Of a DNA stretch of 64,000 bases, positions 1-64,000 are shown piece by piece. Under the pieces are notes generated by a model that saw only the letters and a list, made by a program, of their open reading frames with translations, had not been told where the DNA came from and made no database searches. How positions within the stretch are numbered: position 1 is the stretch's first letter; each line of letters begins with the position of its first letter. The stretch is from Candidatus Saccharimonadales bacterium (GTDB taxonomy: Bacteria > Patescibacteriota > Saccharimonadia > Saccharimonadales > SZUA-47): the NCBI GenBank assembly GCA_041737385.1, contig JBGSRU010000002.1, positions 397,437 to 461,436 on the forward strand, in the 5' to 3' direction. The position numbers and the translations under genes were made by a program.

Positions 1-203
1 AGGGTGCTCAGTAGAATATAAGGCCAAGAAACTGTGCTTTTCTTATTGGGTCAATCTGTTGCATGGCCCCAGCAGCTTGCCCGCGTGTATCAATATACAG
101 TTACTATCGTCGGGTTTCTCAAACTAGCTATCACGCATAACAAGTTTCAAATGATGCGCTAAAATACAAGAATTAAATCACTTCACATACGAGCATGCCA
201 GTA

Positions 204-713
204 TTACACATCAAGTCTTCCTGCGACGAGCTCTGGGTTGGCGACGTCTTTTATGATAACCTGACGCTCAAAAGAACCTTCAGCAAACAGAACCCTGATA
301 GAGCCATACTTCATCACTGAACCCAAGCGCGACTTCGACACGCTAACTGATCTAACTTCTTTCAGGTTCAGTACTTTACTCTCTTTTGACGATTGTGATG
401 TATGGATAACTAGCTTTTTATCCATCACATAATAGGACGTCTTGAGCCAAGGGTTTAGTATGCCGTAGAGCGCATAGGCACTGAGCGCTGATTTAATAAA
501 AAACAAGACAAAAGCGAGACCAATCAACGTGGCGTCAAGACCGAGTATGTTCCTTAGTCCGACAAGAAAAAGAATCGTGAATATATAGAGCGCATCAGTA
601 GCGACAACAATGCTAACAGCACGCATCAATAATGGGGCAGGAGCTTTAACGATGGAGAAGTTTTTTGGTTTAGTCATGTATAGCAGTCTAGCATAGAAAA
701 ACACAGTGGGCAT
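204..713 (-). CDS. membrane protein with bacterial PH-like (bPH_2/YdbS-YdbT-like) domain
   Basis: 169-aa ORF with two N-terminal TM helices, then 'YYVMDKKLVIH...VRSVSVSKSRLGSVMKYGSIRVLF', which resembles a bPH_2 domain. Alternative start is M13 at 677. Confidence 0.45.
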   Translation of the reverse strand: MPTVFFYARLLYMTKPKNFSIVKAPAPLLMRAVSIVVATDALYIFTILFLVGLRNILGLDATLIGLAFVLFFIKSALSAYALYGILNPWLKTSYYVMDKKLVIHTSQSSKESKVLNLKEVRSVSVSKSRLGSVMKYGSIRVLFAEGSFERQVIIKDVANPELVAGRLDV

Positions 714-748
714 GCAAGCTTACTACAGTAGCTGACATGCTATTAAGA

Positions 749-1567
749 CTATAGGTCTATGAACGGCAGTGAGCCGTCTGTTTGTATTCTGTCACCACCT
801 CCGTTGCGAGAGTGGAATGCGGCCGTGAAGTGTTTTTTGATATCGATCTTATTAATGGCCTTTACCGATCGCAGGGAAGTAATGATATAATCGCGTTCGA
901 CATCCGTGTTTTCACCAATTTTGTGCGTTATCTGCAGTGTAAACAGAGAAAAGCCTACGCGTTTGTCATACGTACCGGCTGCAATCCAGTCCGCCTTAAA
1001 TCCGCCCGGCAGGTACCAACCATCTGGTGTCTTCCAAAACCGCACATGATGGCGGGCATGTGGGTTGCCGTTCATTTCTTGCTGAAACGTGAAATCTTGT
1101 TTGCGGCCAAACAGGAATAACGAACTAACCGGTGCATTTGGATAGGTCTTTTTACGGATACTACTGCTAACCATTTTCACGCTGGTGCTAAATAATAATG
1201 GCTCAGCCTGCAGCCAGCCAGCACGTTTAAATGCTGTTTTGAGATCTTTTTCGCTACCGTTTAGCGCTATGTTGACTGGATCACCATAAAATCCGTCTGA
1301 TGTCCTGGTCCTGCCTATGAAATAGTTCGGAATGTATATGTTCGTCAAAAACCGGTGCAGCCGAGGAAGCACAACATACGCAGAAACAGCCCATACAATA
1401 ATAAACGGAATGATGTAGCTGCGCTCAGTCCCAAATAGCCTCGAAAACCCGTACGTATACGCGCTCCAGGACGCAAATATAATAATCATCGTCAATCCCA
1501 AGCGGTAAGCCAGCAGGAGCACGTGCGCTGGCAAACTTTTCGATGTTTGTTTGGTACCATTGTGCAT
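749..1567 (-). CDS. LssY-like C-terminal domain membrane protein (tentative)
   Basis: 272-aa ORF with N-terminal TM helices. 'PVNIALNGSEKDLKTAFKRAGWLQAEPL' resembles the LssY_C family. It lies 3 nt downstream of the preceding gene. Confidence 0.35.
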   Translation of the reverse strand: MHNGTKQTSKSLPAHVLLLAYRLGLTMIIIFASWSAYTYGFSRLFGTERSYIIPFIIVWAVSAYVVLPRLHRFLTNIYIPNYFIGRTRTSDGFYGDPVNIALNGSEKDLKTAFKRAGWLQAEPLLFSTSVKMVSSSIRKKTYPNAPVSSLFLFGRKQDFTFQQEMNGNPHARHHVRFWKTPDGWYLPGGFKADWIAAGTYDKRVGFSLFTLQITHKIGENTDVERDYIITSLRSVKAINKIDIKKHFTAAFHSRNGGGDRIQTDGSLPFIDL

Positions 1568-1570
1568 AGA

Positions 1571-2659
1571 CTAAGTCTTCTTAGGCTTATCTTTGCTTAA
1601 CACAGACTTCTGTTCTAAGTATGACTCGATTGTCGTCGTAATAAATATCATGATAATTGGACCATACACCACACCCAGCAAACCGAACCACGCGACGCCG
1701 GCGAATGTAGAGAGTATCAGTAGCGATGCAGGTAAAAAGGCATCGTCAGGAACGAGCTTTGGTCGCAAAATATTGTCGACGTTTGTAACAACGATAAAGT
1801 GCGTCGCTAATATCAGTACGCCCGCTCCAACGTTCCCAGTAACTAAAGCAATAGCGCCAATAGGCATCGTAATCAGGCCGCTTCCGAGAGGTATAAGGTT
1901 CAGGAAAGAAAACAGTATTGCGAAAACCAAGAAGTAATCACCAAGACCTATGAACAGTAGCGACGCAGCACCGATGAATCCCTGAACAGTCGCGATTATA
2001 AGCTGTCCCTTTAGCATAGCTTTTGCCATCGCCCCAATTTTTGCAAAGTATTTTTTGGTTAATTTTTCATCAAATGGACTGAGGCCCAAAATAGTTGCGA
2101 CAAGCGATTTTTGATAGCGTAGTGCGCCAGTAAATAGGAACAGAAATATAATAAACAGAGCAAAGAACGAAGGTACGCTAGTCACTAAACCGCTTACGAT
2201 GCCGATGGCTCCATCAAGTACTTTTGGCGCAAAATTAAGAACAAAGTCGGTGACTTCTGTGCTCGATACCGCTTCCTGAACGCCAAGTACGCTTTCACCA
2301 ACTTCATTAATTGTCTCGCTTATAGACGTAGATACTTGTTGAATACTCTGACCTTCTAGTGAGAAACTACCGTTGTTTACCGAATCAAATAAGGTCGTGA
2401 GCTGCCCAAAGGCGAGAAGCATAATTATAGATATAGGAATTACCGCGGTAAATAGCGCCGCAAAAACGGTCAGCGTCATGGCCAGCCCAGATTTTGTTTT
2501 AGTTGATAGATACAGATAGACCGGATTGAAAATATACGCTGTGAGCAGAGCCAACGCTGCTACGCTCAAATACGGTTCAATGAAGAAAATCCCGCCAACC
2601 AGCGTCAGTATAACCAGTATAGTTAATGGTTGTACTTGTTGTTTGATAGTTTTACTCAT
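1571..2659 (-). CDS. AI-2E family transporter (PerM/UPF0118)
   Basis: 362-aa polytopic ORF. The C-terminal 'NVDNILRPKLV' and overall topology are typical of the AI-2E/UPF0118 family. Confidence 0.75.
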   Translation of the reverse strand: MSKTIKQQVQPLTILVILTLVGGIFFIEPYLSVAALALLTAYIFNPVYLYLSTKTKSGLAMTLTVFAALFTAVIPISIIMLLAFGQLTTLFDSVNNGSFSLEGQSIQQVSTSISETINEVGESVLGVQEAVSSTEVTDFVLNFAPKVLDGAIGIVSGLVTSVPSFFALFIIFLFLFTGALRYQKSLVATILGLSPFDEKLTKKYFAKIGAMAKAMLKGQLIIATVQGFIGAASLLFIGLGDYFLVFAILFSFLNLIPLGSGLITMPIGAIALVTGNVGAGVLILATHFIVVTNVDNILRPKLVPDDAFLPASLLILSTFAGVAWFGLLGVVYGPIIMIFITTTIESYLEQKSVLSKDKPKKT

Positions 2660-2803
2660 TTAAATTATGTCCTCGTTTGCCGCTTAGTATAACAGGGGGT
2701 TTTCATTGAGCAAATATCTTGTTGACCAAGGGATGGCTCTACGCCGCATTCATTTTTTTTACATTCAATGGTATTGTTAACGTATTAAGTAAGAGGAGAG
2801 GTA

Positions 2804-3790
2804 ATGATATTTATAGCATTTGCTTTAGTACTGCTGGGATTATTCACCGCAGTATTAGGGCTTAAACTTTTCAGGGTAATTCTACCGCTAGCTGGTTTAT
2901 TTGCTGGGGTAATGGTCGGATTTGGAGGTGTACAAGGGGTGTTTGGCACAGGAGCAATCAGCACAAGCATCGCAGTCATGATGGCACTGATTGTCGGCGT
3001 ACTGATGTCATTGCTGTCCTTTGTTTTTCTTGAGCTTGCAGTATATGTTCTATCGGCAATGGTTGGAGCTGCCGCACTAAGTTATCTAGGCGTTGTTCTA
3101 ACTTTAGGAGACAACGGTCTGTTGATGCTACTGCTTGCCATCGCTGGTGCAATTATTGGCTTCATATTTGCAAGTCATAGACCGGCGCTATCAACATCCG
3201 TAGTAGTGGCCATGACCTCATTTGCGGGTGTCAGCTTTGTTCTTGCAGGAGTGATGCTTCTCGTTGGGGATGTGTCTCTCGATCAGCTCCATGATGGAGG
3301 AGTTATTGCTTCTGTTCTCGATGTAGTCGACAATTCATTCATCTGGTTATTAGTATGGATCGGTGCTTCAGTATTGGCACTCAACACACAGTTGCGTCTA
3401 CTTATGACAGAAGTCATAGGCAACAACTACGCATTTATTGAAAAGAAAGTTAAAAAAGGAGTTACAACTATGGCAAAGAAAAATAATACAAGAATTACAG
3501 GCGTAAAATCTTCTAGCATTGCTATGTTTGAGGGTGTCTTTGGCTCAATAATCGGACTGGGCATAGCAATAATGTACAGCCTGAATACAACAGTCGAATA
3601 CACAGAGGCAACCGACAGTGTTTTTGCTGGTCTTGCTTTAGGTGCTACTGCGGGAATTGTGAGTATAATTGTACTTCCGTTTGTGTACTTTGCGCTAGGA
3701 TGGGTTACTGGCTACATCCACGGATTCATGTTTAACGTACTCGCAGAAAACTCTGAGGGAATCGTTATACGAACCGAAATAGAAAAATAG
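2804..3790 (+). CDS. polytopic integral membrane protein, function unknown
   Basis: 328-aa ORF that is Gly/Ala/Val/Leu-rich with about 9 predicted TM segments. AGGAG lies 8 nt upstream of the ATG. Confidence 0.5.
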   Translation: MIFIAFALVLLGLFTAVLGLKLFRVILPLAGLFAGVMVGFGGVQGVFGTGAISTSIAVMMALIVGVLMSLLSFVFLELAVYVLSAMVGAAALSYLGVVLTLGDNGLLMLLLAIAGAIIGFIFASHRPALSTSVVVAMTSFAGVSFVLAGVMLLVGDVSLDQLHDGGVIASVLDVVDNSFIWLLVWIGASVLALNTQLRLLMTEVIGNNYAFIEKKVKKGVTTMAKKNNTRITGVKSSSIAMFEGVFGSIIGLGIAIMYSLNTTVEYTEATDSVFAGLALGATAGIVSIIVLPFVYFALGWVTGYIHGFMFNVLAENSEGIVIRTEIEK

Positions 3791-3800
3791 AATAATCATC

Positions 3801-3844
3801 ACTAACAAAAAAGCCAGGGTAAGTTACCGAGCTTTTTTGTTAGT
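3801..3844. terminator. perfect 14-bp A/T-flanked hairpin, possible bidirectional terminator
   Basis: ACTAACAAAAAAGC (3801-3814) is the exact reverse complement of GCTTTTTTGTTAGT (3831-3844), with a 16-nt loop. It sits 11 nt after the stop at 3790. Confidence 0.45.
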
Positions 3845-3949
3845 TACTTGGGATGGTAAGGCTTACGGATATCTCGCGCTACTAAAGTTTTTTGCCAAAG
3901 CAACTTTTTGGAAACATACCAAGAAGTCTCATGCTACAATTTGTGTACA

Positions 3950-4270
3950 ATGAAAAATACAAGAAAATTTTCAGACGAAGAAGCCCGCATCATAAAAAAG
4001 CGGTTCCGCATATTAGCAGTTCTCAGCCTTGCTATATTGTCGATAGGAACAATTGTTATCCATTACCTCGAAGATCTTACTTGGTTTGACTCATTCTACT
4101 TCTCCATAATCTCCTTGAGTACCGTTGGTTACGGAGATATAACTCCACAGACTACAGGTGGCAAGGTGTTCGTGATCGTATTCCTCATTTTTGGGATCGG
4201 TATCCTTGCTGCAGCGATCAATACTATGCTACTAAGCCTCCTTGTAAGACAACAAGAACGCACGAAGTAA
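3950..4270 (+). CDS. two-TM potassium channel (Ion_trans_2 type)
   Basis: Selectivity filter 'SLSTVGYGDITP' lies between two TM helices. I prefer the ATG at 3950 over the TTG at 3908 given in the ORF track. Confidence 0.75.
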   Translation: MKNTRKFSDEEARIIKKRFRILAVLSLAILSIGTIVIHYLEDLTWFDSFYFSIISLSTVGYGDITPQTTGGKVFVIVFLIFGIGILAAAINTMLLSLLVRQQERTK

Positions 4271-4400
4271 GACTGAGCTAAGACTGGTCTATGAGAAAAG
4301 AGCTACATATTATTGGCCAATTCATAAAAAATCGTATCTGGATAGATGGATATGCTCGAACTGTCATCAGTGGAGCGAAAAATAATCTACTAGCAATGAA

Positions 4401-5378
4401 ATGATCAACAAAAAACTAGACAACCTAATGTGGGGAGAGAAATCTATATCTTCTAGCTGGAATTACGACCCAAACTGTCTAAAAAACTTAACTTGCAAGA
4501 AAAACATTGTAGAATTCATCGATAGAACTGAAGGTGGTCACTGGTTCGTTACTTCAACAATAGAAAATATAGAATCAGTACTTAGCGAACATGAAATTAC
4601 AATTAATAACCATTTTCCCTCAGGAGTTGGAGGATTAACTTTTTCCGCTATAGACAAGGATAATAAACACTGCATTTTAAAATTTTATATGACAGAGAGA
4701 CAGTTTCTTAATGCTCAAACTTCAACCCAGTTATTATACGAATCCGGGTTAGGTCCAAAAATAATAATAAATGGAGCAAATTATTTAGTTTTTGAGGCTG
4801 TTTCGCCAGGCACTCCCTTACGCAGTAAAAGTATTGATTTTAAAATTATGAAAAAGCTAATACTAGACTTGGAGATAATTTCAAAAATTAAATACCTTAA
4901 ATCTGAGGATAAAAATAAATGGTACACAGATTTGGAAGAATCTTTATCTAATCTCAGCAACATTTTCCACGAGTCAAACGAATTACTAAATCTTCTAAAA
5001 ACCATAAAGGTCAGGGAAGTAGGTTTTTCACATGGCGACGCGCAGTTGGGCAACATTTTAATCAAAGAAGAGGGCTACAGTTGGATTGACCCAGAAGCAG
5101 AATTAGCTCCTAAAGAAACCGATTTAGCACGACTCTATACGCATACCTGCGCAGACCTGATCGGAAATGACCCCGACTATGATATTAAGCCAATGTATGA
5201 GATTTTCAAAAACGAGAGTCATGTAGATATAAATACCTTTCTTATCCTAAGCTGCATTAAATCGTTTAAATCTTATATTTCACTTGGATACGGAAGCACT
5301 AAGAGAGAATGGGAAGCAAAAGCAAATTACAAAATTTACAAAAATCTATTATCAAAAATCAGACAAATTACAATATAA
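4401..5378 (+). CDS. APH/choline-kinase-like phosphotransferase
   Basis: Catalytic loop 'FSHGDAQLGNILI' (HxDxxxxN) followed by 'WIDPE' (metal-binding D). The substrate is unknown. Confidence 0.55.
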   Translation: MINKKLDNLMWGEKSISSSWNYDPNCLKNLTCKKNIVEFIDRTEGGHWFVTSTIENIESVLSEHEITINNHFPSGVGGLTFSAIDKDNKHCILKFYMTERQFLNAQTSTQLLYESGLGPKIIINGANYLVFEAVSPGTPLRSKSIDFKIMKKLILDLEIISKIKYLKSEDKNKWYTDLEESLSNLSNIFHESNELLNLLKTIKVREVGFSHGDAQLGNILIKEEGYSWIDPEAELAPKETDLARLYTHTCADLIGNDPDYDIKPMYEIFKNESHVDINTFLILSCIKSFKSYISLGYGSTKREWEAKANYKIYKNLLSKIRQITI

Positions 5379-5470
5379 TTTGTTTTTATTGTGATAAAAA
5401 TTTTCTCCACCTGACCGTCTCTTAAAATATCTGTGCTAAAAATTCCTGTGCGGGACCACCAATTTAAGCA

Positions 5471-5492
5471 CTTGCCCTTTCGGCGAGTTTTT
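5471..5492 (+). terminator. rho-independent terminator candidate
   Basis: CTTGCC (5471-5476) pairs with GGCGAG (5482-5487), including one U.G pair that forms only on the + strand. TTTTT follows. It lies 93 nt after the kinase-like gene stop. Confidence 0.45.
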
Positions 5493-5563
5493 AAAGTAAA
5501 GATTCCAAAGAGAAGCGAGCTAAAAGAATTCGCCCATTTACCCGCCGCTCCTAGCGACAAGAC

Positions 5564-5590
5564 GGGCTAAATTTATGCCTGATATTCTCG
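5564..5590 (+). repeat. 27-nt direct repeat, copy 1
   Basis: GGGCTAAATTTATGCCTGATATTCTCG matches 5876-5902 at 26 of 27 positions. Confidence 0.85.
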
Positions 5591-5634
5591 CTCGGATCAA
5601 TAAGTTCCTCATGCTTAAAGTAGTAAAATAACTA

Positions 5635-5664
5635 TTGACAACTATTTCGTGTTTTTGATATTTT
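5635..5664 (+). promoter_or_regulatory. sigma-70-type promoter candidate
   Basis: Perfect -35 TTGACA (5635-5640), 18-nt spacer, and extended -10 TGaTATTTT (5656-5664). Confidence 0.4.
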
Positions 5665-5671
5665 ATTATCT

Positions 5672-5822
5672 GGAAGACCAAGTGAAACAGCACATTAAAT
5701 ATGTAGCCGAAAAAGTTCAATAGTTCTAGTAAGTATTTAGGTAGATGGCTACATCTGTGGGTGCAAGTCTTCCATAAAGTTTCTAAAAGAGGCGCTAAAA
5801 AGTGCCTCTTTTTTATTTTTTG
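5672..5822 (+). ncRNA. candidate ~150-nt small RNA, class unknown
   Basis: It lies between the promoter (5635-5664) and the terminator (5787-5822). It forms a rod-like fold: 5671-5678 TGGAAGAC pairs with 5767-5774 GTCTTCCA, and 5701-5708 ATGTAGCC pairs with 5747-5754 GGCTACAT. I found no credible ORF. Confidence 0.3.
5787..5822 (+). terminator. rho-independent terminator
   Basis: AAGAGGC (5787-5793) pairs with GCCTCTT (5804-5810), followed by TTTTTATTTTTT. Confidence 0.6.
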
Positions 5823-5875
5823 TTTATTACAGGAACGAAAGAGTTCTTCCATTTTACCAAAACCCTGTTTCAGAT

Positions 5876-5902
5876 GGGCTAAATTTATACCTGATATTCT
5901 CG
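5876..5902 (+). repeat. 27-nt direct repeat, copy 2
   Basis: GGGCTAAATTTATACCTGATATTCTCG lies 312 nt downstream of copy 1. Confidence 0.85.
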
Positions 5903-5975
5903 TTGAGGTCACCAAACAAATTCTAAACTGGTTTAGCTATTGCGGAGTCACGTTTAATTCCGCACACTGTAGTGT

Positions 5976-6647
5976 ATGCAATATTTTATCAATGGCGGTG
6001 GCAGAGAATTTGATCATTTACTTGAATTACAAAAAACTGGCTGGTTTAAAGATAATGAAATCAGTACATTGTTAATAATTCCATTAGCGATCAAAGAAGA
6101 TTATTGGCAGCAAAAATGGGTTAACCCGACACAGCTATTTGAAACTACTGGCGGTCCTAGTATCACAAGTATTACCACTTATTCTGACCGGACTAATGCT
6201 ATGGAGAAAATCAATCAAGCAGATGCAATATACTTCACTGGAGGCTCACAAGAAACATTAATTAAACGTTTGTGTGAGGAGCTGAAATTACTCGATGAAA
6301 TAAAAAAATCTGCATCACTTAAAGCAATCGGGGGCGGTAGCGCTGGTATGATGGTTCTAGGTGAGCAAACTATTTTTGGTGCCACTGCAGTAAAATCTGT
6401 CAATCAAGGAATGAACTTCATCGATAAAACAATTTTTGATTCACATTTTACCAAACATAATAGACTGGATCGATTGAAACCTGTCATAGATCAATTATCC
6501 GATTTCACTGGGATTGGCGTAGATGAGCAGACGACGCTAATACTCGATGATAACTATAGGCCAACGGCTATTTACGGTGAAGGTACCGTAACTTATTACG
6601 AAGCAGGGAAGACAACTATATATGATAAAAACAACTTTACAGCTTAG
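5976..6647 (+). CDS. peptidase S51 family (dipeptidase E/cyanophycinase-like)
   Basis: 'AIYFTGGSQETLIKRL' and the nucleophile-elbow-like 'GGGSAGMMVLG' are typical of S51 peptidases. Confidence 0.65.
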   Translation: MQYFINGGGREFDHLLELQKTGWFKDNEISTLLIIPLAIKEDYWQQKWVNPTQLFETTGGPSITSITTYSDRTNAMEKINQADAIYFTGGSQETLIKRLCEELKLLDEIKKSASLKAIGGGSAGMMVLGEQTIFGATAVKSVNQGMNFIDKTIFDSHFTKHNRLDRLKPVIDQLSDFTGIGVDEQTTLILDDNYRPTAIYGEGTVTYYEAGKTTIYDKNNFTA

Positions 6648-7806
6648 CCAAATAAAATCTAAGCTACAGCAGGTTAACACGTCAAAAGACGTGTACCTCA
6701 AAACGTCTGCTGGATTTGATCAAACTTCTAAATTTGCAGGTCGATATAGAAAAACTTTCAGCCTCATCCTCTCTCAGGATGACATGGATTTGATAACTTC
6801 ACAGATGGAGCAGCTTTATAATAAGGTTTGCAAGGACATAGACTTTTCACCGTCAAAAAGCGAACCATATCCATTCGACTATGTTAGGGTTGACGCGTTT
6901 TACGACAGTGCAGAAAAAAACTTGAAAGCACTCGAGATCAACGTCAGAGGTGCCGGTATGCACGAGATTTCAGAGCTTTGTGACTATTATTGCGCTGAGG
7001 CGCTTGACGAAAACAAACTTGAGCGGTTAAACGATAAAATTGTTTCTATTCAAAAGAACATACAAGAGGCCAAGCTAGGTCCAGTGAATAAGCTTCTTTA
7101 TATTACTCAGCCCAATAAACCAAAATGGCTCTATTATGATGCAGTTAAGAGAGCTTACAACGACGTTATATATGTCACTAATTTAAAGGTGCTGACTGCA
7201 GGACCCGACGGTGTCATTCTCCAAGATAAAACATACACGGCTATAACTGCAAAAGCTTCAGGCGGGTTACCCGAAGAATTATGGAAACTTGATAAGGCAG
7301 GCGTCATATCAATAATCCAGCCCAAGATTGATCGACTCATTGGTATGAAAGAATACTTAAACGAACTATCGTTTGATTTCATTGCATCGTCTCGTCCGCT
7401 CGATAAACTGAACCATGAGCTATACATAAAAAACCGCAGAGAACTCGTTCTGAAGAAAAGTAAATCTTCTGGAGCCAAAGGAGTAATTGTCGGAGTAGAC
7501 GCTTCTAAAGGCAATTGGAAAAAAGAATTAGAAAAAGCCTACACAGAGCCCAAAGAATGGCTTATGCAGGAATTTATACCACCTAGTAGCGGCATAGTTG
7601 TTGGGCACGGCGACCTTATTCCTAAAAATAACAAAGTGCTATTAGGAATATTCATTCTTCCTGATATCTCTGATCCAACTACAATAACCATAGACATATC
7701 CGTTAAACTTTACGACGGATTAGGTAGCGAGATTATATTTGATCCTGCAGATATCCACGAAGATATATGGTTCGGCAACGTCATCGTCATCAATAGTGCT
7801 GTATAG
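6622..7806 (+). CDS. ATP-grasp-like ligase, possibly circularly permuted or glutathionylspermidine-synthase-like (tentative)
   Basis: 394 aa. 'VRVDAFYD...LKALEINVRGAG' comes before 'VLKKSKSSGAKGVIVGV' and 'WLMQEFIPP', so ATP-grasp-type motifs appear in permuted order. It overlaps the S51 gene by 26 nt. Confidence 0.3.
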   Translation: MIKTTLQLSQIKSKLQQVNTSKDVYLKTSAGFDQTSKFAGRYRKTFSLILSQDDMDLITSQMEQLYNKVCKDIDFSPSKSEPYPFDYVRVDAFYDSAEKNLKALEINVRGAGMHEISELCDYYCAEALDENKLERLNDKIVSIQKNIQEAKLGPVNKLLYITQPNKPKWLYYDAVKRAYNDVIYVTNLKVLTAGPDGVILQDKTYTAITAKASGGLPEELWKLDKAGVISIIQPKIDRLIGMKEYLNELSFDFIASSRPLDKLNHELYIKNRRELVLKKSKSSGAKGVIVGVDASKGNWKKELEKAYTEPKEWLMQEFIPPSSGIVVGHGDLIPKNNKVLLGIFILPDISDPTTITIDISVKLYDGLGSEIIFDPADIHEDIWFGNVIVINSAV

Positions 7807-7842
7807 ATAACTTTTCTGAGCGTACTTGCTTAGAGTTTCACA

Positions 7843-8274
7843 TTGAAAGCACTCCACGGCATGATCTATACTGTAACTATGCAAGGAAAAACTTGGTATG
7901 AGCAACTCGCAAAACCAAACTGGGCGCCAGATGCATCAGTATTTGGACAAGTGTGGTCGGTGCTATACGTTATTATCGCAGCAGTGAATATTTATGTGCT
8001 AACGCAAGTTATTCGTGGAGAGCTCGACTGGAAAGTTGGTTTGCCGTTCTGGATCAACCTCGTATTCAATCTGCTATTTACCCCAATTCAATTCGGGCTT
8101 AAGAACAATTTCCTTGCAATGCTCGTCATCTACATAATACTCGGCTCAATCGTTTGGTCGACGATTACAATATGGCCTCACAATAGACTTCTATCGATCG
8201 CCTTCGTACCGTATTTGGTGTGGGTGAGTATTGCGACTGTTTTACAGACTCAGATATGGTATTTAAACAAATAG
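7843..8274 (+). CDS. tspO: TspO/MBR tryptophan-rich sensory protein
   Basis: 'WYEQLAKPNWAPDASVFGQVWSVLY' plus 5 TM helices. Alternative starts are at 7861 and 7879. Confidence 0.75.
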   Translation: MKALHGMIYTVTMQGKTWYEQLAKPNWAPDASVFGQVWSVLYVIIAAVNIYVLTQVIRGELDWKVGLPFWINLVFNLLFTPIQFGLKNNFLAMLVIYIILGSIVWSTITIWPHNRLLSIAFVPYLVWVSIATVLQTQIWYLNK

Positions 8275-8282
8275 ATCTGTGT

Positions 8283-9680
8283 TTATTTCCAGTTGGCAAT
8301 ATATTTTTCTATGTCGAATCGGCGTTCTAGACCTCCACGATTCATATAGCGAATTTTGCCGAACACGCTTCGCTCAAACCACGGCCTGTCGTGTATCCCT
8401 GCGATCGACCACATGATGCCCGTATAGCCGTTAGGATCTCCGCCGTCGATTGAATATTTATCATTAAGATATATGGCTATCTGAATCGCTTCTTCGGCGC
8501 TGGACGACCATTCGAGAATTTTCTTGGCCCAGTACATCCGCATATAGCCGTGCATTTTTCCGGTTTGCATCATTTCGTTCTGCGCTGCATTCCATGCGTC
8601 ATCATGAGTAATGGCCGCCTCCCATTGGTCTAAGTTATAAATAAACTCTCTTTCGTCGTTTTCATGCTCACCGAGACTTTTCTTGGCCCAGTCTTTTGCG
8701 CCGTCCAGACGGTCATAGTCCTTGTTATAAAAACAGTAATTATCGGCTAGCTCTTTTCGTACGATGAGCTCCTCAAGCAGTGCATTTATACTATCCATCT
8801 TCGTTGGTGTGCCTTCGTATGATACCAATTTACCTCTTAGGAAAAGTAGCGGGGGTTCAGAAGCCGCATTTAGAAGCTCTAACGCGACTCGTAATGACGA
8901 AATATGGCCAAAGTGCAGGTAAGGACTTAGGTTACTTTGTCCATTTTCTGTTGGAATATTCCTTTTCGTTGCATATTCTTCGAGGCCAGAGCCAATAAAG
9001 TCCTTCAGTTGTTTATTCGCAGCTTTTTCTCCGGCCTTGTAGGTATACTTGACACCAGTTATATCTGCTTCGACAAGTACGCGGGCTTCTGAAATAGACA
9101 AAGATTCTATTCCACCGCTTACTTCATGTGGATGTTTCACTATTTTTTCTGGCTCAACTACCCACGATTCTAGGTTTTTATGAATCTTGTTTCTAATTGT
9201 ATGAGCTGCGTATTCTTCTTTATCTGACAAAACCCAAAGTGGGATTATGTTATGCGTATCAACAACTGTGCAAGGTATATTCAAGCTTTTAGAAATTGTT
9301 TTTTGCATAGCTCTCACCCCTTTTAGTGAGTTGAAGTCAAAAAATAGTTCTTTGGCGTGAAGCTTTTCAACAATCTCCGGAATTGCTTCAACAGGATTAC
9401 CAGAAACAATAACAAATTGAATATGCAGCGCTTCAAGCTGAGATTTAACATCTTCTAGTCCATCAAGCATAAAATCATACTGTTCTTTTGAGCGAACTCC
9501 TGATTTTGGTAACAAGATGAACACGACGGCTAATGGCAGTTTACTCTCTAATGCAAATTTTTGAGCAGCGAGTAGCGCATGATTGTCATGAACACGTTGG
9601 TCGCGCGACATGACGTAGACTACGCATTCACCGTCTACAGATACTGCGTTATTTAATTTAAGTTGTCGTGCTTCTTGCAT
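8283..9680 (-). CDS. phr: deoxyribodipyrimidine photolyase, class II type
   Basis: 465 aa. 'GKMHGYMRMYWAKKILEWS' and 'DPNGYTGIMWSIAGIHDRPW' are characteristic of class II CPD photolyases. Confidence 0.85.
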   Translation of the reverse strand: MQEARQLKLNNAVSVDGECVVYVMSRDQRVHDNHALLAAQKFALESKLPLAVVFILLPKSGVRSKEQYDFMLDGLEDVKSQLEALHIQFVIVSGNPVEAIPEIVEKLHAKELFFDFNSLKGVRAMQKTISKSLNIPCTVVDTHNIIPLWVLSDKEEYAAHTIRNKIHKNLESWVVEPEKIVKHPHEVSGGIESLSISEARVLVEADITGVKYTYKAGEKAANKQLKDFIGSGLEEYATKRNIPTENGQSNLSPYLHFGHISSLRVALELLNAASEPPLLFLRGKLVSYEGTPTKMDSINALLEELIVRKELADNYCFYNKDYDRLDGAKDWAKKSLGEHENDEREFIYNLDQWEAAITHDDAWNAAQNEMMQTGKMHGYMRMYWAKKILEWSSSAEEAIQIAIYLNDKYSIDGGDPNGYTGIMWSIAGIHDRPWFERSVFGKIRYMNRGGLERRFDIEKYIANWK

Positions 9681-9926
9681 AGATATATCATATCGGATGC
9701 GCTCAAGTTATCGAGTATAATTATTCGTATATGAACTACAATGCCAAGCAGTTTCCAAAAAAAATAAAAGCGAGGATACAGCGACACAAAAGAGTTCGTT
9801 ATCATAACGACGCGGTGCTTTTTCCAGACGATTCTGCTGGGGCTGATCGAAAAAGAAGAAAAAATATAAAGAAAAGAGATCTTTAAGCTATCCGCAAATG
9901 TCGGTTTGATTGCGTATACTAGTATT

Positions 9927-10727
9927 ATGATCACAGAACTTACGCTCAACAACTCAAATAAAATACCACTTGTCGGCCTTGGTACGTGGCGGATGGCTGA
10001 GGTAACCTATGATAGCGTTCTCACCGCGCTAAAAGCCGGCTATCGGCATATTGATACCGCAACGATCTATAACAACGAAGAAGAAGTGGGCAGAGCAATC
10101 GCTGATTCAGGAATCGCCCGCACAGAACTGTTTATAACTACCAAGTTGTGGAACGATGACCACGATGATGTTGGGGCAGCATTTGACCTCAGCCTAAAGA
10201 AGCTTGGATTGGAGTATGTTGATCTGTACTTGATGCACTGGCCGGTTCCAACTCGTGTTGAGTCCTATAAACAGATGGAGAAAATTTTCAACTCGGGGAA
10301 GGCGAAAGCAATCGGTGTATCCAACTTTACCATCAGGCATCTAGACAGTTTCTTGCTCCAAGTTACCGTTACTCCAACGGTCAATCAAGTCGAGTTCAAC
10401 CCATTTTTAAACCAGAAAGAGCTGCTTAATTATTGTCAAAGTAAAAACATCGTTTTAGAAGCTTATGGCCCATTAACACACGCTCACAAACTATCTGATG
10501 ATAGACTAGCCACTATGGCTGAAAAATACGGTAAATCACCAGCCCAAATTATGCTCCGCTGGTCAACTCAGCAGGGGATAGTCGTCTTACCAAAATCTCA
10601 AACAAAAAGTCGCATTATAGAGAATCTCACTATTTTCGACTTCACCATTTCTGATGCAGACATGGCAGAAATCAGTAGTTGGAACGAAGACGCTCGCTTT
10701 TGTAACGATCCCACTGATATGCCCTAA
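9927..10727 (+). CDS. aldo/keto reductase (2,5-diketo-D-gluconate reductase-like)
   Basis: 'IPLVGLGTWRM', 'GYRHIDTATIYNNEEEVG' and 'LYLMHWP'. I prefer the ATG at 9927 over the TTG at 9906. Confidence 0.85.
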   Translation: MITELTLNNSNKIPLVGLGTWRMAEVTYDSVLTALKAGYRHIDTATIYNNEEEVGRAIADSGIARTELFITTKLWNDDHDDVGAAFDLSLKKLGLEYVDLYLMHWPVPTRVESYKQMEKIFNSGKAKAIGVSNFTIRHLDSFLLQVTVTPTVNQVEFNPFLNQKELLNYCQSKNIVLEAYGPLTHAHKLSDDRLATMAEKYGKSPAQIMLRWSTQQGIVVLPKSQTKSRIIENLTIFDFTISDADMAEISSWNEDARFCNDPTDMP

Positions 10728-10749
10728 TTTAAGTTTTCATAAAAATAGT

Positions 10750-10786
10750 AAAACCACCACCTGCATTAACAGATGGTGGTTTTTTG
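10750..10786. terminator. bidirectional rho-independent terminator
   Basis: AAAACCACCA pairs with TGGTGGTTTT across a 14-nt loop. It is A-rich upstream and has a T tract downstream, and sits between convergent genes. Confidence 0.65.
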
Positions 10787-10802
10787 AACTAAACACTTCT
10801 AA

Positions 10803-11627
10803 CTAGTTAGTTGTGTTGCCGTTGTTTTGTGTTGTTGTTGTCGTGTTAGTGTCATTATCCTCAGTTGTATTTCCTGAGTTAGTTGTGTTGCCGTTGTTTG
10901 TATTAGTTGTTGGTGCGTTAGTTGTAGTAGTAGAATTACCAGAGTTCGTGGCTGTGGTGTTGCCGTTGTTTGTATTAGTTGTTGGTGCGTTAGTTGTCGT
11001 GGTGGTAGTAATGGTGGTGGGCGCATTTGTGTTACCACTGTTTCGGTTATCGGTATTACCACTGTTTCGGTTATCAACTCTTGTTGTAGCAGTTGAGTTA
11101 CCAGAATTTCGGTTGTCAGTATTACCACTGTTTCGGTTATCGGTATTAGTCATAGACATAGAGTTTCCGCTGAATCTACTGTCGGTGTTACCACTATTCC
11201 GGTTGTCAGTATTACCACTGTTTCTATTGTCGGTATTACCTTGGTTGCGATTGTCACTCGTCGTCGTGGTGGTGGTCGTGTTGGTAATAGTAGTATCGTT
11301 GTCTTCGTTTATTTGCATTGGCCCGTGTGGAAATACGCTTAGTACAGTGTACTTTTTGCCATTAAGTACAACTTCGCTGTTAACACCTAGTACTTGACCA
11401 GCTGTAGGTGTTGTTGGCTCGGTACACATACCTGCATTAGAACCTGATTCTGCCACAACATATTGTGGTGATGCAGTATTGCTTTGTTGCGCTGATGCGC
11501 TACTTCCATTTACTACCATGCTAGTTACAAAGTAGACCATTCCCATCATAAGCACCATCATAACGATCATGAAACCCATAACTTGGGCTGGTGAGAAATT
11601 TATATTATATTCGGCTTTAGCTGCCAT
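10803..11627 (-). CDS. membrane-anchored Thr/Asn-rich tandem-repeat envelope protein
   Basis: I place the start at 11627, where AAGGAGG lies 8 nt upstream. It has the signal-anchor 'VMGFMIVMMVLMMGMVYFVTSMVV', a small globular segment, about 9 copies of 'DNRNSGNT', and 'NAPTTNTNNGNTT' repeats. Confidence 0.6.
   Translation of the reverse strand: MAAKAEYNINFSPAQVMGFMIVMMVLMMGMVYFVTSMVVNGSSASAQQSNTASPQYVVAESGSNAGMCTEPTTPTAGQVLGVNSEVVLNGKKYTVLSVFPHGPMQINEDNDTTITNTTTTTTTSDNRNQGNTDNRNSGNTDNRNSGNTDSRFSGNSMSMTNTDNRNSGNTDNRNSGNSTATTRVDNRNSGNTDNRNSGNTNAPTTITTTTTTNAPTTNTNNGNTTATNSGNSTTTTNAPTTNTNNGNTTNSGNTTEDNDTNTTTTTQNNGNTTN
10813..11256 (-). repeat. nested coding tandem repeats (24-nt and 72-nt periods)
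   Basis: 24-nt units of GGTATTACCACTGTTTCGGTTATC span 11029-11256. The 41-nt block GTGTTGCCGTTGTTTGTATTAGTTGTTGGTGCGTTAGTTGT occurs at 10885-10925 and 10957-10997. Confidence 0.85.
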
Positions 11628-11743
11628 AGAGTAATCCTCCTTATATTGATAAGATGTCCCCTCACCGGATCTTTTTTGATCGTACGCCCATTTGATTGTG
11701 GTGTAAATCGATTTTATTAACCATGAGCAATTTAAAGCGAGGC

Positions 11744-11752
11744 TTATCCACA
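11744..11752 (+). promoter_or_regulatory. perfect DnaA-box consensus 9-mer TTATCCACA
   Basis: Exact match, in the divergent intergenic region between 11627 and 11878. Confidence 0.25.
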
Positions 11753-11877
11753 TATATTTTTCAGACTATGCAAGCTGAGCAAGCGTTAGCATCTTACGGT
11801 TGTAAAAACCACTCCACAGAATTTTATACATAGCCACATACCCGCCAAAATGCTAATCAGTGGTAAACTGTTAGCCA

Positions 11878-13536
11878 ATGATTGCGCATTTTCAAGTATA
11901 CGAAAAGAGTTTTGGCTCTAAAATTCTCTATGAAGGCCTAGAGATACGTCTAAGTGCGCACGAAAAAGTGGGCTTGATTGGACGCAACGGTACGGGCAAA
12001 ACAACACTTCTAAACATCATCTCGGGCGTAGACAAAGATTTTGACGGTGAAATACACATCAAGCAGGGAATGACCATGGTCGCAAGCAGGCAAGAGCATC
12101 ATGAGTTTGAAGAGGTTAATATTGTTGATTACATATCAGGTGATCTACCTGAATTTGCCAAACTAAAGCACATTATCGATACCTATCCGGCTCATATGGG
12201 TTCGAGCGAGACGAAGATGCAAAAATATGCTGATGCGCTTGACCGATTTGGCCAGCTCGGCTACTACGAAGTTGCCAGCCAGATCAAAATGATGTTAGAG
12301 GCCTACCAAATTGATTCATCAATGGCTGATGGTACTCTCGACAAACTTAGTGGTGGACAAAAACGTATGGTGGAGCTAGTCAAAGTTCAACGAGCCAAAG
12401 CGCATATTGCACTTATTGACGAGCCAACCAACCACATGGACTACGTCGCAAAAGCTGCGTTTATAGACTGGATGAAAGCAACCAACGATGCGGTTATTGT
12501 CATCACACACGACCGCGATGTATTGCAAGTTGTCGATAAAATTATTGAGGTTAGAGACGGTAAAGCAGAAGAATTCCGCGGGAATTACGATGCATACCTT
12601 AAAATAAACTCAACACGTATGAGTACTCAGGTTAATGAATTCAGTGTTCGGGAATCACGCATGGAAAATCTTAAGGGCGATATAATTCGCTTCAAGAGAT
12701 TCAAAGAAAAAGCCCATGACTCTGATACGGTTGCGCAGTTCAAACGGCTTGAAAACACCGCACGTGATGAGTTAGAAAAGTTGCAGGCTATGGATAAACC
12801 GAGTTTCTGGATCGACCAAGATTCAGCAAGTCAGCTCAATACTAAAATCTCAGCAGCTTACAGCAAACATAAGGCGAAAAACATCTCAATCGACACAAAA
12901 ACGAAGTCTGATAGTTCTTCAAACAGAAAACTGATAGATGTACAGGACCTAAGCCTCGGCTATGATCATCCGCTGTTTAGCGATATCAAGTTTCAGTTGC
13001 GCGAAGGCGAGCGCATCGAGTTCCGTGGACGTAATGGTGTCGGTAAATCGACGCTCGCCAAAGCAATTATTGCGACCGCAACGGGGAAAAAGCTGGAAAG
13101 CGAAATATATGGTGGCGTCATCGATGTTGAGCCACAAACACTTATCGGTGTCTACGAACAAGAGCTGCCCGAGAGTTACATGAACTACACCCTAGAAGGT
13201 GCTATCGAACAAGCATATCACGATAAAAAACTCTCAATTACCGGACAGAAAGTTCGACAACTTATGGGGCAATACCTTTTTAACATTCAAACTGACATTG
13301 ATATGCCTGTTTCTAAGCTAAGTGGTGGACAAAAAGCGCGACTACAACTCATCAATATGCTTGCCGGCGATCCGAGCATATTACTGCTCGACGAGCCAAC
13401 AAACCACCTAGACCTCCCAAGTATCGAAGAGCTCGAATCAGCACTCAAGCAATACCACGGTGCGATTATCTACATCTCTCACGACAGCTACTTCACCGAA
13501 AAGCTCGGCGGAACTGTGCTCAAAATAGGTAGCTAG
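11878..13536 (+). CDS. ABC-F family ATPase (two ABC domains, no TMD)
   Basis: Two Walker A motifs ('GRNGTGKTT', 'GRNGVGKST'), two 'LSGGQ' signatures, and a charged inter-domain linker. Confidence 0.85.
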   Translation: MIAHFQVYEKSFGSKILYEGLEIRLSAHEKVGLIGRNGTGKTTLLNIISGVDKDFDGEIHIKQGMTMVASRQEHHEFEEVNIVDYISGDLPEFAKLKHIIDTYPAHMGSSETKMQKYADALDRFGQLGYYEVASQIKMMLEAYQIDSSMADGTLDKLSGGQKRMVELVKVQRAKAHIALIDEPTNHMDYVAKAAFIDWMKATNDAVIVITHDRDVLQVVDKIIEVRDGKAEEFRGNYDAYLKINSTRMSTQVNEFSVRESRMENLKGDIIRFKRFKEKAHDSDTVAQFKRLENTARDELEKLQAMDKPSFWIDQDSASQLNTKISAAYSKHKAKNISIDTKTKSDSSSNRKLIDVQDLSLGYDHPLFSDIKFQLREGERIEFRGRNGVGKSTLAKAIIATATGKKLESEIYGGVIDVEPQTLIGVYEQELPESYMNYTLEGAIEQAYHDKKLSITGQKVRQLMGQYLFNIQTDIDMPVSKLSGGQKARLQLINMLAGDPSILLLDEPTNHLDLPSIEELESALKQYHGAIIYISHDSYFTEKLGGTVLKIGS

Positions 13537-14511
13537 TTAATCATTTTTCTCGAAGTCGCTCTCATCTTCTATCTCGTGACCGATAGTTTCTTCGATCATG
13601 TCTTCTAATGTCACAATACCAATGACCTTTTTGTCTTTCTCAACTAAAAGTAAGTGGCGTTTTGCTGCGATAAATATGCGAAACATTGTATCTAGAGCGG
13701 TCATTGAGCCAACTGTTTTAGTTCGATAGGTTTTGAGGTCTTTTATGTGCATCGGTTTGTCAGAAAAATCCATGTCTACCAAATCTTTTAGCATTAAGAA
13801 ACTTCTGGACTGCGTTAAGCGTTTGTTGAAGATTGGAATACGCGAATAGTTTTGCTTTTTTAGCTCTTCTATTTTTGATTGGTCAATAATCTCATCTTCA
13901 AACAGATAATAGGTGCTGTCGAGGGGCGTCATTATGTCTCGTACACGCTTTTCACTGAGCTGAATAGCGTTTTGCACAATCTCTACTTCGTCTTCATCAA
14001 GTTCACTCTCGCCAATAAGATGATCAGCGACGAGTAAACTAAGTTCATTTCGAGTATGAAGCGAGGTCTTCGTAACACCAACTAGTTTATCGAGCAGTGC
14101 TGAGAGTGGTTTAGTGATGGGATACCCAGCATATGCAAAAAAAGTAATCAAAGGAGCGAAGATAGAAATCGCCTTCATCGCACGACTGACCGCAATTGCT
14201 TGAGGAGTTATTTCTGCAAAAACGACGAGCAAAATCGTACTAATAAATACTGCGTATAAACCACTTAATTGGTCACCCAGCACAATTGATGCGCTCGATG
14301 CAAAAGCAACATTTGCAAGCAAAATTCCAGACAAATAAAAATGTACATGGTTCCTGATAATAAGAGCACGCTTAGCATGTCTTGAGCCCAACTTAGCTTT
14401 GTGCCTTAAATCACGGTTATTAAGTGAAAGAAGTGCAACATTCAACCCTGAGCACACAGCGGAAGCACCCACGAGAACGATAGCTAAGAAAATTAGTAAA
14501 CTGACGCTCAT
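13537..14511 (-). CDS. CNNM/DUF21 + CBS-pair transporter-like protein (CorC/TlyC family)
   Basis: A DUF21-type TM region is followed by a CBS pair. I prefer the start 'MSVSLLIFLAIV' at 14511. Its stop codon abuts the ABC-F stop with no gap. Confidence 0.75.
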   Translation of the reverse strand: MSVSLLIFLAIVLVGASAVCSGLNVALLSLNNRDLRHKAKLGSRHAKRALIIRNHVHFYLSGILLANVAFASSASIVLGDQLSGLYAVFISTILLVVFAEITPQAIAVSRAMKAISIFAPLITFFAYAGYPITKPLSALLDKLVGVTKTSLHTRNELSLLVADHLIGESELDEDEVEIVQNAIQLSEKRVRDIMTPLDSTYYLFEDEIIDQSKIEELKKQNYSRIPIFNKRLTQSRSFLMLKDLVDMDFSDKPMHIKDLKTYRTKTVGSMTALDTMFRIFIAAKRHLLLVEKDKKVIGIVTLEDMIEETIGHEIEDESDFEKND

Positions 14512-14613
14512 ATATGTCAAATAGTATGACACATGTTCAGTGCAGTTTTTATGGTAGAATATCAATAGAAAAGAATAAGCAGTTTCAAGCTGTAGGACAA
14601 AAGAGAACAAAGA

Positions 14614-15849
14614 GTGGGATTATTTAGTAAAAAAGGCTCGACAAGCCAAGTAGCCTCGTTTCAAAACGAGAAGCAAAAAGCTGATATTATCATCAATAGT
14701 ATTGATGATGGCGTTGTACTGATTGACGCTGGCAACGTTATTCATGTCTTTAACCCTAGTAGCGCTCATATGACCGGCTGGGCACAGGCTGAAGCTGTCG
14801 GATTAGATTATCGATCAATCCTAAAATTCGTCGATGAAAAAGGTACGATTATTGAAGATAGCGCGCACCCATTTCAGCGCGTACTATCAACAGGTGAGGC
14901 GCTTCGAGACAACACCGCAGTGATATCCCAAAAAGACGGCAAACAGCTTTCAGTTGACGTAAGCGTATCACCTCTTATTGACGCGAACAAACGTCCGACT
15001 GGAGCAGTTGCAATCTTGCGTGATGTCCAAGAACAACGAAAACAAGACAAGCAACGTGCTGATTTCATTAGTACTGCCAGTCATGAAATGCGTACTCCTG
15101 TCGCTGCTATCGAAGGCTATTTAGCGCTAGCGCTTAATGACAAAGTCGCACAGATTGACGTAAAAGCAAGGTCATATCTAGAAAAAGCCCACGCCAGTAC
15201 ACAACACCTTGGAAAATTGTTTCAAGATTTACTCACTAGTGCGAGAGCAGAGGACGGAAGACTAACAAACCATCCAACTGTTGTCGAGATGGGCGAATTC
15301 ACTGAAAAACTTGTTGAAGATTTGAAGTTTACTGCGGAGAAAAAAGGGCTGCTACTTGAGCTACTCATGGGATCACAAAGCGAAGCATCGAGAAGTATAG
15401 ATGCAAGCAAGAAGATCGTACGACCGCTTCTCTATGCCAGCGTCGATGCAGATCGTTTCAGGGAAGTTATTACGAACTTATTCGATAATGCAGTGAAATA
15501 CACTGAATCTGGCAAAATTTCCGTTGGAATAACCGGCGATAACGACGTGGTCCAGTTTCATATTACCGACACAGGACCAGGAATACCGAAAGAAGATCTT
15601 GGGCATTTATTCCAGAAATTTTACCGTGTCGACAACTCAGCTACTCGCACTATAGGCGGTACAGGGCTTGGCCTCTACATATGTAAGAAGATAATAGACT
15701 TATACAGTGGTCGTATCTGGGTCGAGAGTGAAGTTGGTAAGGGCAGTACGTTTTATATCAACATCCCACGGCTTTCGAGCGACAAAGCACGCACTATGTT
15801 GACCAAGGAAGCCAGCGCGCAACCAGAGATTCAAAATGCAAAATTATGA
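14614..15849 (+). CDS. cytoplasmic PAS-domain sensor histidine kinase
   Basis: GTG start, no TM segment, a PAS-like N-terminus, H-box 'FISTASHEMRTP', N-box 'LFDNAVKYT', and 'DTGPGI...GGTGLGL'. Confidence 0.8.
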   Translation: MGLFSKKGSTSQVASFQNEKQKADIIINSIDDGVVLIDAGNVIHVFNPSSAHMTGWAQAEAVGLDYRSILKFVDEKGTIIEDSAHPFQRVLSTGEALRDNTAVISQKDGKQLSVDVSVSPLIDANKRPTGAVAILRDVQEQRKQDKQRADFISTASHEMRTPVAAIEGYLALALNDKVAQIDVKARSYLEKAHASTQHLGKLFQDLLTSARAEDGRLTNHPTVVEMGEFTEKLVEDLKFTAEKKGLLLELLMGSQSEASRSIDASKKIVRPLLYASVDADRFREVITNLFDNAVKYTESGKISVGITGDNDVVQFHITDTGPGIPKEDLGHLFQKFYRVDNSATRTIGGTGLGLYICKKIIDLYSGRIWVESEVGKGSTFYINIPRLSSDKARTMLTKEASAQPEIQNAKL

Positions 15850-15914
15850 CAAGACGTGTACAATAGTAACTAATATACATAAGCTTTAAGCAGCGAAGGG
15901 TAACAATCAGCAGC

Positions 15915-17096
15915 ATGGCGAAAATTCTACTGGTAGAGGACGACAACAATCTACGCGAAATTTATGAAGCTCGATTAATGGCGGAGGGTTACGAAATCGT
16001 GACGGCACGTGACGGTGAAGAAGCCTTAACGGTGGCAATGAAAGAAAAGCCAGATCTTATAATTTCTGATGTCATGATGCCCAAAATTAGCGGATTTGAC
16101 ATGCTTGATATACTACGCACAACTGAAGAGACTAAAAACGTTAAAGTTATTATGATGACCGCTTTGTCCCAAGCAGAAGACAAAGCACGAGCTGAAAAAC
16201 TAGGTGCCGACAGATACCTTGTAAAATCGCAAGTAACGCTAGAAGATGTTGCAAAAGTAGCAAAAGAAGTACTTGAAGGCGATTCAGGCGGTTCAGTGTC
16301 TAGCACACCGACGCCTCAGCCAGCCTCTAGTGATAATGACTTAGCAGTACCTGTAGTTAGTACGCCTGAACCAATAGAACCCGCCCCCACAGCACCGATA
16401 CAAGTTGTTGAGACACCAGAACCGACACCGACAGTAGAAGAATCCGCAGCAGCCCCTCCGGCAGCGCCCATGGCTCCAGCAGCTCCCCAACCAGCACCCG
16501 TAGCAGAGCCAACTCCCGTCCCAGTAGCTGTTACTGCTCCTGTTGAAGAGCCTGTTGCGCAACAACCGGTTGCCCCAATTGAGCAAACAGCAGTAAGCGA
16601 AGAAAAAGCTATTGCTGAGCAGATAGAAGGCCTCATGGCTCAACAAGCTCAAGCCAGCGCTCCTATTCCTACTGCAGTCACAGAACCAACAACGGTGCCT
16701 GTGGTAACGCCTCCAGCTGAGCCAGCACCTCCGGCAACAGCTCCAGTTGTACCAGAGCCTATCGTACAACTAACTGCACCCGTTCCAGAACCCGCAATTG
16801 CACCAGCTCCAGCTACTGTTACTCCTGTAATAGAGGAGCCTACAGCTCAGCAGGCTGTCGAAGTTAAATCGAACAAAAGAGTCATCGAGCCAATCAACGA
16901 TATCAACGCTGATATGAAACCAAAACTCGACGAGCTACTTGCGAAGGAAGAAGAAGCTGAACAAATGTCAACTGTTGCTACCAATATGATGCAGCAGGTT
17001 GCGTCAACCACGCCCGCATCCGCACCTCCGACTGACGAAGCGATACAACCACCATCACCAGATACTAAAATAGATCCGAACTCCATAGCACTCTAA
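15915..17096 (+). CDS. response regulator receiver with ~270-aa Pro/Ala/Thr/Val-rich C-terminal extension
   Basis: REC domain ('LLVEDD', 'DLIISDVMMP', 'LVKS') followed by low-complexity PAPT-rich sequence. I recognise no DNA-binding or enzymatic output domain. Confidence 0.75.
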   Translation: MAKILLVEDDNNLREIYEARLMAEGYEIVTARDGEEALTVAMKEKPDLIISDVMMPKISGFDMLDILRTTEETKNVKVIMMTALSQAEDKARAEKLGADRYLVKSQVTLEDVAKVAKEVLEGDSGGSVSSTPTPQPASSDNDLAVPVVSTPEPIEPAPTAPIQVVETPEPTPTVEESAAAPPAAPMAPAAPQPAPVAEPTPVPVAVTAPVEEPVAQQPVAPIEQTAVSEEKAIAEQIEGLMAQQAQASAPIPTAVTEPTTVPVVTPPAEPAPPATAPVVPEPIVQLTAPVPEPAIAPAPATVTPVIEEPTAQQAVEVKSNKRVIEPINDINADMKPKLDELLAKEEEAEQMSTVATNMMQQVASTTPASAPPTDEAIQPPSPDTKIDPNSIAL

Positions 17097-17136
17097 CCTC
17101 TATCGACTTCGCTGGTGACTTTGCTACACTATTATT

Positions 17137-17796
17137 ATGAGACTTAACCGCTTTATAGCGCAGTATTCTGAATTATCACGTCGAAAAGCAGATCAGCTGA
17201 TCGCCGACGGAGAGGTGGTTGTCAACCGCAAAGTCGCAAATCTAGGAACACAAGTATCAGAAGAAGATCAAATAGTTGTAGCTGGCAAAAAACTCATTGC
17301 TGTCAAACGGGAATATACAACCGTGCTGCTTCACAAACCTGTTGGTTATGTGTGCAGTAAAGACGGGCAGGGGGCTCCAACTGTCTACGATTTACTACAA
17401 AACCGCATGCAGGACCTCAACATTGCTGGTAGATTAGATAAGGATTCGAGTGGACTCATCGTATTAACTGACGACGGACAATTACTTCAAGAACTTACCC
17501 ACCCGAGCAATGACAAAGAAAAAATCTATCACGTTATGCTCAACAAACCGCTTGAAGACGGTTTGATAGCTACATTGGCCAAAGGTGTAGATATTAACGA
17601 CGACCGGCTTAGCAAGCTCATGGTGACACCAATGAGCAAACTAGACAGTTACGAAGTGAGCATCCACGAAGGACGTAACAGGCAGATCAGGCGAAGCTTT
17701 GAGGTGCTCGGTTATCAAATCGTAAGCCTCCACCGTATTCAACTTGGTCCCTACAAACTAGAGACACTCGCTCCAAAACAAATGAAAATACTATAG
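17137..17796 (+). CDS. pseudouridine synthase, RsuA/RluB family
   Basis: N-terminal S4 domain plus the catalytic 'GRLDKDSSGLIVLTDDG'. Confidence 0.8.
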   Translation: MRLNRFIAQYSELSRRKADQLIADGEVVVNRKVANLGTQVSEEDQIVVAGKKLIAVKREYTTVLLHKPVGYVCSKDGQGAPTVYDLLQNRMQDLNIAGRLDKDSSGLIVLTDDGQLLQELTHPSNDKEKIYHVMLNKPLEDGLIATLAKGVDINDDRLSKLMVTPMSKLDSYEVSIHEGRNRQIRRSFEVLGYQIVSLHRIQLGPYKLETLAPKQMKIL

Positions 17797-18052
17797 ACTT
17801 TTAGTAAAATTTATGCTATAGTATATAGATGCATGTAACTGATGATTTTCTCGATTTTGCTCCGCAAATAGGGCAGGACAATCCTCATATTTATCAATCT
17901 TTGTATAGGAACGGAGCTGAGCCAGCGTTGCTTGAAAGTGGGCTTGGTGCAGTTACGTTTACTCAACTCAACAAGTACTGCCTTATTATTGGAAGCACCA
18001 CGACGCTAGCACGCTACCTGAAGCATTAGCTGAGGGCGTAGATACATCAGAA

Positions 18053-18655
18053 ATGAGCGGCGTGTGTAGTGAGCGCAGCGCTGTTATACAAACGCTACTC
18101 GCACCAAATTTACGACTACACTCATCAATTGTCGAGGTAGTGTTTGGAGCATATGACCAAAGACATCGCTTTAACGCTGTACTCGATACGGAAACCGACC
18201 AAGTACTCATTATCAATAATGATCGAAACAAACCAGACATTGCGGCGAACGATGATGGGAAAAAAGATCCTCAGAAATCTTGGCGTGGAACATTCGAACT
18301 TATTTTAGATCCTTGGGCTGCAAGATTCTGTGATGCTAAGGTCTACGGCCCAATCTTTGAAACAGTCATGCAAGGCGCGCGTGACATGTCATTAGACTAT
18401 GAATTAGTGAAAACTTATACGCTAAAACATCTCTCCGTGCCTCGTGATCCAGCGCTATTCTATGAAGATAAATTACTCACGCACGATCGAATAAGCGTGA
18501 CTGAAGAAGACATGCCATCAGATGCAGAGATGGAGCGACGATCAATACGAGTGCTAGAAGACACGACAATTACGCTATATGATCCCGAGGAATCGAACCG
18601 CCTAGCGGATGAGATTGCCTATCGTAACAGAGATGAACTACTTGATGTAGCTTAA
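18053..18655 (+). CDS. hypothetical protein
   Basis: 200-aa acidic ORF with no motif I recognise. Confidence 0.4.
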   Translation: MSGVCSERSAVIQTLLAPNLRLHSSIVEVVFGAYDQRHRFNAVLDTETDQVLIINNDRNKPDIAANDDGKKDPQKSWRGTFELILDPWAARFCDAKVYGPIFETVMQGARDMSLDYELVKTYTLKHLSVPRDPALFYEDKLLTHDRISVTEEDMPSDAEMERRSIRVLEDTTITLYDPEESNRLADEIAYRNRDELLDVA

Positions 18656-18915
18656 GATTAGTTAGAGAACTATATATCATTTAATTATATCATATTTTGT
18701 CAATGGTTGCAATAATTCACCTCTGTTGGTATACTTGACTGTAATGAATAAATCAAAAATACACATGGTTAGCCATGCGGATATAGCACAGGGCGACGGC
18801 GAGAAGCACAGTGAGCTTTATTTTAATATAGTGAAGCGAGCATCACAGCCAGCCAACACAGTGCTACGCCGCAAATATACTCAATATAGACATACTTTGC
18901 GACTAACAGGAGTAT

Positions 18916-20481
18916 ATGATGGGTAAGCGTGTGCCTATTGTTGCTATTGTTGGACGCGCCAATGTCGGTAAGAGCAGTCTGTTTAACGCCATTCTAGGCC
19001 GTAGAGAAGCGATTGTGGCTGACGAAGCTGGTACGACTCGTGACAGCATCACTGCAAAAGCAGAGCTCGAATCCGGTAAACAGTTCTGGTTAGTTGATAC
19101 TGCTGGCCTAAAAGATGCTGCTGACTCGTTTGAGCTCACCATCCAAGATCAGATTGTCGAAGCAGCCAACAGTGCTGACGTTATATTGGTTACTGTAGAA
19201 GCGACGACGAGCATTACCACAGAGGACCGACGCGTTGCAAAGCTTGCATTTAAGAGCGGCAAACAACTCATACTGCTTGTAAATAAAGCTGATAAAGCCA
19301 AAAAAGAACAAATCCAAGCCTTCGAAAAACTAGGCATCAAACCACTAATTGCGACCTCTGCGACGCAGAAAATTGGCTTTGAGGCGCTAGAAGAGGCACT
19401 TGAAGAAGCGTTGCCAGAAGCTTATATCCAAGAAGATGACAACCGCGTGCGTATCGCGCTACTTGGTCGTCCAAATGTTGGTAAGAGTAGCCTCTACAAC
19501 ACACTCGCAAAGAAGCAGCAGGCCATTGTCGCCGACAGAGCGGGTACGACTCGTGACATCAACCGAACACTCATCAAATATATGGGACGCGAGATAGAAC
19601 TTCTTGATACAGCAGGCATCCGCCGAAGTGGCCGAATCGAAAGAGGCGTCGAACACTTCAGCGTGTTACGAAGCTTACAAGCAATCGAAGAATCTGATGT
19701 CTGTCTACTGCTGGTTGACGCTACCGAACTAAGCGTTGCGCTTGATCAGAAAATCGCTGGCATGGTCAAAGAATCGGGCAAGGGGCTGGTTATTGTTATC
19801 AGTAAATGGGATTTAATGAAGCAAGATACTGAATTTGAAGAGTATAACCCGCTAGTTGTCGAAAAGCGTCGCTCTAAAAAAGGCAAGGCCTTGCAAGAAG
19901 CGGCCGAAGAGAAGGCACAAGTCGAGGCTATCGAAGCGCCAGCACCGAAGGTTCTGGATATGCACAGTAAAGTTTCACGCAGAATGCAAAGCGACTTTAT
20001 ATTTGTACCTTGGGCGCCACTCATATTTACAAGTAGCGAAACAGGTAAAAACGTCGCCAAGATATTCGACGTCGCCTTAGAAATCATGGACAGACGTGCA
20101 CAGAAACGCACTACCAGAGAACTCAACAACTGGCTCAAAGCCGTCACTGGTCGTCATCCACCAGCTGGCCTCAAAAACCGCATGCCAAAACTACGCTATA
20201 TGGTTCAGGAAGAAGACAATCCTATTCCTGCATTCAAAGTGTTTGGTTCCCAGACAAAATTCCTCCACTGGAGCTACAAGCGCCATATGGACCGAATGAT
20301 GCGTGAATCATGGGATTATACCGGCACACCTGTACAGCTTTGGTTCATTGACCGCGATGAAGACAAGCCTAAGAAATTCAAGAACAACGGTAACCGTGAC
20401 AAGAACAAACAGTACAAAGAGAAGAAACAAGCAAAATCAGAAACACGTCAAAACACTGACGAAGATAACTGGGCTTCCTAG
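18916..20481 (+). CDS. der: ribosome-biogenesis GTPase Der/EngA
   Basis: Two G domains ('GRANVGKSSLFN', 'GRPNVGKSSLYN', each with DTAG) and a KH-like C-terminal domain, plus a Lys-rich tail. AGGAG lies upstream. Confidence 0.9.
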   Translation: MMGKRVPIVAIVGRANVGKSSLFNAILGRREAIVADEAGTTRDSITAKAELESGKQFWLVDTAGLKDAADSFELTIQDQIVEAANSADVILVTVEATTSITTEDRRVAKLAFKSGKQLILLVNKADKAKKEQIQAFEKLGIKPLIATSATQKIGFEALEEALEEALPEAYIQEDDNRVRIALLGRPNVGKSSLYNTLAKKQQAIVADRAGTTRDINRTLIKYMGREIELLDTAGIRRSGRIERGVEHFSVLRSLQAIEESDVCLLLVDATELSVALDQKIAGMVKESGKGLVIVISKWDLMKQDTEFEEYNPLVVEKRRSKKGKALQEAAEEKAQVEAIEAPAPKVLDMHSKVSRRMQSDFIFVPWAPLIFTSSETGKNVAKIFDVALEIMDRRAQKRTTRELNNWLKAVTGRHPPAGLKNRMPKLRYMVQEEDNPIPAFKVFGSQTKFLHWSYKRHMDRMMRESWDYTGTPVQLWFIDRDEDKPKKFKNNGNRDKNKQYKEKKQAKSETRQNTDEDNWAS

Positions 20482-20515
20482 CTTGTTCTAGGCTTCTACT
20501 TTATACTGTTAGCTA

Positions 20516-21151
20516 ATGGGATTATTTGACCGCAAAAACACGAATTATAACGAATCGCAGCCACTATACACGCTGAGCAGTAGTCAGAACTTATTGGTGG
20601 TAGGGCTCGGTAATGTAGGCGCTGCGCACGCTAAAAACCGGCATAACATCGGATTTATGGCAATCGATCGCTATAAAGCTTCACATGATTTTTCTGATTG
20701 GATAGAGAAAAAAGATCTACAATGCTACATCGCAACCGGCACCGTCGGAAGTACTCGAGTTATTCTGATTAAACCGACAACCATGATGAACCTCAGTGGG
20801 GAAGCAGTGCAAAAAGTACAGAATTTTTATAAAATTACTGATGTTGAAACACTAGCCATATACGACGAGCTTGATGTCAATTTTGGCACAATCCGCACCA
20901 GAGTTGGTGGTGGCAGTGCAGGGCATAACGGCATCAAATCACTCCTGCAGCACGCAGGTGAGGGCTTTGGCCGTATTCGAATAGGTATTGGACCAAAATC
21001 TCACGAGCAAATGGACAGTGCAGACTTCGTGCTACAAAACTTCTCTGAGACAGAAGTAGGAAAACTACCAAAAGTACTCAAGGAAGCCTGCGCGCTGATA
21101 GACGAGCGAACAGTCGGACCGCTGCAAGATGCAACTATATCTGTTAGTTAA
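20516..21151 (+). CDS. pth: peptidyl-tRNA hydrolase
   Basis: 'VGLGNVGAAHAKNRHNIGF' and 'GGGSAGHNGIKS'. Confidence 0.9.
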   Translation: MGLFDRKNTNYNESQPLYTLSSSQNLLVVGLGNVGAAHAKNRHNIGFMAIDRYKASHDFSDWIEKKDLQCYIATGTVGSTRVILIKPTTMMNLSGEAVQKVQNFYKITDVETLAIYDELDVNFGTIRTRVGGGSAGHNGIKSLLQHAGEGFGRIRIGIGPKSHEQMDSADFVLQNFSETEVGKLPKVLKEACALIDERTVGPLQDATISVS

Positions 21152-21720
21152 CCGCGAAGCGTTTCTACTGTACCGTCTTTATGAATCTTGATTATGGTTG
21201 ATGGTTGCGCATTTTTATTACTCCCGCCGTCAACGTATAAGTCTACTTTATCACCAAAAATATTTTTCGCTTCTGAGATCGACACAGCAGTTGGTGCTCC
21301 GGGTAGATTCGCACTCGTTGTCGCTAGCGGTCCGGTGAGCTCGAGCAGCTCACGCAGCCATTTAGGCTGGGGAATCCTGACGGCAAGCGAATCAAGCCCC
21401 ATATGAAGATATTCTAGTGATTCTGGCGCATCGAGTACCACGCTGATTGCAGCCGGCCAGTAGAGCGTTGATTGGGCCACATCTGCTTCTGAGAAGCCCG
21501 TCTGAACCAGCTGAGCAGTATTTGCAGCTAATATAGTCCCTGGTTTGGCCTCTCGCTGCTTTATTTCATACATTTTCTTCACAGCAGCAGGCGACAGAGC
21601 AGAGCACATCAACCCGTACACTGTGTCCGAAGGCGCAACAACAACACCACCGCGCTTAACGACGATTAATATCTCTTCTAAACTAAGCTGCATATCCAGT
21701 CTCTTCAGAGGAAACTTCAT
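21148..21720 (-). CDS. tsaC: L-threonylcarbamoyladenylate synthase (TsaC/YrdC/Sua5 family)
   Basis: 'VVAPSDTVYGL' and 'ATTSANLPG'. Alternative start at 21693. Confidence 0.8.
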   Translation of the reverse strand: MKFPLKRLDMQLSLEEILIVVKRGGVVVAPSDTVYGLMCSALSPAAVKKMYEIKQREAKPGTILAANTAQLVQTGFSEADVAQSTLYWPAAISVVLDAPESLEYLHMGLDSLAVRIPQPKWLRELLELTGPLATTSANLPGAPTAVSISEAKNIFGDKVDLYVDGGSNKNAQPSTIIKIHKDGTVETLRG

Positions 21721-22600
21721 CTCTCACTTCATAAGCTCTCGTGAGAGATTTCTGTAAACTTTCACGAATCAGTTCGCTTCTTTCTCTTAATTCTCTAAGT
21801 TGGCTATGACTGTCTCTTGGTGATTCAGAGAATGAGCCATCAGCACCAAGCGGAATTGATAATGGTTCAAGCCTAAACGGATCGTGGAAATTAATTACTA
21901 CTCGTGGACCACGGCCAAATTTAGTCTTAGCGTCTCTATGAAGTACGTTGCCTCGCTCATCTTTTTCAACAGATAGTCCAGCTGATGCAGACGGCAAAAT
22001 GAGACTACCGTTAACTAGAGCAATTATTGCTGTTCCACGCTTGATCTTTCCAACGTTTCGAACATCCGTTGTCTTTCGTTCGCCTTCTGGGTATATCATA
22101 CCGTTTCCATTCACTACCTTTCGGCGGAAGACACCACGTCGTTTTCCAGGGTTGTTATCTCCACGGTGTAATATACCGTCTACTGCTAACATCATGCCAG
22201 CCATATCTGCATCACCGTTTTTATCAACTATCCATGCTCCAAGTTTGTGCATGACGTATCTTTCGTATCTCTTCTGGAATAATTCTAATTTTGACATTGG
22301 TCCAGCATGATGAATCCCAACTCTTTCTTGTGCAATTGGATACAGCACAGTTTCTAACCTATTTCTGTGCGTTCCAACAGTAATTGTGTTTCCTTGAGCT
22401 ATTTCCGCTTGCATAGCATCAAAGCAAGGAGTTGTATCAGTGACGACTCTCCCGGTTTCATACGCACTGTATGCACTTACACCAACTCTACAAGCCCAAT
22501 GCATAAACGAACTAACATCTCGATCCGCTATTCGTTCATAATAATCTTCATCTGGATACCAAAAATCTGCTGGTCGTTCTAACTGTTCTGCCATAATCAC
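21683..22600 (-). CDS. PlsC-like acyltransferase (tentative)
   Basis: 'GTHRNRLE' (HX4-acidic) and 'IYPEGERKT' resemble acyltransferase motifs I and III. Confidence 0.4.
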   Translation of the reverse strand: MIMAEQLERPADFWYPDEDYYERIADRDVSSFMHWACRVGVSAYSAYETGRVVTDTTPCFDAMQAEIAQGNTITVGTHRNRLETVLYPIAQERVGIHHAGPMSKLELFQKRYERYVMHKLGAWIVDKNGDADMAGMMLAVDGILHRGDNNPGKRRGVFRRKVVNGNGMIYPEGERKTTDVRNVGKIKRGTAIIALVNGSLILPSASAGLSVEKDERGNVLHRDAKTKFGRGPRVVINFHDPFRLEPLSIPLGADGSFSESPRDSHSQLRELRERSELIRESLQKSLTRAYEVRDEVSSEETGYAA

Positions 22601-22657
22601 TAAACTCTACGACGTAAACCCTAAACATGCAAGAATAAGCAAGAACAAGACTTACTG

Positions 22658-22975
22658 CTAAGACGATTTACGACCACCATATGTGTTTGCCCATGGGTCT
22701 GGTGATTTTATACTTGCCAATGCCTGTTCTCTAGTGAGTCTAGGTTCCTGAGGAGGCGGATCTGTAGTTTCATCTGGCGTAGTATCTGCTTCTGTAGCTG
22801 GGCCAGTTTCTGAGCTTCGTTCCATCTCAGATTCATCAACAAAGTCAGTTGGATGGTGTGCTTCAGTTGATCTACGTATCCAATCTTGTGCTGCAGAAAA
22901 ATCTCGAGCCTCAGGCTCTGGTTTCTCAGCTCTAGTGTCCGCACTGTAGTCTCTTCCTTCACTAAACTCTGGCAT
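22658..22975 (-). CDS. hypothetical acidic, probably disordered protein
   Basis: 105-aa ORF. AAGGA lies about 9 nt upstream of the ATG. It is rich in Glu, Asp, Pro and Thr. Confidence 0.35.
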   Translation of the reverse strand: MPEFSEGRDYSADTRAEKPEPEARDFSAAQDWIRRSTEAHHPTDFVDESEMERSSETGPATEADTTPDETTDPPPQEPRLTREQALASIKSPDPWANTYGGRKSS

Positions 22976-23125
22976 ACATTTATTCCTTGTTTATTTTTTA
23001 TTCTACTAATCAGATTATTCCAAACTGCGAAGATACAGGCGCATAACGCCAAAGAGGAAAGGAAAATTTCATATCCTACTTGTACGATTGGGTTGAGGAT
23101 AGTTTTGGCCCGTAATAATATCTTT

Positions 23126-23507
23126 TCTCAGCGGGTGAGAAGCGCTATAAGCGCATATCGCAAAGAAATCTTCGCTTCAAACTTGTTTGAAAGCAGAAGT
23201 TTCGGGCTCGCAGAAAGCGAGTGGCGCACCGCCGGCTCTACGACTTTAAATATAAAGAGCCTCTAGAGGGGGTGGGCACCGCTAGAGGCTCATTACACCC
23301 TTCAACCCACCTTGAAGGCCTCTTTTCAAGTTATCTCGCAAAAGTAACTCAAAAAGCCCACTCATAGGTTGTACCGTCACGATCCAGATCTCTAATAAAA
23401 CGAGTTGGTGTGCGGGGTTAAAGGGAATAAATGTTTTACAACTCTCGTCTCTAGGACGACAGCTAAAGGGCGTGGAGGGTAACAACGATCAAAAGCAGTT
23501 GTAAAAC
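23126..23507. other. hairpin-dense ORF-free region, candidate structured ncRNA(s) of unassigned class
   Basis: At least 8 local stems. These include a perfect 10-bp stem (23257-23266 with 23282-23291), a 7-bp stem (23299-23305 with 23312-23318), complementary loops GGTGGG (23271-23276) and CCCACC (23306-23311), and a 10-bp long-range pair (23433-23442 with 23498-23507). Confidence 0.3.
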
Positions 23508-23669
23508 GTTAAACTCTATCATACCCACCATAAGGTAAATGATGATAGAATTTAGGGGTAAAAGGTACGTAATGCATCTAATCTGATGCTTACAAGTTGC
23601 AATTATAGCAATAAAGTGGCCTGATGTCAATACTAAGTTATTATTTTGTAAATATAGCAAAAAGGTAGT

Positions 23670-24521
23670 ATGAAAAAGCTAGTGCTTGAAGGTACGACAG
23701 CAGACAAGCTGTCTCGACTTAGTAAAAAGGTCGCTATGCTTCATTATGTGGGGATAGATCCGAAGCGCCTAATAGAGGGACCAATAGTCGCAATCGTCGG
23801 TACCAGGAAGCTATCTCCTTATGGACAGCAGGTGACTGAGATGCTTAGCAGTGGACTTGCGAGGGCAGGAGTAACGATCATTAGCGGCAATGCGCTTGGT
23901 GTTGATGTATTCGCCCAAAAATGTGCACTAGAGGCTGGCGGGAAGGTAATAGCGGTTGTTCCAAGCGGTCTCGACAACGTCTACCCAGCAACTAACAGGC
24001 GCGTCGCCGACGCGATAGTGAGCAGTGGCGGCGCGATACTATCCGAATACGAAGCAGGCCACAAACCCATGCGCCACGAATTCCTCGACAGAAACCGTAT
24101 CATTGCCGCTTTAAGTGACGCCGTGATCATCCCTGAGGCTGCTGAACAGTCGGGGAGCCTCAACACTGCTTCTCACGCGTTAAAGATGCAAATACCCGTC
24201 TATGCGGTTCCTGGGCCCATTACTAGTCAGTTAAGTGGTGGAACGAATGCTCTGCTAAAGAATGAGGCGCGGGTAATTACTGAAGTAGAAGACATCTTGC
24301 ACATTCTCAACATCTCTCATCAAAATTCGCAACAAAGTTTACTTGGAAGCAACGAACAAGAGACGGCTATCTTGAGCGCTATCAGTAACGGCGTGCACGA
24401 CGTAGCACTACTGGGAATTCAGCTACAGCTAGCGACCTCAGAACTTCAAAACTCGCTCACTATGCTAGAAATCGATGGGCGTGTCTACCAGAACAGCATC
24501 GGTGCATGGCACATTCGGTAA
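23670..24521 (+). CDS. dprA: DNA processing protein DprA (Smf)
   Basis: 'VAIVGTRKLSPYG', 'ISGNALGVD' and 'IPEAAEQSGSLNTA'. Confidence 0.85.
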   Translation: MKKLVLEGTTADKLSRLSKKVAMLHYVGIDPKRLIEGPIVAIVGTRKLSPYGQQVTEMLSSGLARAGVTIISGNALGVDVFAQKCALEAGGKVIAVVPSGLDNVYPATNRRVADAIVSSGGAILSEYEAGHKPMRHEFLDRNRIIAALSDAVIIPEAAEQSGSLNTASHALKMQIPVYAVPGPITSQLSGGTNALLKNEARVITEVEDILHILNISHQNSQQSLLGSNEQETAILSAISNGVHDVALLGIQLQLATSELQNSLTMLEIDGRVYQNSIGAWHIR

Positions 24522-24623
24522 ATTTGCATAACTACTAGCTTATGAGTTAGACTACGCGACTGTCGTATATAGTATATGTATGTGCGCTATACTAAACGCT
24601 AATGGTAAGGAACATTCAATAAA

Positions 24624-26993
24624 GTGGCTAAAAATCTCGTAATAGTAGAGAGTCCGGCGAAGGCTAAGACGATTGAAAAATATCTTGGGAGCGATTTCAA
24701 GGTGCTATCGAGCATTGGTCATGTTCGCTCTATTGCAAAGAAAAACAGCGACGGCACACCACCAATAGATGTAGATAATGAGTTTAAGACCACCTACGAA
24801 ATCGATTCAGACAAGAAAAAAACAGTCGCTGAACTTCGTAAAGCGGTTAAAGTTGCTGATACTGTATGGCTCGCAACTGACGAAGACCGTGAAGGCGAAG
24901 CGATCGCGTGGCATCTGTGTGAAGCCCTAAAACTAGATATAGCCTCGACAAAACGAATTGTGTTCCATGAAATCACCAAGTCTGCAATCGAAGAAGCGGT
25001 TAAAAACCCACGAATCGTTGATATGAAGTTGGTTGAAGCGCAACAGGCGCGTCAGATACTTGATCGAATCGTTGGCTTTGAGTTGTCGCCTGTCGTCTGG
25101 CAAAAGGTCCCCGGTGGCAAATCTGCTGGCCGTGTTCAGTCGCCGGCTGTACGGCTACTTGTTGAGCGCGAACGAGAAATTGAAAGCTTTGAAGGTTCGT
25201 CTGAGTTTAAAGTAGCAGCCCTATACACCACGAAAGATGGTGAGTTCAAAGCAGAGCTAGAGAAGCGCTTTGCAACTGAAAAAGAGGCTCAGGACTATCT
25301 TGAAATAATCAAAAATGCAGCCCATAAAGTCGCTGAAATCACCGTCAGCCCGGGCACCCGTAACCCTGGGGCGCCTTTCACCACTAGTACACTTCAGCAG
25401 GATGCGAACTCGAAGCTTGGATTTGGCTCAAAAGCTACAATGAGCAGCGCCCAACGTCTGTATCAAAACGGACATATTACCTATATGAGAACTGACTCGG
25501 TATTTTTATCTGGTCAGTCAATCGCCGCGGCGAAAGATTTTATCTCAAAAGAATACGGCGATGATTATTCACAAGTTAGAAGCTTTAAGACTAAATCAGC
25601 TAACGCCCAAGAAGCTCACGAAGCAATCCGCCCATCAAATATCTCTAAGGCAGTCGTTACCTCAGATGAATATGACCAAAGACTGTACAGTCTTATCCGC
25701 AACAGAACACTCGCCAGTCAAATGGCCGCTGCCAAAATCGAACGTACAACAGTAAAAATAACCAACAATGCTGACAATAAAGCGTATGTAGCTAAAGGAG
25801 AGGTGATCAAGTTTGATGGCTTCCTGCGTGTTTATGGCGGTGGCAAAAAAGATCCAGACATTCTCCCACCTGTAAAGAAAGATCAAACGCTTGAATTGAA
25901 CCAAGCAACCGCACGGCAGGTGTTTGCTCGTCCACCCGCACGTTACTCAGAAGGTAGTTTAGTAAAGAAGCTTGAAGAGCTCGGTATAGGTCGCCCAAGT
26001 ACGTATTCGACAATTATAGGTACTGTACAAGCGCGCGGCTATGCAGAGCGAGGTGAAAATGAAGGTGAAGAGCGCGAGATTATAGAGCTACAATTGAACG
26101 GCGGAGAGATCGAACGGACTTTGCAAACTGAAAAATCTGGTGCTGACAAAGGCAAACTTGTTCCAACTCCAACTGGAAAAGTAATCAGTGACTTCCTAAC
26201 CGGCTATTTTGAAAAAATCGTGGACTACGACTTTACGGCAAAAGTTGAACAAGAGTTCGACAAAATCGCCGACAATGAACTCGACCGTAACACCATGCTC
26301 AAAGATTTCTATACGCCGTTCCACGAGCTAATTGAGAAATCAGGCGACATCGACCGTTCTACTGTATCTCAAGCCAGAGAAATCGGCGTTGATCCTAAAT
26401 CAGGCAATATGATTATTGCTCGCTTTGGACGATTTGGACCGATGTTACAGCTGGGTGAAGCAACTGATGACGAAAAGCCTCGGTTTGCACCACTTCCTAA
26501 AGGCTCGCGCCTCGAAACAGTGACGCTCGAAGAAGCGTTAGAGATGTTTAAGCTTCCACGGCTGGTTGGACAAACCAAAGATGGTAAAGATATTCGTGCA
26601 AACATTGGCCGTTTTGGTCCATACGTACAGGTTGAAAAAGCATTTTTCTCTATAAAACCTCATGATCCAATGACTATATCGCTAGAAGAAGCACAGGAGA
26701 TTATTAACACAATCACCGAAAAGCGAAAGCCGATTAAGGTATTCGAAACTGCCGGAATAGAGATATTGAATGGCCCATATGGCCCTTATCTGAAAAAAGA
26801 CAAGACAAATGCACGTATCGCAAAAGACCGTGACCCTGAGACGATTACTGAAGAAGAAGCTATCCTGATGATAAAAGACGCACCAGCCAAAAAGGGAAGA
26901 GGACGCTTCGCTAAGAAGGGTGCTAAAACAGCCAAGAAAGCTCCTGCCAAGAAGAAAACTACTCGCAAGAAACCTGCCGCTAAAAAGAAATAA
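24624..26993 (+). CDS. topA: DNA topoisomerase I
   Basis: GTG start, Toprim 'LVIVESPAKAKTI...ATDEDREGEAI', active-site 'ITYMRTDS', and a Lys-rich C-terminal tail with no Zn-finger cysteines. Confidence 0.95.
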   Translation: MAKNLVIVESPAKAKTIEKYLGSDFKVLSSIGHVRSIAKKNSDGTPPIDVDNEFKTTYEIDSDKKKTVAELRKAVKVADTVWLATDEDREGEAIAWHLCEALKLDIASTKRIVFHEITKSAIEEAVKNPRIVDMKLVEAQQARQILDRIVGFELSPVVWQKVPGGKSAGRVQSPAVRLLVEREREIESFEGSSEFKVAALYTTKDGEFKAELEKRFATEKEAQDYLEIIKNAAHKVAEITVSPGTRNPGAPFTTSTLQQDANSKLGFGSKATMSSAQRLYQNGHITYMRTDSVFLSGQSIAAAKDFISKEYGDDYSQVRSFKTKSANAQEAHEAIRPSNISKAVVTSDEYDQRLYSLIRNRTLASQMAAAKIERTTVKITNNADNKAYVAKGEVIKFDGFLRVYGGGKKDPDILPPVKKDQTLELNQATARQVFARPPARYSEGSLVKKLEELGIGRPSTYSTIIGTVQARGYAERGENEGEEREIIELQLNGGEIERTLQTEKSGADKGKLVPTPTGKVISDFLTGYFEKIVDYDFTAKVEQEFDKIADNELDRNTMLKDFYTPFHELIEKSGDIDRSTVSQAREIGVDPKSGNMIIARFGRFGPMLQLGEATDDEKPRFAPLPKGSRLETVTLEEALEMFKLPRLVGQTKDGKDIRANIGRFGPYVQVEKAFFSIKPHDPMTISLEEAQEIINTITEKRKPIKVFETAGIEILNGPYGPYLKKDKTNARIAKDRDPETITEEEAILMIKDAPAKKGRGRFAKKGAKTAKKAPAKKKTTRKKPAAKKK

Positions 26994-27015
26994 CTTTTCT
27001 TAAGAGCTTCTTTTC

Positions 27016-27255
27016 ATCACCCATTTGGCAACAAACGGGTGACGCCCAAACTGCCAGCCGTACTCAAAAACATGACTAACCGGATTGTTCAGTTCTCTGT
27101 TGCTGCGGAACGAACCTGTCCTCAGAGAGGCCAGAACCGTTTTTGGCTTTTTCCGTTAGTTATTTGCCAAAAAACGTCCTCGCAAATGACTCAGTGAACA
27201 AAACAAACCAGTCAATCAGTTCTGTGAGTTTTTATGGCTGGGAGCTCAGCTACAA
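27016..27255 (-). repeat. mosaic intergenic repeat, copy R1 (left arm of inverted pair)
   Basis: It is the reverse complement of 27927-28153 at roughly 80% identity by eye. The terminal hairpin is at 27017-27042. Confidence 0.85.
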
Positions 27256-27318
27256 GCCCGATGGCATCAAGAAGCTACTGCTTTTACTTCGTTGCTCACT
27301 GGGATATACTTCTTTATT

Positions 27319-27897
27319 ATGAGCTTACCAACACTAATTGACCACAATAATGAAATCGGAATAGAAGCAGGTGACAGAAGACCATACTTAGAACGCTATG
27401 TTGAAGCAAAGAATATCGAGCTAGCTGAAAAATTTGCAGATGGGAGTGTGGCTGTACGTCACACATTATCACCTGAATTAGCTCGTTTAGCATTTACGTT
27501 CGTAAAAGCTACGTTTAGACTTATAGACATCCAACAGAGCAATAGAGATGATAATGCGGACAGAGTCAAAGCCCAACAAGCAGATGTTGATGTTTGGACC
27601 AGCCGAGTTGACGCGGTAACAACTGGTTACGTGGCGTTTCACGAAACAATTGACTATTTTACTAGAAAAGCTTCGGATGCAAGGCTAGAAGACGATGAGG
27701 AAACACGACATAAAATACTAGGGCTGCAAAACAGAGCTGGAGAAATAGTTGTAGAAGCAGAACCAGACAGTCCGCTTTCTTGGACTATCCCAGACGTAAA
27801 TCCACCAAATTCGGTATTTGATCTACCTAAAAGCAAACAAGAATGGCACGTCAGAGAACGACACGTTCCACCTTCAAGTACAGATTCTACTATATAA
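27319..27897 (+). CDS. hypothetical protein enclosed by the ~230-bp inverted repeats
   Basis: 193 aa from the ATG at 27319 (the ORF track starts at TTG 27292). It is acidic and helical in flavour, with no SD and no motif I recognise. Confidence 0.45.
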   Translation: MSLPTLIDHNNEIGIEAGDRRPYLERYVEAKNIELAEKFADGSVAVRHTLSPELARLAFTFVKATFRLIDIQQSNRDDNADRVKAQQADVDVWTSRVDAVTTGYVAFHETIDYFTRKASDARLEDDEETRHKILGLQNRAGEIVVEAEPDSPLSWTIPDVNPPNSVFDLPKSKQEWHVRERHVPPSSTDSTI

Positions 27898-27926
27898 TTT
27901 GTACTAGTGTTGCTGAATGTAGCTAT

Positions 27927-28153
27927 CCCAGCCATAAAAACTCTAAAACTGATTAATAAGCCTCTCCGAGTTACCGAGTAGTTTGCGAGGCTTATTTTTG
28001 TAAGTAACTAAGAAAACAACAAAAATCTGATTCGCCGGTACTCGGCGAGTATGCTTCGAAGCAACGGTAACTCTGGGAGAGCTTGTTAGTCATGTTTTAG
28101 AGTTCCGGCTGGCGGTTTTGGGCATCACCCGTTTTGCCGTCAAAATGGGTGAT
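27927..28153 (+). repeat. mosaic intergenic repeat, copy R2 (right arm of inverted pair)
   Basis: Blocks CTCTAAAACTGAT (27951-27963), TAACTAA (28005-28011), CTTGTTAGTCATGTTTT (28082-28098) and CCGGCTGGCGGTTTTGGG (28105-28122), plus a hairpin at 28125-28152. Confidence 0.85.
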
Positions 28154-28430
28154 AAATTAAACACACAAACTTATAAATCTATTAAGTTAAGGATGATTTG
28201 TCACCTTTAAACGGAACTAACAGCGAAAAATAAACATAAGCATAATTTAATAGTGCAATATTTGTCACATTTCCACAATATGTACAGAGGGAAGGGTATG
28301 TTTCGTAGTAATATCTACATACATTCTATATGCATAAATAGCTATAAGCTGGTAAAATAAGACTATAAGAAAACAAATGTTGACTTTTAAAAACTTTTGT
28401 TTTAAAATAGACTTATTATAGAAAGAGCAG

Positions 28431-29486
28431 GTGAGTATGGCAGAAGTAGCCGACGCTAGTGAACAGACACTGAACATTGAACAAGTTGTGGGCGATATTC
28501 TAAAGACTATTGATCGTGAAAGAGAACGCGAGATTATATCCCGTCGTTATGGATTATATGACCGTAAAGAGACTCTTGAACAGATAGGGGAGCTGCTAGG
28601 TATCACTCGTGAGCGCGTCCGCCAGCTAGAAAAAGCTGTTATGACCAAACTGAAGAGTGTTGCAGCGAAAGAGCTCCCTCACATCAGTGCTATCGAATCA
28701 GTATTGAGCAAGCACATCACTTCAATGGGTAATGTCGCGAGAGTCACTGACCTAACTGACAAAGTAGTTGCGAAGCCGTCAAAAATCGATCATTCAAGAG
28801 TTGCATTTCTTGCTCAGCTCGCCCCAGCGCTAACCCATGTCGGCGAAAATGACCACTTCCATAACGCCGTATCACTCAAGGAACTTCATTCTGAAAAAAC
28901 TGTTCGTGAAAACGTCGGTCACGTCATCGAAGCAATCAAGAAAATTGGCAAACCAGTATCTATTGAAGAGATCGCTGGCGCAATGGGCCACCCAGAAGCA
29001 AAATCTGTTGAGGCGCTTGCAACCGTCAGCAAAGACCTTGCAACACTAAACGGTCGATGGGGACTGATCAAGTGGCCAACCGTTAATCCTAAGAACATTC
29101 GAGACAAAATCTACGTTATACTTCATGAAAACGGCAAGCAAATGCACTTCGGTGAAATCGCTGAAGCAATCCGTGAATCTGACTTTAAACGAAAAGATGT
29201 CACCACTCAAGCTATCCACAACGAACTTATCAAAGACAAGCGATTTATCCTCGTTGGACGCGGCATCTATGCTCTAAAAGAGTGGGGCTTCAAACAGGGA
29301 ACAGTTGCTGACGTTATCACAGAAGTCCTTAAAGACGCTGCAGAGCCACTACACCGTGATGAAATCGTTAAACGAGTCCTAAAGCGCCGTTTTGTTAAAG
29401 AAACGACTATTCTACTCAACTTGCAAGGCAAACCACAGTTCAAACGAACTGCAAAAGCCACCTACACCCTCGCCGACAAGGAATAA
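28431..29486 (+). CDS. sigma-70 region-4-like HTH fused to HARE-HTH-like winged-helix repeats
   Basis: 'RRYGLYDRKETLEQIGELLGITRERVRQLEKAV' resembles sigma region 4. 'MHFGEIAEAI...LVGRGIYALKEWG' resembles HARE-HTH. Alternative ATG at 28437. Confidence 0.5.
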   Translation: MSMAEVADASEQTLNIEQVVGDILKTIDREREREIISRRYGLYDRKETLEQIGELLGITRERVRQLEKAVMTKLKSVAAKELPHISAIESVLSKHITSMGNVARVTDLTDKVVAKPSKIDHSRVAFLAQLAPALTHVGENDHFHNAVSLKELHSEKTVRENVGHVIEAIKKIGKPVSIEEIAGAMGHPEAKSVEALATVSKDLATLNGRWGLIKWPTVNPKNIRDKIYVILHENGKQMHFGEIAEAIRESDFKRKDVTTQAIHNELIKDKRFILVGRGIYALKEWGFKQGTVADVITEVLKDAAEPLHRDEIVKRVLKRRFVKETTILLNLQGKPQFKRTAKATYTLADKE

Positions 29487-29494
29487 AACTCTTT

Positions 29495-30163
29495 ATGTCC
29501 TCAATACCCCCTCAATTCACCGTCGAGGACGTCGAGGCGCTACATCCTCATGTTCCATTCGAACATGGTCCTGATACAGTCCTAGAATTCGCAGATATGT
29601 GGGATTTTAAAACAAGATTTGAGAACGGGCTTCCCGAATTTATAGATAGCGATAATGGGACAGTACAAGATTGGCGAAACAGACTAGATATAACGAGGCT
29701 CATACCGGCTAAATCAATACCTTTTAATGGAAGATTTGCTGATATTGAAGTTGTGCCAATAGAAGATCCACTGTCTATATTTGCAGCCACGGACGCTACA
29801 GTATTAGTAACGAATGGAGCAAAAGCTCATAGTGGCGAGATTGATCGGATAGTCGGTCTACCCGACACACTAAAATCACGCATCCTTGGATTTGATTTTT
29901 CAGGAAAAGCTTATTCTTCAGCTTCGAGCAGCAAATCAGAAATTACTACCATAAGAACACTACTAATGTATGTTCCCGTGTCGCCTAAGTTTGGCGTAAA
30001 ATCGATCAGTAAATATAGAGAGGATAGCTCAAGGTTTGGTTTAAGACGCTTTATGACGAAACCAACCGGCGATATTGATGCCATTACGGAACTATTAGAA
30101 AAATCAGCAGTACGAAGAATGAATCAACGATCAAGACAGGTGCCTGGTTCTGTTACCCAATAA
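29495..30163 (+). CDS. hypothetical protein
   Basis: 222-aa ORF starting 8 nt after the preceding stop, with no motif I recognise. Confidence 0.45.
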   Translation: MSSIPPQFTVEDVEALHPHVPFEHGPDTVLEFADMWDFKTRFENGLPEFIDSDNGTVQDWRNRLDITRLIPAKSIPFNGRFADIEVVPIEDPLSIFAATDATVLVTNGAKAHSGEIDRIVGLPDTLKSRILGFDFSGKAYSSASSSKSEITTIRTLLMYVPVSPKFGVKSISKYREDSSRFGLRRFMTKPTGDIDAITELLEKSAVRRMNQRSRQVPGSVTQ

Positions 30164-30381
30164 AGAGTTACATACAAAACTGAACGTTTTACGAACAATA
30201 CTAAGAATTATTATTTATACCTAAATATGTGAAAATAACGCTAATGTAGAAAAAAACAATAAAACTAGAGCGGAGCAGGTTAATAGAGGATTTTTTATAA
30301 AACATAAAAATATTTAGCAGAATTGAAGAAAAATTACTAGGCGAGAATAGCAGCAGAGGACAGAAAGCGAACATAGACATG

Positions 30382-30409
30382 ACGTCGCACAATGTATATT
30401 TTGCGACGT
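30382..30409. other. candidate dif (Xer recombination) site
   Basis: ACGTCGCACAA-TGTATA-TTTTGCGACGT. The two 11-nt arms are inverted repeats differing at 1 position, the 6-nt centre is identical to E. coli dif, and the whole site matches E. coli dif at 18 of 28 positions. Confidence 0.4.
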
Positions 30410-30589
30410 GCATATCTTATAAATAGTTGATTCCTTATACCACCCTAAATAGGGCACTTTTAAAGTAATGCCTGCTTTTCATAAAATTTTGATGTTACTG
30501 CCGTTGCTGCTACTTATTTCTAATCTTTATAGCTTCACCTATTAAACTTACAGGGCCAAGCAGTCGTAGTACTTTTTGCTACTTATAAG

Positions 30590-30598
30590 TTATCCACA
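30590..30598 (+). promoter_or_regulatory. perfect DnaA-box consensus 9-mer TTATCCACA
   Basis: Exact match in the 677-nt ORF-free gap. 8/9 variants lie at 30227-30235 (reverse) and 30622-30630. Confidence 0.25.
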
Positions 30599-30840
30599 CT
30601 TACATGCGTGAAATCACTTGCTTTTTCACGATTAAATATACTTGTATACTTTCTTCCCTGTTCACCCCTCCCTGCCGTTTGACAATATTTGACTTTTGTT
30701 TATTTATATATATAAGTATGTTTTTATATAATTTATGAACACTTTGCGAACTATAACAGGGTAAGAGCGGGTGAGCGGGCTTCCCTAACCAGCCAAAGAA
30801 ATATACGTCTCTTAAGCCTACTACTTATTTACGGAGGTCT

Positions 30841-31776
30841 TTATTTAATGAAAACTCTATCGTCGATTCTCACATCGATATACTCTTGAGGTAACTTCCC
30901 CTCGCCTGCTAGCTGTTCTATAGTCGCAGCGAGTGATCCTACTTGTAAGCGAGCATCTCGTTCAGGGGTTAGCTTTGCATATAAAGAGAGTCCATCAAAA
31001 CGAGCACGTATCTCTCTTTTCTGAACATCAAACTCAATGCTTTTTAGCTTTTTACGAAACTCCGTCGATCCATCAAACTCTGAAACAAGCAGCCCAACAA
31101 GCGTTGCTTCATCACTTGTAAGCAGTTGTGCACCTTGCGATATTGTTATATTAGGGAGAGATAACAATGGAAGACTTGCGAAAGATGAGTTTATTTTTTC
31201 TTGAGATTCTACCTGTAGCACCACACCACCCTTACTTAGAAGGGCTTCTTGGTTGCCGCCAGTATTGAGTCTTACTAGAGGGTCAACAAGACGTAAAGAA
31301 ACCTGCAATTTTCGGCCGGCTAGTGGAATAACCACTGAAGCTTGCTCTACTTCAGGAAAGGCTTCTTTTATCCGAGCCTCAAACTTTTCAGTGTTTACGC
31401 TAAACTTACTTTTATACAAAAAAGAACTACTGAAAATTTGATTAATTTGTTGATTATACGCTTCTTTTGATCTGTAGGATTTAGTTGTTTCGCTGTCAAA
31501 GCTTTTTATTCGTACCGTTGTCGATGATAGTGTCGTGTTAATAAGTATGACAAACCCAAGAGCGAACAAACCAAACCATTTTATAAAGATGTTTGAAGCA
31601 CGTTTTATGGTAATTCTATCTGAGTCTTTTTGGTTTTGTAGATTGGTTTTATCTTTCTTCCGCGTTTTGGCAGCGGTTGCGTTCGCCGGCCTATAGTAGC
31701 GCGCAATAGGTGCAGATTGCCTAGGTGGGAGACTTGCACGTCGGCCTTGCTCTTTTTTCTTGAAAAATTTTTTCAT
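30841..31776 (-). CDS. ftsQ: cell division protein FtsQ/DivIB-like
   Basis: Basic N-terminus, a single TM helix, a POTRA-like region, and a position directly after murG. Confidence 0.65.
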   Translation of the reverse strand: MKKFFKKKEQGRRASLPPRQSAPIARYYRPANATAAKTRKKDKTNLQNQKDSDRITIKRASNIFIKWFGLFALGFVILINTTLSSTTVRIKSFDSETTKSYRSKEAYNQQINQIFSSSFLYKSKFSVNTEKFEARIKEAFPEVEQASVVIPLAGRKLQVSLRLVDPLVRLNTGGNQEALLSKGGVVLQVESQEKINSSFASLPLLSLPNITISQGAQLLTSDEATLVGLLVSEFDGSTEFRKKLKSIEFDVQKREIRARFDGLSLYAKLTPERDARLQVGSLAATIEQLAGEGKLPQEYIDVRIDDRVFIK

Positions 31777-31785
31777 AAAACAGTA

Positions 31786-32976
31786 CTATAATCCAGAAGT
31801 ATTATTTTTAGTCTTGATGAGAATTTCTGCTATACGATCCGCTGCGTCTGTTGACGACATACGGTGAAGAGCTTTACGAAGCTCATCCTGACGAGCTAAA
31901 TTACCCAATAACTGTGTTGCTTCCACCATAAGACGTGTTTGAATATCTTTCTCAGCAACAACTATCGCAGATTTATTCTTGATGTATACTTCAGCATTTT
32001 TGAGTTGATGTCCTCCGGCAAGCAAAGGATTAGGAACAATAATACAAGCTGCTGCCTGCGCCGAAAGTTCAGCCATATTCGTCGCACCTGCTCTGGTTAT
32101 GATAACGTTTGCTGCCGCACTGTACGTATAAAGCTCGTTACTGAATGGTTCGAGAATCACGCGTTTCAAGCGCTCTGGTAATAGTTGCTTGTGATAGCTT
32201 TTTTGTACTTTATCGAACAACTTCTGACCTGTTATGTGTATGATGTGGACGCTTTCGTCGTTCAACAGCTCATTGCTCCCCTGCACCACCCTTTCGTTAA
32301 TATTTTGTGCACCCAGTCCTCCGCCAACTACTAATAACACTTTTGCCGTTTCAGGAAACGAAAGTTTACGTCTTGCGGCATTTCTGCTCTCGGGTGTTGC
32401 TAACTGGTACTCCGCGCGTACCGGCACACCTACTTTTACTGTTTTTTTACTATCATATTTGGGGGTGTAGAACTCTGGATCCATGGCGGTCGTGTGGACT
32501 GACGCTTTTTTTGCAATCAAACGGTGAGCCAAACTAACCATAGCATCCGAATCATGCGTTATGTATGGAATATGACGAAACCCTGCCGCTATACCAACTG
32601 GTGCGCAAACATAACCACCTTTCATGAAAATAACTTGAGGTTTAATACGTCCAAGCAGCACCCAAGATTCAATAATTCCAAGTATAAAGTATAGAAAATC
32701 TCGCACATTAAAAAATAACGTTTTTATATCCACTATTCGTTTAAAGTAGCTTTCTCCGTAGTAACGTCTAAACTTGCCTGCATGTACGGTTTTACGATCC
32801 GAGAAAGCATCGCTCCTTTTGATAATATCGTTTAAGCGGTCACCGTATTGACCGATGTGTATAATTGAAGCGTTTTCATCAAGTTTGTGCAGTGCTTCAG
32901 CAACGGGGATTAATGGTGTTAGGTGACCACCAGAGCCACCGCCAACAAAGACATAAACATTTTTTTTAGATGTCAT
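31786..32976 (-). CDS. murG: UDP-GlcNAc:lipid I GlcNAc transferase MurG
   Basis: 'VGGGSGGHLTPLIPVAEAL', 'VVGGGLGAQNIN' and its dcw-cluster context. Confidence 0.9.
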   Translation of the reverse strand: MTSKKNVYVFVGGGSGGHLTPLIPVAEALHKLDENASIIHIGQYGDRLNDIIKRSDAFSDRKTVHAGKFRRYYGESYFKRIVDIKTLFFNVRDFLYFILGIIESWVLLGRIKPQVIFMKGGYVCAPVGIAAGFRHIPYITHDSDAMVSLAHRLIAKKASVHTTAMDPEFYTPKYDSKKTVKVGVPVRAEYQLATPESRNAARRKLSFPETAKVLLVVGGGLGAQNINERVVQGSNELLNDESVHIIHITGQKLFDKVQKSYHKQLLPERLKRVILEPFSNELYTYSAAANVIITRAGATNMAELSAQAAACIIVPNPLLAGGHQLKNAEVYIKNKSAIVVAEKDIQTRLMVEATQLLGNLARQDELRKALHRMSSTDAADRIAEILIKTKNNTSGL

Positions 32977-34212
32977 CTAAATGTTCCTTCTGCTGTAACG
33001 AACCGGCTCATTTCTGCGGACTTCAGACTTTTTCTGAGCAATTGAGAGATCTGTGTAGCGTGAAACTTGGAAAACAATACCCATTGCGATCATAACAAAA
33101 ATAATGCTTGTTCCCCCGTAACTAACAAAAGGCAGTGTGATACCCTTTAAAGGTAATAAGCCGACCATCGCGCCGATGTTAATCATCATTTGAACACTTA
33201 GCCACACTAGTATCCCCGTAACAAGCAACCTCATGTAATCTGTAGGAGCGGCTTTTGCGATAGCTGCTATGCGAGTGAACAATAACCAAAAAATAACCAG
33301 CACGCCGATTGAGCCAACGAACCCAAACTTCTCTGCTACAATCGCAAAAATTGAATCATTAGCAGGCTCCGGTAGATACCCGTAAGCTTGTACGCTTCGC
33401 CCTAAACCTTTCCCGAACATGCCACCTGATCCAATAGTAATAAGTGCTTGGCAAGCTTGGTATCCTTCTGCTTGGCAGTCGGCCGTTGGATTGAAAAACG
33501 TAGCGATGCGGTCTCGTCTATAAGGAGTGCTTATCACTGCAATGCTTGCAAGTGATAGAACGACAACACCAACAATTGCTAGTTTTTTCATTGGAAGACC
33601 AGCGGTAAACGCCATCAACCCAACAACTGCCATCATGACTGCAGCTGAGCCCAGATCACTTTGCAGGCCGGCAACCATGACGATGATTATTCCGATTAGG
33701 CCGCCCAACCACTTTAAACTGTCATCGGACTGAAGCTTGTCATCAAGCCTTTTTTTCGTCAAAAAATATGCCAGCCATAAAATAATCGCTAGCTTTAAAA
33801 GTTCAGCAGCTTGAAAAGAAAAACCGCCCACTTGAATCCAACGGTGAGCACCATTGATTTCTTCACCTATGAAGCGAACCATAACACCAATAACAAGTGC
33901 TGCGATGATGATTGGTGTTTGTAGTTTTCGCCACTGTTCTATTCGTAGTGAGCCAGCAATAGCAAAACCAATAATACCAAGTCCAATTGCTATTAACTGT
34001 TTGTTGCTGAAATAGTTTTCTGGAAGATTAGTGCCGTTTGTTAGGCCGGGGCCGATCGCATAAACGACTACTGCACCAATCACGAGTAAAAGCGTCATTA
34101 AAATCAGCAATACATAGTCAGGTCGGTGGCGTCTAGATGATGTAGTCTGGTTCGATTGATTATCACGAGGACTACGGCGCCGAGCTGAGAGTCTTGCGCC
34201 GCCATATCTCAC
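32977..34212 (-). CDS. ftsW: SEDS family peptidoglycan glycosyltransferase FtsW
   Basis: Polytopic, with 'LPEPANDSIFA' and 'GLLPLKGITLPFVSYGGTS'. I prefer the GTG at 34212, which overlaps the mraY stop as GTGA, over the ATG at 34305. Confidence 0.85.
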   Translation of the reverse strand: MRYGGARLSARRRSPRDNQSNQTTSSRRHRPDYVLLILMTLLLVIGAVVVYAIGPGLTNGTNLPENYFSNKQLIAIGLGIIGFAIAGSLRIEQWRKLQTPIIIAALVIGVMVRFIGEEINGAHRWIQVGGFSFQAAELLKLAIILWLAYFLTKKRLDDKLQSDDSLKWLGGLIGIIIVMVAGLQSDLGSAAVMMAVVGLMAFTAGLPMKKLAIVGVVVLSLASIAVISTPYRRDRIATFFNPTADCQAEGYQACQALITIGSGGMFGKGLGRSVQAYGYLPEPANDSIFAIVAEKFGFVGSIGVLVIFWLLFTRIAAIAKAAPTDYMRLLVTGILVWLSVQMMINIGAMVGLLPLKGITLPFVSYGGTSIIFVMIAMGIVFQVSRYTDLSIAQKKSEVRRNEPVRYSRRNI

Positions 34213-35249
34213 GATCCATGCTCCAACAAGTAAATAATTAGTCCAACGAACGCGCACATGACACCAAGGATCCAAAAACGCATAGTTACTTTTGCTTCGG
34301 GCCAACCAAGTGCTTCAAAATGATGATGGATTGGTGCAATCTTAAAAATCTTTTTACCGCCACGTAATTTTTTTGAATATATCTGCAGTAAGCTAGAGCC
34401 TGCTTCAACGACAAACACACCACCGATAATTGGCAGTAATAAAACTGTATCTGTTAGCATTGCAACTACACCGAGCGCAGTACCCAGTGCAAACGAGCCT
34501 GAATCACCCATAAAGAATCTTGCCGGATATACATTAAACCAAGTGTAGCTAAGCAGCGCACCTACAATAGTAAGGCAGAACCCAGCAATACCATACTCAC
34601 CTTGTAAAATAGCGATAAAGCCATAAATACTAAAGGCTATTGCCGCGAGTCCACCCGCTAGCCCGTCCAGTCCGTCGCTTATATTAACTGCATTTGCAGT
34701 GGATACGACGACGAGGATAAACAATGGAATAATCAGCCAACCGAGGAATACATCACCAAATACCGGTACATTTACTGTATCAACGCCAAGTTTTGCGAAA
34801 AACCACCATCCACCAATAAGCGATACGATAAATATCAATAGCGACTTAGTTCGCGCGCGAAGTCCTGCGACACCTTTGCCAAAGCTTTTGATGTTCAAGA
34901 AGTCGTCTAGTAAGCCTATACAGCCTGCTCCTACCATTGCAGCTAGTGGCAGCCATGTCTGAGAGCGATCTAAGTTGAAGAGCAATGTCACAAGCGCAGT
35001 TGAGACAACGAATATGATACCTGCCATAGTTGGAATGTTGTTTCGGTGCTTTGCAGCATGTAGTTTTTGGTACATTGTCGCTTTTTCACCAGTGACTGCA
35101 TTCGTTCGAGCTTTTTTCCACCATTCATACTTATACGATACTGTCGTATAAAGTGGTGTGAGCAGCATCGCAAGCATAAATCCAAACACACCAAACAGTA
35201 AAACTTCTATAAACGGGCTTGCTTGGATTGTAAACGTTATATTTGACAT
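34209..35249 (-). CDS. mraY: phospho-N-acetylmuramoyl-pentapeptide transferase MraY
   Basis: 'NAVNISDGLDGLAGG', 'FMGDSGSFALG' and 'APIHHHFE'. Confidence 0.95.
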   Translation of the reverse strand: MSNITFTIQASPFIEVLLFGVFGFMLAMLLTPLYTTVSYKYEWWKKARTNAVTGEKATMYQKLHAAKHRNNIPTMAGIIFVVSTALVTLLFNLDRSQTWLPLAAMVGAGCIGLLDDFLNIKSFGKGVAGLRARTKSLLIFIVSLIGGWWFFAKLGVDTVNVPVFGDVFLGWLIIPLFILVVVSTANAVNISDGLDGLAGGLAAIAFSIYGFIAILQGEYGIAGFCLTIVGALLSYTWFNVYPARFFMGDSGSFALGTALGVVAMLTDTVLLLPIIGGVFVVEAGSSLLQIYSKKLRGGKKIFKIAPIHHHFEALGWPEAKVTMRFWILGVMCAFVGLIIYLLEHGS

Positions 35250-35313
35250 GTATTTCTTTCTGTGTAGCTAAGTCTTATTACTTTAAGACTTCTAACCTCT
35301 GTTAATTGTATCA

Positions 35314-37089
35314 TTAATTGCTTATCCTTGATACGCTAAAATTATCAATCATCATGTTAGATAAGCTCGAAAATATTGGCCCTGCTGCTTGTGAACCTGC
35401 GTAGCCCCCGATTCCCGGTTCATTCACTCGTACCATGATGACATAATCAGGTTGGTTTCCTCCAACATACCCAACATAAGTTCCGTTGAATTTATCCTCA
35501 AAATACCCACCTGATGGATTAGCAATTTCTGCAGTACCGGTTTTGCCACCAACTTGATAGCCGTCTCTCACGGCAGTTCTATTGTTCTTGTCGACAACAT
35601 TGTTCATGAATGCAACTATAGTCTGCGAAGTCTCGGGCTTGACGACAGAAGTTCGTACAACAACTGGTAGTTCCGCTTGAAGTTCAGACTCACCATCAAG
35701 TGAACCACTTATGAATGTCGGCCGGTAGTATGTACCACCATTGATAACAGCTGAGACTGCAGAAGCCATCTGCAGCGGTGTCACGGTCATTCCCTGCCCA
35801 AACGCTGTATTCGCGTACTGGATATTGAGTCCAAAGCCTTCCGTTGGGCTCGGGATAATACCCTCGGCTTCAAAACCTTGCTCAATACCAGTTAGCTGTC
35901 CAAATCCATAGTGGTTAATCATGTAATCATGCCAAACTTTTCTCCCCTGCTCGTTTAGCTCACCACCGCCCATTTGCATGAGAAGCCATGTCGCGCCTGT
36001 ATTTAGAGAGAAGCGCAAGATATCAGAAACACTGCGCGTTGCTGCACCGCCATCTTCTTCAATATTTCGTACCGTTGCACCGTCAATTTTGAAAAAACTT
36101 GGATCAAAATAGGTTTGATCTTTACCGACTGAATTCGAATCCAAGGCAGCAGCAGCAGTTAGCGTTTTCATAACAGAACCGGGTTCTAACGGCTGGCTCA
36201 CTGCAGCGTTTGTAAACAATGCTGCATCTTCTACATCCGAAAACTTTGCAGGATCATATGACGGATAGTTTGCAAGTGCTTTTATAGCTCCTGTTCTGGG
36301 ATCCATTATGATGGCGCTTCCTGATTCACTTTTAGCATTTTTTAAGCCTTGCTCTAATATCGTTTCAACTTGTCGTTGCATCGCAACATCGAGCGTTAAT
36401 ACGATATCTTCACCATCGATAGGATCAATTGAAATATTATCAGAAGTTGCAAGCAGTGGCACATTATTCTGATCAGTGAGTGCTTTTACCTTGCCTGGAG
36501 TGCCCGTTAATTCATTGTTAAAGAATTGTTCTATACCGTAGTTGCCTTCACCAGCATCATTCACAAACCCAAGTATTTGCCCGGCGATATTACCTTGCAC
36601 GTATACGCGGAATGGTACTTTTTCATTAGTAAATATTCCAGGGAGTTTTAGTGCTTCTATTTGCTGTTTTATGTCCTTAGTCTGCTTGTTAGCAAGAATT
36701 TCATAGCGAGAGTTGTTTTGTAACTGTTTGTTAATCTCTTCCGCCGGCCGGCCAAGTATTGAGCTGAGCTTCAGAGCAGTATCTGATGAGTTGGTGACAA
36801 TTTCAGGATCCGCAACTATTCTATATCGTGTCTCGTTTAATACTAAGGGGACGATCTCGTTTCCGTCGTAGGCGTATATATTTCCTCTGTCTGCTGCAAT
36901 ATCAAACTGTTTTAGCTGACTGTTTTGTGCTTCATTTTGATAAAAATCATGCTTCAAGATCTGTAAATAAAATAACCGTAGTCCGAAAACGACGGTCACA
37001 AATGCTAATACTGCGTAAAATAGTTGGATTCGCTTAATTGAAGAAATAAATGGTTGCTGCATATGGTTACTCCTAGTATATAGGTTCAC
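35314..37089 (-). CDS. ftsI: penicillin-binding protein (FtsI/PBP2-type transpeptidase)
   Basis: N-terminal TM anchor, a PBP dimerisation region, and the transpeptidase motifs 'SVMK' (SxxK), 'SLN' and 'KTGT'. Confidence 0.85.
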   Translation of the reverse strand: MNLYTRSNHMQQPFISSIKRIQLFYAVLAFVTVVFGLRLFYLQILKHDFYQNEAQNSQLKQFDIAADRGNIYAYDGNEIVPLVLNETRYRIVADPEIVTNSSDTALKLSSILGRPAEEINKQLQNNSRYEILANKQTKDIKQQIEALKLPGIFTNEKVPFRVYVQGNIAGQILGFVNDAGEGNYGIEQFFNNELTGTPGKVKALTDQNNVPLLATSDNISIDPIDGEDIVLTLDVAMQRQVETILEQGLKNAKSESGSAIIMDPRTGAIKALANYPSYDPAKFSDVEDAALFTNAAVSQPLEPGSVMKTLTAAAALDSNSVGKDQTYFDPSFFKIDGATVRNIEEDGGAATRSVSDILRFSLNTGATWLLMQMGGGELNEQGRKVWHDYMINHYGFGQLTGIEQGFEAEGIIPSPTEGFGLNIQYANTAFGQGMTVTPLQMASAVSAVINGGTYYRPTFISGSLDGESELQAELPVVVRTSVVKPETSQTIVAFMNNVVDKNNRTAVRDGYQVGGKTGTAEIANPSGGYFEDKFNGTYVGYVGGNQPDYVIMVRVNEPGIGGYAGSQAAGPIFSSLSNMMIDNFSVSRISN

Positions 37090-37095
37090 CCTGTA

Positions 37096-37440
37096 CTACT
37101 GAATCGTTGCTGTTGGTGCAACGGAGACAAGTCCTGCTGATGCTTTTGCAACAGCTTCAGAATCAATTGATCGCAATCTTGCCGCAGTCAGCTCTAGGTC
37201 CTTTTGATCTTCTTTGAGCGATGACTGTTTGGTTTGCAACTCTTGAATTTGATAGCTATAGGCATTGGTTTTAGTCACTTGTGTAAGATAGACCAAACCG
37301 ATAAGACACGTCAGAACGATAAGTACTATAGCGTTACTAACTGGTCCGAGCCGCGTTGACTCGTTTCTGAAAGAAACAGCATTTTGGCCTCTCGACGCGT
37401 AGCGTGATTTGCCCATTGATAGTGATGTTGAATATGTCAT
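37096..37440 (-). CDS. ftsL: FtsL-like cell division protein
   Basis: 114 aa with a single TM helix and a coiled-coil, in the conserved position between rsmH and ftsI. Confidence 0.5.
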   Translation of the reverse strand: MTYSTSLSMGKSRYASRGQNAVSFRNESTRLGPVSNAIVLIVLTCLIGLVYLTQVTKTNAYSYQIQELQTKQSSLKEDQKDLELTAARLRSIDSEAVAKASAGLVSVAPTATIQ

Positions 37441-37474
37441 ATTATTTTGTTTTTATTTTTCTTTTGTGGTTTTT

Positions 37475-37512
37475 GAGAGTGAAAGGTAAACACAAATCGA
37501 CCTTTCACTCTC
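37475..37512. other. perfect 13-bp hairpin in the rsmH-ftsL spacer
   Basis: GAGAGTGAAAGGT (37475-37487) pairs with ACCTTTCACTCTC (37500-37512) across a 12-nt loop. There is no U tract on the operon (-) strand. Confidence 0.5.
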
Positions 37513-37671
37513 TTTTAAACCGTTGGACGCTTCTACTAAGCGCTGTCAGTCAAAGTTTTTTGCTTTTCCTCTAATAAAGTGAGTTAAGCGACTCTGACTT
37601 TTACTTTGTAGGAGCGTGAGCTTGTTTTTACCTGAATTGGCATATTACTAGCCCTGCCCTTCTTTTTATTT

Positions 37672-38589
37672 TTATTTTCGCTTGCTCACTCGTAGCTTCG
37701 CACTACGGGCTCGCGGATTAAAAACTAATTCATTCGGAGAAGCTTGGCGCGGTTGTTTGGTAACTTCTGTAAATACCGCGTCGTATCTATCTCCTGCATG
37801 TTCTTTGAAAAACCGCTTTACGATTCGGTCTTCCAAACTGTGGAATGTAATGATGCCTAAGCGTCCGCCTGGTGCCAACAACGACATGAGGAGTGGTAAT
37901 GCTTTTTCTAACTGTCCTAACTCATCATTTACCTCAATCCGAACTGCTTGAAACAGTCTCGTTGCAGGATGTGAGCGAGAATGGCCTGGCCATACTTTTT
38001 TAGCAACTTGTGCTAATTCACTAGTGGTTTTAAGCGGTCGTGATCCAATAATCACTTGCGACATACGTCTTGCTTTTGGTTCTTCTCCATAGACACGTAA
38101 GATTCGTTCAAGCTCACTGACTGAATAGGTATTTACTACCAGCTCAGCAGTCATAGCTTGGCTCGGATCCATGCGCATATCGAGAGGCCCATCGTTAGCA
38201 TACGAAAACCCCCTATTTACATTGTCAAGGTGCGGTGACGATACGCCTAAATCAGCCAAAATAATATCAAATTGTTGCTTTTCATCAGCCAGCTCTTCAG
38301 CTGCTTTCAGAAAATCTTGATGCTTCAAAACGATCTGCTTATTTGGAGCAAACCTATCTTTGAGGACATCAATAGCGTTTTCGTCTCGGTCAACTAATGT
38401 TGCCGACCCCTGAGTAATACTCAAGATTTCGCTCGCGTGTCCACCGTAACCTGCAGTTAGATCTAGATACCTTTCGCCTTTTTTGGGACTTAGGGTATCG
38501 AGTACTTCACTACTGAGTACTGGTGTATGTTGATTTGTTTTGTTTTTGATTTTTGTTTGTGACATATCTTTTTTTGTGTTTAAAGTCAC
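37672..38589 (-). CDS. rsmH: 16S rRNA (cytosine1402-N4)-methyltransferase RsmH
   Basis: 'HTPVLSSEVLD', 'DLTAGYGGHA', 'ADLGVSSPHLD' and 'FHSLEDRIVK'. Confidence 0.9.
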   Translation of the reverse strand: MTLNTKKDMSQTKIKNKTNQHTPVLSSEVLDTLSPKKGERYLDLTAGYGGHASEILSITQGSATLVDRDENAIDVLKDRFAPNKQIVLKHQDFLKAAEELADEKQQFDIILADLGVSSPHLDNVNRGFSYANDGPLDMRMDPSQAMTAELVVNTYSVSELERILRVYGEEPKARRMSQVIIGSRPLKTTSELAQVAKKVWPGHSRSHPATRLFQAVRIEVNDELGQLEKALPLLMSLLAPGGRLGIITFHSLEDRIVKRFFKEHAGDRYDAVFTEVTKQPRQASPNELVFNPRARSAKLRVSKRK

Positions 38590-38864
38590 CTAATCAGCAG
38601 CCAACTTTTTATTTTTATACGTTTTTGTTTTTGTTTAGTTTAAACGATGCGAATTTAGGAAGGTTTTTTTTTGAGAAATTTAAAAAATTTCTATATAAGC
38701 TTCCTTCTCATCTTGTTTAAACTTAAGTTGAGAGACTTATGTGTGAGGTGGAGTTTTGGGAGGTGTTTTATGACTCTTGAACAGAGTCGAATGTACGAAG
38801 GTTTTTTAGAGTGTTCCTTATAATCACTTGTTGACTGCCAAATAGGTAAGTTTAAAAACTAACT

Positions 38865-38887
38865 GAGACACCCCTTCGGGGTTTCTC
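38865..38887 (-). terminator. hairpin, possible attenuator/terminator between mraZ and rsmH
   Basis: On the - strand: GAGAAACCCC-GAAG-GGGGTGTCTC with 1 mismatch, followed by AGTTAGTTTTT. Confidence 0.3.
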
Positions 38888-39067
38888 GTCGCGTAAGGGA
38901 CAGTGAAATAAATTCCCTGTTCCGACTGCTCTTCCCGATGCAAAAGCTGCAAGCTTTATCACATTCGAGTAAGATCATTTTTAAATGTTTCTTATTTGGT
39001 CTTTTTTGGTAGCCCTTGCTGGCAACTACATTTGTTAATGTACGTTATATAATTCTCAATTGATTAG

Positions 39068-39427
39068 CTACTTTGCCATCAACCGCCAATAACGACCTAC
39101 TCCAACCACGACGACATCTTTATCGATTCCTGCATAGGCAACCAAGTGGCTATCCAGTCGGATACGTCCTTGCTTGTCATCCAGTGCGGTTTCAACCTTG
39201 CCCATCCTAAACTGTACGTTAAGGTCGGCGATCCGCTCATCGAGAATGTCACCATCAAGCTTTGGTTCTACCATTGTGTTCCAGACATCTACTGGGTACA
39301 CATGTAGGTATTTTCCAAACCCTCGGGTGATGATTACTCCACTAGCTAAGCTATCCCGCATCTCTGGCGGAACCGTCAAACGATTCTTATCGTCGAGTTT
39401 GCGTTCGAAGTAATCTACTTTTCCCAT
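39068..39427 (-). CDS. mraZ: transcriptional regulator MraZ (short form)
   Basis: Two SpoVT/AbrB-like halves: 'KLDDKNRLTVPPEMR' and 'LDDKQGRIRLDSHL'. It is the first gene of the dcw cluster. Confidence 0.8.
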   Translation of the reverse strand: MGKVDYFERKLDDKNRLTVPPEMRDSLASGVIITRGFGKYLHVYPVDVWNTMVEPKLDGDILDERIADLNVQFRMGKVETALDDKQGRIRLDSHLVAYAGIDKDVVVVGVGRYWRLMAK

Positions 39428-39535
39428 AGTGTGATTGTCATTCCTTTCCTATTTTCGAAAAGGAATTGAGTTTTAAATTTGCAAGTGGTTTTTGTTTTCT
39501 GCTTCTAGGTTGCTGTTTTTGCTTCCTTTGGCTTT

Positions 39536-39591
39536 TCCACTACACATACAATACTACCCACTGTTCCCCACGACAACCCCTTTTTACCCAT
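39536..39591 (-). promoter_or_regulatory. phased GTGG(G/A) boxes, candidate MraZ operator
   Basis: On the mraZ-sense strand, GTGGA is at 39536-39540, GTGGG at 39557-39561 and 39567-39571, and ATGGG at 39587-39591. Spacings are 21, 10 and 20 nt, about helical phase, 110-165 nt upstream of mraZ. Confidence 0.35.
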
Positions 39592-39612
39592 TTCTCTACT
39601 GAACATACTCAC

Positions 39613-39621
39613 TTATCCACA
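39613..39621 (+). promoter_or_regulatory. perfect DnaA-box consensus 9-mer TTATCCACA
   Basis: Exact match upstream of mraZ. It overlaps the GTGG-box series, so it may simply be another box. Confidence 0.2.
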
Positions 39622-39699
39622 GAAATAAAAATACCCACTACCTGTGGTGTGGGTAAGTTCAGTAGCTACGCTATTATAGCTTTGATACTCTTATTCGCC

Positions 39700-40176
39700 C
39701 TAAGGCTTAGGTACAAGAGTAGGTAAAGGAGTCACCGCAGAACCGGCTTCTGAAATGCGCTCTGCGTTTGGTGCATCAAACATTACAAAATCTTCACCAG
39801 GGATAATTGATGTAAATCTGTTAGGATTTTTACCATTAAGCTCGGCGACGCGTCTTAATTCTCTGTTCACAGCTCCTGAAGGAATCTCAGCGCTAGGATC
39901 TGCTTCAGCTGTTCGAAGCTCGGCTTCAACAAGACCATAAGGTGTATCACCCTCTTCAACCGTCACTACAGTTGTAGCAGGTGCTCTTTCAGCTGGTTCT
40001 TCTGAATCTCCACCAATAATTGCATTTCCAACTAGTAAACTGCCTGCAGCTAAACCAGCAACAATCATTGCTTTTCTTGCACGAGATAGGTGATCAGGTG
40101 TTAATGTTGGATCTGTGTTGGTAGTGTTACCGGGGGTACCGTGTTGTTTTGTTCTAAGTGGTGCATTTTTTGACAT
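39700..40176 (-). CDS. membrane-anchored LysM-like protein (tentative)
   Basis: A single TM helix ('MIVAGLAAGSLLVGNAIIG') followed by 'VVTVEEGDTPYGLV...VAELNGKNPN...IIPGEDFVMF', which resembles LysM. Confidence 0.3.
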   Translation of the reverse strand: MSKNAPLRTKQHGTPGNTTNTDPTLTPDHLSRARKAMIVAGLAAGSLLVGNAIIGGDSEEPAERAPATTVVTVEEGDTPYGLVEAELRTAEADPSAEIPSGAVNRELRRVAELNGKNPNRFTSIIPGEDFVMFDAPNAERISEAGSAVTPLPTLVPKP

Positions 40177-40241
40177 AGCTTGTATTATACTACACGCTTA
40201 TGGTTTTGTCAATATATTATGCAACTTTTAGCGTATATATA

Positions 40242-41543
40242 TTATTTATGACTTAATTCAGCAATTCGCTCAGCATAATACTTAGCAGACGGTCTCACCG
40301 TTCGTTTCATCGTCTCTCTATCTACGTGCACTAAACCAAACTCCGGGAACCAACCATACGCCCATTCAAAGTTATCAAGGAGGCTCCAGTGGTAGTAACC
40401 TTTGAGCTCAATTCCTTCAGATAACGCACGCTCCATCGCGATTATCGTCTCTTCTATCCACCATTTACGCTGTTTGTCGTCAGCATCTGCTAAGCCGTTC
40501 TCAGTGATGATTATAGGTTTATTATAGTGTGCGTAGACTCTCACCAAAAGCGGATAGATTCCTTCTGGCTCCATATACCAGCCAAGATCACTCTTTGGCA
40601 GACCTGGGTTATCCTGATGGAACAACGTGTTTTTACGGCCTTTGTACTGCCTGAACGAATAATAATCAGTAAAGTAGTAGTTGAAGCCAACATAATCTTG
40701 ATATCTTTTGATTCGGTTCAAGAACCACCAGTTCCAAAAATAGCGCATCCACCTAACGGCGAGGTTATCCCAGAAATTCTGCGGGCGTTTTGCCTGTATG
40801 TTTGCTAATTGGGCTGCAACGCCAATTTGTAGGCTCTTTTTATGCTTTTTAAGGATTTTATATGAGCGCTTATGTGCAACTGATAGGTTGTAATATACCG
40901 TTATAAAAGAGAACCAGCTTTTTTTATTGGGTGGCCATTCCCCCGTTGCGTAGCCGAAGCTAGAATAGACGTTTGGTTCGTTCAGTGTGATGATGTACTT
41001 CAGCTTGTTTATAGGGAGCTCTTTACAGACTTTTGCGACAAAACGCTCAAAATACTTTATATTTGAGCGTTTTTCAAAGCCTCCCTTCTCAGTAAACCAG
41101 ACCGGCATTGTCCAGTGCCACAAGTTCAGCATCGGAACAATGTCTCGAGATAATAACTCTTCAATATATTCCTTGTAGTGAGCGAACGCCTCTGCATTCC
41201 ATACACCTTCTTCTGGTTCAAGTCGCGACCATTCTATTCCGAACCTGAAAGCGTTCAAATTCAGCTTCTCGGCGATATCAAAGTCGTGTTTGTAGTTTTC
41301 GTAGTGCCTTATACCTACTCCTGATAAGTAATTTTCAGGTGTCTCCGCTTGCGACTTAAACTTATCCCACTCTGGAAGCCAGTTTAACCGTTTATCTGCA
41401 GTTGCAGCTAATTCGCGCGCGTTTTCAAGTTCCCACACCGTCCATTGATTATAAGTGTTGCCTTCTACTTGATGCGAAGCGGTACTAGCGCCCCACATAA
41501 AATCCTTCGGGAATACGTTTTGTTCATTTATTTTTTTTGTCAT
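40242..41543 (-). CDS. glycoside hydrolase family 1 beta-glucosidase
   Basis: 'FMWGASTASHQVEG', the acid/base 'TLNEPNVY' and the nucleophile 'IIITENGLAD'. I place the start at M39 (41543) because the upstream extension lies inside a repeat copy. Confidence 0.9.
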   Translation of the reverse strand: MTKKINEQNVFPKDFMWGASTASHQVEGNTYNQWTVWELENARELAATADKRLNWLPEWDKFKSQAETPENYLSGVGIRHYENYKHDFDIAEKLNLNAFRFGIEWSRLEPEEGVWNAEAFAHYKEYIEELLSRDIVPMLNLWHWTMPVWFTEKGGFEKRSNIKYFERFVAKVCKELPINKLKYIITLNEPNVYSSFGYATGEWPPNKKSWFSFITVYYNLSVAHKRSYKILKKHKKSLQIGVAAQLANIQAKRPQNFWDNLAVRWMRYFWNWWFLNRIKRYQDYVGFNYYFTDYYSFRQYKGRKNTLFHQDNPGLPKSDLGWYMEPEGIYPLLVRVYAHYNKPIIITENGLADADDKQRKWWIEETIIAMERALSEGIELKGYYHWSLLDNFEWAYGWFPEFGLVHVDRETMKRTVRPSAKYYAERIAELSHK

Positions 41544-41584
41544 TATGTAGAGTTTACCAGAAATTATAGAAATTGTGGCTTTGC

Positions 41585-41750
41585 GCGCCACACCTCGCCA
41601 TACTTTTACCTGCAGGTGCAAAAGTATGCAAAACCCCCGCACCCGGCCGAAAAACATGATTGAAACAAGATACCAGACAGGCTTGCGCAGCGAGGACGCA
41701 AGCGACCTTCGGCTTATCTTCAGCTATTTGCCTTAGGTTGGCTCACTGCT
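41585..41750 (-). repeat. mosaic intergenic repeat, copy R3a (truncated)
   Basis: The reverse complement of 41585-41700 aligns with 47060-47170 of R4. Shared features are CTGGTAT..TTTCA.TCA.GTTT, GGGTGCGGGG(G)TTTT, and the hairpin TACTTTT..AAAAGTA at 41601-41626. Confidence 0.8.
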
Positions 41751-42072
41751 TGACTCAAGCCAGACTGATTTGCTTCATCAGTTTTTCAGAGGGTGAAAGG
41801 TTCAATCATGGATTGAAGCCCGTAGCTCCTGTAGCCCAATCCAGCATAAAACGCGAGAAACCAATGAAACAACTGCAAAACAAGTCGAGTCAATTGTGAG
41901 GACCAGGCAAAAGTACTTAATGGTAGAATCTACTTTTGCCCGACCAAAGGGAGTTCCGCAACAACGACCTGTTTTGCAGTTGTTTCAATTGTGTTTGTTG
42001 CGTCCGGGTGGTGGTTTTTGCCTCTCGTTTTTGGCAGCAAAAATGAGAGCCTTCTGTCGCACGGATGCGACA
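41751..42072 (+). repeat. mosaic intergenic repeat, copy R3b
   Basis: ACTGAT (41764-41769), a 10-bp stem (41906-41915 with 41931-41940), CGACCAAAGGGAGT, GTTCCGCAACAAC (41953-41965), TCCGGGTGGTGGTTTTTGC (42003-42021), and a hairpin at 42022-42049 with loop GGCAGC. Confidence 0.8.
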
Positions 42073-42091
42073 TCTTACTAATAAGTAGTCA

Positions 42092-42703
42092 TTATTTCTT
42101 AGATTTGGTTTGAGGTTTTTTCTTAGAATATCCTCTGTAAGCGAGCTCTTTACGTAACTCGTCTATACGAACGATGAAACTCTCAAACGGCTTCAATAGC
42201 GTCGAATAGCGCCAGTTCGGTGACATGATGTGTAATAATTTATTTCTATCCCTCAGATACTCAATCAATGAATAAAAATCACCATCACCAGAGACAATAA
42301 TTGCCTTAGAGTAATTAGGTAATTCTTTCATAGCGTACAGGACAAGATCAGTATCTATGTTGCCTTTTGTTGGGGGCTTTTCTTTATCGTCATCTTTTTC
42401 TTCAGCATTTGGATCGGCAAACATTTCTAACGTCGGTTTCAACGCGACAAGATAGCCTGCTTCTTGCATCTGTTTATAGAGGTCTTCGTTCTCCGGTAAA
42501 TAGCCAATAAACATGAAGGCTTTTTCAACGTTGTACTTCTCTTGCAGATAGATGCGAAACTTCTTCCAGTCGAGCTTCCACCCTGCCCGCTGCACACCTA
42601 GGTTCAGGTTCTGACTATCTATAAAAGCATAGTTACCTTTTGGTGCTTGCTGTTTCGGTTTACGGAACGGGAATAGCCGTTTTTTGTTTTGGTTTGTTGC
42701 CAT
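42092..42703 (-). CDS. NYN (LabA/DUF88-like) domain putative RNase
   Basis: 'YAFIDSQNLNLGVQRAGWKLDWKKFRIYL' and 'IIVSGDGDFYSLIEYL' are typical of NYN/LabA-like proteins. Confidence 0.7.
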   Translation of the reverse strand: MATNQNKKRLFPFRKPKQQAPKGNYAFIDSQNLNLGVQRAGWKLDWKKFRIYLQEKYNVEKAFMFIGYLPENEDLYKQMQEAGYLVALKPTLEMFADPNAEEKDDDKEKPPTKGNIDTDLVLYAMKELPNYSKAIIVSGDGDFYSLIEYLRDRNKLLHIMSPNWRYSTLLKPFESFIVRIDELRKELAYRGYSKKKPQTKSKK

Positions 42704-42779
42704 AACAGTATCATAGCAGGTTATGAATTATATATCCCGCTCATGGTTAAAAGTATATTATATTGTATAATAACAAAAT

Positions 42780-43841
42780 ATGAGAGCATCTGCAAATCCG
42801 GAAGCAAGAAAGCTAAGTTTCGACCATCAGCCTACTGGCTTTACTGACGTGTCTTTTGCGTTAGGTGGAGTAAACCACGATATCCGTAGGTTAACTACTG
42901 GTGTTGTTGCGGTCTCTGGTGACTGTCCAACTATACAAGATATAGCAGATTCTTTAAGAGAGTTAGGAGCCGACCAACTACATGAAGTTACACACTCATT
43001 AATCCGGAATCACGTAGAACATACTCCTCCCGAAGTTATAGACTTTGAAAGATACGAAGAAACTGACACAGTTTGCATAACAAGGCTTACTGGTCTTTCA
43101 GTCGCAATTGGAGGTGTCATGTTGGAAGAGTTGGGAGGCATAAATACTGTTGGAGGTCTACAGTCCTTAGTCGGAGGCTTTAAACTTGTTAATAATAAGG
43201 GAGAACGAGTTTTTCCTGGTCCAGGTCTTAGATATTTGATATATGACAGATTCATTAGTGAGGGTGGGTCTTTTCAGGGCAGCAAGTTAGCACCAAAATT
43301 TGTAAAAATAGGATCAACAAGAGACGCCTTAAGGGGCCAACTAGATCAATTAGTCGATCAAGGCTACGTTACAGAAGGACCAAAAAAAGGAACGAGCCCT
43401 ATTACGTATACCTTAGATCCAGCTAAAAGGCCATTTATTCGTGATTATGTAAGTATCGTAAAATCTTTCATATCCAGTCATGATAGATGTATCGACGGTA
43501 TAGATACAATTGAAGGATATCTCGATCCAGAAGATGATAGATCATACGGTGTACCTTACGACGTCAGAAACGCTATGCATAATTCGCCTAAAAGAAATGC
43601 TCCGTTGTCACAAGCGCTCAATGAATATCTACTAAATTTAAGGGCGGAAGGCACAACCGAAGTGAGTACAGCCACACTTGCAGAAAAATACGGCTATACA
43701 ACGAAAAGAATGTATGATCTCCTAAAATACATGTCTACTAGCCCAGATTTTAACGTAAGAAGAGTTGGTGAAAGAGGGAGAAATAGTAAAGGTCAAGGAG
43801 TTAGTGCAAAATGGTCAATATTCTCTTGCTTGGATGAATAG
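42780..43841 (+). CDS. hypothetical protein with winged-helix-like segments
   Basis: 353 aa. 'LRGQLDQLVDQGYVTEGPKKGTSPITYTL' and 'ATLAEKYGYTTKRMYDLLKYM...' look wHTH-like. I recognise no catalytic motif. Confidence 0.4.
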   Translation: MRASANPEARKLSFDHQPTGFTDVSFALGGVNHDIRRLTTGVVAVSGDCPTIQDIADSLRELGADQLHEVTHSLIRNHVEHTPPEVIDFERYEETDTVCITRLTGLSVAIGGVMLEELGGINTVGGLQSLVGGFKLVNNKGERVFPGPGLRYLIYDRFISEGGSFQGSKLAPKFVKIGSTRDALRGQLDQLVDQGYVTEGPKKGTSPITYTLDPAKRPFIRDYVSIVKSFISSHDRCIDGIDTIEGYLDPEDDRSYGVPYDVRNAMHNSPKRNAPLSQALNEYLLNLRAEGTTEVSTATLAEKYGYTTKRMYDLLKYMSTSPDFNVRRVGERGRNSKGQGVSAKWSIFSCLDE

Positions 43842-44408
43842 CAGAAAACTATTTATATAACTTAATATTTGCGGGAATTCTTTGAACTTTTCGCTTTTTT
43901 CTAGATTGAAATGCCCGCTATTTGGAATAACCACCGGTTCCCCATCTGTTTTTTCAGCGAGATATTCAGCGTGAGATAGTGGACAGTATGGATCATCGTC
44001 AGAATGTATGAATAGGCGCTCGTTGCTGTTTTGTTTAATCTTTTCAAAATCAAAGTCAATGTCAAAGAATCGATCGTTAGCATGGAAGTCTAACTCTTCA
44101 TGAAGATAGACTAGATCTTTGTATGCACCAACCGAGATTGTCTTGTCTACCCCTTTAGATAGCTGAGCTACGACGAGGACCGCAACAGCACCAGATGAAT
44201 GACCTATCAGCACCGTTTCTGCATTAATTTCGAAGGGCGTGTTTTCGAATATATAGTTTGTCCATTCCCTCAAGCTTGGCATATCTGAACTTGGGAGGTC
44301 AGGCACCCAAACAGCGTATCCCCTCTCTTCTAGCGAGTTTTTTAGCCACTGAAACCAGTTTCCGCTGGAGTCACTTTGTGTTCCGTGCAATATAATTGCG
44401 CTCTTCAT
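43815..44408 (-). CDS. alpha/beta serine hydrolase (YdeN/RBBP9-like)
   Basis: 'ILHGTQSDSSGNWFQWL' and the nucleophile elbow 'LIGHSSGA'. Its 3' end overlaps the convergent gene by 27 nt. Confidence 0.55.
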   Translation of the reverse strand: MKSAIILHGTQSDSSGNWFQWLKNSLEERGYAVWVPDLPSSDMPSLREWTNYIFENTPFEINAETVLIGHSSGAVAVLVVAQLSKGVDKTISVGAYKDLVYLHEELDFHANDRFFDIDFDFEKIKQNSNERLFIHSDDDPYCPLSHAEYLAEKTDGEPVVIPNSGHFNLEKSEKFKEFPQILSYINSFLLFIQAREY

Positions 44409-44485
44409 ACTTACATTCTAGCAGTTACAAATACAAAAGCTCAGATCCACCTCCGAACCTGAGCTTTTAAAAGAGTTTCTATTAT

Positions 44486-44581
44486 CTATACTGCTGCAAA
44501 GATGACGAGCATGAACGTCATAACTGCCGTACCTAGACCTACTGCTACAATTTTTGGTATTTCCCAAACTGCTTTGTCCAT
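44486..44581 (-). CDS. 31-aa single-TM micro-ORF (speculative)
   Basis: MDKAVWEIPKIVAVGLGTAVMTFMLVIFAAV. AGGAG lies 8 nt upstream of the ATG. It falls below the ORF-track size cutoff. Confidence 0.25.
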   Translation of the reverse strand: MDKAVWEIPKIVAVGLGTAVMTFMLVIFAAV

Positions 44582-44701
44582 CTCTCGTCTCCTGTTTAGT
44601 ACTTATATAGTACGTGCATCTGCTTTTTATTACTGTAATAATAGACAACATATCTATGTGCACTTCCCCACTCCCCTGCCGTGCGATATGTCACTAAATT
44701 G

Positions 44702-45280
44702 CTAAGAAAGTCGCTTTGGTCTGATTACAGTAAGGTATGCCAAAGCTCCGTTAAACATAACTAAATATATTGGGAATGCATACGCTGCGAACGTCCAATC
44801 ATCAATGATTAATAATATAGATCCCTGAGCTACTGTCCATACAACAAAAGATCGTCCGTTTTCACTGTTCGGCTTCTTATATGCTTTTATAAATGTTGGT
44901 AATGCTGCTGAGACGTCCGCTACGATACTGAAAACTATCGCTAGATTTGGGTTATCAGTTATCAACCAAAGTAATAATCCAACTAAAGCTATAAGCCCAA
45001 ACCAATAGTCACGCTTTTCAGTTTTCCAATATGCTTTTGGGTTAACGTAAGATGCCGCAAATATTAACACTACATTGAAAAGCCCCGCACCAACACCAGC
45101 GGTCGCCCATCCTGCGCCACCATCCAGTGCAGCAAAAAAAGCAATCCCTGTAAACATCGTCAGCAAACCCCATGTCATTCTGTTTGGCTTAGTCTCGCCT
45201 TTAAGTGTGGCAATTATGTAGCTCAAACCGCCTAAAAGACTAAGCACTACTGCTACAATTGCGAAATATTCTGGTAACAT
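44702..45280 (-). CDS. PQ-loop/SWEET-superfamily-like 6-7 TM membrane protein (paralog 1)
   Basis: It is an internal duplication of 3-TM halves. 'LSYIIATLKGETKPNRMTW' and 'LPTFIKAYKKPNSEN' resemble PQ-loop motifs. It is homologous to 47717-48319. Confidence 0.4.
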   Translation of the reverse strand: MLPEYFAIVAVVLSLLGGLSYIIATLKGETKPNRMTWGLLTMFTGIAFFAALDGGAGWATAGVGAGLFNVVLIFAASYVNPKAYWKTEKRDYWFGLIALVGLLLWLITDNPNLAIVFSIVADVSAALPTFIKAYKKPNSENGRSFVVWTVAQGSILLIIDDWTFAAYAFPIYLVMFNGALAYLTVIRPKRLS

Positions 45281-45283
45281 GAT

Positions 45284-46084
45284 TTAATTTACATTCCGTC
45301 CTGAAGCTATATATCTTTTCAAGTCATACTGTAGCACTTCTGGCCCAAACGTAGTAGTAAAGTCAGGGCCTAAGCTAAGTAAACTGCGGACATGACTTGC
45401 GAGCACCTGATCTGCAAACCCAGCCAATCTATCAATGGATTCTTCTGCTAACTCTGCTACTCCGGCTATTCTATCGTCTTGCAATAACCTACTAAGTATA
45501 TCTCCGTATTCTGTTGGCTGTTGCATGATTAATCCACCTGAAACACCGATTGAATATTCAATACTGTTAGTAATTCCCATATGCCAAGAGTCGGTTTTAT
45601 TCCTAATAAACACATTGTATGGGTGATTATCATCTTCGTCTCTGTCATAAGAAGCTGCAACTTTCGCACGAGCTGATTTAGTCATAGACATATTGCCATA
45701 GCCTGGGTGAACCTGTTCAACTGGATCTGGCTCAAGTGCTGCTTCAAAATGCTCGGATGCAGAATGTATTGCAACAAAGCCATCGACGTTGGACACAGCT
45801 ATATATCCATTGCAACGGATAACAGAGTTACCATCTGTTCCTTGATAGATTCTGTGGTGCGAGCCTTCGCCTACTCCGATTCTAGCAATGACATCATTGG
45901 TTGGTTGCCCGAGTCTATCAAACTCGCTGTTTAGTAAATCAACCATCCCGACGTCATGAAGAGGATACATGCTAGTCATACTTTCTACTTCTCCTAAAGC
46001 ACGATTAACTTGATCTGATTCTTTCGACATTACAGCGTCGTGTAGTCTTGACATTGATCCGTTTAGTGCTTCAATACTTTTCAT
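45284..46084 (-). CDS. hypothetical protein
   Basis: 266-aa ORF ending 3 nt upstream of the membrane gene start, with no motif I recognise. Confidence 0.45.
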   Translation of the reverse strand: MKSIEALNGSMSRLHDAVMSKESDQVNRALGEVESMTSMYPLHDVGMVDLLNSEFDRLGQPTNDVIARIGVGEGSHHRIYQGTDGNSVIRCNGYIAVSNVDGFVAIHSASEHFEAALEPDPVEQVHPGYGNMSMTKSARAKVAASYDRDEDDNHPYNVFIRNKTDSWHMGITNSIEYSIGVSGGLIMQQPTEYGDILSRLLQDDRIAGVAELAEESIDRLAGFADQVLASHVRSLLSLGPDFTTTFGPEVLQYDLKRYIASGRNVN

Positions 46085-46153
46085 AAGAATTTTCTCCTTG
46101 TTATGTTTGCTATTTTGACAGAATATTTTATATATGTTAAACTGTTCACCATA

Positions 46154-46930
46154 ATGAACAACAAAGAAACACTTTTAACTCAATTAAAGAAGTTAGGTTT
46201 GTCCGTCGATGAAGGCAAAATATATTTAGAACTTTTGAAAGAGCCAAATTCTCATCTAGAGTTAGCTAGGATAACTGGAGTAAATCGTACTAAGGTATAC
46301 CGAATTGCTGAAGAGCTACAGAAAAAAAGTCTAATAACTACCCGAACTGATGATAGAGGTACGTTTCTTATCGCAACTGACCCTTCTACCCTAGACGTCG
46401 AAATAGCCGAAAAGGAAGAAAAACTATCAAATCAAAGAGAAATATTCGCCAACATACTTCCAGAGCTAAATAAACTGCAGGCAGAAGGCCATAATGTTCC
46501 TGGCTACTTTGAAGTCAATACCTATGAGGGTGTCGATGGTATGAAACAAATGCTTTGGCACGAGCTAAAAACAAAGGGTGAAATGCTCGGGTTCGGTTCT
46601 GGGACGATCGCAGACTTAGTCGATAGTGAACGTCTTGCAGAGAGACATCGTGCAATGACTGTTAGTGCGGGATATAAAGTAAGGGAAATAATAAATCCCG
46701 GCAAAAAGCGTGAAGATTTTACAAAAAATGATGATTTCAAACAGATTTTTAATAAAAAAGTCATTCCTGAAGAAGATTTACTCTTAGAACAACAAATAAT
46801 CATTTATAACGATACTGTTGCTGTGTATAGCTGGCGCAATAATCAGCGTGTTGGGTACGAAGTAATAAATAAAGCATATAACACCATGTGGCGAAACATC
46901 TTTGAACATTATTGGCGTCTAGCTAAATAA
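46154..46930 (+). CDS. TrmB-family transcriptional regulator (paralog 1)
   Basis: N-terminal wHTH 'LKKLGLSVDEGKIYLELLKEPNSHLELARITGVNRTKVYRIAEEL'. I place the start at the ATG at 46154. Confidence 0.65.
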   Translation: MNNKETLLTQLKKLGLSVDEGKIYLELLKEPNSHLELARITGVNRTKVYRIAEELQKKSLITTRTDDRGTFLIATDPSTLDVEIAEKEEKLSNQREIFANILPELNKLQAEGHNVPGYFEVNTYEGVDGMKQMLWHELKTKGEMLGFGSGTIADLVDSERLAERHRAMTVSAGYKVREIINPGKKREDFTKNDDFKQIFNKKVIPEEDLLLEQQIIIYNDTVAVYSWRNNQRVGYEVINKAYNTMWRNIFEHYWRLAK

Positions 46931-46936
46931 ATAGTC

Positions 46937-47230
46937 GTAGCTCCTCCACCCTCTAAAGAACTGATGATAAGAATCAGCTTCTTCTGAGTAGAGCAACAAG
47001 ACTAATCTCCGAATACATAACTAAAGAACTATGAGGGGCGACCAAAGGGAGTCCTTGGTTGCGCAGAAGGAGCTGGTATTTCTTTTCAGTCACGTTTCTT
47101 TAGTGGGGTGCGGGGTTTTCGCTTACTTTTGCACCTGTAGGTAAAAGTAAGGCTGGGTATAGGCAGGCAGCTCCCATGATTTATTTTTTGGCAGCAAAAA
47201 TGAGAGTCGACCTTCGCTAGAATGCGACAA
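46937..47230 (+). repeat. mosaic intergenic repeat, copy R4 (longest, with duplicated E+F module)
   Basis: CTCTAAAGAACTGAT (46951-46965), TAACTAA (47018-47024), CGACCAAAGGGAGT, GGGGTGCGGGGTTTTCGC (47105-47122), hairpin 1 at 47124-47149, and hairpin 2 at 47179-47206 with loop GGCAGC. Confidence 0.85.
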
Positions 47231-47249
47231 AACAATTCCCCTATTTCAG

Positions 47250-47689
47250 CTAAACGGTTGTTGTGGGAGATATGTCACTGAAAACTGTTTCTGTGGGTTC
47301 ACCTTGTGTGTAATCACGCAGCCGCATCCACTTCGGAGATATCTTGAAAAACCGTGTAGATTCGTCGTTGAAGAAGTTAGCAAACTCTGGTTCAGCTAGT
47401 AACATTTTCTTTTTTGCATCATTTGCCTCCGCCCCGCTTAGTTCACCGACGTTACCGTCTATTTGAAGTGTGAATTCATGGCCCTCAGCAGTGATAACAC
47501 AAGACACGTGCGGGTTAGATATAAGGTTTTGATATTTTGATAATGCGTATAGGTGTTAATAAGCAGATCATCACCGTCTAAAACATATTCAACAGTAGCA
47601 GCTTCAGGTCTCCCTCTGGTGTCAGCCGTTGCAAGAGTCATATATTTATGCTGTTTTAGAAATTCATAGATTTTTTGCTTATCACTCAT
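47250..47689 (-). pseudogene. frameshifted pyridoxamine-5'-phosphate-oxidase-like (general stress protein 26-type) gene
   Basis: Two overlapping ORFs, 47459-47689 and 47250-47507. The frame changes near 47555-47557, where ...DGDDLLI(N) continues as HLYALSKYQNLISNPHVSCVIT in the -1 frame. Confidence 0.6.
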
Positions 47690-47716
47690 ATGTTTTTATC
47701 ATATAACGAACTTAAC

Positions 47717-48319
47717 CTACTTGCTAGTACTTAGTGCTCTTGTGTATTCAACGCCAAGCTTGTATTTAATTAGGCCAATCATCAGTATGTCTACCAAAAA
47801 AAGATATACCGGAAACGCAAAATTTGCAAAGTACCAACTATTTATAGTTAACAGTGCGATACCCGCACTAATTAGGCCCCCTAGAAATGCGTGGTAGTTT
47901 TCTGTCTCGGGGAATTTGTATGACTTAATTACAGTTGGTAACGTAGCGAGTCCGTCTGCAATTAGCGCAAAAATGATTGCGTAGTTCCCTGAACCCGTTA
48001 CCCTCCATAGCACAAGGCCGATTAACGATAAGTACCCACACGCATAATCGAACTTTGTTAGCTTCCATACGGACTTTTTGTTTATAAAACTCGCCAAGAA
48101 AATTAGTAGTGGCATAAATCCAGCCATAAATGTAGTGAGTGATCGTATTCCAACTCCCTCAGATATTTCACCGCTAACAGCAAGTAGTGGAGGAAGTGAA
48201 ACTAAGAACCATGTTGCACGATTTGGTTTAATTTTCCCCTTTATTGTGTCTTTTAGGTAGCTCAAAGTTCCTACAATACTTATCAACGCACCTAGAATTA
48301 CAAAATTCTCATTTATCAA
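47717..48319 (-). CDS. PQ-loop/SWEET-superfamily-like membrane protein (paralog 2)
   Basis: 'LSYLKDTIKGKIKPNRATW' and 'LPTVIKSYKFPETEN'. It is collinear with 44702-45280. Confidence 0.4.
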   Translation of the reverse strand: MINENFVILGALISIVGTLSYLKDTIKGKIKPNRATWFLVSLPPLLAVSGEISEGVGIRSLTTFMAGFMPLLIFLASFINKKSVWKLTKFDYACGYLSLIGLVLWRVTGSGNYAIIFALIADGLATLPTVIKSYKFPETENYHAFLGGLISAGIALLTINSWYFANFAFPVYLFLVDILMIGLIKYKLGVEYTRALSTSK

Positions 48320-48321
48320 AG

Positions 48322-48714
48322 TTACTTTACTCTCTGTTTTCTTACTTTAGTGATTTCTTCAGCAATTTTAGTTTGTCTTTGTAGTCTAAAAAGCTTCCAT
48401 TGTGGAATTTCTGCTTCATAATAGTCGGTAATCTTATTTTTGATAACAGAATCAAGATAAGTTTCTAACATCTCCTCTGCACTATCATTATCGTAAGGTT
48501 CATTTTTACCGATTAACAATAAAGTTGTGTCAAAAAAACCATCATAAATAACTGACCGTCCCAGAACAGTAGCGACTCCATAAGTTCTTAGGTCATTTCT
48601 AATACCAAACTGTACAAAATCTCTACCATGTAGAATGGGGGTATAGGCATGCTCCCAGCCGATCTGGGGACAAACAGGTACTTCAAACCCTCTAAATGTT
48701 ATCGATTCACTCAT
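48322..48714 (-). CDS. hypothetical protein
   Basis: I place the start at M26 (48714), which has GGAG 7 nt upstream. It is 130 aa with no motif I recognise. Confidence 0.4.
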   Translation of the reverse strand: MSESITFRGFEVPVCPQIGWEHAYTPILHGRDFVQFGIRNDLRTYGVATVLGRSVIYDGFFDTTLLLIGKNEPYDNDSAEEMLETYLDSVIKNKITDYYEAEIPQWKLFRLQRQTKIAEEITKVRKQRVK

Positions 48715-48815
48715 AATTAACTCCTTACAGGAACAGATTATTACAGATTTTGGTACTTTAGTAAAAATGTTGTCTGGAATTGCAGACATATTTATGCTAT
48801 ACTTATACCCTACCT

Positions 48816-49601
48816 ATGGATAAGTCATTAAAGAAAAAAGTTGTCACATTTCTCAAACAAGTTGGGTTAAATGACGAGCAAGCAGCTATCTATATCTATT
48901 TACAAGAGACCGGCCCGAATACAGTACTGTCTATCAGCAGAGGCCTGCAAACAGGTCGTACGAAGCTCTACCCTGCTTTAGAGGAGATGGTTGAAAAACA
49001 GGTTGTCGCAATACACGAGCGTCATTATGGAACTACCTACGAGGCACTACCCCCTGAAAACTTAGAATTCCTTGTATCTGAATATGAAAGACGAGCCAGC
49101 GGACTCAGGCACAACCTTAAAGCTGCTATAAGCGCTCTGAACACTTCAAGAGACCAATCACCTAATAACTCCAAAATTATTGAGTACAAAGGGCTTGAGG
49201 GCTTAAAACAGGTTAATTTTAACCTCATGAAAGCTGAAAAAGAATACTATGTGTTCGAAAAGGCTAATCTGGTGGACCATCCAGGCATGACAAAGCATTT
49301 TGTTGATAAAATGCACCAGCTTCAAGTTGAGAAAGGTTTGCAGAGCTACGACCTAACAAACAGCCCGAACTGGACCGTAAACACAACAACCGATGGTCTA
49401 GAAAAACTAAGTAAAGCTCGATATATCGATCCTCAAGTGTTCGAGATACAGTTTGAAACGTATATTTACAATAATGTCGTCACTTTGCTCAGCTATAACC
49501 CTGAAGATATTCTCTGTGTTGAGATCCATAATCCTGCTCTTGCGGCGCAGCAAAAGCAGTTGTTCATGTTGGCGTGGAATTCCGCAGTAAGCATAAAATA
49601 A
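48816..49601 (+). CDS. TrmB-family transcriptional regulator (paralog 2)
   Basis: 'LKQVGLNDEQAAIYIYLQETGPNTVLSISRGLQTGRTKLYPALEEM'. The C-terminal domain aligns with 46154-46930 ('YKGLEGLKQV' vs 'YEGVDGMKQM'). Confidence 0.6.
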   Translation: MDKSLKKKVVTFLKQVGLNDEQAAIYIYLQETGPNTVLSISRGLQTGRTKLYPALEEMVEKQVVAIHERHYGTTYEALPPENLEFLVSEYERRASGLRHNLKAAISALNTSRDQSPNNSKIIEYKGLEGLKQVNFNLMKAEKEYYVFEKANLVDHPGMTKHFVDKMHQLQVEKGLQSYDLTNSPNWTVNTTTDGLEKLSKARYIDPQVFEIQFETYIYNNVVTLLSYNPEDILCVEIHNPALAAQQKQLFMLAWNSAVSIK

Positions 49602-49625
49602 GAATTGATAACTTACGTGCTTGAT

Positions 49626-50003
49626 TCAAAGTAAAAGTTTCTTTATATCAGGATCAAACAAAACATCTACAATATTTCTACTCACAAACTCACTTAAAAC
49701 ACTTCTGCCCGTTTTTGTTAGCCGGAATATTTTCTGTTTTGGGCCAGTCGGGTTTTCTCGCTCTGAAAATGCAATTAGGTCTGCCTCCTCGAAACGCCTT
49801 AGGGCCCTGTACATACTTTTGTCGTCAGCTTGCATAGTGCCGTTTGTCTTTTCATGCATGAATTCTTTTATCTCAGCCATATATTTGTGACCGTCCTTCA
49901 AGGCGAGCAATACCCAGAGCGTGAGCTGGCTTTTTTTGTAGGTATCTTCCCACCCCTCAAGCAGCGTTGTCTCGTAATCGGACAAACTCATGCTACCATC
50001 CAA
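49626..50003 (-). CDS. PadR family transcriptional regulator
   Basis: 'WVLLALKDGHKYMAEIKEFM...SMYRALRRFEEADLI'. Alternative start at 49991. Confidence 0.75.
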   Translation of the reverse strand: MDGSMSLSDYETTLLEGWEDTYKKSQLTLWVLLALKDGHKYMAEIKEFMHEKTNGTMQADDKSMYRALRRFEEADLIAFSERENPTGPKQKIFRLTKTGRSVLSEFVSRNIVDVLFDPDIKKLLL

Positions 50004-50895
50004 AGACTTTTTTAGCTTTTTTCGGCGTAATTACTTGTTCTAATAGTTCTTTGTTGAACTGTTTTGGTGCTTTGCCACTCACTGCATATTCATATAGCCC
50101 AGCTTTAATCACCGTGCTCATGGCTACGATCACCACCATTAACACGGTGATTGCCACAAACCCTGAACCCAAAGAAAGTGCAATAATCATGTCGGTGTTT
50201 GCACTAAAAAGTGAGGTAATAATAGCGACAGACATAGCTAACGTTCCAGCAGATATAACACCTAGAAGAGTTACCGCCATCAGACCCAGGTTTACACGAA
50301 CATTGTCACCAAATGATTTTTTCACTAGCTTAGCCGACTCACTAACAGCGGTGAATGGTTTATTCTGACCTTTGTCTACGATTACTGCTACTGAGAACAT
50401 GGACGCAATTGCCCATGCAACACTACCTAACCAAGCGATAATTTTCCCACCTACAAATGGTATTCGATCCTGCAAAGTATTTAAAACAGCTCCAATTGTT
50501 AACGAGATAATGCTAAATAATAATACTGGTTTTGCGCGGCGTCGGAGTTGAGAAATTATAGTTCGGTGGCTTTTCTTTTCGCCACGAAAGTATGACAATG
50601 CAACTAATAGCACATAAGCATTGAAAAACTCACTGATCACAGCGAGAACAATGAAAGTAACAAGCAATATTACATACCCAATAGGCTGTAAAGTGAAACT
50701 TGTGGATGATTCAATCTGGGTGTCGACAACAGTAGATTCAATAATTGCCCCTGTAAATATTGCATACCCTGCTACAACCAAAATTAGATAGATAAGTAGC
50801 GTGCCGAAAACTTCCGCTTTCAGTATTCTTTTGTCTTTTTTAATAACTTGCCATGCCGAAGCGATCAATCCACCTGTTTTTAGTGAGCCAAACAT
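49993..50895 (-). CDS. polytopic membrane protein, function unknown
   Basis: 300 aa with about 6 TM helices, immediately upstream of and overlapping the PadR gene. Confidence 0.5.
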   Translation of the reverse strand: MFGSLKTGGLIASAWQVIKKDKRILKAEVFGTLLIYLILVVAGYAIFTGAIIESTVVDTQIESSTSFTLQPIGYVILLVTFIVLAVISEFFNAYVLLVALSYFRGEKKSHRTIISQLRRRAKPVLLFSIISLTIGAVLNTLQDRIPFVGGKIIAWLGSVAWAIASMFSVAVIVDKGQNKPFTAVSESAKLVKKSFGDNVRVNLGLMAVTLLGVISAGTLAMSVAIITSLFSANTDMIIALSLGSGFVAITVLMVVIVAMSTVIKAGLYEYAVSGKAPKQFNKELLEQVITPKKAKKVFGW

Positions 50896-50967
50896 ACTTT
50901 ATATATTTCCTTATTGATTATTGTATACCGTAAGTATACTACCATAGGTATACTATGTCAATGTATT

Positions 50968-51681
50968 TTATGTGTTGTAGTCTTTTGAAAATACGATTTT
51001 TTCCATGTACATATCTTTTGGTCTGGTTAATCCAAAAACGAGTACCTCTGCAACATCCCTCGTCTGCATCATCCATGGCTCGTTATGGGCATCTTTGTTC
51101 CCTGCTGTTTCAAACAAATCACTCTCAAATCCACCTGGGTGAAACTCTATGACTTGAACTTTTTTAGCTTCAAGAGACTTTTTTAATGCTTTGCTATAGC
51201 CCGTGACTGCCCATTTACTAGCTTGATATGTATGCCAATCACCACTGATACTATCCTTGCTCTCATCAGTCCCCGCAACTGATATCACATTAAGTACTCT
51301 TCCCTGCTCAGCTTTTTCTAAGTACGGTATGCAAGCTTTAGTAAATTCAATCACCCCTAAAACATTTGTACGAATAATTTGTTCTCGAAGCTCTGGCTTA
51401 TCTTTCTCAAGTATTTCTTCAGTCCATTGACCTGCAGCATTAACTAAATAGTCTATACCACCCATTTCTTGATTTATTAACTCAGCTATCTGAGATGTTT
51501 GGTCTCTATCTGCGACGTCACATTCGAAAACAAATGCATTGTCGCCAATTTCTTTAGCTACTGCGTCAAGCTTAAATTTTGTTCTTCCAACTAAGCCTAC
51601 TCTGTGACCTAGCTTCACGAGTTGCCTTGCAGTTTCAGCACCGAGTCCACTCCCCGCACCAGTAATAACAATATTTTTCAT
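50968..51681 (-). CDS. short-chain dehydrogenase/reductase
   Basis: 'ITGAGSGLGAETA' and 'YQASKWAV'. The start at 51681 overlaps the upstream stop as ATGA. Confidence 0.85.
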   Translation of the reverse strand: MKNIVITGAGSGLGAETARQLVKLGHRVGLVGRTKFKLDAVAKEIGDNAFVFECDVADRDQTSQIAELINQEMGGIDYLVNAAGQWTEEILEKDKPELREQIIRTNVLGVIEFTKACIPYLEKAEQGRVLNVISVAGTDESKDSISGDWHTYQASKWAVTGYSKALKKSLEAKKVQVIEFHPGGFESDLFETAGNKDAHNEPWMMQTRDVAEVLVFGLTRPKDMYMEKIVFSKDYNT

Positions 51682-52019
51682 CTCACAACCTCCTGACTCC
51701 AAGCAGCACCTAGAGGCTCCGCTACAACGAGACAGGAGTATTTACCCTGATAATCGGTTTCATCTAGTATGCTACCTATAGATATCATAAAAACTTTTTG
51801 CACTTCTGCAATTTTTTGATCTGTCCAGAAATCATCTCTACGAAATCTTACATCAGCGTGTAACTTATTCGCATTTACTAGCACATCGGTTTTGAACCTA
51901 CGCACCTCAACATCGTGTTGGAAATCTCCCGATAAGAAATCTTCACGCATTTTCTCTGCAATCTGTTGAGCAACATACTGGGGGAAATCTTCTTCTGTAT
52001 ATAGGCTAATTATTGGCAT
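51678..52019 (-). CDS. hypothetical protein, possibly tautomerase-like with N-terminal Pro
   Basis: 113 aa beginning 'MPIISLY...'. It is operonic with the SDR and PNPOx-like genes. Confidence 0.35.
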   Translation of the reverse strand: MPIISLYTEEDFPQYVAQQIAEKMREDFLSGDFQHDVEVRRFKTDVLVNANKLHADVRFRRDDFWTDQKIAEVQKVFMISIGSILDETDYQGKYSCLVVAEPLGAAWSQEVVR

Positions 52020-52479
52020 TTTCGTTCCATTCTAGTTTATATTTTTCGCCGTGTTCTCCATCAAATTTGCCAAAAATATACCAGTTTTTAACCGATATTT
52101 TATAGAACTGATGCCCGCCATCTGCTGCTTCAGCAATATAGTCTTTGTCAGTCGTCTGAAGTCTTTTTTTGATACATTCATTTGCAAGGTTCTGTTCGGC
52201 TCCCGCTTCTAGCAGAGTTGCTACGCCTTCAAAATAAAGGCCGAGCGGATAATCTTTCAGACCGTGTTTATCGATGATGTTTCCCGCTACGTTTGGGTTG
52301 GCAGAAATCTCTTGACTGTGTCGCCTCGTTTTCAGTGAACGCCAATATAGGTTTAAGCCTTCATCATAGCCAAAATGCACTTCAGATACCCACGGCGCAT
52401 TACCACTAACTGTCGCAAGTGACATATGAAACGTTCTATCAATGTTTTCTCTCACTATTTTTTCAACATCTACACTCAT
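52006..52479 (-). CDS. pyridoxamine-5'-phosphate-oxidase-like FMN-binding protein
   Basis: 'FHMSLATVSGNAPWVSEVHFGYDEGLNLYWRSLKTRRHSQEISANPNVAG'. Confidence 0.65.
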   Translation of the reverse strand: MSVDVEKIVRENIDRTFHMSLATVSGNAPWVSEVHFGYDEGLNLYWRSLKTRRHSQEISANPNVAGNIIDKHGLKDYPLGLYFEGVATLLEAGAEQNLANECIKKRLQTTDKDYIAEAADGGHQFYKISVKNWYIFGKFDGEHGEKYKLEWNENANN

Positions 52480-53678
52480 ACTTTTATTGTAGCACTGGTT
52501 TTTCGTTTGCTGTAGCGGGAGTAGACAAACGCCAGAAACATGGCTACGAGCATAGCTCCACTCATCCCTGCTAGAAATTCTGTCAATCTTCCTTCATTTG
52601 AAAGAGCACCTATTATAGGAGCAATCAATACGTAGGGCGCGTTCTGCAATAGTGCTAGTGTAGAAAGTGAAGTAGCTCGATGACTCGACGGCACCCGCGA
52701 CTGTACGGCATCATTTAGTATTGGTGCAATAAGATCATTTGAAACGATTATCATGATAAAAACTACAGCGCCCAATATAAGTCCTCCGTTCACGACAGAA
52801 AGTAAAAAACCTGTTGTCATAATAGAAGCAAGAACGAATAGACTGTTATTTTCACCAAAGTAACGCTTTAAACTTTCGATTTTTGTAAGTGCCAATACCG
52901 AAACGATACTTCCAACAGTCAGCATAATCGTCTGCCCGACTTCAAAATACCCAAACTTATCAAGTACTAGCGGACGTATCAAGCCATAGTTAAATGCACT
53001 ACCTGCGCCCAATATGAATAGTGCTATAAATACATAAGAAATCATCGAACGCCGCAGCAAATGACGAGACCCGTCATATATCTGCAACAAGTAATTAGAA
53101 GATTTATGTTCTTCTTTTTTAGTGTCAAAATTTTCTTTGAACCCTAGTCCGATGAAAAGCGCCAGTAGCAGAATTATGGCCTGCAGAATAAACGGAATTC
53201 TTACATTCCATTGATATATAATACCTCCGATAAGATATGCAGTAATGTTAGCTACTATAATTATCTGGTGCTTGCGGGCTATCACCTTTTTCCAACGAGA
53301 TTTTTTACCTTCAGCCACTAGTGAATCATATACTAACGCATCGTCTGCCCCAGAGACCAACGAGAAACCAATTGTCATCATCGTCACACCAATCAAAATA
53401 TCCCAATATCCATTCGCGAAACCTTGAAGAAAAAATCCACCTGAAACAAAAAGTAATCCTAAATTCACCAATCTTTTACGTCCTATAAAATCAGCCAGCG
53501 CGCCGGAAGGAATCTCAGCAAGGAATCCAATACCAAACGCTAGTCCATCAATCACTCCAATTTGATAGTCATCAACAAAAATACGATAAAAGTACAACCA
53601 TATTGCGCCTACAAGCATTGCGTGAATGAAAGCAGTTATCCAGTAGAGTCTTCTAACGTTTGCTTCAGCTGGTGACAC
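52476..53678 (-). CDS. MFS transporter
   Basis: 400 aa with about 12 TM helices, 'ADFIGRKR' (an MFS motif-A-like sequence), and a GTG start sharing 1 nt with the upstream stop. Confidence 0.8.
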   Translation of the reverse strand: MSPAEANVRRLYWITAFIHAMLVGAIWLYFYRIFVDDYQIGVIDGLAFGIGFLAEIPSGALADFIGRKRLVNLGLLFVSGGFFLQGFANGYWDILIGVTMMTIGFSLVSGADDALVYDSLVAEGKKSRWKKVIARKHQIIIVANITAYLIGGIIYQWNVRIPFILQAIILLLALFIGLGFKENFDTKKEEHKSSNYLLQIYDGSRHLLRRSMISYVFIALFILGAGSAFNYGLIRPLVLDKFGYFEVGQTIMLTVGSIVSVLALTKIESLKRYFGENNSLFVLASIMTTGFLLSVVNGGLILGAVVFIMIIVSNDLIAPILNDAVQSRVPSSHRATSLSTLALLQNAPYVLIAPIIGALSNEGRLTEFLAGMSGAMLVAMFLAFVYSRYSKRKTSATIKV

Positions 53679-54208
53679 TACGATAGTTCCTGAACAATAT
53701 CCTGACAGCGTTTTCTGATAGATTGCTCTGTTAGCTCAAGCCCACTATCAGTTTGAGTGAAATCTGATTTACAGGTTCCGATCAAACTCTCATGTACTCG
53801 TCCACCCATAGTTCTACCAACTATAACTAGTTCTTGAGCTGCTTGCATTGCATTTCGAGGACCTGATGCATTACTTGAAAGCAAAATAATCTTACCCGCG
53901 AATGCATCACCATCAAGATTATCTAAAGCTAGTTTAAGCAGCCCTGAATATGAACCATGATAGAGCGGCGTACCGAGCACAATAATATCCGCGTCTTTTA
54001 CTTTTTGAGCAAATGCTTTGACTTTTTCATCCGGAGATTGCATTGCGTCTGCATGATACACAGGATCATTTATTGGCAAGACAGAGTTAATAAGATCTAC
54101 TGTTTCACATTCAGCGCCCTGTTGAGAAAAATGAATTTCTAAGTAATCTAGCAATGCTCTCGTATGAGAAAAATTGGCAGGCGAACCATTTATAAGTAGA
54201 ACATTCAT
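53678..54208 (-). CDS. NAD(P)H-dependent FMN reductase (flavodoxin-like fold)
   Basis: 'MNVLLINGSPANFSHTRAL' and 'IIVLGTPLYHGSYSGLLK'. Confidence 0.65.
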   Translation of the reverse strand: MNVLLINGSPANFSHTRALLDYLEIHFSQQGAECETVDLINSVLPINDPVYHADAMQSPDEKVKAFAQKVKDADIIVLGTPLYHGSYSGLLKLALDNLDGDAFAGKIILLSSNASGPRNAMQAAQELVIVGRTMGGRVHESLIGTCKSDFTQTDSGLELTEQSIRKRCQDIVQELS

Positions 54209-54236
54209 CCAATAGAGTATATACCAGCTGCAGAAA

Positions 54237-54752
54237 TTATAGAATTATTTGGACTGAAGCAGGAAGTTTTGCGCGAATACCTTCGAGGTCTTGTTGGCTC
54301 GGGTTATTGCCGCTTAGGTCAAACACTTCAAGATTTTTTAGGTTTCCTAATTCGTTTGGAAGTCCTGTAATGTTGTTATTGGCATAGTTAATAATACGCA
54401 AACTAGTCATTTGGCCAATTTCTGCTGGGATTCCAGTCATGTTGTTATCGCTCACATTTAATATTTCCAGTTTCTTTAGATCTTTAATCTCTGCAGGCAA
54501 CGAACCGGTCAGATTATTTCCTGACAAGTCGAGTTCTGTCGCATCAGTTTTACTTAAAATATCTTCAGGAAACTCAGTGTAACCTTTATCTGCATAGTCC
54601 AGTTTAGCCCCCGAAGTAGTAGTACTAACTTGGTTTGTAGCAGATGAGTCTATTGGGTCTTGAATTGGTGCGGTTGCCTCTTCTCGGGTAAAATACAGAG
54701 TTCCGAAAACTGAAGCTAGGATTATAAGTACAACTATTGATGCGTTCTTCAT
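54237..54752 (-). CDS. secreted leucine-rich-repeat protein
   Basis: A signal peptide followed by about 5 LRRs ('LDLSGNNLTGSLPAEI', 'LNVSDNNMTGIPAEI' and others). Confidence 0.75.
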   Translation of the reverse strand: MKNASIVVLIILASVFGTLYFTREEATAPIQDPIDSSATNQVSTTTSGAKLDYADKGYTEFPEDILSKTDATELDLSGNNLTGSLPAEIKDLKKLEILNVSDNNMTGIPAEIGQMTSLRIINYANNNITGLPNELGNLKNLEVFDLSGNNPSQQDLEGIRAKLPASVQIIL

Positions 54753-54809
54753 ATCCTCATTATACTCCGCTTGAAATGTATTTTAGGATTTAGAACGTTT
54801 TACTCTTGT

Positions 54810-55052
54810 TTAAGCAGTTTCTAAATCTATAATTCTAACTTCGTGGTTAGTGAGTTGTTTGCTCTGATCCGTAACTACTGTTTTGATTTTTTTCACATCA
54901 GATTTAACTGTTTGTATGTCTTCTATCAAAACACTTGTGTCTTCTTGAAGCTTTTTTATTGGTTGCATCATCTCCAACAATAAATCAAACTTACTGTTCA
55001 TTTCTTCAAGCAATACATTTGTGTAGTCTTTGTCTTCTTTACTCATAACCAT
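54810..55052 (-). CDS. hypothetical coiled-coil protein
   Basis: 80-aa ORF with a heptad-like charged sequence. Confidence 0.35.
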   Translation of the reverse strand: MVMSKEDKDYTNVLLEEMNSKFDLLLEMMQPIKKLQEDTSVLIEDIQTVKSDVKKIKTVVTDQSKQLTNHEVRIIDLETA

Positions 55053-55079
55053 ATTGTAGCATTGCCTAGAATCTCAAAT

Positions 55080-55499
55080 CTACAATCTAGTACCTTCTCT
55101 AGCTTTGTTCGCCCACTCGTCAGCAAGTTCATTTCCATCGTGTCCAACGTGTGCTTTGACCCATGTGAGTTTGGTATTACCGTTTTTATATAGTTCGCAG
55201 GCTTTTTTAACAAGATCTAGGTTCATGATCTCCCCTTTTGTAGATTTTTTCCAGCCCTTAGCTTCCCATCCTGGCGCCCATTTTGTTATCACGTTTATCC
55301 AGAACTCGCTATCAGTACGAATTTCACACGTGTCGCCGTCTACAAGCTTCATAGCAGCGATTAGCGCTTCGCCTTCCATGCGAATATTCGTTGATTCTTT
55401 TTCACTCCCTAATGCAACTGGAGATTTGCCTTCAACGACTGCAAAGCCACCCGGACCTGGGTTTGGGCTACATGAACCGTCAGTATAAAAAATTCTCAT
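55080..55499 (-). CDS. rnhA: ribonuclease HI
   Basis: 'IFYTDGSCSPNPGPGGFAVV', 'TNIRMEGEALIAA' and 'VKAHVGHDGNELAD'. Confidence 0.9.
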   Translation of the reverse strand: MRIFYTDGSCSPNPGPGGFAVVEGKSPVALGSEKESTNIRMEGEALIAAMKLVDGDTCEIRTDSEFWINVITKWAPGWEAKGWKKSTKGEIMNLDLVKKACELYKNGNTKLTWVKAHVGHDGNELADEWANKAREGTRL

Positions 55500-56038
55500 C
55501 TTCTTTCTTTCTGTTTCATTTTCTTATACTCAGTATACGTCATATACGTGCTGGTATCCTTAACTTTATCGACGAACAAAGTGCCGTGTAGATGGTCAAC
55601 TTCGTGTTGTATGACGTGCGCCGTCAGTCCACTAAACATTTCCGTATGGCGTACTGCTTTCTCATCCAAATATTGGAGTTCGATTTTTTTAAACCGTGGC
55701 ACTTTCCCAAACAGTCCAGCCTTGCCAGAACCACTGCTGATGCAGCCTTCCCACATCTGTGATTTGCGACCGAATACCTTTGTGATCTTAGGATTGATGA
55801 TAGATAACGATACTTCTTCAATCTCTTCTCTAAGTGGAGTTTTCTGCAGTTCGATTACCGCAATCGCTAACGACTTCCCTACTTGCGGTGCAGCTAGCCC
55901 AATTCCTAGTTTTTCGTCAACGAGCTTACTGCGCATTGTTGCTATCAGATCTTGGGTTTCTGTTGATACTATTTCTTCGGCAGATAGATCTTTCGCTACT
56001 TTCCGAAGAGTTGCATCTCCAAACTGGGTTATTTTCAT
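55496..56038 (-). CDS. def: peptide deformylase
   Basis: 'GIGLAAPQVG', 'EGCIS' and 'HEVDHLHG'. Confidence 0.9.
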   Translation of the reverse strand: MKITQFGDATLRKVAKDLSAEEIVSTETQDLIATMRSKLVDEKLGIGLAAPQVGKSLAIAVIELQKTPLREEIEEVSLSIINPKITKVFGRKSQMWEGCISSGSGKAGLFGKVPRFKKIELQYLDEKAVRHTEMFSGLTAHVIQHEVDHLHGTLFVDKVKDTSTYMTYTEYKKMKQKERR

Positions 56039-56514
56039 AATGCGATAACCTCGTTCGCTTGAGATAAGTTCTCTAGGATTTTTATTGCATCTTTTGGCTG
56101 CATGTAGACCGTTGCGGTGTTTACGATCGGATGAAAGCCAACTTCTGACATCTCGAGAATATCTTTGTCGAAAATTACTTTAACGTGATGAGAGCTTGAG
56201 TTGAGACAACAGAATAGCGACACAGATCCGGGCTTCACGCCGAGCATAGACTCTACTTTTTCTGAGCTACAAAACCGGACTTTCTTCTCTCCAAGGTCAG
56301 ATGCTAGCGTTTTTAAGTCTAGTTTCTTCAACCCAGGCATAATCACTAAATATTGCCTTTTACCTTTATCGTCTTGAATAAATAGGTTTTTTATTTCTGT
56401 GCGACCAGGTAGCTCGGTCATCGCTTCTTCAATCGTATAGACTGCTTTATGCTCAACAAGTTCGTAAGTAATATCTAGTTTTGTTAGAAAGTCTAAAGAC
56501 GCTTGTTTCGTCAT
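56035..56514 (-). CDS. YbaK/ProX-type aminoacyl-tRNA editing domain protein
   Basis: 'IKNLFIQDDKGKRQYLVIM' and 'LGVKPGSVSLF' are typical of the YbaK/EbsC family. Confidence 0.6.
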   Translation of the reverse strand: MTKQASLDFLTKLDITYELVEHKAVYTIEEAMTELPGRTEIKNLFIQDDKGKRQYLVIMPGLKKLDLKTLASDLGEKKVRFCSSEKVESMLGVKPGSVSLFCCLNSSSHHVKVIFDKDILEMSEVGFHPIVNTATVYMQPKDAIKILENLSQANEVIAL

Positions 56515-57149
56515 AATTCGTGAGATTCACCGTTTTTCAAAATAAGTAGTTCTTTTCCTGTATCTTTTAAACCATTCTCTACCCACATAGTTGTTATGTT
56601 ATGCCCCACTTCGTTAAGCAGGCCATTATGAGTCGGCATAAAGTAAGTTGCCGTCATAGACCTACTAAATTCAATTGCTTCGTTCATCTTTAGCCACGGC
56701 GCACTCACAGGAACTCCTACGATTTCCATTTTGTCGCTAATTGTATGGAACGAGTCCCCTGCATAGTAATAAAAACTATCAACTTTAACTGCTATATTCT
56801 CACACGGAATAGTGTTCCAAATAACTGCATGGTCATTTACATAAAACGATAAAGTAAACTCACCTACTACGACTTCTTTGCTTGTATCAACTGGTATTTT
56901 TTGTCCGCCGACATCATGGAGTAGCTCTAGACTTTCGCTACTCGCGTATATCCTTACGTCTGGGTTTGCAGATACGATTTTTCGTAAGTTTGGAGCGTAG
57001 GTATGGTCTGCGTGCATATGCGTACATATGACGGCTGTAACATTGTTCAGCTCAGATGGTAACTCTGTAAATTCACCCGGATCAATAATAAGTTTTGAAC
57101 TATAATTGTCTACAAAAACACACGCGTGTCCATACTTTGTTAGTTTCAT
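56511..57149 (-). CDS. MBL-fold metallo-hydrolase
   Basis: 'VICTHMHADHT' (HxHxDH). Confidence 0.7.
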   Translation of the reverse strand: MKLTKYGHACVFVDNYSSKLIIDPGEFTELPSELNNVTAVICTHMHADHTYAPNLRKIVSANPDVRIYASSESLELLHDVGGQKIPVDTSKEVVVGEFTLSFYVNDHAVIWNTIPCENIAVKVDSFYYYAGDSFHTISDKMEIVGVPVSAPWLKMNEAIEFSRSMTATYFMPTHNGLLNEVGHNITTMWVENGLKDTGKELLILKNGESHEL

Positions 57150-57799
57150 TGTCTTCCTCTGCTTATAAATTTTTTATACTTTCCTTCTGAAACAACCTCA
57201 ATCTCGCCGTCAATAATTGAAACCGCGGACTGATCATCTAGCCCGTATAGTACACAATCTTTATCGACTATCCAATCTTCAAGGACAGCAAATCTCTCAT
57301 CATCACAATGTGGTTCAACTTCAAAATCGACGAGCTCTAAGCCTGTGACGTCCGTAATCTTACCTGTATTTTCATCAGCAGGCTCAATCGCAGAGACGCG
57401 TATGTTTGGCGTTGCAACAATACTTCCTGCACTGATGCCTACATATACTTTGTTTTCAATGTGTTCTTTTAGCCAGACTGCAAACCCAGTTTTTCTAAGC
57501 TGGTTAAGTAAGTGAAAAGTGTTGCCACCACTCATGATGATTATGTCGGCTTCCTCACACCTGCTGCGCCACTCGACACCATCGGCCGAAGGGTCGACAA
57601 TATCGATGTATTGAATTCCTGCTTCATAAAATTTGACCAACCCTTCTTCAATAAACCACTGTTTGTCTTGCATCTCTACATTTGCAGCGGTCGGGATAAG
57701 TACTGCTTTACATTCTGACGCTGGTTTTGGCAACATTGATAGAAATCTGTCTGAGATAGTTTTGTTTTGTAGGCCTGCCGATGTCAGCAATATATTCAT
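57146..57799 (-). CDS. peptidase S51 family (dipeptidase E-like)
   Basis: 'IIMSGGNTFHLLNQLRKTGF' and 'GISAGSIV'. Confidence 0.7.
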   Translation of the reverse strand: MNILLTSAGLQNKTISDRFLSMLPKPASECKAVLIPTAANVEMQDKQWFIEEGLVKFYEAGIQYIDIVDPSADGVEWRSRCEEADIIIMSGGNTFHLLNQLRKTGFAVWLKEHIENKVYVGISAGSIVATPNIRVSAIEPADENTGKITDVTGLELVDFEVEPHCDDERFAVLEDWIVDKDCVLYGLDDQSAVSIIDGEIEVVSEGKYKKFISRGRQ

Positions 57800-57987
57800 A
57801 CTATTAGTGTAACAGTCACCCGGTTTTTGAACATAGTTTAATTACTATTGAATAAATTTGTGGATATATGAAAATGGTTATGGTACGATAGATGCATAAG
57901 CAAATACTAAGTTAACAGGAAAATAAACAGTGTCACCCCACCGAAGAATTAGACAAACAATCAACTACGAAGCCTACTTTATCTAAA

Positions 57988-58509
57988 CTATCCAACAATT
58001 ATTTGCACTGCATCAAATAGACTATCGACAGTATAGTCAGCTCCTGTTTCTGGTTGGACCTCATTAGCCGTTTTGACCAATATCGTTTTACAGCCCGCAG
58101 CAAGCCCTGCCTCTATGTCAGACTTCCTATCGCCCACCATAAAGATCTCGCTAGACTTCAGCTCAAATTCCTTGATAGCATCTATCAGCATCTTCGGTTT
58201 AGGCTTACGACATTCGCAACCATCATCTACACTATGCGGACACATGAAAGTTTTCAGAACCTTCACGCCGCTTCTTCCCATCATATCTATGACTTTGTTG
58301 TTAATTCTATCAAACTCAGCTGCATCAATTAGCCCTTCGCTGATGCCTGCTTGGTTAGTAATCATCACAACCGCGTAATCATTTTCTGCTAAAAGCTTCA
58401 TTGATTTGAGCGTATCATGAAAAAATTCAATCTCGTCTTCACTTTCGACGCGTAGGTCAGCGGGATCGCGTATGATGGTTCCGTCTCTGTCGAGCAGAAT
58501 ATACTTCAT
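57988..58509 (-). CDS. HAD-IIIA phosphatase (GmhB/histidinol-phosphatase family)
   Basis: 'LLDRDGTI', the Zn-loop 'CPHSVDDGCECRKP', and 'VGDRKSD'. Confidence 0.65.
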   Translation of the reverse strand: MKYILLDRDGTIIRDPADLRVESEDEIEFFHDTLKSMKLLAENDYAVVMITNQAGISEGLIDAAEFDRINNKVIDMMGRSGVKVLKTFMCPHSVDDGCECRKPKPKMLIDAIKEFELKSSEIFMVGDRKSDIEAGLAAGCKTILVKTANEVQPETGADYTVDSLFDAVQIIVG

Positions 58510-58530
58510 AGTAGAAGTATACCAGCCTTA

Positions 58531-59403
58531 CTACAACGACGTAAGAATCAGTCCAATAAATGCAGTTATTATTGCAAGCGCTAATTTCCAGCCAACTTCT
58601 TTTTCTTTTAAAATGAAAAATGCTGCTACCGCGATTAGTGGCATTTGAAATGTACTGACTAGGCTCACGAGTGCGACGTTGTCTGCCGTGTTTAGCGCGT
58701 ATATAAAGAAAAAGCCTATGGTTGCATTCAACACACCCATCTTTACAGCATCAATCCATTCGGTATGAGGTATAGACTTGAAGTCTAGCTTGCGTAAGTC
58801 TTTGTATGCGATAATACAGATTGCGGCCGACTGCAAGGCAAAGCCAACAATAAAATACGCTCCCAAAGATACGTGCGAGAGAGCAACCTTCTCAGCAAAG
58901 ACTCCAGCCCCTAAGGACATAGACGCAATTACAGCGATAAAAACTGCCGAATTTTTGAATTTCGTCTTGTTTTCCAGCTTGTAAGATTGAGCAGCGAACA
59001 CTGCACCTATCAGCAGTAACGCCCCACCAATCATTTGTAAACCAGTCAAGCCTTCCCCTAAGAAAATCCAACCCAGTGCGGCTGCAGTTACTGCCTGTAT
59101 CTGAAAAATAGTCTGAAATAATGCAACATTCAGTTTTTTTGCAGCTTCAAATACGAGCCAATTAAACAGCCCGATAAATAACGCCATAAAGAAAAGCGAA
59201 AGGACAGTAATTCCGGACCAGTCGATCGATAGATCACCTACTATGAGGCCCACGATAATACCAAGTGGTAAGACGCCTATCACGTAAGCTAGCGCTGGGG
59301 GAACGCGAACCGGTAGGATGGTCTTTTGAGAATATACCCGTCTTTGTAGAGCAAGTGCGACACTCGCGATAAAGAAAAAGAACATACTGACCTGCCAAGA
59401 CAT
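58531..59403 (-). CDS. EamA/DMT family transporter
   Basis: 290 aa with 10 TM helices arranged as two EamA-like halves. Confidence 0.7.
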   Translation of the reverse strand: MSWQVSMFFFFIASVALALQRRVYSQKTILPVRVPPALAYVIGVLPLGIIVGLIVGDLSIDWSGITVLSLFFMALFIGLFNWLVFEAAKKLNVALFQTIFQIQAVTAAALGWIFLGEGLTGLQMIGGALLLIGAVFAAQSYKLENKTKFKNSAVFIAVIASMSLGAGVFAEKVALSHVSLGAYFIVGFALQSAAICIIAYKDLRKLDFKSIPHTEWIDAVKMGVLNATIGFFFIYALNTADNVALVSLVSTFQMPLIAVAAFFILKEKEVGWKLALAIITAFIGLILTSL

Positions 59404-59406
59404 ACG

Positions 59407-60792
59407 CTAGCTTAGCAATTCTTGAATCTTGATGCGTTTTTGTTCAGTTGTGTTACGGTCTCTGATTGTCACTGTTCCGTCTTCTAGTGTGTCGAAATCT
59501 ATTACCACACAGTACGGTGTACCAATTTCATCTTGCCTGCGGTATCGTTTACCGATGTTACCATTATCGTCCCACATGACAGCGTTGTTTACTTTCAGTT
59601 GGTCGTAAACTTCTTTGGCTTTGGCTACTAGCTCTGGCTTGTTTTTAAGTAGTGGCGATACGCAGTATTTTACAGGTGCAATGTCGTGAGGCAGTGCTAA
59701 ATAAATGCGCTCTTCCCCGTTTTGCTCATCTTTCTTAAAGGCGCTGACTAGTACCGCCATAATCAGTCGCTCAACACCAAAGCTTGGTTCGATGACTTGT
59801 GGCACGAATGCTGGGCTACCATCTTTTGGTCGGTATTCCATCTTTTTGCCGGCTGCATTCTGGATGTTCATAAGATCAAAATCGGTTCGGTATGCAAGAC
59901 CGAGTAGTTCGTCTGAGCCGTGCGGATAGGCGAACTCGTAGTCGATTGTTCGTTTTGAATAATGCGCGAGGTCATCCGTTGGAACTTCTAGCTCATTTAC
60001 TCCAGCCATATCAACACCAGCACTCTCTAAGAACGACTTAATGTCGGCTCGCCAGTTTTCAAACAACTCTTCCCAGTTATCTGGATGAATAAAATATTCG
60101 ATTTCCATCTGGTTAAACTCACGCGATCGAAACACAAAGTCGCGCGGAGATATTTCATTACGAAATGCTTTTCCTTGTTGAGCTATACCAAATGGTACAT
60201 CAGGATAAAGTGAATCGACGACATTCTTAAAGTTCGTGAATATACCCTGAGCAGTCTCTGGCCGTAAATAGACTGTAGATGATTGGTCCCACTCTTGTTC
60301 TGACTCAATAGACCCGTAAACTACACGCGAGCCGTCATCATTAATTTTAGAAGGAATAGATCGTTTTTTTGTCGGCCCTGCTGGACCTGCGTGTGTTTCA
60401 AACATCATGTTAAAATCTCTAGGTTCGCCAAATGAATCTTTCTCGCCACACGTTGGACATTTGCTTGTATCTATTTTATCTTCGCGGAAGCGACCTTTAC
60501 AGTTTGAGCATTCAACCAGTGGATCGGTAAAAGTATCGACGTGGCCACTTGCTTGCCAAGTTTTTGGGTTCATTAAAATAGCAGCATCAACACCAACCAT
60601 ATCGTCTCTATCTTCTACAAACGTCTTCCACCACAAATCCATCAAGTTTTTCTTGAGCGTCACACCAAGTGGACCGTAGTCCCAAGTACCTGCTAAGCCA
60701 CCGTACACTTCACTACCCTGAAAAATAAATCCACGGCGTTTGCATAAACTAACAATATCTTCTAGCGTCACTTCTGACTTTTTATCACTCAT
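59407..60792 (-). CDS. glyQS: glycine--tRNA ligase (dimeric class II type)
   Basis: 'RGFIFQGSEVYGGLAGTWDYGPLG', 'FRNEISPR' and 'EPSFGVERL'. Confidence 0.95.
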   Translation of the reverse strand: MSDKKSEVTLEDIVSLCKRRGFIFQGSEVYGGLAGTWDYGPLGVTLKKNLMDLWWKTFVEDRDDMVGVDAAILMNPKTWQASGHVDTFTDPLVECSNCKGRFREDKIDTSKCPTCGEKDSFGEPRDFNMMFETHAGPAGPTKKRSIPSKINDDGSRVVYGSIESEQEWDQSSTVYLRPETAQGIFTNFKNVVDSLYPDVPFGIAQQGKAFRNEISPRDFVFRSREFNQMEIEYFIHPDNWEELFENWRADIKSFLESAGVDMAGVNELEVPTDDLAHYSKRTIDYEFAYPHGSDELLGLAYRTDFDLMNIQNAAGKKMEYRPKDGSPAFVPQVIEPSFGVERLIMAVLVSAFKKDEQNGEERIYLALPHDIAPVKYCVSPLLKNKPELVAKAKEVYDQLKVNNAVMWDDNGNIGKRYRRQDEIGTPYCVVIDFDTLEDGTVTIRDRNTTEQKRIKIQELLS

Positions 60793-60931
60793 ATATCTCT
60801 CCTAATTTAAACATTGCTACACTTTCTTTTAAAGAAATTTAAATTAGGGCGAGCCCTGAGTTATATAGTGTTCTCTTTGTAATAATCATATTATATAAAG
60901 TATACGATAAGAGAGTACAGATACCAATTAG

Positions 60932-61501
60932 CTACTTAATTATTCCAGCTTCTTTGGCTGCTAAGGCAAACGCCGTTATAGCTGAAGCTATACTAAAATC
61001 TAACCTTGATACTCTAGCGATATATAGAGTACTTGCTCTGCGTTCTTCCGTAGGAATATCTGGCGCTTGCTTCTCTACTGGTGGAGGTGTGGCTGTAACG
61101 TAATCATCAAAACGTTCTCTATGATCAACAATAGCATCCGTCACAGCTCTTCTTACTCCTAACACTTCAGGTGGTATTTTACCTTTGTCATTGTTTGCCC
61201 ATTCCCTGTCTGCAGCTTCCCTATCTTCCTCCAAGCAATGTACGCCTAAGTTAGGATCATTTAGAACTTCATCAAGTTTTCGTGTTGGATATTTTCTTGC
61301 TACCATTGCATCGAATTCTAATTGTCGGACAGATGTTTCTACTTCATCAACATAATCCTGTGGTAACGTAAAAAGCTGACCAAATCTATCTAGCCGACGC
61401 ACCGAAGCTTGTACTTCATCATCATGCTTATGGGGTAGCGTAAAATGCTCACCAAATCTATTTGGGTTTTGTGTTTCTAAGAGGCTTTCACTTGCTGACA
61501 T
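60932..61501 (-). CDS. hypothetical protein with internal 24-aa repeat
   Basis: 'NRFGEHFTLPHKHDDEVQASVRRL' is followed by 'DRFGQLFTLPQDYVDEVETSVRQL', with a C-terminal hydrophobic helix. Confidence 0.4.
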   Translation of the reverse strand: MSASESLLETQNPNRFGEHFTLPHKHDDEVQASVRRLDRFGQLFTLPQDYVDEVETSVRQLEFDAMVARKYPTRKLDEVLNDPNLGVHCLEEDREAADREWANNDKGKIPPEVLGVRRAVTDAIVDHRERFDDYVTATPPPVEKQAPDIPTEERRASTLYIARVSRLDFSIASAITAFALAAKEAGIIK

Positions 61502-61554
61502 AACTAAATTACTATACTATCTTTATTTGTTTTAGTCAAAGTATTCGTAGTAAC

Positions 61555-62370
61555 TCACCTCCTTCTCGACGTAATGGCGTATCGAGTAAGTAATCTGACG
61601 CTCGGGTGTGCCTGATCTATAAGTGTATAAGTTAACTCATCCATTCCTTGGTCAAGTGCACTTACCATATCAGCCAAAGATGGCTCAACTAGCTCTGGAT
61701 GAGAGATAAAAACATTCTGGAAACCTTGTGCGTTTATCGGAGAATTTCCTGGATAATCATTACATAGTGCTACTAAAGATTTTGGTACATGGGTCGCAGC
61801 AAGCAAAGCAATATGTTTTTTTGTATCACGTTTAAGTCTGAATAAATGAGCATCCTGACTACCCCACACCGACACAGAATCAAGCACTCGCCCTAGGTTT
61901 ACCCCGCTAGCCTCCCAGCTAAAACAGGCTGAGATTCGTCGATGCTTTGACCAAATTGCCGCAGAAGACGCTGCAAAGCGCAAAGACTCTTCCCTGCCAA
62001 CCGCTCTATCAAGGGCATTCATTGCAAAAAACTGTACACCGGCATGTTTGTCTATTATAGGGAGTTTTAGATACTCTCCACGAGTAGCATCGTAATAAAC
62101 ATCTGCTCTATAGCCAAAGGACGGGTTGCACTCTTCGTACAACTTATAGCCGTATTCTGCTGGTGTTTCTTGTGATAAGGGGCTAATTCCAGAAAATACA
62201 TCAGCAATATCACCGATTAGTGCTACATTTGGTGCTTCTTCGACACTATCATGCGGAATCGCTAAAATTACTCCACCGTCGAGATCGTAACGATTATATG
62301 ACACACCAAAGCGCTGAACTGTTTCAGCTCGCGTAGTGGCTAGCTCAGGTGCTTCAGCCGACACGTACAT
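61555..62370 (-). CDS. hypothetical protein
   Basis: 271-aa ORF with no motif I recognise. Confidence 0.4.
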   Translation of the reverse strand: MYVSAEAPELATTRAETVQRFGVSYNRYDLDGGVILAIPHDSVEEAPNVALIGDIADVFSGISPLSQETPAEYGYKLYEECNPSFGYRADVYYDATRGEYLKLPIIDKHAGVQFFAMNALDRAVGREESLRFAASSAAIWSKHRRISACFSWEASGVNLGRVLDSVSVWGSQDAHLFRLKRDTKKHIALLAATHVPKSLVALCNDYPGNSPINAQGFQNVFISHPELVEPSLADMVSALDQGMDELTYTLIDQAHPSVRLLTRYAITSRRR

Positions 62371-62409
62371 CTCTCAATTTTCTCATTGCAATTTACTATA
62401 GCCTATTCT

Positions 62410-63099
62410 TTAGCGTTGCGCCATAACAGCGCTTGTTTCGAGTACTGGACGTATGTCTTTTGCGAGTGTCAATGAACCAGCTATATGTATGAGGTTACTT
62501 GGCTTTGATACTTTGCCGAGCAGCCGGAGAAACTTAATGTGCTTTGGGCCAAATTGCCCGGATGGATGCACAGTAAACCCCATATCATCTAAGCTAAACT
62601 GATAACGGTGGTTCTCATCAAATACTTGTCCATTAATCTGGCACTCTACATTTATACCCGATCCAGCATGCTCAAGTAACTGAGCTAGAAACCATACATA
62701 GACAATTTCTGGCTGTTCGTCATGCTCGTTTAGTGCGTCTAACCCTGCTTCAAGTAACGAAAAATAGCCTCCGTCGCATGATTCCTGCGTAAATACACCG
62801 ATTAACCTCAGGAACTCGTACGCCATCATCGTAATTTCCATATTTTGGACGATCTTGCCGTAATGAGTGTCGAGCTGAGTAGAGACAACTGTTTTTAGGT
62901 CGCTTTTTCCGTCAATGAATCCAATAGTGCTCACAGAAAAAAGTTCAAGTCCACCTGCAAGTTTGCTTTTACTTCTGCGCGCACCTTTTGCGAGGATGCT
63001 TAGTTTACCGTGCTCAGGAGTAATAACGGTGAGTATCCTGTCAGCTTCCCCGAAGTCTAATCGTTTCAAGATAATAGCTTTGGTGGAGCTGTTTTTCAT
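62410..63099 (-). CDS. recO: DNA repair protein RecO
   Basis: OB-fold N-terminus 'AIILKRLDFGEADRILTVITPEHGKLSILAKGARRSKSKL'. Confidence 0.8.
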   Translation of the reverse strand: MKNSSTKAIILKRLDFGEADRILTVITPEHGKLSILAKGARRSKSKLAGGLELFSVSTIGFIDGKSDLKTVVSTQLDTHYGKIVQNMEITMMAYEFLRLIGVFTQESCDGGYFSLLEAGLDALNEHDEQPEIVYVWFLAQLLEHAGSGINVECQINGQVFDENHRYQFSLDDMGFTVHPSGQFGPKHIKFLRLLGKVSKPSNLIHIAGSLTLAKDIRPVLETSAVMAQR

Positions 63100-63482
63100 C
63101 GTACTTCACTAGAAGTTAAGCTTTTCTCTACTATTGATCTCACTTGCTCTAGAGATGATTCTGGTTTATAGAGATAAGAACTTATGTTGAGACTCAACCA
63201 AGTTTTAGAATTCAGTACTTCAGGCTCTAAGTGGACAGACGAATAGACTATAACCGGCACGCTCGTCCAATCACTGTAACTCCTAAATTCATACAAAAAC
63301 TCCATACCGCTGTGACTGCTCAGAGATAGTTCAAGAATAATAAGATCTGGGTCAAAATCATTGGCGGCTTCTATACCGCTTGTTGCATCATGAGCGATGC
63401 GCAGATCATGATGCGTCAATATTTCACTTAAGGTTGCTTGCGATGTTTTATGATGATCAATAATAAGAATTTTCGCCATCAA
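63096..63482 (-). CDS. stand-alone receiver-like domain with atypical acidic pocket
   Basis: REC fold, but 'IIDHH' replaces the DD pair and 'LIILELSL' has Glu at the expected phospho-Asp position. Confidence 0.55.
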   Translation of the reverse strand: MMAKILIIDHHKTSQATLSEILTHHDLRIAHDATSGIEAANDFDPDLIILELSLSSHSGMEFLYEFRSYSDWTSVPVIVYSSVHLEPEVLNSKTWLSLNISSYLYKPESSLEQVRSIVEKSLTSSEVR

Positions 63483-63483
63483 A

Positions 63484-64000
63484 CTAGACCATTTGTAGTT
63501 GTGCGCTTATTGGTAGCGTTACGCCAATTCCGGTAGTCGTTGATGAAAACGATTTTGTTAGTTCAGATCCAAGTAGAGTGAACATATTATGAGCGGTGAG
63601 CAAGTCGGTCGCAGGACCGGCTACACCAGAAAGTGGCTGCGTTGAAGCGCTGTTAGGCCGAGCAAAACGCACATCACCAATTACAGCAGCCGTACTATGG
63701 AGCGATACTCTTATGCCGCGAGGTGTTTTACTGGCTTTACATATGATTTCTGCATTTTCTGTTTGAACAGTACCCAAAAAAGCCTGCCATAAGCTCTGTA
63801 AAGCAGAAGAAAAAAGCCGACGGTCTACATCAACAGGGCGCAGTCCATGCTGGATAACAATCTCCGTTCGACAACCTGCGGCTCTCATAATTGGCTCCAT
63901 AGTGTGCATTACTTCTTGGATGGTGCTGCCAACGTGTACAGGCTCTAACTGCAGTGCTGTTTGACCGGTGTGAATACGTTGGTAAAGCAGCATATTGTCA
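63484..64000 (-). CDS. histidine-kinase-like C-terminal fragment (partial, runs off the window)
   Basis: The frame stays open to the window edge. It has an HATPase-like layout but degenerate N/G boxes; only 'TTGIGVTL' remains. Confidence 0.3.
   Translation of the reverse strand, partial: DNMLLYQRIHTGQTALQLEPVHVGSTIQEVMHTMEPIMRAAGCRTEIVIQHGLRPVDVDRRLFSSALQSLWQAFLGTVQTENAEIICKASKTPRGIRVSLHSTAAVIGDVRFARPNSASTQPLSGVAGPATDLLTAHNMFTLLGSELTKSFSSTTTGIGVTLPISAQLQMV

Follow-up and report, generated by a model that had tools for sequence, protein, structure and literature searches.

Background

ERIC (IRU) elements of the Enterobacteriaceae and Correia (CREE) elements of Neisseria are imperfect palindromes of 100-160 bp that occur only between genes. 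They are co-transcribed with their neighbours, form long RNA hairpins and alter mRNA stability or processing (through RNase III for Correia), and they are present or absent at orthologous sites. REP/BIME elements act as stabilisers or terminators at mRNA 3' ends. Genomes of Saccharibacteria and other CPR bacteria are very small and densely packed with genes, and a search of the full-text literature returned nothing relevant on interspersed repeats or non-coding RNA in these organisms.

A stretch of 64,000 nt (64 kb; hereafter the window) of a Saccharibacteria (TM7) chromosome was analysed here, in which five full units and one 3' fragment of a structured intergenic repeat lie within 20 kb (Table 1).

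Table 1 Repeat units and associated features, in window coordinates
Feature	Position	Strand	Description
R1	27011-27253	-	Full rod and hairpin F (27015-27044); covariance model 158 bits, E = 5e-36
R2	27916-28158	+	Full rod and hairpin F (28124-28153); covariance model 150 bits, E = 4.5e-34
R3a	41592-41808	-	Near full length, without GTAGCT leader; hairpin F 41599-41628; covariance model 157 bits
R3b	41819-42054	+	Full rod and hairpin F (42020-42051); covariance model 135 bits, E = 2e-30
R4	46934-47158	+	Full rod and hairpin F (47122-47151); covariance model 172 bits, E = 3e-39
3' fragment of an R3b-type unit	47160-47230	+	3' half of hairpin F and the following small hairpin, no rod
Perfect palindrome TTCAATC-ATG-GATTGAA	41801-41817		Junction of the R3a and R3b 5' ends; read directly from the sequence
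Small hairpin after R3b	42056-42071		
Further conserved hairpin next to R3a	41574-41592		Common to the L083 unit; just upstream of the GH1 promoter
ORF, 192 aa	27319-27897	+	Enclosed by R1 and R2

Results

Five intergenic segments are homologous

An earlier note on this DNA had proposed that five segments belong to one repeat family, and blastn-short, nhmmer and a covariance model agree that they are homologous. By blastn-short, R1 matched R2 over 50 nt at 88% and 18 nt at 100% identity, R3a matched R4 over 44 nt at 91%, and R3b matched R4 over 22 nt at 100%. A repeat search returned an inverted repeat (I1, 53 nt, 87%) and a direct repeat (D13, 45 nt, 82%, with 22 nt at 100%), the latter joining the 3' fragment to 42028-42072. 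R3a was found at E = 3e-19 by an nhmmer profile trained without it, and the covariance model matched every unit at E values of 1e-30 to 1e-41; it detected no further units in 619 kb of Saccharibacteria DNA. Pairwise identity among the copies was 53-70%. R3a was 70-72% identical to the units of another species (L083/L084) and R4 was 66-69% identical to R3a and the L083 unit, and there were no near-identical, recent copies among the units compared.

Elsewhere in the window, GGTGGTGGTTTT forms the end of canonical terminators and is much like block E of the repeat. Block E with its hairpin looks like the 3' half of an ordinary terminator, as would be expected if the family were a chance likeness of terminator hairpins. 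The homology is, however, full-length (E 1e-19 to 1e-41) and the architecture is kept in three lineages. A separate Logan assembly, of SRR28170464, a run that may underlie the window's own assembly, shows no difference from the window in 20,579 nt, R1, the ORF and R2 included; because of this identity and the divergence of the copies, duplication during assembly was rejected. Profile and covariance-model homology, covariation (see below) and the Logan comparison together refute chance or artefact, the probability of which is next to nil.

Architecture and folding of a unit

Each unit is 205-245 nt long and comprises a rod (a basal duplex of ~55-60 bp with a branched tip), the sequence GGUUUU and a terminal hairpin, F. 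Units usually start with a short leader, (G/C)TAGCT, which contains stop codons and is present in 6/7 units (GTAGCT in 5/7, 8-12 nt from the helix). The rod is a long imperfect hairpin with a GC-rich helix, P1, at its base (CCAGCC/GGCTGG or CACCC/GGGTG); above P1 lies a conserved helix with a bulged U, AAAAC-UGAU/AUCA-u-GUUUU, followed by ~30 more base pairs and then the branched tip. GGUUUU stands directly 3' of the 3' strand of P1, and hairpin F is built from 5-6 variable pairs, a G.U or C-G pair and UUUU/AAAA.

The same fold of rod and hairpin was predicted for all units, with minimum free energies of -76 to -107 kcal/mol. R1 gave a rod-shaped fold at -98 kcal/mol and R2 reached -106.8 kcal/mol (z = -10.3 against dinucleotide shuffles, compared with z = -3.5 for R3a); R3b scored z = -5.3 in a scan of folding energy. 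The z-scores of R2 and R3a, and the finding that no other place in the window is as structured as R2 and R3b, indicate that the repeats are not due to chance.

The earlier note had divided the units into ordered blocks. Blocks B, D and E lie where it placed them, and block A of R2 was found at 27941-27953 rather than 27951-27963; A and D/E, which it took for separate blocks, are the strands of one long helix. The boundary that it drew between R3a and R3b at 41750 was moved to near 41810, since R3a is nearly full length. Its description of R4 as carrying two E+F modules was right as to modularity, but the second module is the 3' fragment listed in Table 1. A sixth copy, suggested at 23205-23290, gave no nhmmer match, even with --max and E <= 100, and that segment lies inside a different non-coding stretch, probably a large non-coding RNA, that is conserved at the same position in relatives; it is not a member of the family. 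The view that the repeat is no known RNA family held: with Rfam 15, nothing in the whole window reached a gathering threshold (0 matches), and when the limit was relaxed to E <= 5 the stretch 22500-48000 yielded just three weak, unrelated matches, all of them off the units.

Paired positions covary and folding favours one strand

All the stems that had been read for hairpin F (TCACCC/GGGTGA, CTCTC/GAGAG, CATA/TATG and CTTA/TAAG) are present, as are the G.U pair at a fixed stem position in R1, R2 and R3b and a second, inner hairpin that differs between copies (TCGCCG/CGGCGA versus CTGGCCT/AGGACAG). Hairpin F has six different outer stems across the family, and all of them pair. Compensatory pairing, as had been claimed, is strong. 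A structural alignment (A4) covered 8 units, three of which belong to two other Saccharibacteria lineages. In it, 98.3% of the 234 cells are paired and 17/32 pairs change on both sides, counts that are biased upward because A4 was made by hand from predicted folds. None of the 500 shuffles reached any of the pairing measures, and sliding the partners by 1-3 columns reduced pairing to 37-46%. Automatic alignments gave noisier pairing counts than A4, and the number of independent sequences is only seven.

The strand specificity suggested for the G.U pair was seen as a bias in all units. The family-sense strand has 61 G.U pairs against 2 A.C 1x1 mismatches, compared with 31 against 13 on the antisense strand, and the sense fold is the more stable in 7/7 independent units, whichever chromosome strand they occupy (by 19 kcal/mol in R1). 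Strand asymmetry alone cannot separate RNA from single-stranded DNA, because G.T also stabilises the latter.

Folding of one strand with G.T wobbles, and a structure better kept than the sequence, as in attC, would also suit a mobile element with a single-stranded DNA form, in which the hairpin on one DNA strand would be the substrate of an HUH/Y1 enzyme (as for REPIN-RAYT or IS200/IS605 PATEs) or of an integron-type recombinase. GTAG(CT) before the hairpin foot recalls the GTAG of REP, and head-to-head pairs of units recall REPIN doublets. The unit is nevertheless 5-10 times the length of REP and exceeds the usual attC (57-141 bp); it has no 3' CTAC mirror, and in place of R''/R' boxes (RYYYAAC/GTTRRRY) the helix ends read AAAAC-TGAT/ATCAtGTTTT. 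No Y1 transposase (RAYT) or integrase was seen in the window, and these findings, with a length above 200 nt, bear out the earlier opinion that the units are not attC sites. The window has 46 occurrences of GTAGCT where 32.7 +/- 6.2 would be expected, only a mild enrichment, and conservation of GTAG can be explained otherwise, since the TAG of the leader motif is the stop codon of the upstream ORF in two units (L083 and L010). Processing as single-stranded DNA is accordingly judged very unlikely.

Units differ between relatives at orthologous sites

Units also occur in L083/L084 (GCA_017993025.1 and a JGI metagenome) and in L010, a distant relative whose RsmH is only 52% identical to that of the window. 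Between topA and the sigma-like gene, eight relative loci have a spacer of 200-557 bp where the window has 1443 bp. The spacer between NYN and GH1 measures 547 bp in the window; in six relative loci it measures 52-117 bp or contains a DUF1761 gene. Between der and pth, the window has neither the L083 unit nor its 408-aa ORF. Because relatives lack R1-ORF-R2 and R3a/R3b at orthologous sites, units appear to be gained and lost, and comparison of the loci shows in part that this happens site by site: alone, as head-to-head pairs (the R3a and R3b 5' ends are ~10 nt apart) or with a cargo ORF, as between the head-to-head R1 and R2. Such presence and absence would point to mobility of the units.

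The 192-aa ORF belongs to a ~1.23-kb segment (26994 to about 28225) that is missing from relatives; in L082, L083, L085, L086, L087, L150, L151 and L153, no copy of it lies between topA and the sigma-like gene. Apart from itself, it matched nothing at E <= 0.001 among 5.8 billion sequences; a full HMMER scan added 9 remote, unnamed homologues (32-44% identity), there was no Pfam match, and the AF2 model had a pLDDT of 42. An Obelisk-like or viroid-like rod formed by R1-ORF-R2 (1152 nt) was rejected, as the middle 660 nt fold at -154.3 against -152.5 +/- 7.6 for shuffles and the other units have no ORF.

In every unit the rod arms form an imperfect inverted repeat of ~45-55 nt (89% complementary between 41860-41887 and 41965-41992 in R3b). 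An ordinary DNA-level MITE, a non-autonomous derivative of an insertion sequence, would have in the rod the terminal inverted repeats that a transposase encoded elsewhere recognises, and its RNA fold would be incidental. It fits these arms, and it also fits an element of this size that lies between genes, has no coding capacity and varies in its presence between relatives. The one-strand preference for G.U over A.C would, however, be unexpected for a double-stranded DNA repeat, and conservation and covariation reach the inner rod and hairpin F, which lies outside the inverted repeat. No direct repeat indicative of target-site duplication was found at the borders of R1-ORF-R2 or R3a/R3b by comparison with the empty sites of relatives; TGTAGCTA is present on both sides of the L083 unit, and the same motif is R2's own 5' leader. 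With no transposase among roughly 40 window ORFs scanned, and with paralogues as old as their identities indicate, a MITE is considered unlikely.

Units abut stop codons

The 3' end of R1 is 22 nt from the topA stop codon (26993) and that of R3b ~20 nt from the NYN stop codon, while R2 starts 22 nt after the stop codon of the 192-aa ORF and R4 starts 7 nt after that of a TrmB-like gene. A purely 3'-UTR role fails for R1 and R3b (2/7 units), because both are oriented against the local direction of transcription. Neighbours of the units are topA, the sigma-like gene, NYN, GH1, the TrmB-like gene, an ORFan, the 408-aa protein (without a Pfam match up to E = 10) and mraZ; no nuclease- or recombinase-like protein is among them, and no similarity was found between neighbouring ORFs of different units.

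P1 is followed by U3-5 in all units, with the 190-nt rod standing in place of a loop. In a terminator scan the small hairpin that follows R3a was flagged, as was GCGGGGTTTTCGC within R4, and nothing else in the units. Since the U-run is short (3-5 U) and hairpin F has none, rod and hairpin F are not textbook terminators.

Conservation of sequence and structure across distant Saccharibacteria, and a strand asymmetry that suits RNA, would agree with stand-alone sRNA genes that have their own promoters and act in trans, either as sibling regulators or as a guide or scaffold of the omega-RNA or bridge-RNA kind, for which the variable 3' flanks of the units could serve as guide segments. A 9/12 promoter-like site on the minus strand ahead of R1 (TGGTCA-17-CATAAT, 27344-27316) could drive that unit. 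Against this, no conserved promoter precedes the units, no sigma-70-like promoter was found upstream of R3a, R3b or R4, the near-contact of the R3a and R3b 5' ends leaves only ~10 nt between them, and the stop codon of the ORF upstream falls within the leader in two units. Nor was a TnpB, IscB, IS110 or Cas-like protein found beside the units or among the ~40 window ORFs, and the unit-neighbouring ORFs share no mutual similarity. Stand-alone sRNA genes are thus as improbable as a MITE. Promoter-like sequences of neighbouring genes were also seen: TTTACT-16-TATACT (27283-27310) lies just upstream of the 192-aa ORF, and a conserved TGnTAnAAT promoter belonging to GH1 itself directly follows R3a.

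Discussion

The repeats are a genuine family with the structure described above, covarying, strand-asymmetric, polymorphic between relatives and abutting stop codons. We give about even credence to the reading that they are an uncatalogued family of structured intergenic repeats in Saccharibacteria, with selection acting on the folded single strand, most likely as RNA. The element probably resembles ERIC, Correia or REP in its action, serving as a terminator or as a structure of the 3' end, and we infer that units are transcribed, have terminator or stabiliser activity and are mobile. Units would be co-transcribed with the upstream gene, being placed immediately past its stop codon; the GC-rich base of the rod with its U-run would resemble an oversized intrinsic terminator; and rod and hairpin F together may protect the mRNA 3' end and terminate or insulate transcription. 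With its duplex of ~55 bp, the rod would also offer RNase III a natural substrate. Such a mode of action is ascribed to ERIC, Correia, REP/BIME and BOX elements.

A more speculative proposal, rather unlikely in our estimation, is a self-spreading class of rod-shaped functional RNA specific to Saccharibacteria, more than a passive part of the 3' UTR, which would be copied through an RNA or single-stranded intermediate with no protein partner nearby, or would act in trans as a family of dsRNA-like decoys or guides. It would explain why sequence and structure are kept across genera while genomic positions turn over, and why a cargo ORF is carried between a head-to-head pair.

If a 220-nt element is indeed kept by covariation across genera and comes and goes between genes, sometimes with an ORF, this would be notable. 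It would help to show how CPR bacteria such as Saccharibacteria end and insulate their transcription units, would mark genome plasticity in episymbionts that are hard to culture, and would add a clean new RNA motif to catalogues of the Rfam type. The mobilising mechanism, if any, is not among the obvious ones.

Comparison with known systems

Known RNA classes were also considered and rejected. Omega-RNA and bridge RNA are opposed by the lack of TnpB, IscB or IS110 recombinase beside any unit. The 6S RNA, present in one or two copies, is also a rod, of ~180 nt with a large central bubble, but the units occur in five copies in 20 kb, have a ~55-bp basal duplex without a bubble and gave no Rfam 6S match.

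Integron attC sites share with the units a conservation of structure over sequence, folding of one strand, conserved bulged bases and a position flanking cassette ORFs; they differ in having R and L boxes, an integrase, a shorter range of lengths and a single orientation. REP/BIME elements and REPINs are likewise intergenic palindromes with GTAG near the hairpin foot and inverted doublets. REP is, however, 20-40 nt long compared with 205-245 nt here, where GTAG stands 8-12 nt from the helix with no CTAC mirror, and the inverted pairs, unlike those of REPINs, are whole 220-nt units head-to-head, once with an ORF between them. BOX of Streptococcus pneumoniae is a boxA/B/C mosaic with a stable predicted RNA, and R4 with its adjoining fragment is comparably shuffled; the sequences are unrelated, and BOX modules (45-60 nt) vary in number whereas the core unit here is constant. 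Intrinsic terminators resemble the units in their GC-rich helix followed by a U-run, in their place right after stop codons and in the terminator-like block E. The units differ from them by a 190-nt rod as the loop, a U-run of 3-5 nt, a second conserved hairpin and a sequence that is conserved as a family, which that of terminators is not.

From ERIC and Correia the units are set apart by the lack of sequence similarity, by their length (205-245 nt), branched tip and additional 3' hairpin beyond the palindrome, and by the absence of an evident TA target duplication or IHF site in the units. Whereas ERIC and Correia copies are numerous and alike, those of the units are old (53-70% identity), and their host is a CPR bacterium with a reduced genome. 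Like ERIC and Correia, the units are intergenic palindromes that are polymorphic at orthologous sites.

Identification of the repeat units

With a GC content of 42%, the window is part of a bacterial chromosome. Its genes include dprA and topA, a sigma-like regulator, the dcw cell-division cluster (mraZ to murG), a GH1 glycosidase, an NYN-domain protein and TrmB-like regulators. Protein-anchored searches assigned it to Saccharibacteria (TM7): RsmH gave a best match of 70% identity among species-representative genomes, and the close matches were all Saccharibacteria MAGs.

An earlier note, made from the sequence alone, had proposed a family of intergenic repeats, and this family proved to be real. 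The five units were paired by blastn-short as R1 with R2, R3a with R4 and R3b with R4, the same pairs were recovered by a repeat search (inverted repeat I1, direct repeat D13), and the ordered blocks were visible in a multiple alignment. An nhmmer profile of six units, with R3a left out, recovered R3a at E=3e-19; as this match covers nearly the full length of R3a, the limits first given for it were too short and were extended to those in the table. A covariance model matched every unit at E values of 1e-30 to 1e-41 and found no further members in the window. Pairwise identity between units was only 53-70%, indicating that they are old paralogues and ruling out assembly duplicates. A Logan assembly of run SRR28170464 shares an identical stretch of 20,579 nt with the window, and this stretch contains R1, R2 and the ORF they enclose. 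Chance similarity and assembly artefact were both excluded as the source of the repeats.

Repeat units and a separate non-coding stretch, in window coordinates
Feature	Position	Strand	Remark
Unit R1	27011-27253	-	Revised limits
Unit R2	27916-28158	+	Revised limits
Unit R3a	41592-41808	-	Revised limits
Unit R3b	41819-42054	+	Revised limits
Unit R4	46934-47158	+	Revised limits
3' fragment of an R3b-type unit	47160-47230
~700-nt non-coding stretch	22976-23669	-	Upstream of dprA; divergent transcription from dprA

Architecture of a unit

When each unit was folded on the family-sense strand, one shared architecture was obtained, an imperfect hairpin (the rod) followed by a small hairpin, F. Blocks A and D/E, previously described as separate, pair with each other as opposite strands of one long helix. 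The outermost part of a unit is a leader, usually (G/C)TAGCT, and the GC-rich helix P1 follows (CCAGCC/GGCTGG in R1 and R2, CACCC/GGGTG in R3a and R4). Inward of P1 lie an internal loop, the variable helix P2a and a nearly invariant helix with a bulged U, AAAAC-UGAU / AUCA-u-GUUUU; about 30 more pairs lead to the rod tip, which is branched and carries the conserved words GAGUCA, UUGCGAGGAC and GUUCCGCAGCAAC. Downstream of the P1 3' strand comes (G)GUUUU(G) and then hairpin F, consisting of 4-6 variable outer pairs, a pivot pair, and UUUU paired with AAAA. The pivot is G.U in R1, R2, R3b and the unit of L010, a related Saccharibacteria locus, and C-G in R3a, R4 and the unit of a second such locus, L083; it is the G.U pair that had been noticed at a fixed stem position in R1, R2 and R3b.

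Fold energies ranged from -76 to -107 kcal/mol. Against dinucleotide shuffles, R2 gave z=-10.3 and R3a z=-3.5, and a sliding MFE scan ranked R2 and R3b as the most structured places of the whole window. Hammerhead (CUGAUGA), box C/D and K-turn readings of ACUGAUGA were rejected, since the motif is confined to one subfamily, its partner motifs are missing and Rfam gives no match. The D-E-F region was also considered as the site of a conserved small peptide; this was discarded because the reading frames, as judged from the sequence, are not conserved between R1 and R2.

Covariation and strand asymmetry

Helices P1 and P2 and hairpin F of eight units were aligned by hand from duplex views, with N for gaps and constant dummy spacers against MAFFT column shifts. 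Standard pairs occupied 98.3% of the 234 cells, and pairing fell to 37-46% when the 3' partners were slid by 1-3 columns. The compensatory pairing described earlier was upheld, with two-sided changes in 17 of 32 pairs. The covariation score was 0.56 versus 0.18 in shuffles, and none of 500 shuffles attained any measure, in a sample of only seven independent sequences and with an alignment derived from the folds. In P1, for example, column 2 splits evenly between C-G and A-U, with four units each, and column 4 has G-C in three units and C-G in another four. The outer stems of F (TCACCC, CUCUC, GUUCC, CAUA, CUUA and GCUAU) each have an exact complement. Automatic alignments supported the basal helix and blurred F.

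Summed over seven units, the sense-strand folds contained 61 G.U pairs and 2 A.C 1x1 mismatches, and the antisense folds 31 and 13. The strand-specific pairing that had been suggested was also seen in stability, the sense fold being the stabler in 7/7 units by 5-20 kcal/mol, even though R1 and R3a sit on one chromosome strand and R2, R3b and R4 on the other. This bias and stability, independent of chromosome strand, indicate that selection acts on one folded strand, which would be RNA or, less likely, single-stranded DNA. That the units are ssDNA-folding elements of the REPIN/RAYT, PATE or attC type is very improbable given their size, the missing boxes and a window in which no Y1 or IntI gene was seen.

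Members in other lineages and database searches

Full units were found in two other lineages by a regex-plus-hairpin scan of Saccharibacteria loci followed by nhmmer. One is represented by L083/L084 (GCA_017993025.1 and a JGI metagenome), whose sigma-like protein is 87% identical to that of the window, and the other by L010, whose RsmH is only 52% identical. The L083 unit shares 69-72% identity with R3a and R4 and is as close to them as they are to each other, so the subfamilies either predate these species or move between them. In 619 kb + 47 kb of Saccharibacteria loci the covariance model found no further units; a match in locus L008 (E 0.38) was dropped because its fold is not a rod. As ~600 kb of other Saccharibacteria DNA, drawn mainly from this syntenic region, thus held no further unit, the five copies in 20 kb are a local expansion.

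Rfam gave no match at gathering thresholds or in E-value mode, in agreement with the claim that this is no known RNA family, and a tRNA/tmRNA scan gave none either. Searching R2 against phage genomes with blastn returned no match, and full-text literature searches for such elements in Saccharibacteria or Patescibacteria (MITE, repeat, structured RNA) returned nothing relevant. The pattern TCATGTTTN{6,9}SGGSTGSNGGN{0,2}TTTT had 54 matches in metagenomes, all judged by nhmmer and folding to be chance, and the TCATGTTTN pattern had 2 in viral contigs, neither upheld by nhmmer (E<=10) or the covariance model.

Gain and loss at orthologous sites

Eight relative loci with a sigma-like protein 84-91% identical to that of the window were compared. 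Their spacer between topA and the sigma-like gene measures 200-557 bp, versus 1443 bp in the window, and the conserved promoter/leader of the sigma-like gene is alignable between relatives and window. The extra ~1.23 kb (26994 to ~28225) consists of R1, a 192-aa ORF and R2. The NYN-GH1 spacer is 52-117 bp or holds a DUF1761 gene in relatives, versus 547 bp in the window, where it carries R3b and R3a. The genes der and pth are adjacent in the window; in L083 they are separated by a family unit and a 408-aa ORF (L083 2403-3629, minus strand).

No target-site duplication was visible at the borders on comparison with the relatives' sites, and about 40 window ORFs scanned against Pfam showed no sign of a transposase, an integrase, a reverse transcriptase or a Cas-like protein. 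That the units are plain DNA-level MITEs is unlikely in view of the missing target duplication, the strand asymmetry and the covariation outside the inverted repeat.

In relatives, the topA-sigma spacer holds unrelated insertions, namely a 110-nt AT-rich hairpin with perfect arms (L083 9690-9820; also L085) and ~350 nt with CTAGAGC/CTAGCGC tandem repeats (L150 780-1200), which makes it an insertion hot spot. The ~190 nt upstream of the sigma-like/HARE-HTH gene (28240-28436) are highly conserved (L082 3700-3908, L083, L086) and contain a near-consensus promoter, TTGACT-17-TAAAAT, inside an inverted repeat, AAAACAA..GTTGAC TTTTAAAAAC TTTTGTTTT, which could be an operator or leader.

Position relative to genes, promoters and terminators

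All three solitary units, R2 and R3a have the orientation of their upstream gene. The unit starts 7 nt after the stop codon for R4 and 22 nt after it for R2, and the TAG of the leader motif is itself the stop of the upstream ORF in L083 (...K A L stop, AAA GCC CTG TAG-CTA) and L010 (...I Y S stop, ATT TAC TCC TAG-CTG). R1 and R3b are the antisense partners of two head-to-head pairs; the R1/R2 pair encloses the ORF, and R3a and R3b are separated by ~10 nt, their junction being marked by the perfect palindrome TTCAATC-ATG-GATTGAA.

No sigma-70-like promoter was found before R3a, R3b or R4, and a weak one could serve R1. A conserved TGnTAnAAT box of GH1 lies directly after R3a, so R3a is not the GH1 leader. 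At other places in the window, genuine intrinsic terminators finish with ...GGTGGTGGTTTT, very like block E, and P1 with its U-run therefore resembles a terminator in which a 190-nt rod takes the place of the loop. A reading of the units as stand-alone or guide-type small RNAs is improbable, as they lack a conserved promoter and no effector protein was detected among the window ORFs scanned.

In the window (41544-41575) and in four relatives (GH1 starts of L142-L146), the TGnTAnAAT box precedes the ATG of GH1 by ~10 nt. The 192-aa ORF is arranged similarly, with TATACT ending 8 nt before its ATG, and the two boxes suggest that leaderless or very short-leader mRNAs may be made in this lineage.

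ORFs accompanying the units

The 192-aa ORF (27319..27897, plus strand) matched only itself in a word-indexed search of 5.8 billion proteins, and a full HMMER scan gave 9 remote, unnamed homologues. Its AlphaFold2 model had a low-confidence pLDDT of 42 and was for this reason kept out of any fold search. The whole R1-ORF-R2 segment recalls Obelisk-type rods in its length (1152 nt) and ~200-aa ORF; this reading was rejected because the fold of the ORF part is no stronger than that of shuffles, and is weakened further by the other units having no ORF. A TnpB/omega-RNA arrangement, considered because the 408-aa ORF lies directly upstream of the L083 unit, was dropped, as that ORF matches no Pfam family even at E<=10 and lacks a CxxC zinc-finger motif. 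A shared partner protein was likewise dropped, the ORFs adjoining different units being unrelated to one another.

Other features of the window

A sixth, degenerate copy had been suggested at 23205-23290 (minus strand). This segment has only 8-12-nt words in common with the family and was rejected as a member; it is part of the ~700-nt non-coding stretch near dprA. That stretch comes with a TTGACA-17-TATAAT promoter of its own and is kept at the same position in three relatives (L083 5485-6390, L086 5841-6543, L082 1-355), with long invariant runs such as CGTTGTTACCCTCCACGCC and AGGCCTTCAAGGTGGGTTGAAGGGTGT. Internal repeated modules, CACCCTCT..AG ... GCGGTGC plus a hairpin, vary in number by species, and Rfam gave no match. 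Because the downstream genes differ between relatives, the stretch has the look of a large non-coding RNA that stands alone. It is a different RNA from the repeat family and probably the more interesting of the two.

Inside the dcw cluster there are unusually long gaps on the minus strand at 37441-37671 (ftsL-like/rsmH) and 38590-39067 (rsmH/mraZ), which fold above background in the MFE scan (z about -2.4 to -3.4) and have no Rfam match. Convergent with R4, two overlapping small ORFs of 76 aa and 85 aa (47250-47689, minus strand) resemble the N-terminal and C-terminal portions of a single protein, the former of which looks by eye pyridoxamine-phosphate-oxidase-like; the pair is probably a frameshifted pseudogene. 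A 316-aa ORF without Pfam match (10803-11753, minus strand) contains tandem 66/72-nt and 24-nt repeats (D1-D5, 10805-11294) inside its coding region, pointing to a putative repeat-rich protein.

Interpretation and comparison with known elements

The best-supported reading, in which we place about even confidence, is that the units are structured intergenic repeats that act at the RNA level and would be transcribed together with the 3' ends of genes. In the manner of ERIC, Correia, REP/BIME or BOX elements, they would serve termination or insulation and protect the mRNA 3' end, and would probably be processed by RNase III. Units are gained and lost between relatives. Structured interspersed intergenic palindromes are a kind of element well known in other bacteria; new here are the architecture, the host group and how deep the RNA-type conservation runs.

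Follow-up and report, generated by a model that had tools for sequence, protein, structure and literature searches.

Just downstream of topA in this Candidatus Saccharibacteria genome, a single small gene is enclosed by two long inverted arms, which raises the question of what the enclosed unit is. From the window (the whole 64-kb stretch of DNA analyzed here), the original prediction offered three options: a mobile cassette, a segment that inverts by recombination between its arms, or a messenger RNA whose two untranslated regions pair into a duplex of more than 200 bp.

Each arm of the inverted repeat folds by itself

The arms, A and B (Table 1), are reverse-complementary from end to end when 27000-27270 (+) and 27910-28170 (-) are aligned with MAFFT. 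Global alignment of 27016-27255 with the reverse complement of 27927-28153 places 170 matches in 212 aligned bases (80%, or 71% of the longer arm) compared with 137 +/- 3.6 and a maximum of 148 in shuffled controls, and BLASTN inside the window recovers the two best segments at E = 6e-13 and 7e-6; the predicted extent of the arms and their identity of ~80% are borne out. The core is, as had been read, nearly all one ORF, with a length of 192 aa plus stop. The outer ends lie 22 nt past the topA stop (26993) by our count and ~280 nt before a sigma70_r4/HARE-HTH gene (28431), the latter spacing agreeing with the earlier figure. The arms qualify as terminal inverted repeats of a short unit, yet each is also a hairpin by itself, holding alone a double-stranded stem of ~50 bp that had been overlooked. 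Arm A folds at -95.2 kcal/mol on the minus strand (z = -6.0) and at -77.6 kcal/mol on the plus strand (z = -4.3); arm B, whose folded strand is the plus strand and which is therefore placed in the 3' UTR of the ORF, folds at -106.3 kcal/mol (z = -9.15). A and B are not a simple terminal-repeat pair; it is more apt to regard them as two members of an old family of structured repeats than as the two ends of a single element.

Table 1. Coordinates of the elements, their parts and the bracketed gene in the window
Feature	Position	Strand	Evidence and remarks
Arm A	27016..27257	-	Covariance-model match 27017-27257 (-), 223.6 bits; seed sequence of model
Arm A, GUAGCU	27250-27255	-	Minus strand folded (plus-strand AGCTAC); long stem and three-way junction follow
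Arm A, U3 tract	27049-27051	-	Plus-strand AAA
Arm A, terminal hairpin	27016-27043	-	
Putative ORF promoter	27283..27310	+	TTTACT-16-TATACT; consensus scan, 9/12 matches
Cargo gene	27319..27897	+	ORF, 192 aa plus stop; small helical-protein family
Arm B	27915..28153	+	Covariance-model match 27915-28152 (+), 202.7 bits; seed sequence
Arm B, GUAGCU	27921-27926	+	Plus strand folded; 23 nt past ORF stop; long stem and three-way junction follow
Arm B, U4 tract	28116-28119	+	
Arm B, terminal hairpin	28124-28153	+	
Copy C, subtype 2	41597..41830	-	nhmmer E = 3e-42 (model includes C); covariance-model match 41600-41811 (-), E = 3e-4, non-seed
Copy C, extra outer hairpin	~41583-41597		
Copy D, subtype 1	41822..42072	+	Covariance-model match 41827-42048 (+), 90.5 bits, E = 1e-21, non-seed
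Copy D, outer hairpin	42057-42072		GUCGCAUCCGUGCGAC
Copy E, solo, subtype 2	46937..47153	+	nhmmer E = 1.7e-6 (model excludes E)
Degenerate head fragment of D-type copy	47154..47229	-	Adjoins E; BLASTN and alignment

A strand-specific structured family in Saccharibacteria

There is good support for regarding the arms as diverged copies of a multi-copy structured element of ~240 nt, specific to one strand and carried by a subset of Candidatus Saccharibacteria. The element is present five times in the window (A to E, the three beyond A and B at 41.6-42.1 kb and 46.9-47.2 kb), and copies are found in other Saccharibacteria genomes. On the folded strand, (U)GUAGCU leads into a long, interrupted stem of ~50 bp and a three-way junction bearing two hairpins, where the joining sequences (GAGUAAUUUGCGAGGAC ... 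AAGUAACUAA ... GUUCCGCAGCAAC) are conserved; the 3' strand of the stem is followed by a U tract, U3-U7 in all copies read, and by a terminal hairpin, sometimes with a second hairpin added. Conservation does not extend to the GUAGCU junction in L031, and the other copies do not share the string GTTTTAGAG of arm B. Scanning a metagenome collection for the junction motif (TGCGGAAC...TCCTCRSRADTKACTCR) brought 11 further contigs, and the covariance model, R1, collected 20 copies at E < 5e-4, those outside the seed scoring from 4e-40 to 3e-4. A strict three-block motif (AAAACC-N16-AAACRYRAYTRA...TYARBTAY...ACTCR) matched four of the five window copies and none in the genome and metagenome collections, and was over-fitted; an nhmmer profile built from the 20-copy alignment gave no further copies.

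Evidence for structure comes from the way the sequences have diverged. RNAalifold predicted 86 pairs, 33 of them with compensatory changes, from an unfitted MAFFT alignment of five copies. Counted on an alignment fitted to the model, the 20 copies have canonical pairs in 92.3% of paired cells (61.8% when shuffled), changes on both sides in 80 of the 86 pairs and a covariation score of 0.61 (0.17 shuffled, ~0.1 slid); on the same fitted alignment G.U outnumbers A.C in paired cells by 115 to 26, which indicates that one strand is the folded one and fits folded single-stranded DNA equally well as RNA. The chosen sense strand folds 8-23 kcal/mol better than its reverse complement in 9 of 11 copies. 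Opposite-strand RNAalifold on a MAFFT alignment of 16 copies gave almost no structure, owing to the wrong strand and to misaligned variable stems, and the reverse strand of a closer subset worked. Structure on one strand, kept by compensatory changes, is the general mark of a structured element acting as RNA or as single-stranded DNA, and the family displays it. Rfam 15 has no family at gathering score in the whole window and none at E <= 10 in 26900-28500, literature searches turned up no description of the element, and a ~240-nt structured repeat of some Saccharibacteria has apparently not been described before.

Window copies are 40-70% identical to each other, and no pair anywhere is above 79%. 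Each arm is as near to copies from other metagenomes as to its own partner (A-B 68%, A-O 71%, B-N 69%), and the arms are not homogenised. These comparisons bear on the second option, in which recombination between the arms would invert the 671-bp core. Inverted repeats of ~230 bp around a promoter-bearing gene would suit such a switch, but the longest perfect match between A and B is 18 nt and overall identity is ~70-80%, below the usual need of RecA-dependent recombination. No invertase is present among the larger ORFs of the window, and L001, an independent Logan assembly and the only other one, has the same orientation. Flipping would also leave the relation of the gene to its own promoter unchanged. 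Inversion is, on this evidence, extremely improbable.

The third option, in which A pairs with B over ~200 bp on a read-through mRNA to make an RNase III substrate controlling the gene, draws on thermodynamics: A and B cofold at -231 kcal/mol, against -184 kcal/mol for the summed self-folds, with 95 inter-arm pairs, and the minimum-free-energy fold of 27000-28170 has 88 arm-to-arm pairs. Covariation, however, backs the folds within each arm, and A and B are no more alike than copies of other genomes, which argues that inter-arm complementarity is not under selection. Solo copies exist, the C/D pair is nearly unpaired (only 9-16 long-range pairs), the promoter-like site of the ORF lies downstream of arm A, and local hairpins are favored by folding during transcription. 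A long duplex as the selected structure is therefore very improbable, while partial arm-to-arm pairing on topA read-through RNA is thermodynamically possible according to the folding model.

Pairs, solo copies and their neighbors

Copies occur solo or in pairs, and a pair encloses either nothing or exactly one gene. In all six pairs seen (A/B, C/D, G/H, I/J, N2/N and S/S2) the 5' ends face each other, and in cargo-less pairs they abut or overlap (41822-41830; 2428-2440 in L008, where the junction is palindromic, AGCTAC-A-GTAGCT). Copies C and D form such a 5'-to-5' pair without cargo, D being 20 nt away from the stop of a NYN-domain gene. The proposal that 41585-42072 is the cargo-less counterpart of A/B holds in that the same repeat family is present without cargo, but C and D are only ~40-50% identical to A/B and the two halves are poorly complementary. 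The solo copy E has its GUAGCU at 46937-46942, starting 6 nt past the stop of a TrmB-like gene (46103-46930), and within the adjoining remnant 47185-47229 matches D at 82% across 45 nt (BLASTN, E = 2e-7). Elsewhere, the enclosed genes encode a 181-aa P-loop kinase (L101/L103) and a 148-aa NUDIX hydrolase (L106), and cargo genes have their own promoter-like sites upstream and very short leaders. A pair of subtype 2 with subtype 1 is found at unrelated loci of two species, as C/D in the window and as G/H in L008. An empty site for C/D or G/H was sought and none was identified, because synteny around the NYN-domain gene is too eroded (3 of 16 neighboring proteins are common to L008).

A same-strand stop codon lies 0-65 nt before the sense copy in B, N, S, E, F, L097, L098, L104 and L103 (0-52 nt for B, N, S, E and F; L103 duplicates N), and copies A, N2, S2, O, P, D and G (half) are directed away from the start of the neighboring gene. 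The elements may alternatively be independent genes for small RNAs of ~240 nt, acting in trans or sequestering a protein from promoters of their own, with the pairs as divergent paralogues. Strong covariation, the conserved junction and loop sequences and strand specificity would all suit such RNAs, as would a minus-strand promoter-like site at 27344-27316 directed into arm A. However, the abutting or overlapping 5' ends of cargo-less pairs leave no room for a promoter outside the partner element, many copies start only 0-25 nt past a stop codon, as would fit co-transcription, and the promoter matches are weak and lie within AT-rich spacers. Small-RNA genes are thus an improbable explanation, and five copies in 20 kb are too abundant for a housekeeping RNA.

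The bracketed gene

The ORF between A and B was originally called an orphan, and a word-indexed protein search indeed found nothing beyond the ORF protein itself; exhaustive HMMER searching, however, recovered nine remote homologues at 32-44% identity (E = 3e-21 to 9e-8). With an alignment, AlphaFold2 predicts a helical bundle (pLDDT 75; 42 in a single-sequence run). The ORF has only sub-threshold Pfam matches (E >= 0.009), the nine homologues are likewise without a significant one, PHROGs and PADLOC gave no match, and nothing in the PDB was significant (best sequence E = 0.013; best Foldseek E = 0.62). The H-hydrophobic-H motif is absent from its sequence, in keeping with the earlier reading that the ORF has no transposase, recombinase or HUH motif. 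The flanks of the homologues gave a mixed answer to the suggestion that they too might be bracketed: in L089, L090, L092 and L093-L096 they are ordinary stand-alone genes without elements, and in L088 the homologue is accompanied by pieces of a different subtype. Because its homologues can be element-free and the ORF lacks significant matches in these databases, it is not the mobilizing enzyme of the element. The putative promoter ends 8 nt upstream of the ATG, which implies a very short leader with no Shine-Dalgarno sequence, and direct reading (TACTTCTTTATT-ATG) bears out the absence of the latter.

Insertion or deletion at the topA site

The distance from topA to the sigma-like gene is 1437 nt here, compared with 207 nt in L002, 316 nt in L003, L004 and L006, and 557 nt of unrelated filler in L007. 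The synteny comparison called for at the outset therefore finds the block missing in three related lineages; as topA is directly followed by the sigma-like gene in these relatives, the genomes differ by an insertion or a deletion of the block. In the sister lineage L088 this topA site is occupied by an ORF of 44% identity, accompanied by pieces of another subtype, a state that looks like cassette replacement. Reading both flanks, like the earlier inspection, found no target-site duplication at A/B: no direct repeat is common to the sequence left of the block (...CTTCTTTTC) and that to its right (AAATTAAAC...), the exact right boundary being uncertain because 28154-28240 is without counterpart in relatives. 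The larger ORFs of the 64-kb window, scanned with Pfam, include no transposase, recombinase, integrase, invertase, reverse transcriptase or Cas protein. We infer movement or exchange of elements and bracketed genes from locus to locus; as to the process, neither a target-site duplication nor an associated enzyme was found.

One form of such movement is the first option, in which a pair forms the ends of a mobile cassette or composite MITE, i.e. a non-autonomous transposon of ~450-1150 bp with zero or one passenger gene and a transposase elsewhere. The difference between presence and absence at the topA site, different cargoes in the same bracket, empty pairs of the same family, the recurrence of the C/D arrangement as G/H, the fragments and adjacent copies (the remnant at 47154-47229, the pieces in L088) and the replacement-like state of L088 itself all point this way. 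Against it stand the missing target-site duplication and the lack of a transposase or recombinase among the larger ORFs of the window. Near-identical copies are found nowhere, the arms themselves being only 68% identical, and there is hence no sign of recent transposition; IMG/VR viral contigs had no match with two family motifs. Compensatory change also maintains pairing in every copy; a selfish element left to decay neutrally would not show this. The parts of the cassette idea that concern gain, loss and single-gene cargo hold up, and a transposon of this kind is unlikely as the whole explanation.

Another route would be recombination at folded single-stranded DNA, with a host recombinase reading the hairpin on one strand and swapping the bracketed gene. 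The pdif modules of Acinetobacter plasmids and integron cassettes offer a likeness, as both have modules of one or a few genes, structured or inverted sites and no target-site duplication, and in attC a single strand folds and structure is conserved beyond sequence. The elements here are likewise strand-specific, with G.T-type wobble pairs and structure conserved far beyond sequence; single-gene modules lie between inverted sites in a variable hotspot beside conserved genes, target-site duplication was not seen, and the junction of the L008 cargo-less pair is palindromic. However, pdif has 28 bp and attC 57-141 nt, and attC sites are same-facing and need the integron integrase, whereas the elements here measure 240 nt and face in opposite directions in each of the six pairs, and no integrase or other tyrosine or serine recombinase is present among the larger ORFs of the window. 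Cargo genes carry promoter-like sites of their own, and the variation of the GUAGCU junction in L031 also speaks against such sites, which we regard as improbable. A broader form, in which the elements are boundary sites of a new Saccharibacteria gene-cassette system and are recognised as folded single strands by a host factor, is speculative and distinctly unlikely, its idea being comparable to that of attC and pdif modules and its architecture unrelated. If it were true, genomes and loci would exchange genes one at a time, each nearly leaderless and with a promoter of its own, and the alternative cassettes at the topA hotspot of sister lineages would be the footprint of exchange.

Comparison with known repeats and structured RNAs

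Correia elements (CREE/NEMIS), ERIC, RUP and BOX supply terminators, promoters or RNase III sites. The family resembles them as multi-copy, intergenic hairpin repeats that would be co-transcribed with neighbors and take up a noticeable share of a small genome. Correia elements of Neisseria are simple hairpins of 100-155 bp that have terminal repeats of 26 bp, duplicate a TA and occur in many near-identical copies, whereas the elements here are ~240 nt with a three-way junction, a separate terminal hairpin and no duplication found, have a within-genome identity of only 40-70% and show compensatory change in every stem. REP, BIME and REPIN sequences are similarly palindromic, 3' intergenic and often inverted doublets, with a GTAG-type motif beside the hairpin, and in some genomes a single small gene (RAYT) lies between inverted copies; REPs, however, have 20-40 nt, compared with ~240 nt and 86 base pairs here. 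A RAYT/REPIN reading was rejected, as the bracketed gene has no HUH motif or Y1 transposase signature and no significant Pfam match, and the other brackets contain a kinase and a NUDIX hydrolase.

In size, multi-helix architecture and level of covariation the element is comparable to HEARO/omega RNA, raiA, OLE, ROOL and 6S RNAs, from which it differs in having no Rfam 15 match and no IscB, TnpB, reverse transcriptase or Cas gene nearby. Retron, omega RNA, bridge RNA and tracrRNA were rejected, there being no reverse transcriptase, TnpB, IscB, IS110 recombinase or Cas among the window ORFs. A group II intron was rejected because size, domain structure and intron-encoded protein are all lacking, and an Obelisk-like element because the core is not self-pairing and the unit is chromosomal DNA.

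A proposed role as outward-facing 3'-end modules

The explanation that we favor is that the arms belong to this ~240-nt structured family and act in cis on RNA as outward-facing 3'-end modules, which, identity and role taken together, we put at a probability of about 0.5. With its very stable hairpin and the U tract behind it, an element would terminate transcripts, stabilize them, or both, and RNase III could plausibly cut its long double-stranded stem. The near-leaderless transcript of the ORF would end at arm B, as would any read-through from topA, and arm A, on the opposite strand, would halt transcription leaving the insert toward topA. Between the two arms, the inserted gene would form a transcription unit of its own, insulated from its surroundings.

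Features of intrinsic terminators are present in the family, namely a stable, G+C-rich and G+C-closed hairpin, a U tract directly after it, and a location downstream of same-strand genes, often right past the stop codon. Compared with an intrinsic terminator, however, the stem has about five times the length and is branched, internal sequence is conserved, an extra hairpin lies downstream, and the family is recognizably homologous across species. A plain terminator needs neither a conserved three-way junction nor 240 nt, which counts against termination as the role. Members of the A/B/N/O/P subfamily would be weak terminators at best, since their U tract is only 3-4 nt and is partly paired by RNAalifold, and copies pointing away from the start of a neighboring gene could be transcribed only from a promoter of their own or as antisense. 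The element may in fact serve another purpose, for example to bind a protein or to act as a site in single-stranded DNA.

Implications for reduced genomes

Saccharibacteria have very small, streamlined genomes, and despite this the element reaches a density of about one per 10-13 kb (five in the 64-kb window and, in a second species, three on a contig of 31 kb). Although copies are only 40-70% identical, compensatory change preserves ~86 base pairs in each, which is typical of functional RNAs and poses the question of whether the element terminates or stabilizes transcripts, is cut by RNase III, binds a protein as RNA, or serves for recombination of DNA. For annotators the covariance model is a means to recognize such regions, and for RNA biologists the element is a well-supported new motif. 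The elements mark sites at which small accessory genes are gained and lost beside conserved housekeeping genes, and could help explain how genes are gained, insulated and lost in episymbiotic bacteria with reduced genomes.

A single gene between inverted structured repeats

The arms that the original prediction described as inverted repeats align over their full length (27016-27255 against the reverse complement of 27927-28153), with 170 matches in 212 aligned bases versus 137 +/- 3.6 in shuffled controls. Their best segments reach E = 6e-13 and 7e-6 (BLASTN within the window), and no perfect stretch reported by a repeat finder exceeds 18 nt. The core between them holds one ORF, as predicted, of 192 aa. 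Reading the sequence by eye bore out both the lack of a Shine-Dalgarno sequence before its ATG and the lack of a direct repeat or target-site duplication at the outer ends of the block.

A word-indexed search with the 192-aa protein returned only the query; nine homologues (126-176 aa), which share a conserved N-terminal motif LPT..DHNNRIG..DRRPYL.RY, came from an exhaustive HMMER search. AlphaFold2 with the homologue alignment predicts a helical bundle (pLDDT 75) that has no meaningful match in the PDB by fold or by sequence; Pfam matches are sub-threshold, and PHROGs and PADLOC gave none. As to whether the homologues are also flanked by repeats, most are ordinary stand-alone genes without elements (comparison loci L089, L090/L091, L092, L093-L096 and one JGI contig). 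Thus this real, uncharacterised gene is cargo and not the element's own enzyme.

Features of the window and of comparison loci (positions without an L handle lie in the window)
Feature	Position	Context	Basis
dprA	23670-24521	upstream of block	
topA	24624-26993	upstream of block	
Arm A (-)	27016-27257	faces B	
Promoter-like site of 192-aa ORF	27283-27310	TTTACT-16-TATACT	
192-aa ORF (+)	27319-27897	cargo of A/B	
Arm B (+)	27915-28153	faces A	
Conserved region before sigma70_r4/HARE-HTH gene	28240-28430; L002:3745-3907; L003:9840-10000; L007:1150-1334		
sigma70-region-4/HARE-HTH gene	28431-29486	downstream of block	
Copy C	41597-41830	faces and abuts D, cargo-less	BLASTN + alignment
Copy D	41822-42072	faces and abuts C, cargo-less	BLASTN + alignment
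Copy E	46937-47153		BLASTN + alignment
Degenerate D-type head fragment	47154-47229	beside E	
Solo copy F	L003:2168-2413	contig JAGONL010000003.1	nhmmer
Facing pair G/H	L008:2195-2443 and 2683-2426	abutting; contig JAGONL010000003.1	nhmmer
Facing pair I/J	L031:2165-2470 and 2700-2453		nhmmer
Facing pair N2/N	L101:1244-1550 with 2159-2402	cargo in L101/L103: 181-aa P-loop kinase	
Facing pair S/S2	L106:160-388 with 920-1155	cargo: 148-aa NUDIX hydrolase	
Genes adjoining element 5' end, no Shine-Dalgarno	27283-27321; L101:1560-1600; L102:530-575; L107:531-560; L106:886-915		
Other-subtype element fragments	L088:404-567 and 1033-1133	flank ORF homologue	

A dispersed family of folded elements

BLASTN and alignment uncovered three related copies in the window besides A and B. 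Two of these, C and D, make up the pair at 41585-42072 that had been proposed as a cargo-less counterpart, and they do belong to the same repeat family as the arms. Other Saccharibacteria also carry the element, as found with an nhmmer profile built from the window copies. A first, over-specific DNA motif had zero matches in public collections, a conserved-junction motif led to 11 JGI metagenome contigs, and neither of the two element motifs matched IMG/VR viral contigs. The element is present in 2 of 80 species-level loci around the NYN-domain gene (1.17 Mb); the family is therefore either confined to some of the phylum or, elsewhere, too diverged to be recognised.

Every window copy self-folds into a small hairpin and a branched hairpin of ~190 nt, and in 9 of 11 copies the sense strand, that which begins with (U)GUAGCU, folds 8-23 kcal/mol better than its opposite. 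Arm B on the plus strand reaches -106.3 kcal/mol (z = -9.15) and arm A on the minus strand -95.2 kcal/mol (z = -6.0), versus -87.4 and -77.6 kcal/mol, respectively, for the opposite strands. From (U)GUAGCU the sense strand runs through a long interrupted stem, a three-way junction (two hairpins with conserved joining sequences), a U3-U7 tract seen by direct sequence reading and a terminal hairpin, which in some copies is followed by a second. A, B and three metagenome copies were aligned with MAFFT, unfitted, on the sense strand; from this alignment RNAalifold predicts 86 pairs, 33 with compensatory changes, and several G.U pairs are invariant. A covariance model, R1, built from the same five-copy alignment, recovered, across the window and 13 loci, 20 copies with E < 5e-4, the non-seed copies ranging from E = 4e-40 down to 3e-4. 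In the 20-copy alignment, whose fitting to R1 favours the figures that follow, 92.3% of pair cells are canonical (61.8% shuffled, 36-46% slid), 80 of the 86 pairs show both-sided changes, the covariation score is 0.61 (0.17 shuffled, ~0.1 slid) and G.U pairs number 115 versus 26 A.C mismatches; the unfitted result agrees in direction. No Rfam 15 family matches the element, which is strand-specific, strongly covarying, structured and multi-copy.

The GUAGCU end motif also occurs in tandem at L100:1240-1270 (AGCTACAA x3) and doubled around a small hairpin at L101:2140-2165. It often overlaps the stop of the upstream gene, with TAG inside GTAGCT or as GTAGCTAA (L100:1240-1270, L101:2140-2165, L003:2403-2410). 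Two copies (L104:1440-1520 and L105:12800-12835) are enlarged by ~90-100 nt of additional structure, placed between terminal hairpin and long stem; this may be a nested insertion or expansion segment.

Facing pairs and a proposed role at RNA 3' ends

Sense 5' ends face each other in all six pairs, of which three are empty and three enclose exactly one gene; this 5'-to-5' pairing is non-random, and the single genes bracketed are unrelated. In the cargo pairs, the downstream sense copy lies 23 nt (window) or 52 nt (L106) from the stop codon, or, in L101, overlaps the stop or begins 25 nt after it, and the second copy is directed away from the gene start, 33-63 nt off the ATG. The solo copies E and F begin 6 nt past, or overlap, the stop of a same-strand gene. 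Promoter-like sites in the spacers end a few bases before the ATG, so the cargo genes apparently bring promoters of their own and would have very short leaders, the sites being consensus matches in AT-rich DNA. No gene adjoining an element 5' end has a Shine-Dalgarno sequence, and in each a -10-like box lies just a few bases ahead of the ATG; their mRNAs may be leaderless or near-leaderless when translated.

From the U tract behind a very stable stem, and from the position of sense copies directly after stops, we infer that the most likely role of the elements is that of 3'-end modules working in cis on RNA. They would terminate transcripts and/or shield them from exonucleases, their long double-stranded stems being plausible RNase III sites, and in a pair these stops would face outward and so insulate an inserted gene with its own promoter. 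That the three-way junction is conserved and that the U tract of the A/B subfamily is short show this account to be incomplete.

Element-associated indels beside housekeeping genes

Among relatives whose sigma-like protein is 87-91% identical to that of the window, the gap between topA and the sigma-like gene is 207 nt in L002, 316 nt with a simple hairpin in L003, L004 and L006, and 557 nt of unrelated filler in L007, the closest relative, versus 1437 nt in the window. The A/B block is an insertion or deletion difference among relatives. A mobile cassette had been proposed, and the block is indeed missing from these relatives, but there is no target-site duplication and no transposase among the larger window ORFs checked. 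The left junction (~27015/27016) is backed by the motif AGCTTCTTT common to L007, and the right can be placed only within 28154-28240. About 170 nt before the sigma-like gene are strongly conserved in all compared relatives, which suggests a leader or regulatory region; among them are a TCCACAAT...GTATGTTTCGTAGTAATAT block and, at 28380-28408, TTGACT-17-TAAAAT.

The topA C-terminus of the window is 82% identical to that of L088, from a sister lineage, 85% to L007, and 69% to L002 and L003. At the same place L088 carries an ORF homologue (44% identical by HMMER, 39% by tblastn), flanked in a different arrangement by fragments like the element's other subtype. Different lineages thus carry alternative contents behind topA, and the site is a variable hotspot. 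The two L088 fragments, on a contig of just 1.1 kb, apparently share one direction, as though a single split element enclosed the gene. The 350-nt filler at L007:778-1130 contains CTAGAGCCTAG-type simple repeats and, on the reverse strand, a short ORF, and a ~100-nt hairpin occupies the topA site at L003:9700-9795. Another element-associated indel beside housekeeping genes concerns der and pth, neighbours in the window (20481-20516) that solo copy F and a 408-aa gene separate in a second species (L003:2168-3629).

Such indels would be better explained if the elements were folded single-stranded-DNA recombination sites, or the ends of a trans-mobilised element, than by 3'-end modules, and both alternatives are possible. 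Among the 56 larger window ORFs checked (49 scanned against Pfam and 7 with precomputed Pfam families in L001, a second assembly), none is a transposase, site-specific recombinase, reverse transcriptase or Cas protein; RecO and DprA are the only recombination-related proteins.

By model alignment A and B are 68% identical, and copies from unrelated metagenomes are as close (A-O 71%, B-N 69%); therefore, there has been neither recent duplication nor homogenisation, nor selection for arm-to-arm complementarity. Repeated inversion or gene conversion would homogenise the arms. With no site-specific recombinase among the 56 ORFs and the same orientation in L001, the sole second assembly, the proposed invertible segment is unlikely. 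As to the suggestion that the arms pair as UTRs, the A/B cofold (-231 kcal/mol versus -184 for two self-folds) and 88 arm-to-arm pairs in the minimum-free-energy fold of 27000-28170 predict that partial pairing on read-through RNA is thermodynamically favoured, but C/D forms just 9-16 long-range pairs and family-wide covariation supports within-arm folds.

Other features of the window

A pyridoxamine-5'-phosphate-oxidase-like gene at 47250-47689 (-) is split in two frames (ORFs 47459-47689 and 47250-47507) and so is probably a pseudogene by frameshift, with an intact paralogue at 52006-52479. Genes lie mostly on the plus strand before an AT-rich gap (30163-30841, GC 0.38) and mostly on the minus strand after it, cumulative GC skew declines from ~30 kb on, and this region may be a replication terminus region. 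A 353-aa ORF without Pfam match (42780-43841, +) separates a serine hydrolase gene from the NYN-domain gene, which are adjacent in a relative (L008:4949-6121); in L008 the place of the C/D pair is taken by a gene for a 141-aa membrane protein.

Relation to known repeat systems

Among known systems, transcribed hairpin repeats (Correia, ERIC, RUP and BOX elements; REP/BIME) come nearest, and for the bracket architecture of the pairs it is pdif modules and integron cassettes. The elements do not fit the definition of any of these: there is no target-site duplication, no near-identical copies, no RAYT and no integrase, and size and orientation differ. Full-text literature searches found no description of them. 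We regard them as a new form of structured intergenic repeats, and there is a modest chance that they mark a new cassette system.

Follow-up and report, generated by a model that had tools for sequence, protein, structure and literature searches.

A probable chromosomal dif site between convergent genes of Saccharibacteria

We analyzed a 64-kb stretch of DNA from a Saccharibacteria (TM7, Patescibacteria) genome, hereafter the window, in which two groups of genes converge on a long gap at positions 30164-30840. To the left of this gap, the + strand carries, in order, der, pth, dprA, topA, a 201-aa ORF, a gene for a Sigma70_r4/HARE-HTH protein and a 222-aa ORF. To the right lies a compact dcw cluster on the - strand (mraZ-rsmH-ftsL-ftsI-mraY-ftsW-murG-ftsQ). 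Homologues of the 311-aa FtsQ-like protein that ends this cluster carry the name Candidatus Saccharibacteria, and the homologue from one related locus (L022) gives weak FtsQ_DivIB_C and POTRA matches. The + strand ORF ends at 30163 and the - strand ORF at 30841; the only ORFs between them measure 70, 47 and 44 aa, in agreement with the original prediction of a long ORF-free gap. That prediction had also placed a switch of coding strand here, and 71% of ORF bases indeed lie on the + strand to the left of the gap and 90% on the - strand to its right. A 70-aa ORF overlapping the site described below was considered as a conserved small gene and rejected, being shortened to 13 aa in a close relative. 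The features of the locus are as follows.

29495..30163, + strand: convergent gene for a putative 222-aa protein; last of the dprA-topA-...-Sigma70_r4/HARE-HTH group
30182..30196, - strand: box 2, GTTCGTAAAACGTTC, a direct repeat GTTC-N7-GTTC
30368..30381: extension adjoining the core, CGAACATAGACATG, on the - strand ..CATGTCTATGTTCG; near invariant in close relatives
30382..30409: 28-bp dif-like core, comprising arm ACGTCGCACAA (30382-30392), centre TGTATA (30393-30398) and arm TTTTGCGACGT (30399-30409)
30382..30392, + strand: XerC-like arm, ACGTCGCACAA; the arm left intact in phage attP-type sites
30443..30454: CCC-N6-GGG inverted repeat; in relatives TCCCCTG..CAGGGGTAT, about 55-75 nt from the core (-55 to -75)
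30590..30598, + strand: DnaA-box-like 9-mer in single copy, TTATCCACA, on the - strand TGTGGATAA; in relatives TGTGGAWAAGTCAAAT
30607..30630: inverted repeat CGTGAAA-N10-TTTCACG adjoining the DnaA-like box; conserved inner part AAAAAGCAAAT on the - strand
30687..30697, + strand: repeated motif ATTTGACTTTT, on the - strand AAAAGTCAAAT; 1-4 copies in relatives
30737..30751, - strand: box 1, GTTCGCAAAGTGTTC, in the same orientation as box 2
30841..31776, - strand: divergent FtsQ/DivIB-like gene, 311 aa, last of the dcw cluster

A domain search of the 61 window ORFs of at least 150 aa found no recombinase, DnaA or FtsK, bearing out the earlier remark that no xer gene lies in the window. Likewise, no ORF with the tyrosine-recombinase motif (H.LRH box) was found in any of the loci studied, with about 1.4 Mb of flanking sequence, and xer is therefore not linked to the site. 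That neither xer nor ftsK turned up in the window or these flanks counts against the dif reading. Rfam searches returned nothing relevant for the window at gathering thresholds or for the gap at E up to 10, and scans for tRNA and tmRNA found none. Promoter predictions within the gap were at chance level, and a terminator scan of the gap gave no hits.

The core, which reads ACGTCGCAAAA TATACA TTGTGCGACGT on the - strand, occurs once in the window. Its two 11-nt arms flank a 6-bp centre and pair at 10/11 positions, so that the single arm mismatch reported originally was counted correctly, and TGTATA is, as had been noted, also the centre of Escherichia coli dif. The accompanying figure of 18/28 positions identical to E. 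coli dif stands as well. As evidence it carries no weight, since six sites in the window reach this identity and shuffled sequence yields 4.4. Compared with 12 published dif sites, the core reaches an identity of 20/28 at best, a score equalled at two unrelated places in the window, and 11-6-11 palindromes with at most one mismatch are in excess (five observed against 0.7 expected). The other four of these palindromes look terminator-like by eye. Given the chance-level 18/28, the tied 20/28 and the excess of palindromes, the core sequence by itself is merely suggestive of dif, and it is the comparative data that carry the case. Kono et al. (2011) require palindromy of more than four pairs between positions 7-12 and 17-22 of a dif site (PMC3025954); in the core, 5/6 such pairs are found (CACAAT against ATTTTG).

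Conservation of the core was apparent in five syntenic relatives whose FtsQ-like proteins are 39-49% identical to that of the window. All five keep the convergent arrangement and a gap of about 600 nt, and their alignment shows no variation in the core, GTCGCAAAATATACATTGTGCGAC, in contrast to most of the gap. We then scanned one genome per species with the pattern CGCAAAATATACATTGTNCG, which matched at least 120 assemblies, nearly all of them named Saccharibacteria, Saccharimonadales or Saccharimonadia, with one match each and the consensus GTCGYAAAA-N6-TTGTRCGAC(RT). Because such a scan fixes the core by construction, we also assembled an unbiased sample of 80 metagenome loci, using nothing but the FtsQ-like protein to find them, at identities down to about 21%. 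The site lay 380-580 nt downstream of the FtsQ-like gene in 68/80 of these loci, always in the same orientation, and the distance from the core to the stop codon of that gene was about 420 nt in nearly all relatives. We judged the remaining 12/80 loci too short to reach the site. The palindrome was thus present in 5/5 synteny-anchored loci, 68/80 protein-anchored loci and at least 120 species, and the absence from relatives that would have refuted the original prediction was not seen. A closer copy elsewhere, which would have spoken against the prediction, did not appear: no second copy at 19/24 or better occurred in 1.41 Mb of related loci, and each of the 120 or more assemblies had its single match.

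The 63 unique sites in the unbiased sample share the consensus G-T-C-G-Y-A-A-A-A, 6 bp, T-T-G-T-R-C-G-A-C-R-T. Apart from a single Y, a single R and two further positions that change rarely, their arms are invariant. The centre has a constant length of 6 bp and varies in sequence (TATACA 47, GATATA 11, TACACA 2, and one each of TATGCA, TCTACA and GATACA). The symmetric Y and R vary independently (C..G 36, T..G 15, C..A 7, T..A 5), and neither strand therefore maintains an RNA hairpin. Arms that do not vary, separated by a spacer whose length is fixed and whose sequence is free, have, as far as sequence comparison goes, the look of a tyrosine-recombinase core site. All 63 sites retain a difference of one base between the arms (AAAA against ACAA).

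The core is also found in more than one gene context. It lies between convergent genes in three of them: between dcw and the topA group, as in the window; between dcw and a TrwB-like gene; and between an HD-domain gene and atpC-atpD. On the topA side of the gap, the Sigma70_r4/HARE-HTH gene is present in 63/70 loci, and the small gene adjoining the gap varies. In L016 and L022 the core follows ftsQ and faces a TrwB/VirD4-like gene, and in L090 it stands between the HD-domain gene and atpC-atpD. The motifs that flank the core elsewhere are absent from these three loci, and the core persists.

These flanking motifs form a module in most relatives, comprising two GTTCG-N5-TGTTC boxes, a DnaA-box-like motif and a CCCC/GGGG repeat, and measuring about 570 bp from box to box. 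Box 2 lies about 190 nt from the core (+190) in 134/171 loci, in constant orientation, and box 1 about 370-400 nt from it (-370 to -400, - strand) in 155/180 loci. The DnaA-box-like motif is invariant in six syntenic loci, and TGTGGAWAA with at most one mismatch is found at -200 to -300 in 96/106 loci and in 55/55 unbiased loci. In relatives, the neighboring inverted repeat reads GTGAAAAAGCAAAT..TTTTCAC. Next to the core, the T.TAT part of the extension is widely conserved (+30 to +34, with 1.0-1.6 bits in 63 unbiased loci). The two boxes can be compared with half dif sites, with which they have TCGYAAAAT.T.CA in common; they are conserved most strongly at GTTCG and TGTTC and not at AAAA, unlike dif half sites.

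RNA folding of eight gap segments gave mostly positive z-scores. For 30590-30735 the z-score was -2.3 on both strands alike, which points to AT palindromes at the DNA level. Since the stems in the module are conserved in their bases without covarying, and since the folding energies are unremarkable, the motifs look like protein-binding DNA and not like an RNA gene. They may, speculatively, be binding sites for accessory or terminus-organising proteins. The module is not required for the core to persist, as some lineages keep the core without the motifs, and prophage insertion can put box 2 more than 5 kb away from an intact core. We know of no conserved module with an invariant DnaA-box-like motif as a feature of chromosomal dif sites, and this counts against the dif reading.

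Evidence of recombination at the site came from mobile elements. Viral contigs scanned with GTCGYAAAANNNNNNTTGTRCGAC yielded at least 120 stretches with matching arms, and 53 different centres occurred among the matches listed. Twenty-one loci among the viral matches listed encode a Zot-type morphogenesis ATPase (22.7 bits on PF05707, cut-off 20.3, and also matched by PHROG 197). Their order is host murG-ftsQ, a full site at the usual distance, small membrane proteins, Zot and a rolling-circle Rep (phrog_3419), an inovirus-like block. In the six loci long enough to show it (L219, L259, L265, L294, L327 and L330), the block ends 5.3-5.9 kb on at a second site, with centre and right arm identical to those of the first site and a degenerate left arm. 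In L259, for example, the first site reads TAAGTCGCAAAA TATACA TTGTGCGACATA and the second GCAATATCGCAA TATACA TTGTGCGACATG. Host right-flank motifs resume after the second site and not after the first in L219, L259 and L265, and the T.TAT extension in lysogens likewise follows site 2 and not site 1. No tyrosine-recombinase motif was found in the ORFs of the viral loci, and no recombinase domain in the block ORFs scanned.

This layout is, judging from the sequences, that of an element integrating through host Xer at dif with an intact dif preserved. Such apparent natural products of recombination in lysogens lend independent support to the dif reading. The window itself holds no inovirus-like insertion. 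Inoviruses of CPR bacteria were reported earlier, in a paper that makes no mention of dif or Xer. Among the matches listed there are also some 40 tailed-phage loci, in which a full site stands 33 nt to about 2 kb upstream of terL-portal, in either arm orientation and with no recombinase nearby.

The prophages also bear on how the two arms differ. The hybrid prophage site keeps the centre and an arm of the 30382-30392 type, the other arm being degenerate. The arm at 30382-30392 matches published XerC arms of Methylacidiphilum (ACTTCGCACAA) at 10/11 positions and of L. casei (ACTTCGCATAA) at 9/11. We call this arm XerC-like because of this resemblance and because integrating phages keep it, and by the same signs it behaves like a XerC arm. 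The second arm shows no likeness to the canonical XerD arm TTATGTNAANT; this and the modest overall similarity to canonical dif, at most 20/28, count against the dif reading. The conserved asymmetry of the arms, together with the one-armed phage sites, argues that the two are functionally non-equivalent.

We sought to place the site on the chromosome by using complete genomes. It lies at 48.67% of CP064960.1, 47.62% of OY970322.1 and 46.55% of OY970327.1, and at 75.8% of a fourth complete record, CP023991.1, the start of which we assume to be arbitrary. We estimate the chance of three records falling within 4% of the midpoint under arbitrary starts at about 0.002, and on this ground the three records are taken to start at the origin. 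With record start and origin thus equated, the positions of 46.6-48.7% support the predicted terminus-proximal location. For Saccharibacteria, a published complete genome indicates bidirectional replication, symmetric skew and an origin between dnaN and dnaA (PMC6031116).

Composition within the window gives a less simple picture. Between about 3 and 30 kb the cumulative GC skew stays level; beyond about 30 kb it declines steadily. On the coding strand, GC3 skew is -0.141 ± 0.022 for + genes to the left of the site and +0.042 ± 0.021 for - genes to the right, with -0.018 for the left - genes and -0.090 for the right + genes. The genes thus show no mirror in GC3 skew at 30.4 kb, which counts against the dif reading, and the values fit a single replication direction over the whole window better than a mirror at that point. 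It follows that the skew shift point probably lies some tens of kb to the left of the site, in agreement with the 18-41 kb by which the site is offset from the midpoint of complete genomes. For published dif sites the reported range is 1.4% of the genome (one sigma), outliers staying below 3% (PMC3025954), and the probable offset of the skew shift point comes close to it. The flip in gene orientation at the site would confound KOPS-type polar motifs with coding-strand bias.

Taken together, these results suggest that this genome has its chromosomal dif site in the 28-bp element, a reading to which we give a probability of roughly 0.88. It is backed by the conservation of the element, the architecture of its arms and centre, its single copy, its position between convergent genes and close to the antipode of the sequence start, and its use by integrase-less elements; the original proposal of a dif site at a terminus is thereby strengthened through conservation, copy number, position and the prophages at the site. 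Xer-type tyrosine recombinase molecules, encoded elsewhere in the genome, would bind the two arms of 9-11 bp (GTCGYAAAA and TTGTRCGAC-RT) and make their cuts where these adjoin the 6-bp centre. A dimeric chromosome carries the site twice, and an exchange of strands between these copies would resolve it into two monomers at division. The dimer-resolution function itself is what we infer here, as are the identity and number of the recombinases and any dependence on FtsK. One paper describes an Xer-related 'Cand' subgroup restricted to candidate phyla (bioRxiv 10.1101/542381), and the presumed existence of a Saccharibacteria Xer recombinase for the site rests on that paper.

A wider proposal can be made only tentatively, and we would sooner doubt than accept it as a whole. 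Saccharibacteria, and perhaps Patescibacteria more widely, might resolve dimers at a quasi-palindromic dif that mostly sits inside a nucleoprotein module of about 570 bp, the module regulating recombination or organising the terminus, while the same arms, with many crossover sequences, are carried by integrase-less tailed phages. If true, host Xer-dependent integration or genome resolution would extend from filamentous to tailed phages in this phylum.

Other explanations of the palindrome must be weighed against the dif reading. It might be an attB for a dedicated integrase, encoded by host or element, that is unrelated to dimer resolution and conserved as a target of mobile elements, as the many viral contigs with matching arms and the integration seen directly in the prophage loci could suggest. 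We consider this very unlikely, given that the integrated elements and phage loci carry no recombinase in the sequence examined, and that the site occurs near the terminus of essentially every sampled genome, lysogen or not. Moreover, one arm resembles published XerC arms, and mobile-element targeting alone would not hold a site invariant across the class. Marginally less probable still is binding by a non-recombinase terminus protein (a Ter/RTP-like fork barrier, an SMC-unloading factor or a MatP-like organiser), with the phage copies mimicking the site in some other way. A single-copy site near the terminus, between convergent genes and embedded in a conserved array of motifs resembling protein sites, would suit such a protein well. 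Prophages bounded by a full and a hybrid site with centre and one arm in common would not, as they point to site-specific strand exchange inside the element and not to simple binding. The centre of fixed length and free sequence also speaks for the crossover region of a recombinase, of which it is typical, and fork traps normally use several sites in opposite orientations.

Less credible than either is a transcription terminator, or the RNA hairpin of an unannotated non-coding RNA gene filling the gap. The position of the site downstream of two convergent operons and the conserved blocks between variable stretches of a long gap would fit this; yet there is no T-run, the gap scan found no terminator-like site, Rfam gave no match to the gap even at E up to 10 and the segments fold with mostly positive z-scores. 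Stem and loop are invariant, while the paired positions that do vary do so independently, with mismatches on both strands. To a replication origin or DnaA-titrating element with the palindrome as a part of it we assign next to no probability, despite the AT-rich repeats around an invariant DnaA-box-like TGTGGAWAA some 200-250 bp from the core in nearly all relatives. Each locus has a single DnaA box, the genes converge on the gap instead of diverging from it, no dnaA or dnaN lies nearby in the window, the site is near 47-49% of complete chromosomes, and the core persists in lineages without the DnaA-like motif. Published work places the origin of Saccharibacteria between dnaN and dnaA (PMC6031116). 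Gene orientation, the presence of one DnaA box only and this location of the origin led us to drop the oriC reading.

If the element is indeed dif, then, in the literature that could be searched, no dif site had been defined before in Saccharibacteria, which form a large group of ultrasmall, epibiotic and for the most part uncultured bacteria. Our literature search found no paper on dif or on Xer-dependent integration in Saccharibacteria or other CPR bacteria. The core offers a sequence marker of the terminus region for checking and orienting genome assemblies, and it would explain the 'non-canonical' attachment of inoviruses in Saccharibacteria hosts. A site used by a host recombinase could further serve for marker excision or single-copy integration in the few genetically tractable Saccharibacteria, and both the flanking module and the numerous copies in phages are starting points for new Xer-system biology.

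Among known systems, the plasmid sites cer and psi (with ArgR/PepA and ArcA/PepA) and the TnpI IRS resemble the Saccharibacteria locus, by analogy only, in joining a recombination core to conserved flanking motifs. The GTTCG-N5-TGTTC boxes have a direct-repeat layout like that of OmpR/ArcA-type sites, a speculative analogy, and match the ArcA box at 11/15 positions. Unlike in cer and psi, the Saccharibacteria motifs flank the core on both sides, at distances of up to 400 bp, and in some lineages the core is kept without them. Prophage insertion also moves box 2 and the intact core more than 5 kb apart.

In layout the site resembles XerCD/dif, as in E. coli dif and in B. subtilis dif with CodV-RipX. 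Both span 28 bp, with a 6-bp centre between inverted arms of 11 bp that are rich in A/T on the inner side, and both occur in single copy near the terminus between converging replichores. One arm, ACGTCGCACAA, comes near to XerC arms in the literature, E. coli has the identical centre TGTATA, and the site is hijacked by integrase-less phages. Unlike in XerCD/dif, the Saccharibacteria arms are nearly mirror images and the second arm is not XerD-like TTATGTNAANT; overall identity is at most 20/28 against 12 published dif sites. In most lineages the core also lies inside a conserved module of about 570 bp, whereas a chromosomal dif needs no accessory DNA.

In the symmetry of its arms, greater than in XerCD dif, the site resembles those of single-recombinase Xer systems (XerS/difSL of streptococci, XerH/difH of Helicobacter and Campylobacter, and XerA/dif of archaea), and a single recombinase could use a site of this kind. 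Saccharibacteria also lie outside the phyla in which XerCD was defined. The xerS and xerH genes adjoin their sites; around the Saccharibacteria site, by contrast, there is no recombinase gene for at least 30 kb. Nor, judging from the conserved AAAA against ACAA and from the one-armed phage sites, are the arms equivalent.

The prophages, finally, resemble the integrative mobile elements exploiting Xer (IMEX), such as the CTX, VGJ and TLC phages of Vibrio and the gonococcal genetic island. To our knowledge, a full site upstream of terL in tailed phages has not been described for IMEX; here it is seen on phage contigs and not as integrants. The known IMEX differ in their hosts, which in the present case are Patescibacteria. 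As in IMEX, filamentous-phage genomes with Zot and a rolling-circle Rep and without a recombinase lie exactly at the site, between one intact and one hybrid flanking site that have the centre and the XerC-like arm in common, and the intact dif is preserved. All these features are found in L219, L259, L265, L294, L327 and L330.

Gene orientation and base composition were compared on the two sides of the 28-bp palindrome, very probably the chromosomal dif site, that lies in the gap between convergent genes. The + genes on the left (1-30163) and the - genes on the right (30841-64000) are both oriented towards the site, yet their coding-strand GC3 skews are 0.18 apart. The replication-linked skew is not mirrored there. 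Four other palindromes with 11-6-11 architecture and at most one mismatch were found in the window, and at least some of them look by eye like intrinsic terminators (e.g., AAAAGAGGCGC..GTGCCTCTTTT).

Features of the window (offsets from the core counted on the - strand)
5785-5812, 10753-10780, 28125-28152 and 42022-42049: other palindromes
28431-29486: gene for a sigma-70 region 4 and HARE-HTH protein, 351 aa
30182-30196: GTTCG-N5-TGTTC box (about +190 from the core in related loci)
30590-30598: DnaA-box-like motif, single copy, TTATCCACA (in relatives TGTGGAWAAGTCAAAT, -200 to -300 from the core)
30737-30751: GTTCG-N5-TGTTC box (-370 to -400 from the core in related loci)
30841-41657: reduced dcw cluster, mraZ-rsmH-ftsL-ftsI-mraY-ftsW-murG-ftsQ

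The DnaA-box-like motif is near-universal beside this terminus-proximal site in the window and related loci, an unexpected location for a DnaA box. Of 70 relatives, 63 retain the sigma-70 region 4/HARE-HTH gene beside the gap. Sigma-70 region 4 binds TTGAC-type sequences, and repeated ATTTGAC motifs occur in the gap. The dcw cluster (30841-41657) lacks murC-F, ddl, ftsA and ftsZ, and its FtsQ-like protein has no Pfam family match.

The full site, with host arms, also appears in about 40 tailed-phage contigs of 36-52 kb among the viral matches listed (e.g., L320, L332, L244, L215, L258 and L229), where its distance upstream of terL-portal ranges from 33 nt to 2 kb and its 6-bp centre takes many different sequences. 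No recombinase was found in the sequence examined of these contigs, nor was an integrated form of these phages seen, and they may use the host recombinase for genome integration or resolution. In two inovirus lysogens (L294 and L330), prophage gene order is identical, but the flanks of site 1 (full) and site 2 (hybrid) are exchanged between one lysogen and the other; tandem or alternative integration could account for this.

The 28-mer of the window also occurs, unchanged in sequence, between an HD-domain gene and atpC-atpD in a contig labelled Bdellovibrionales (CAZDHE010000016.1), with all flanking motifs absent; either this contig was wrongly binned or the site is present in another lineage.

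In most Saccharibacteria sampled, the core is flanked by GTTCG-N5-TGTTC boxes, one on each side and in the same orientation. The box sequence is similar to half a dif site, with TCGYAAAAT.T.CA common to both, and in form it resembles the sites of OmpR/ArcA-type regulators, being a direct repeat with 11-bp spacing. In two Saccharibacteria genomes, a gene for a TrwB/VirD4-like type IV coupling protein of 905-912 aa (L016, 173-2890; L022, 5085-7823) faces the site in place of the topA group; by analogy with the gonococcal genetic island, it could be part of a conjugative element at dif.
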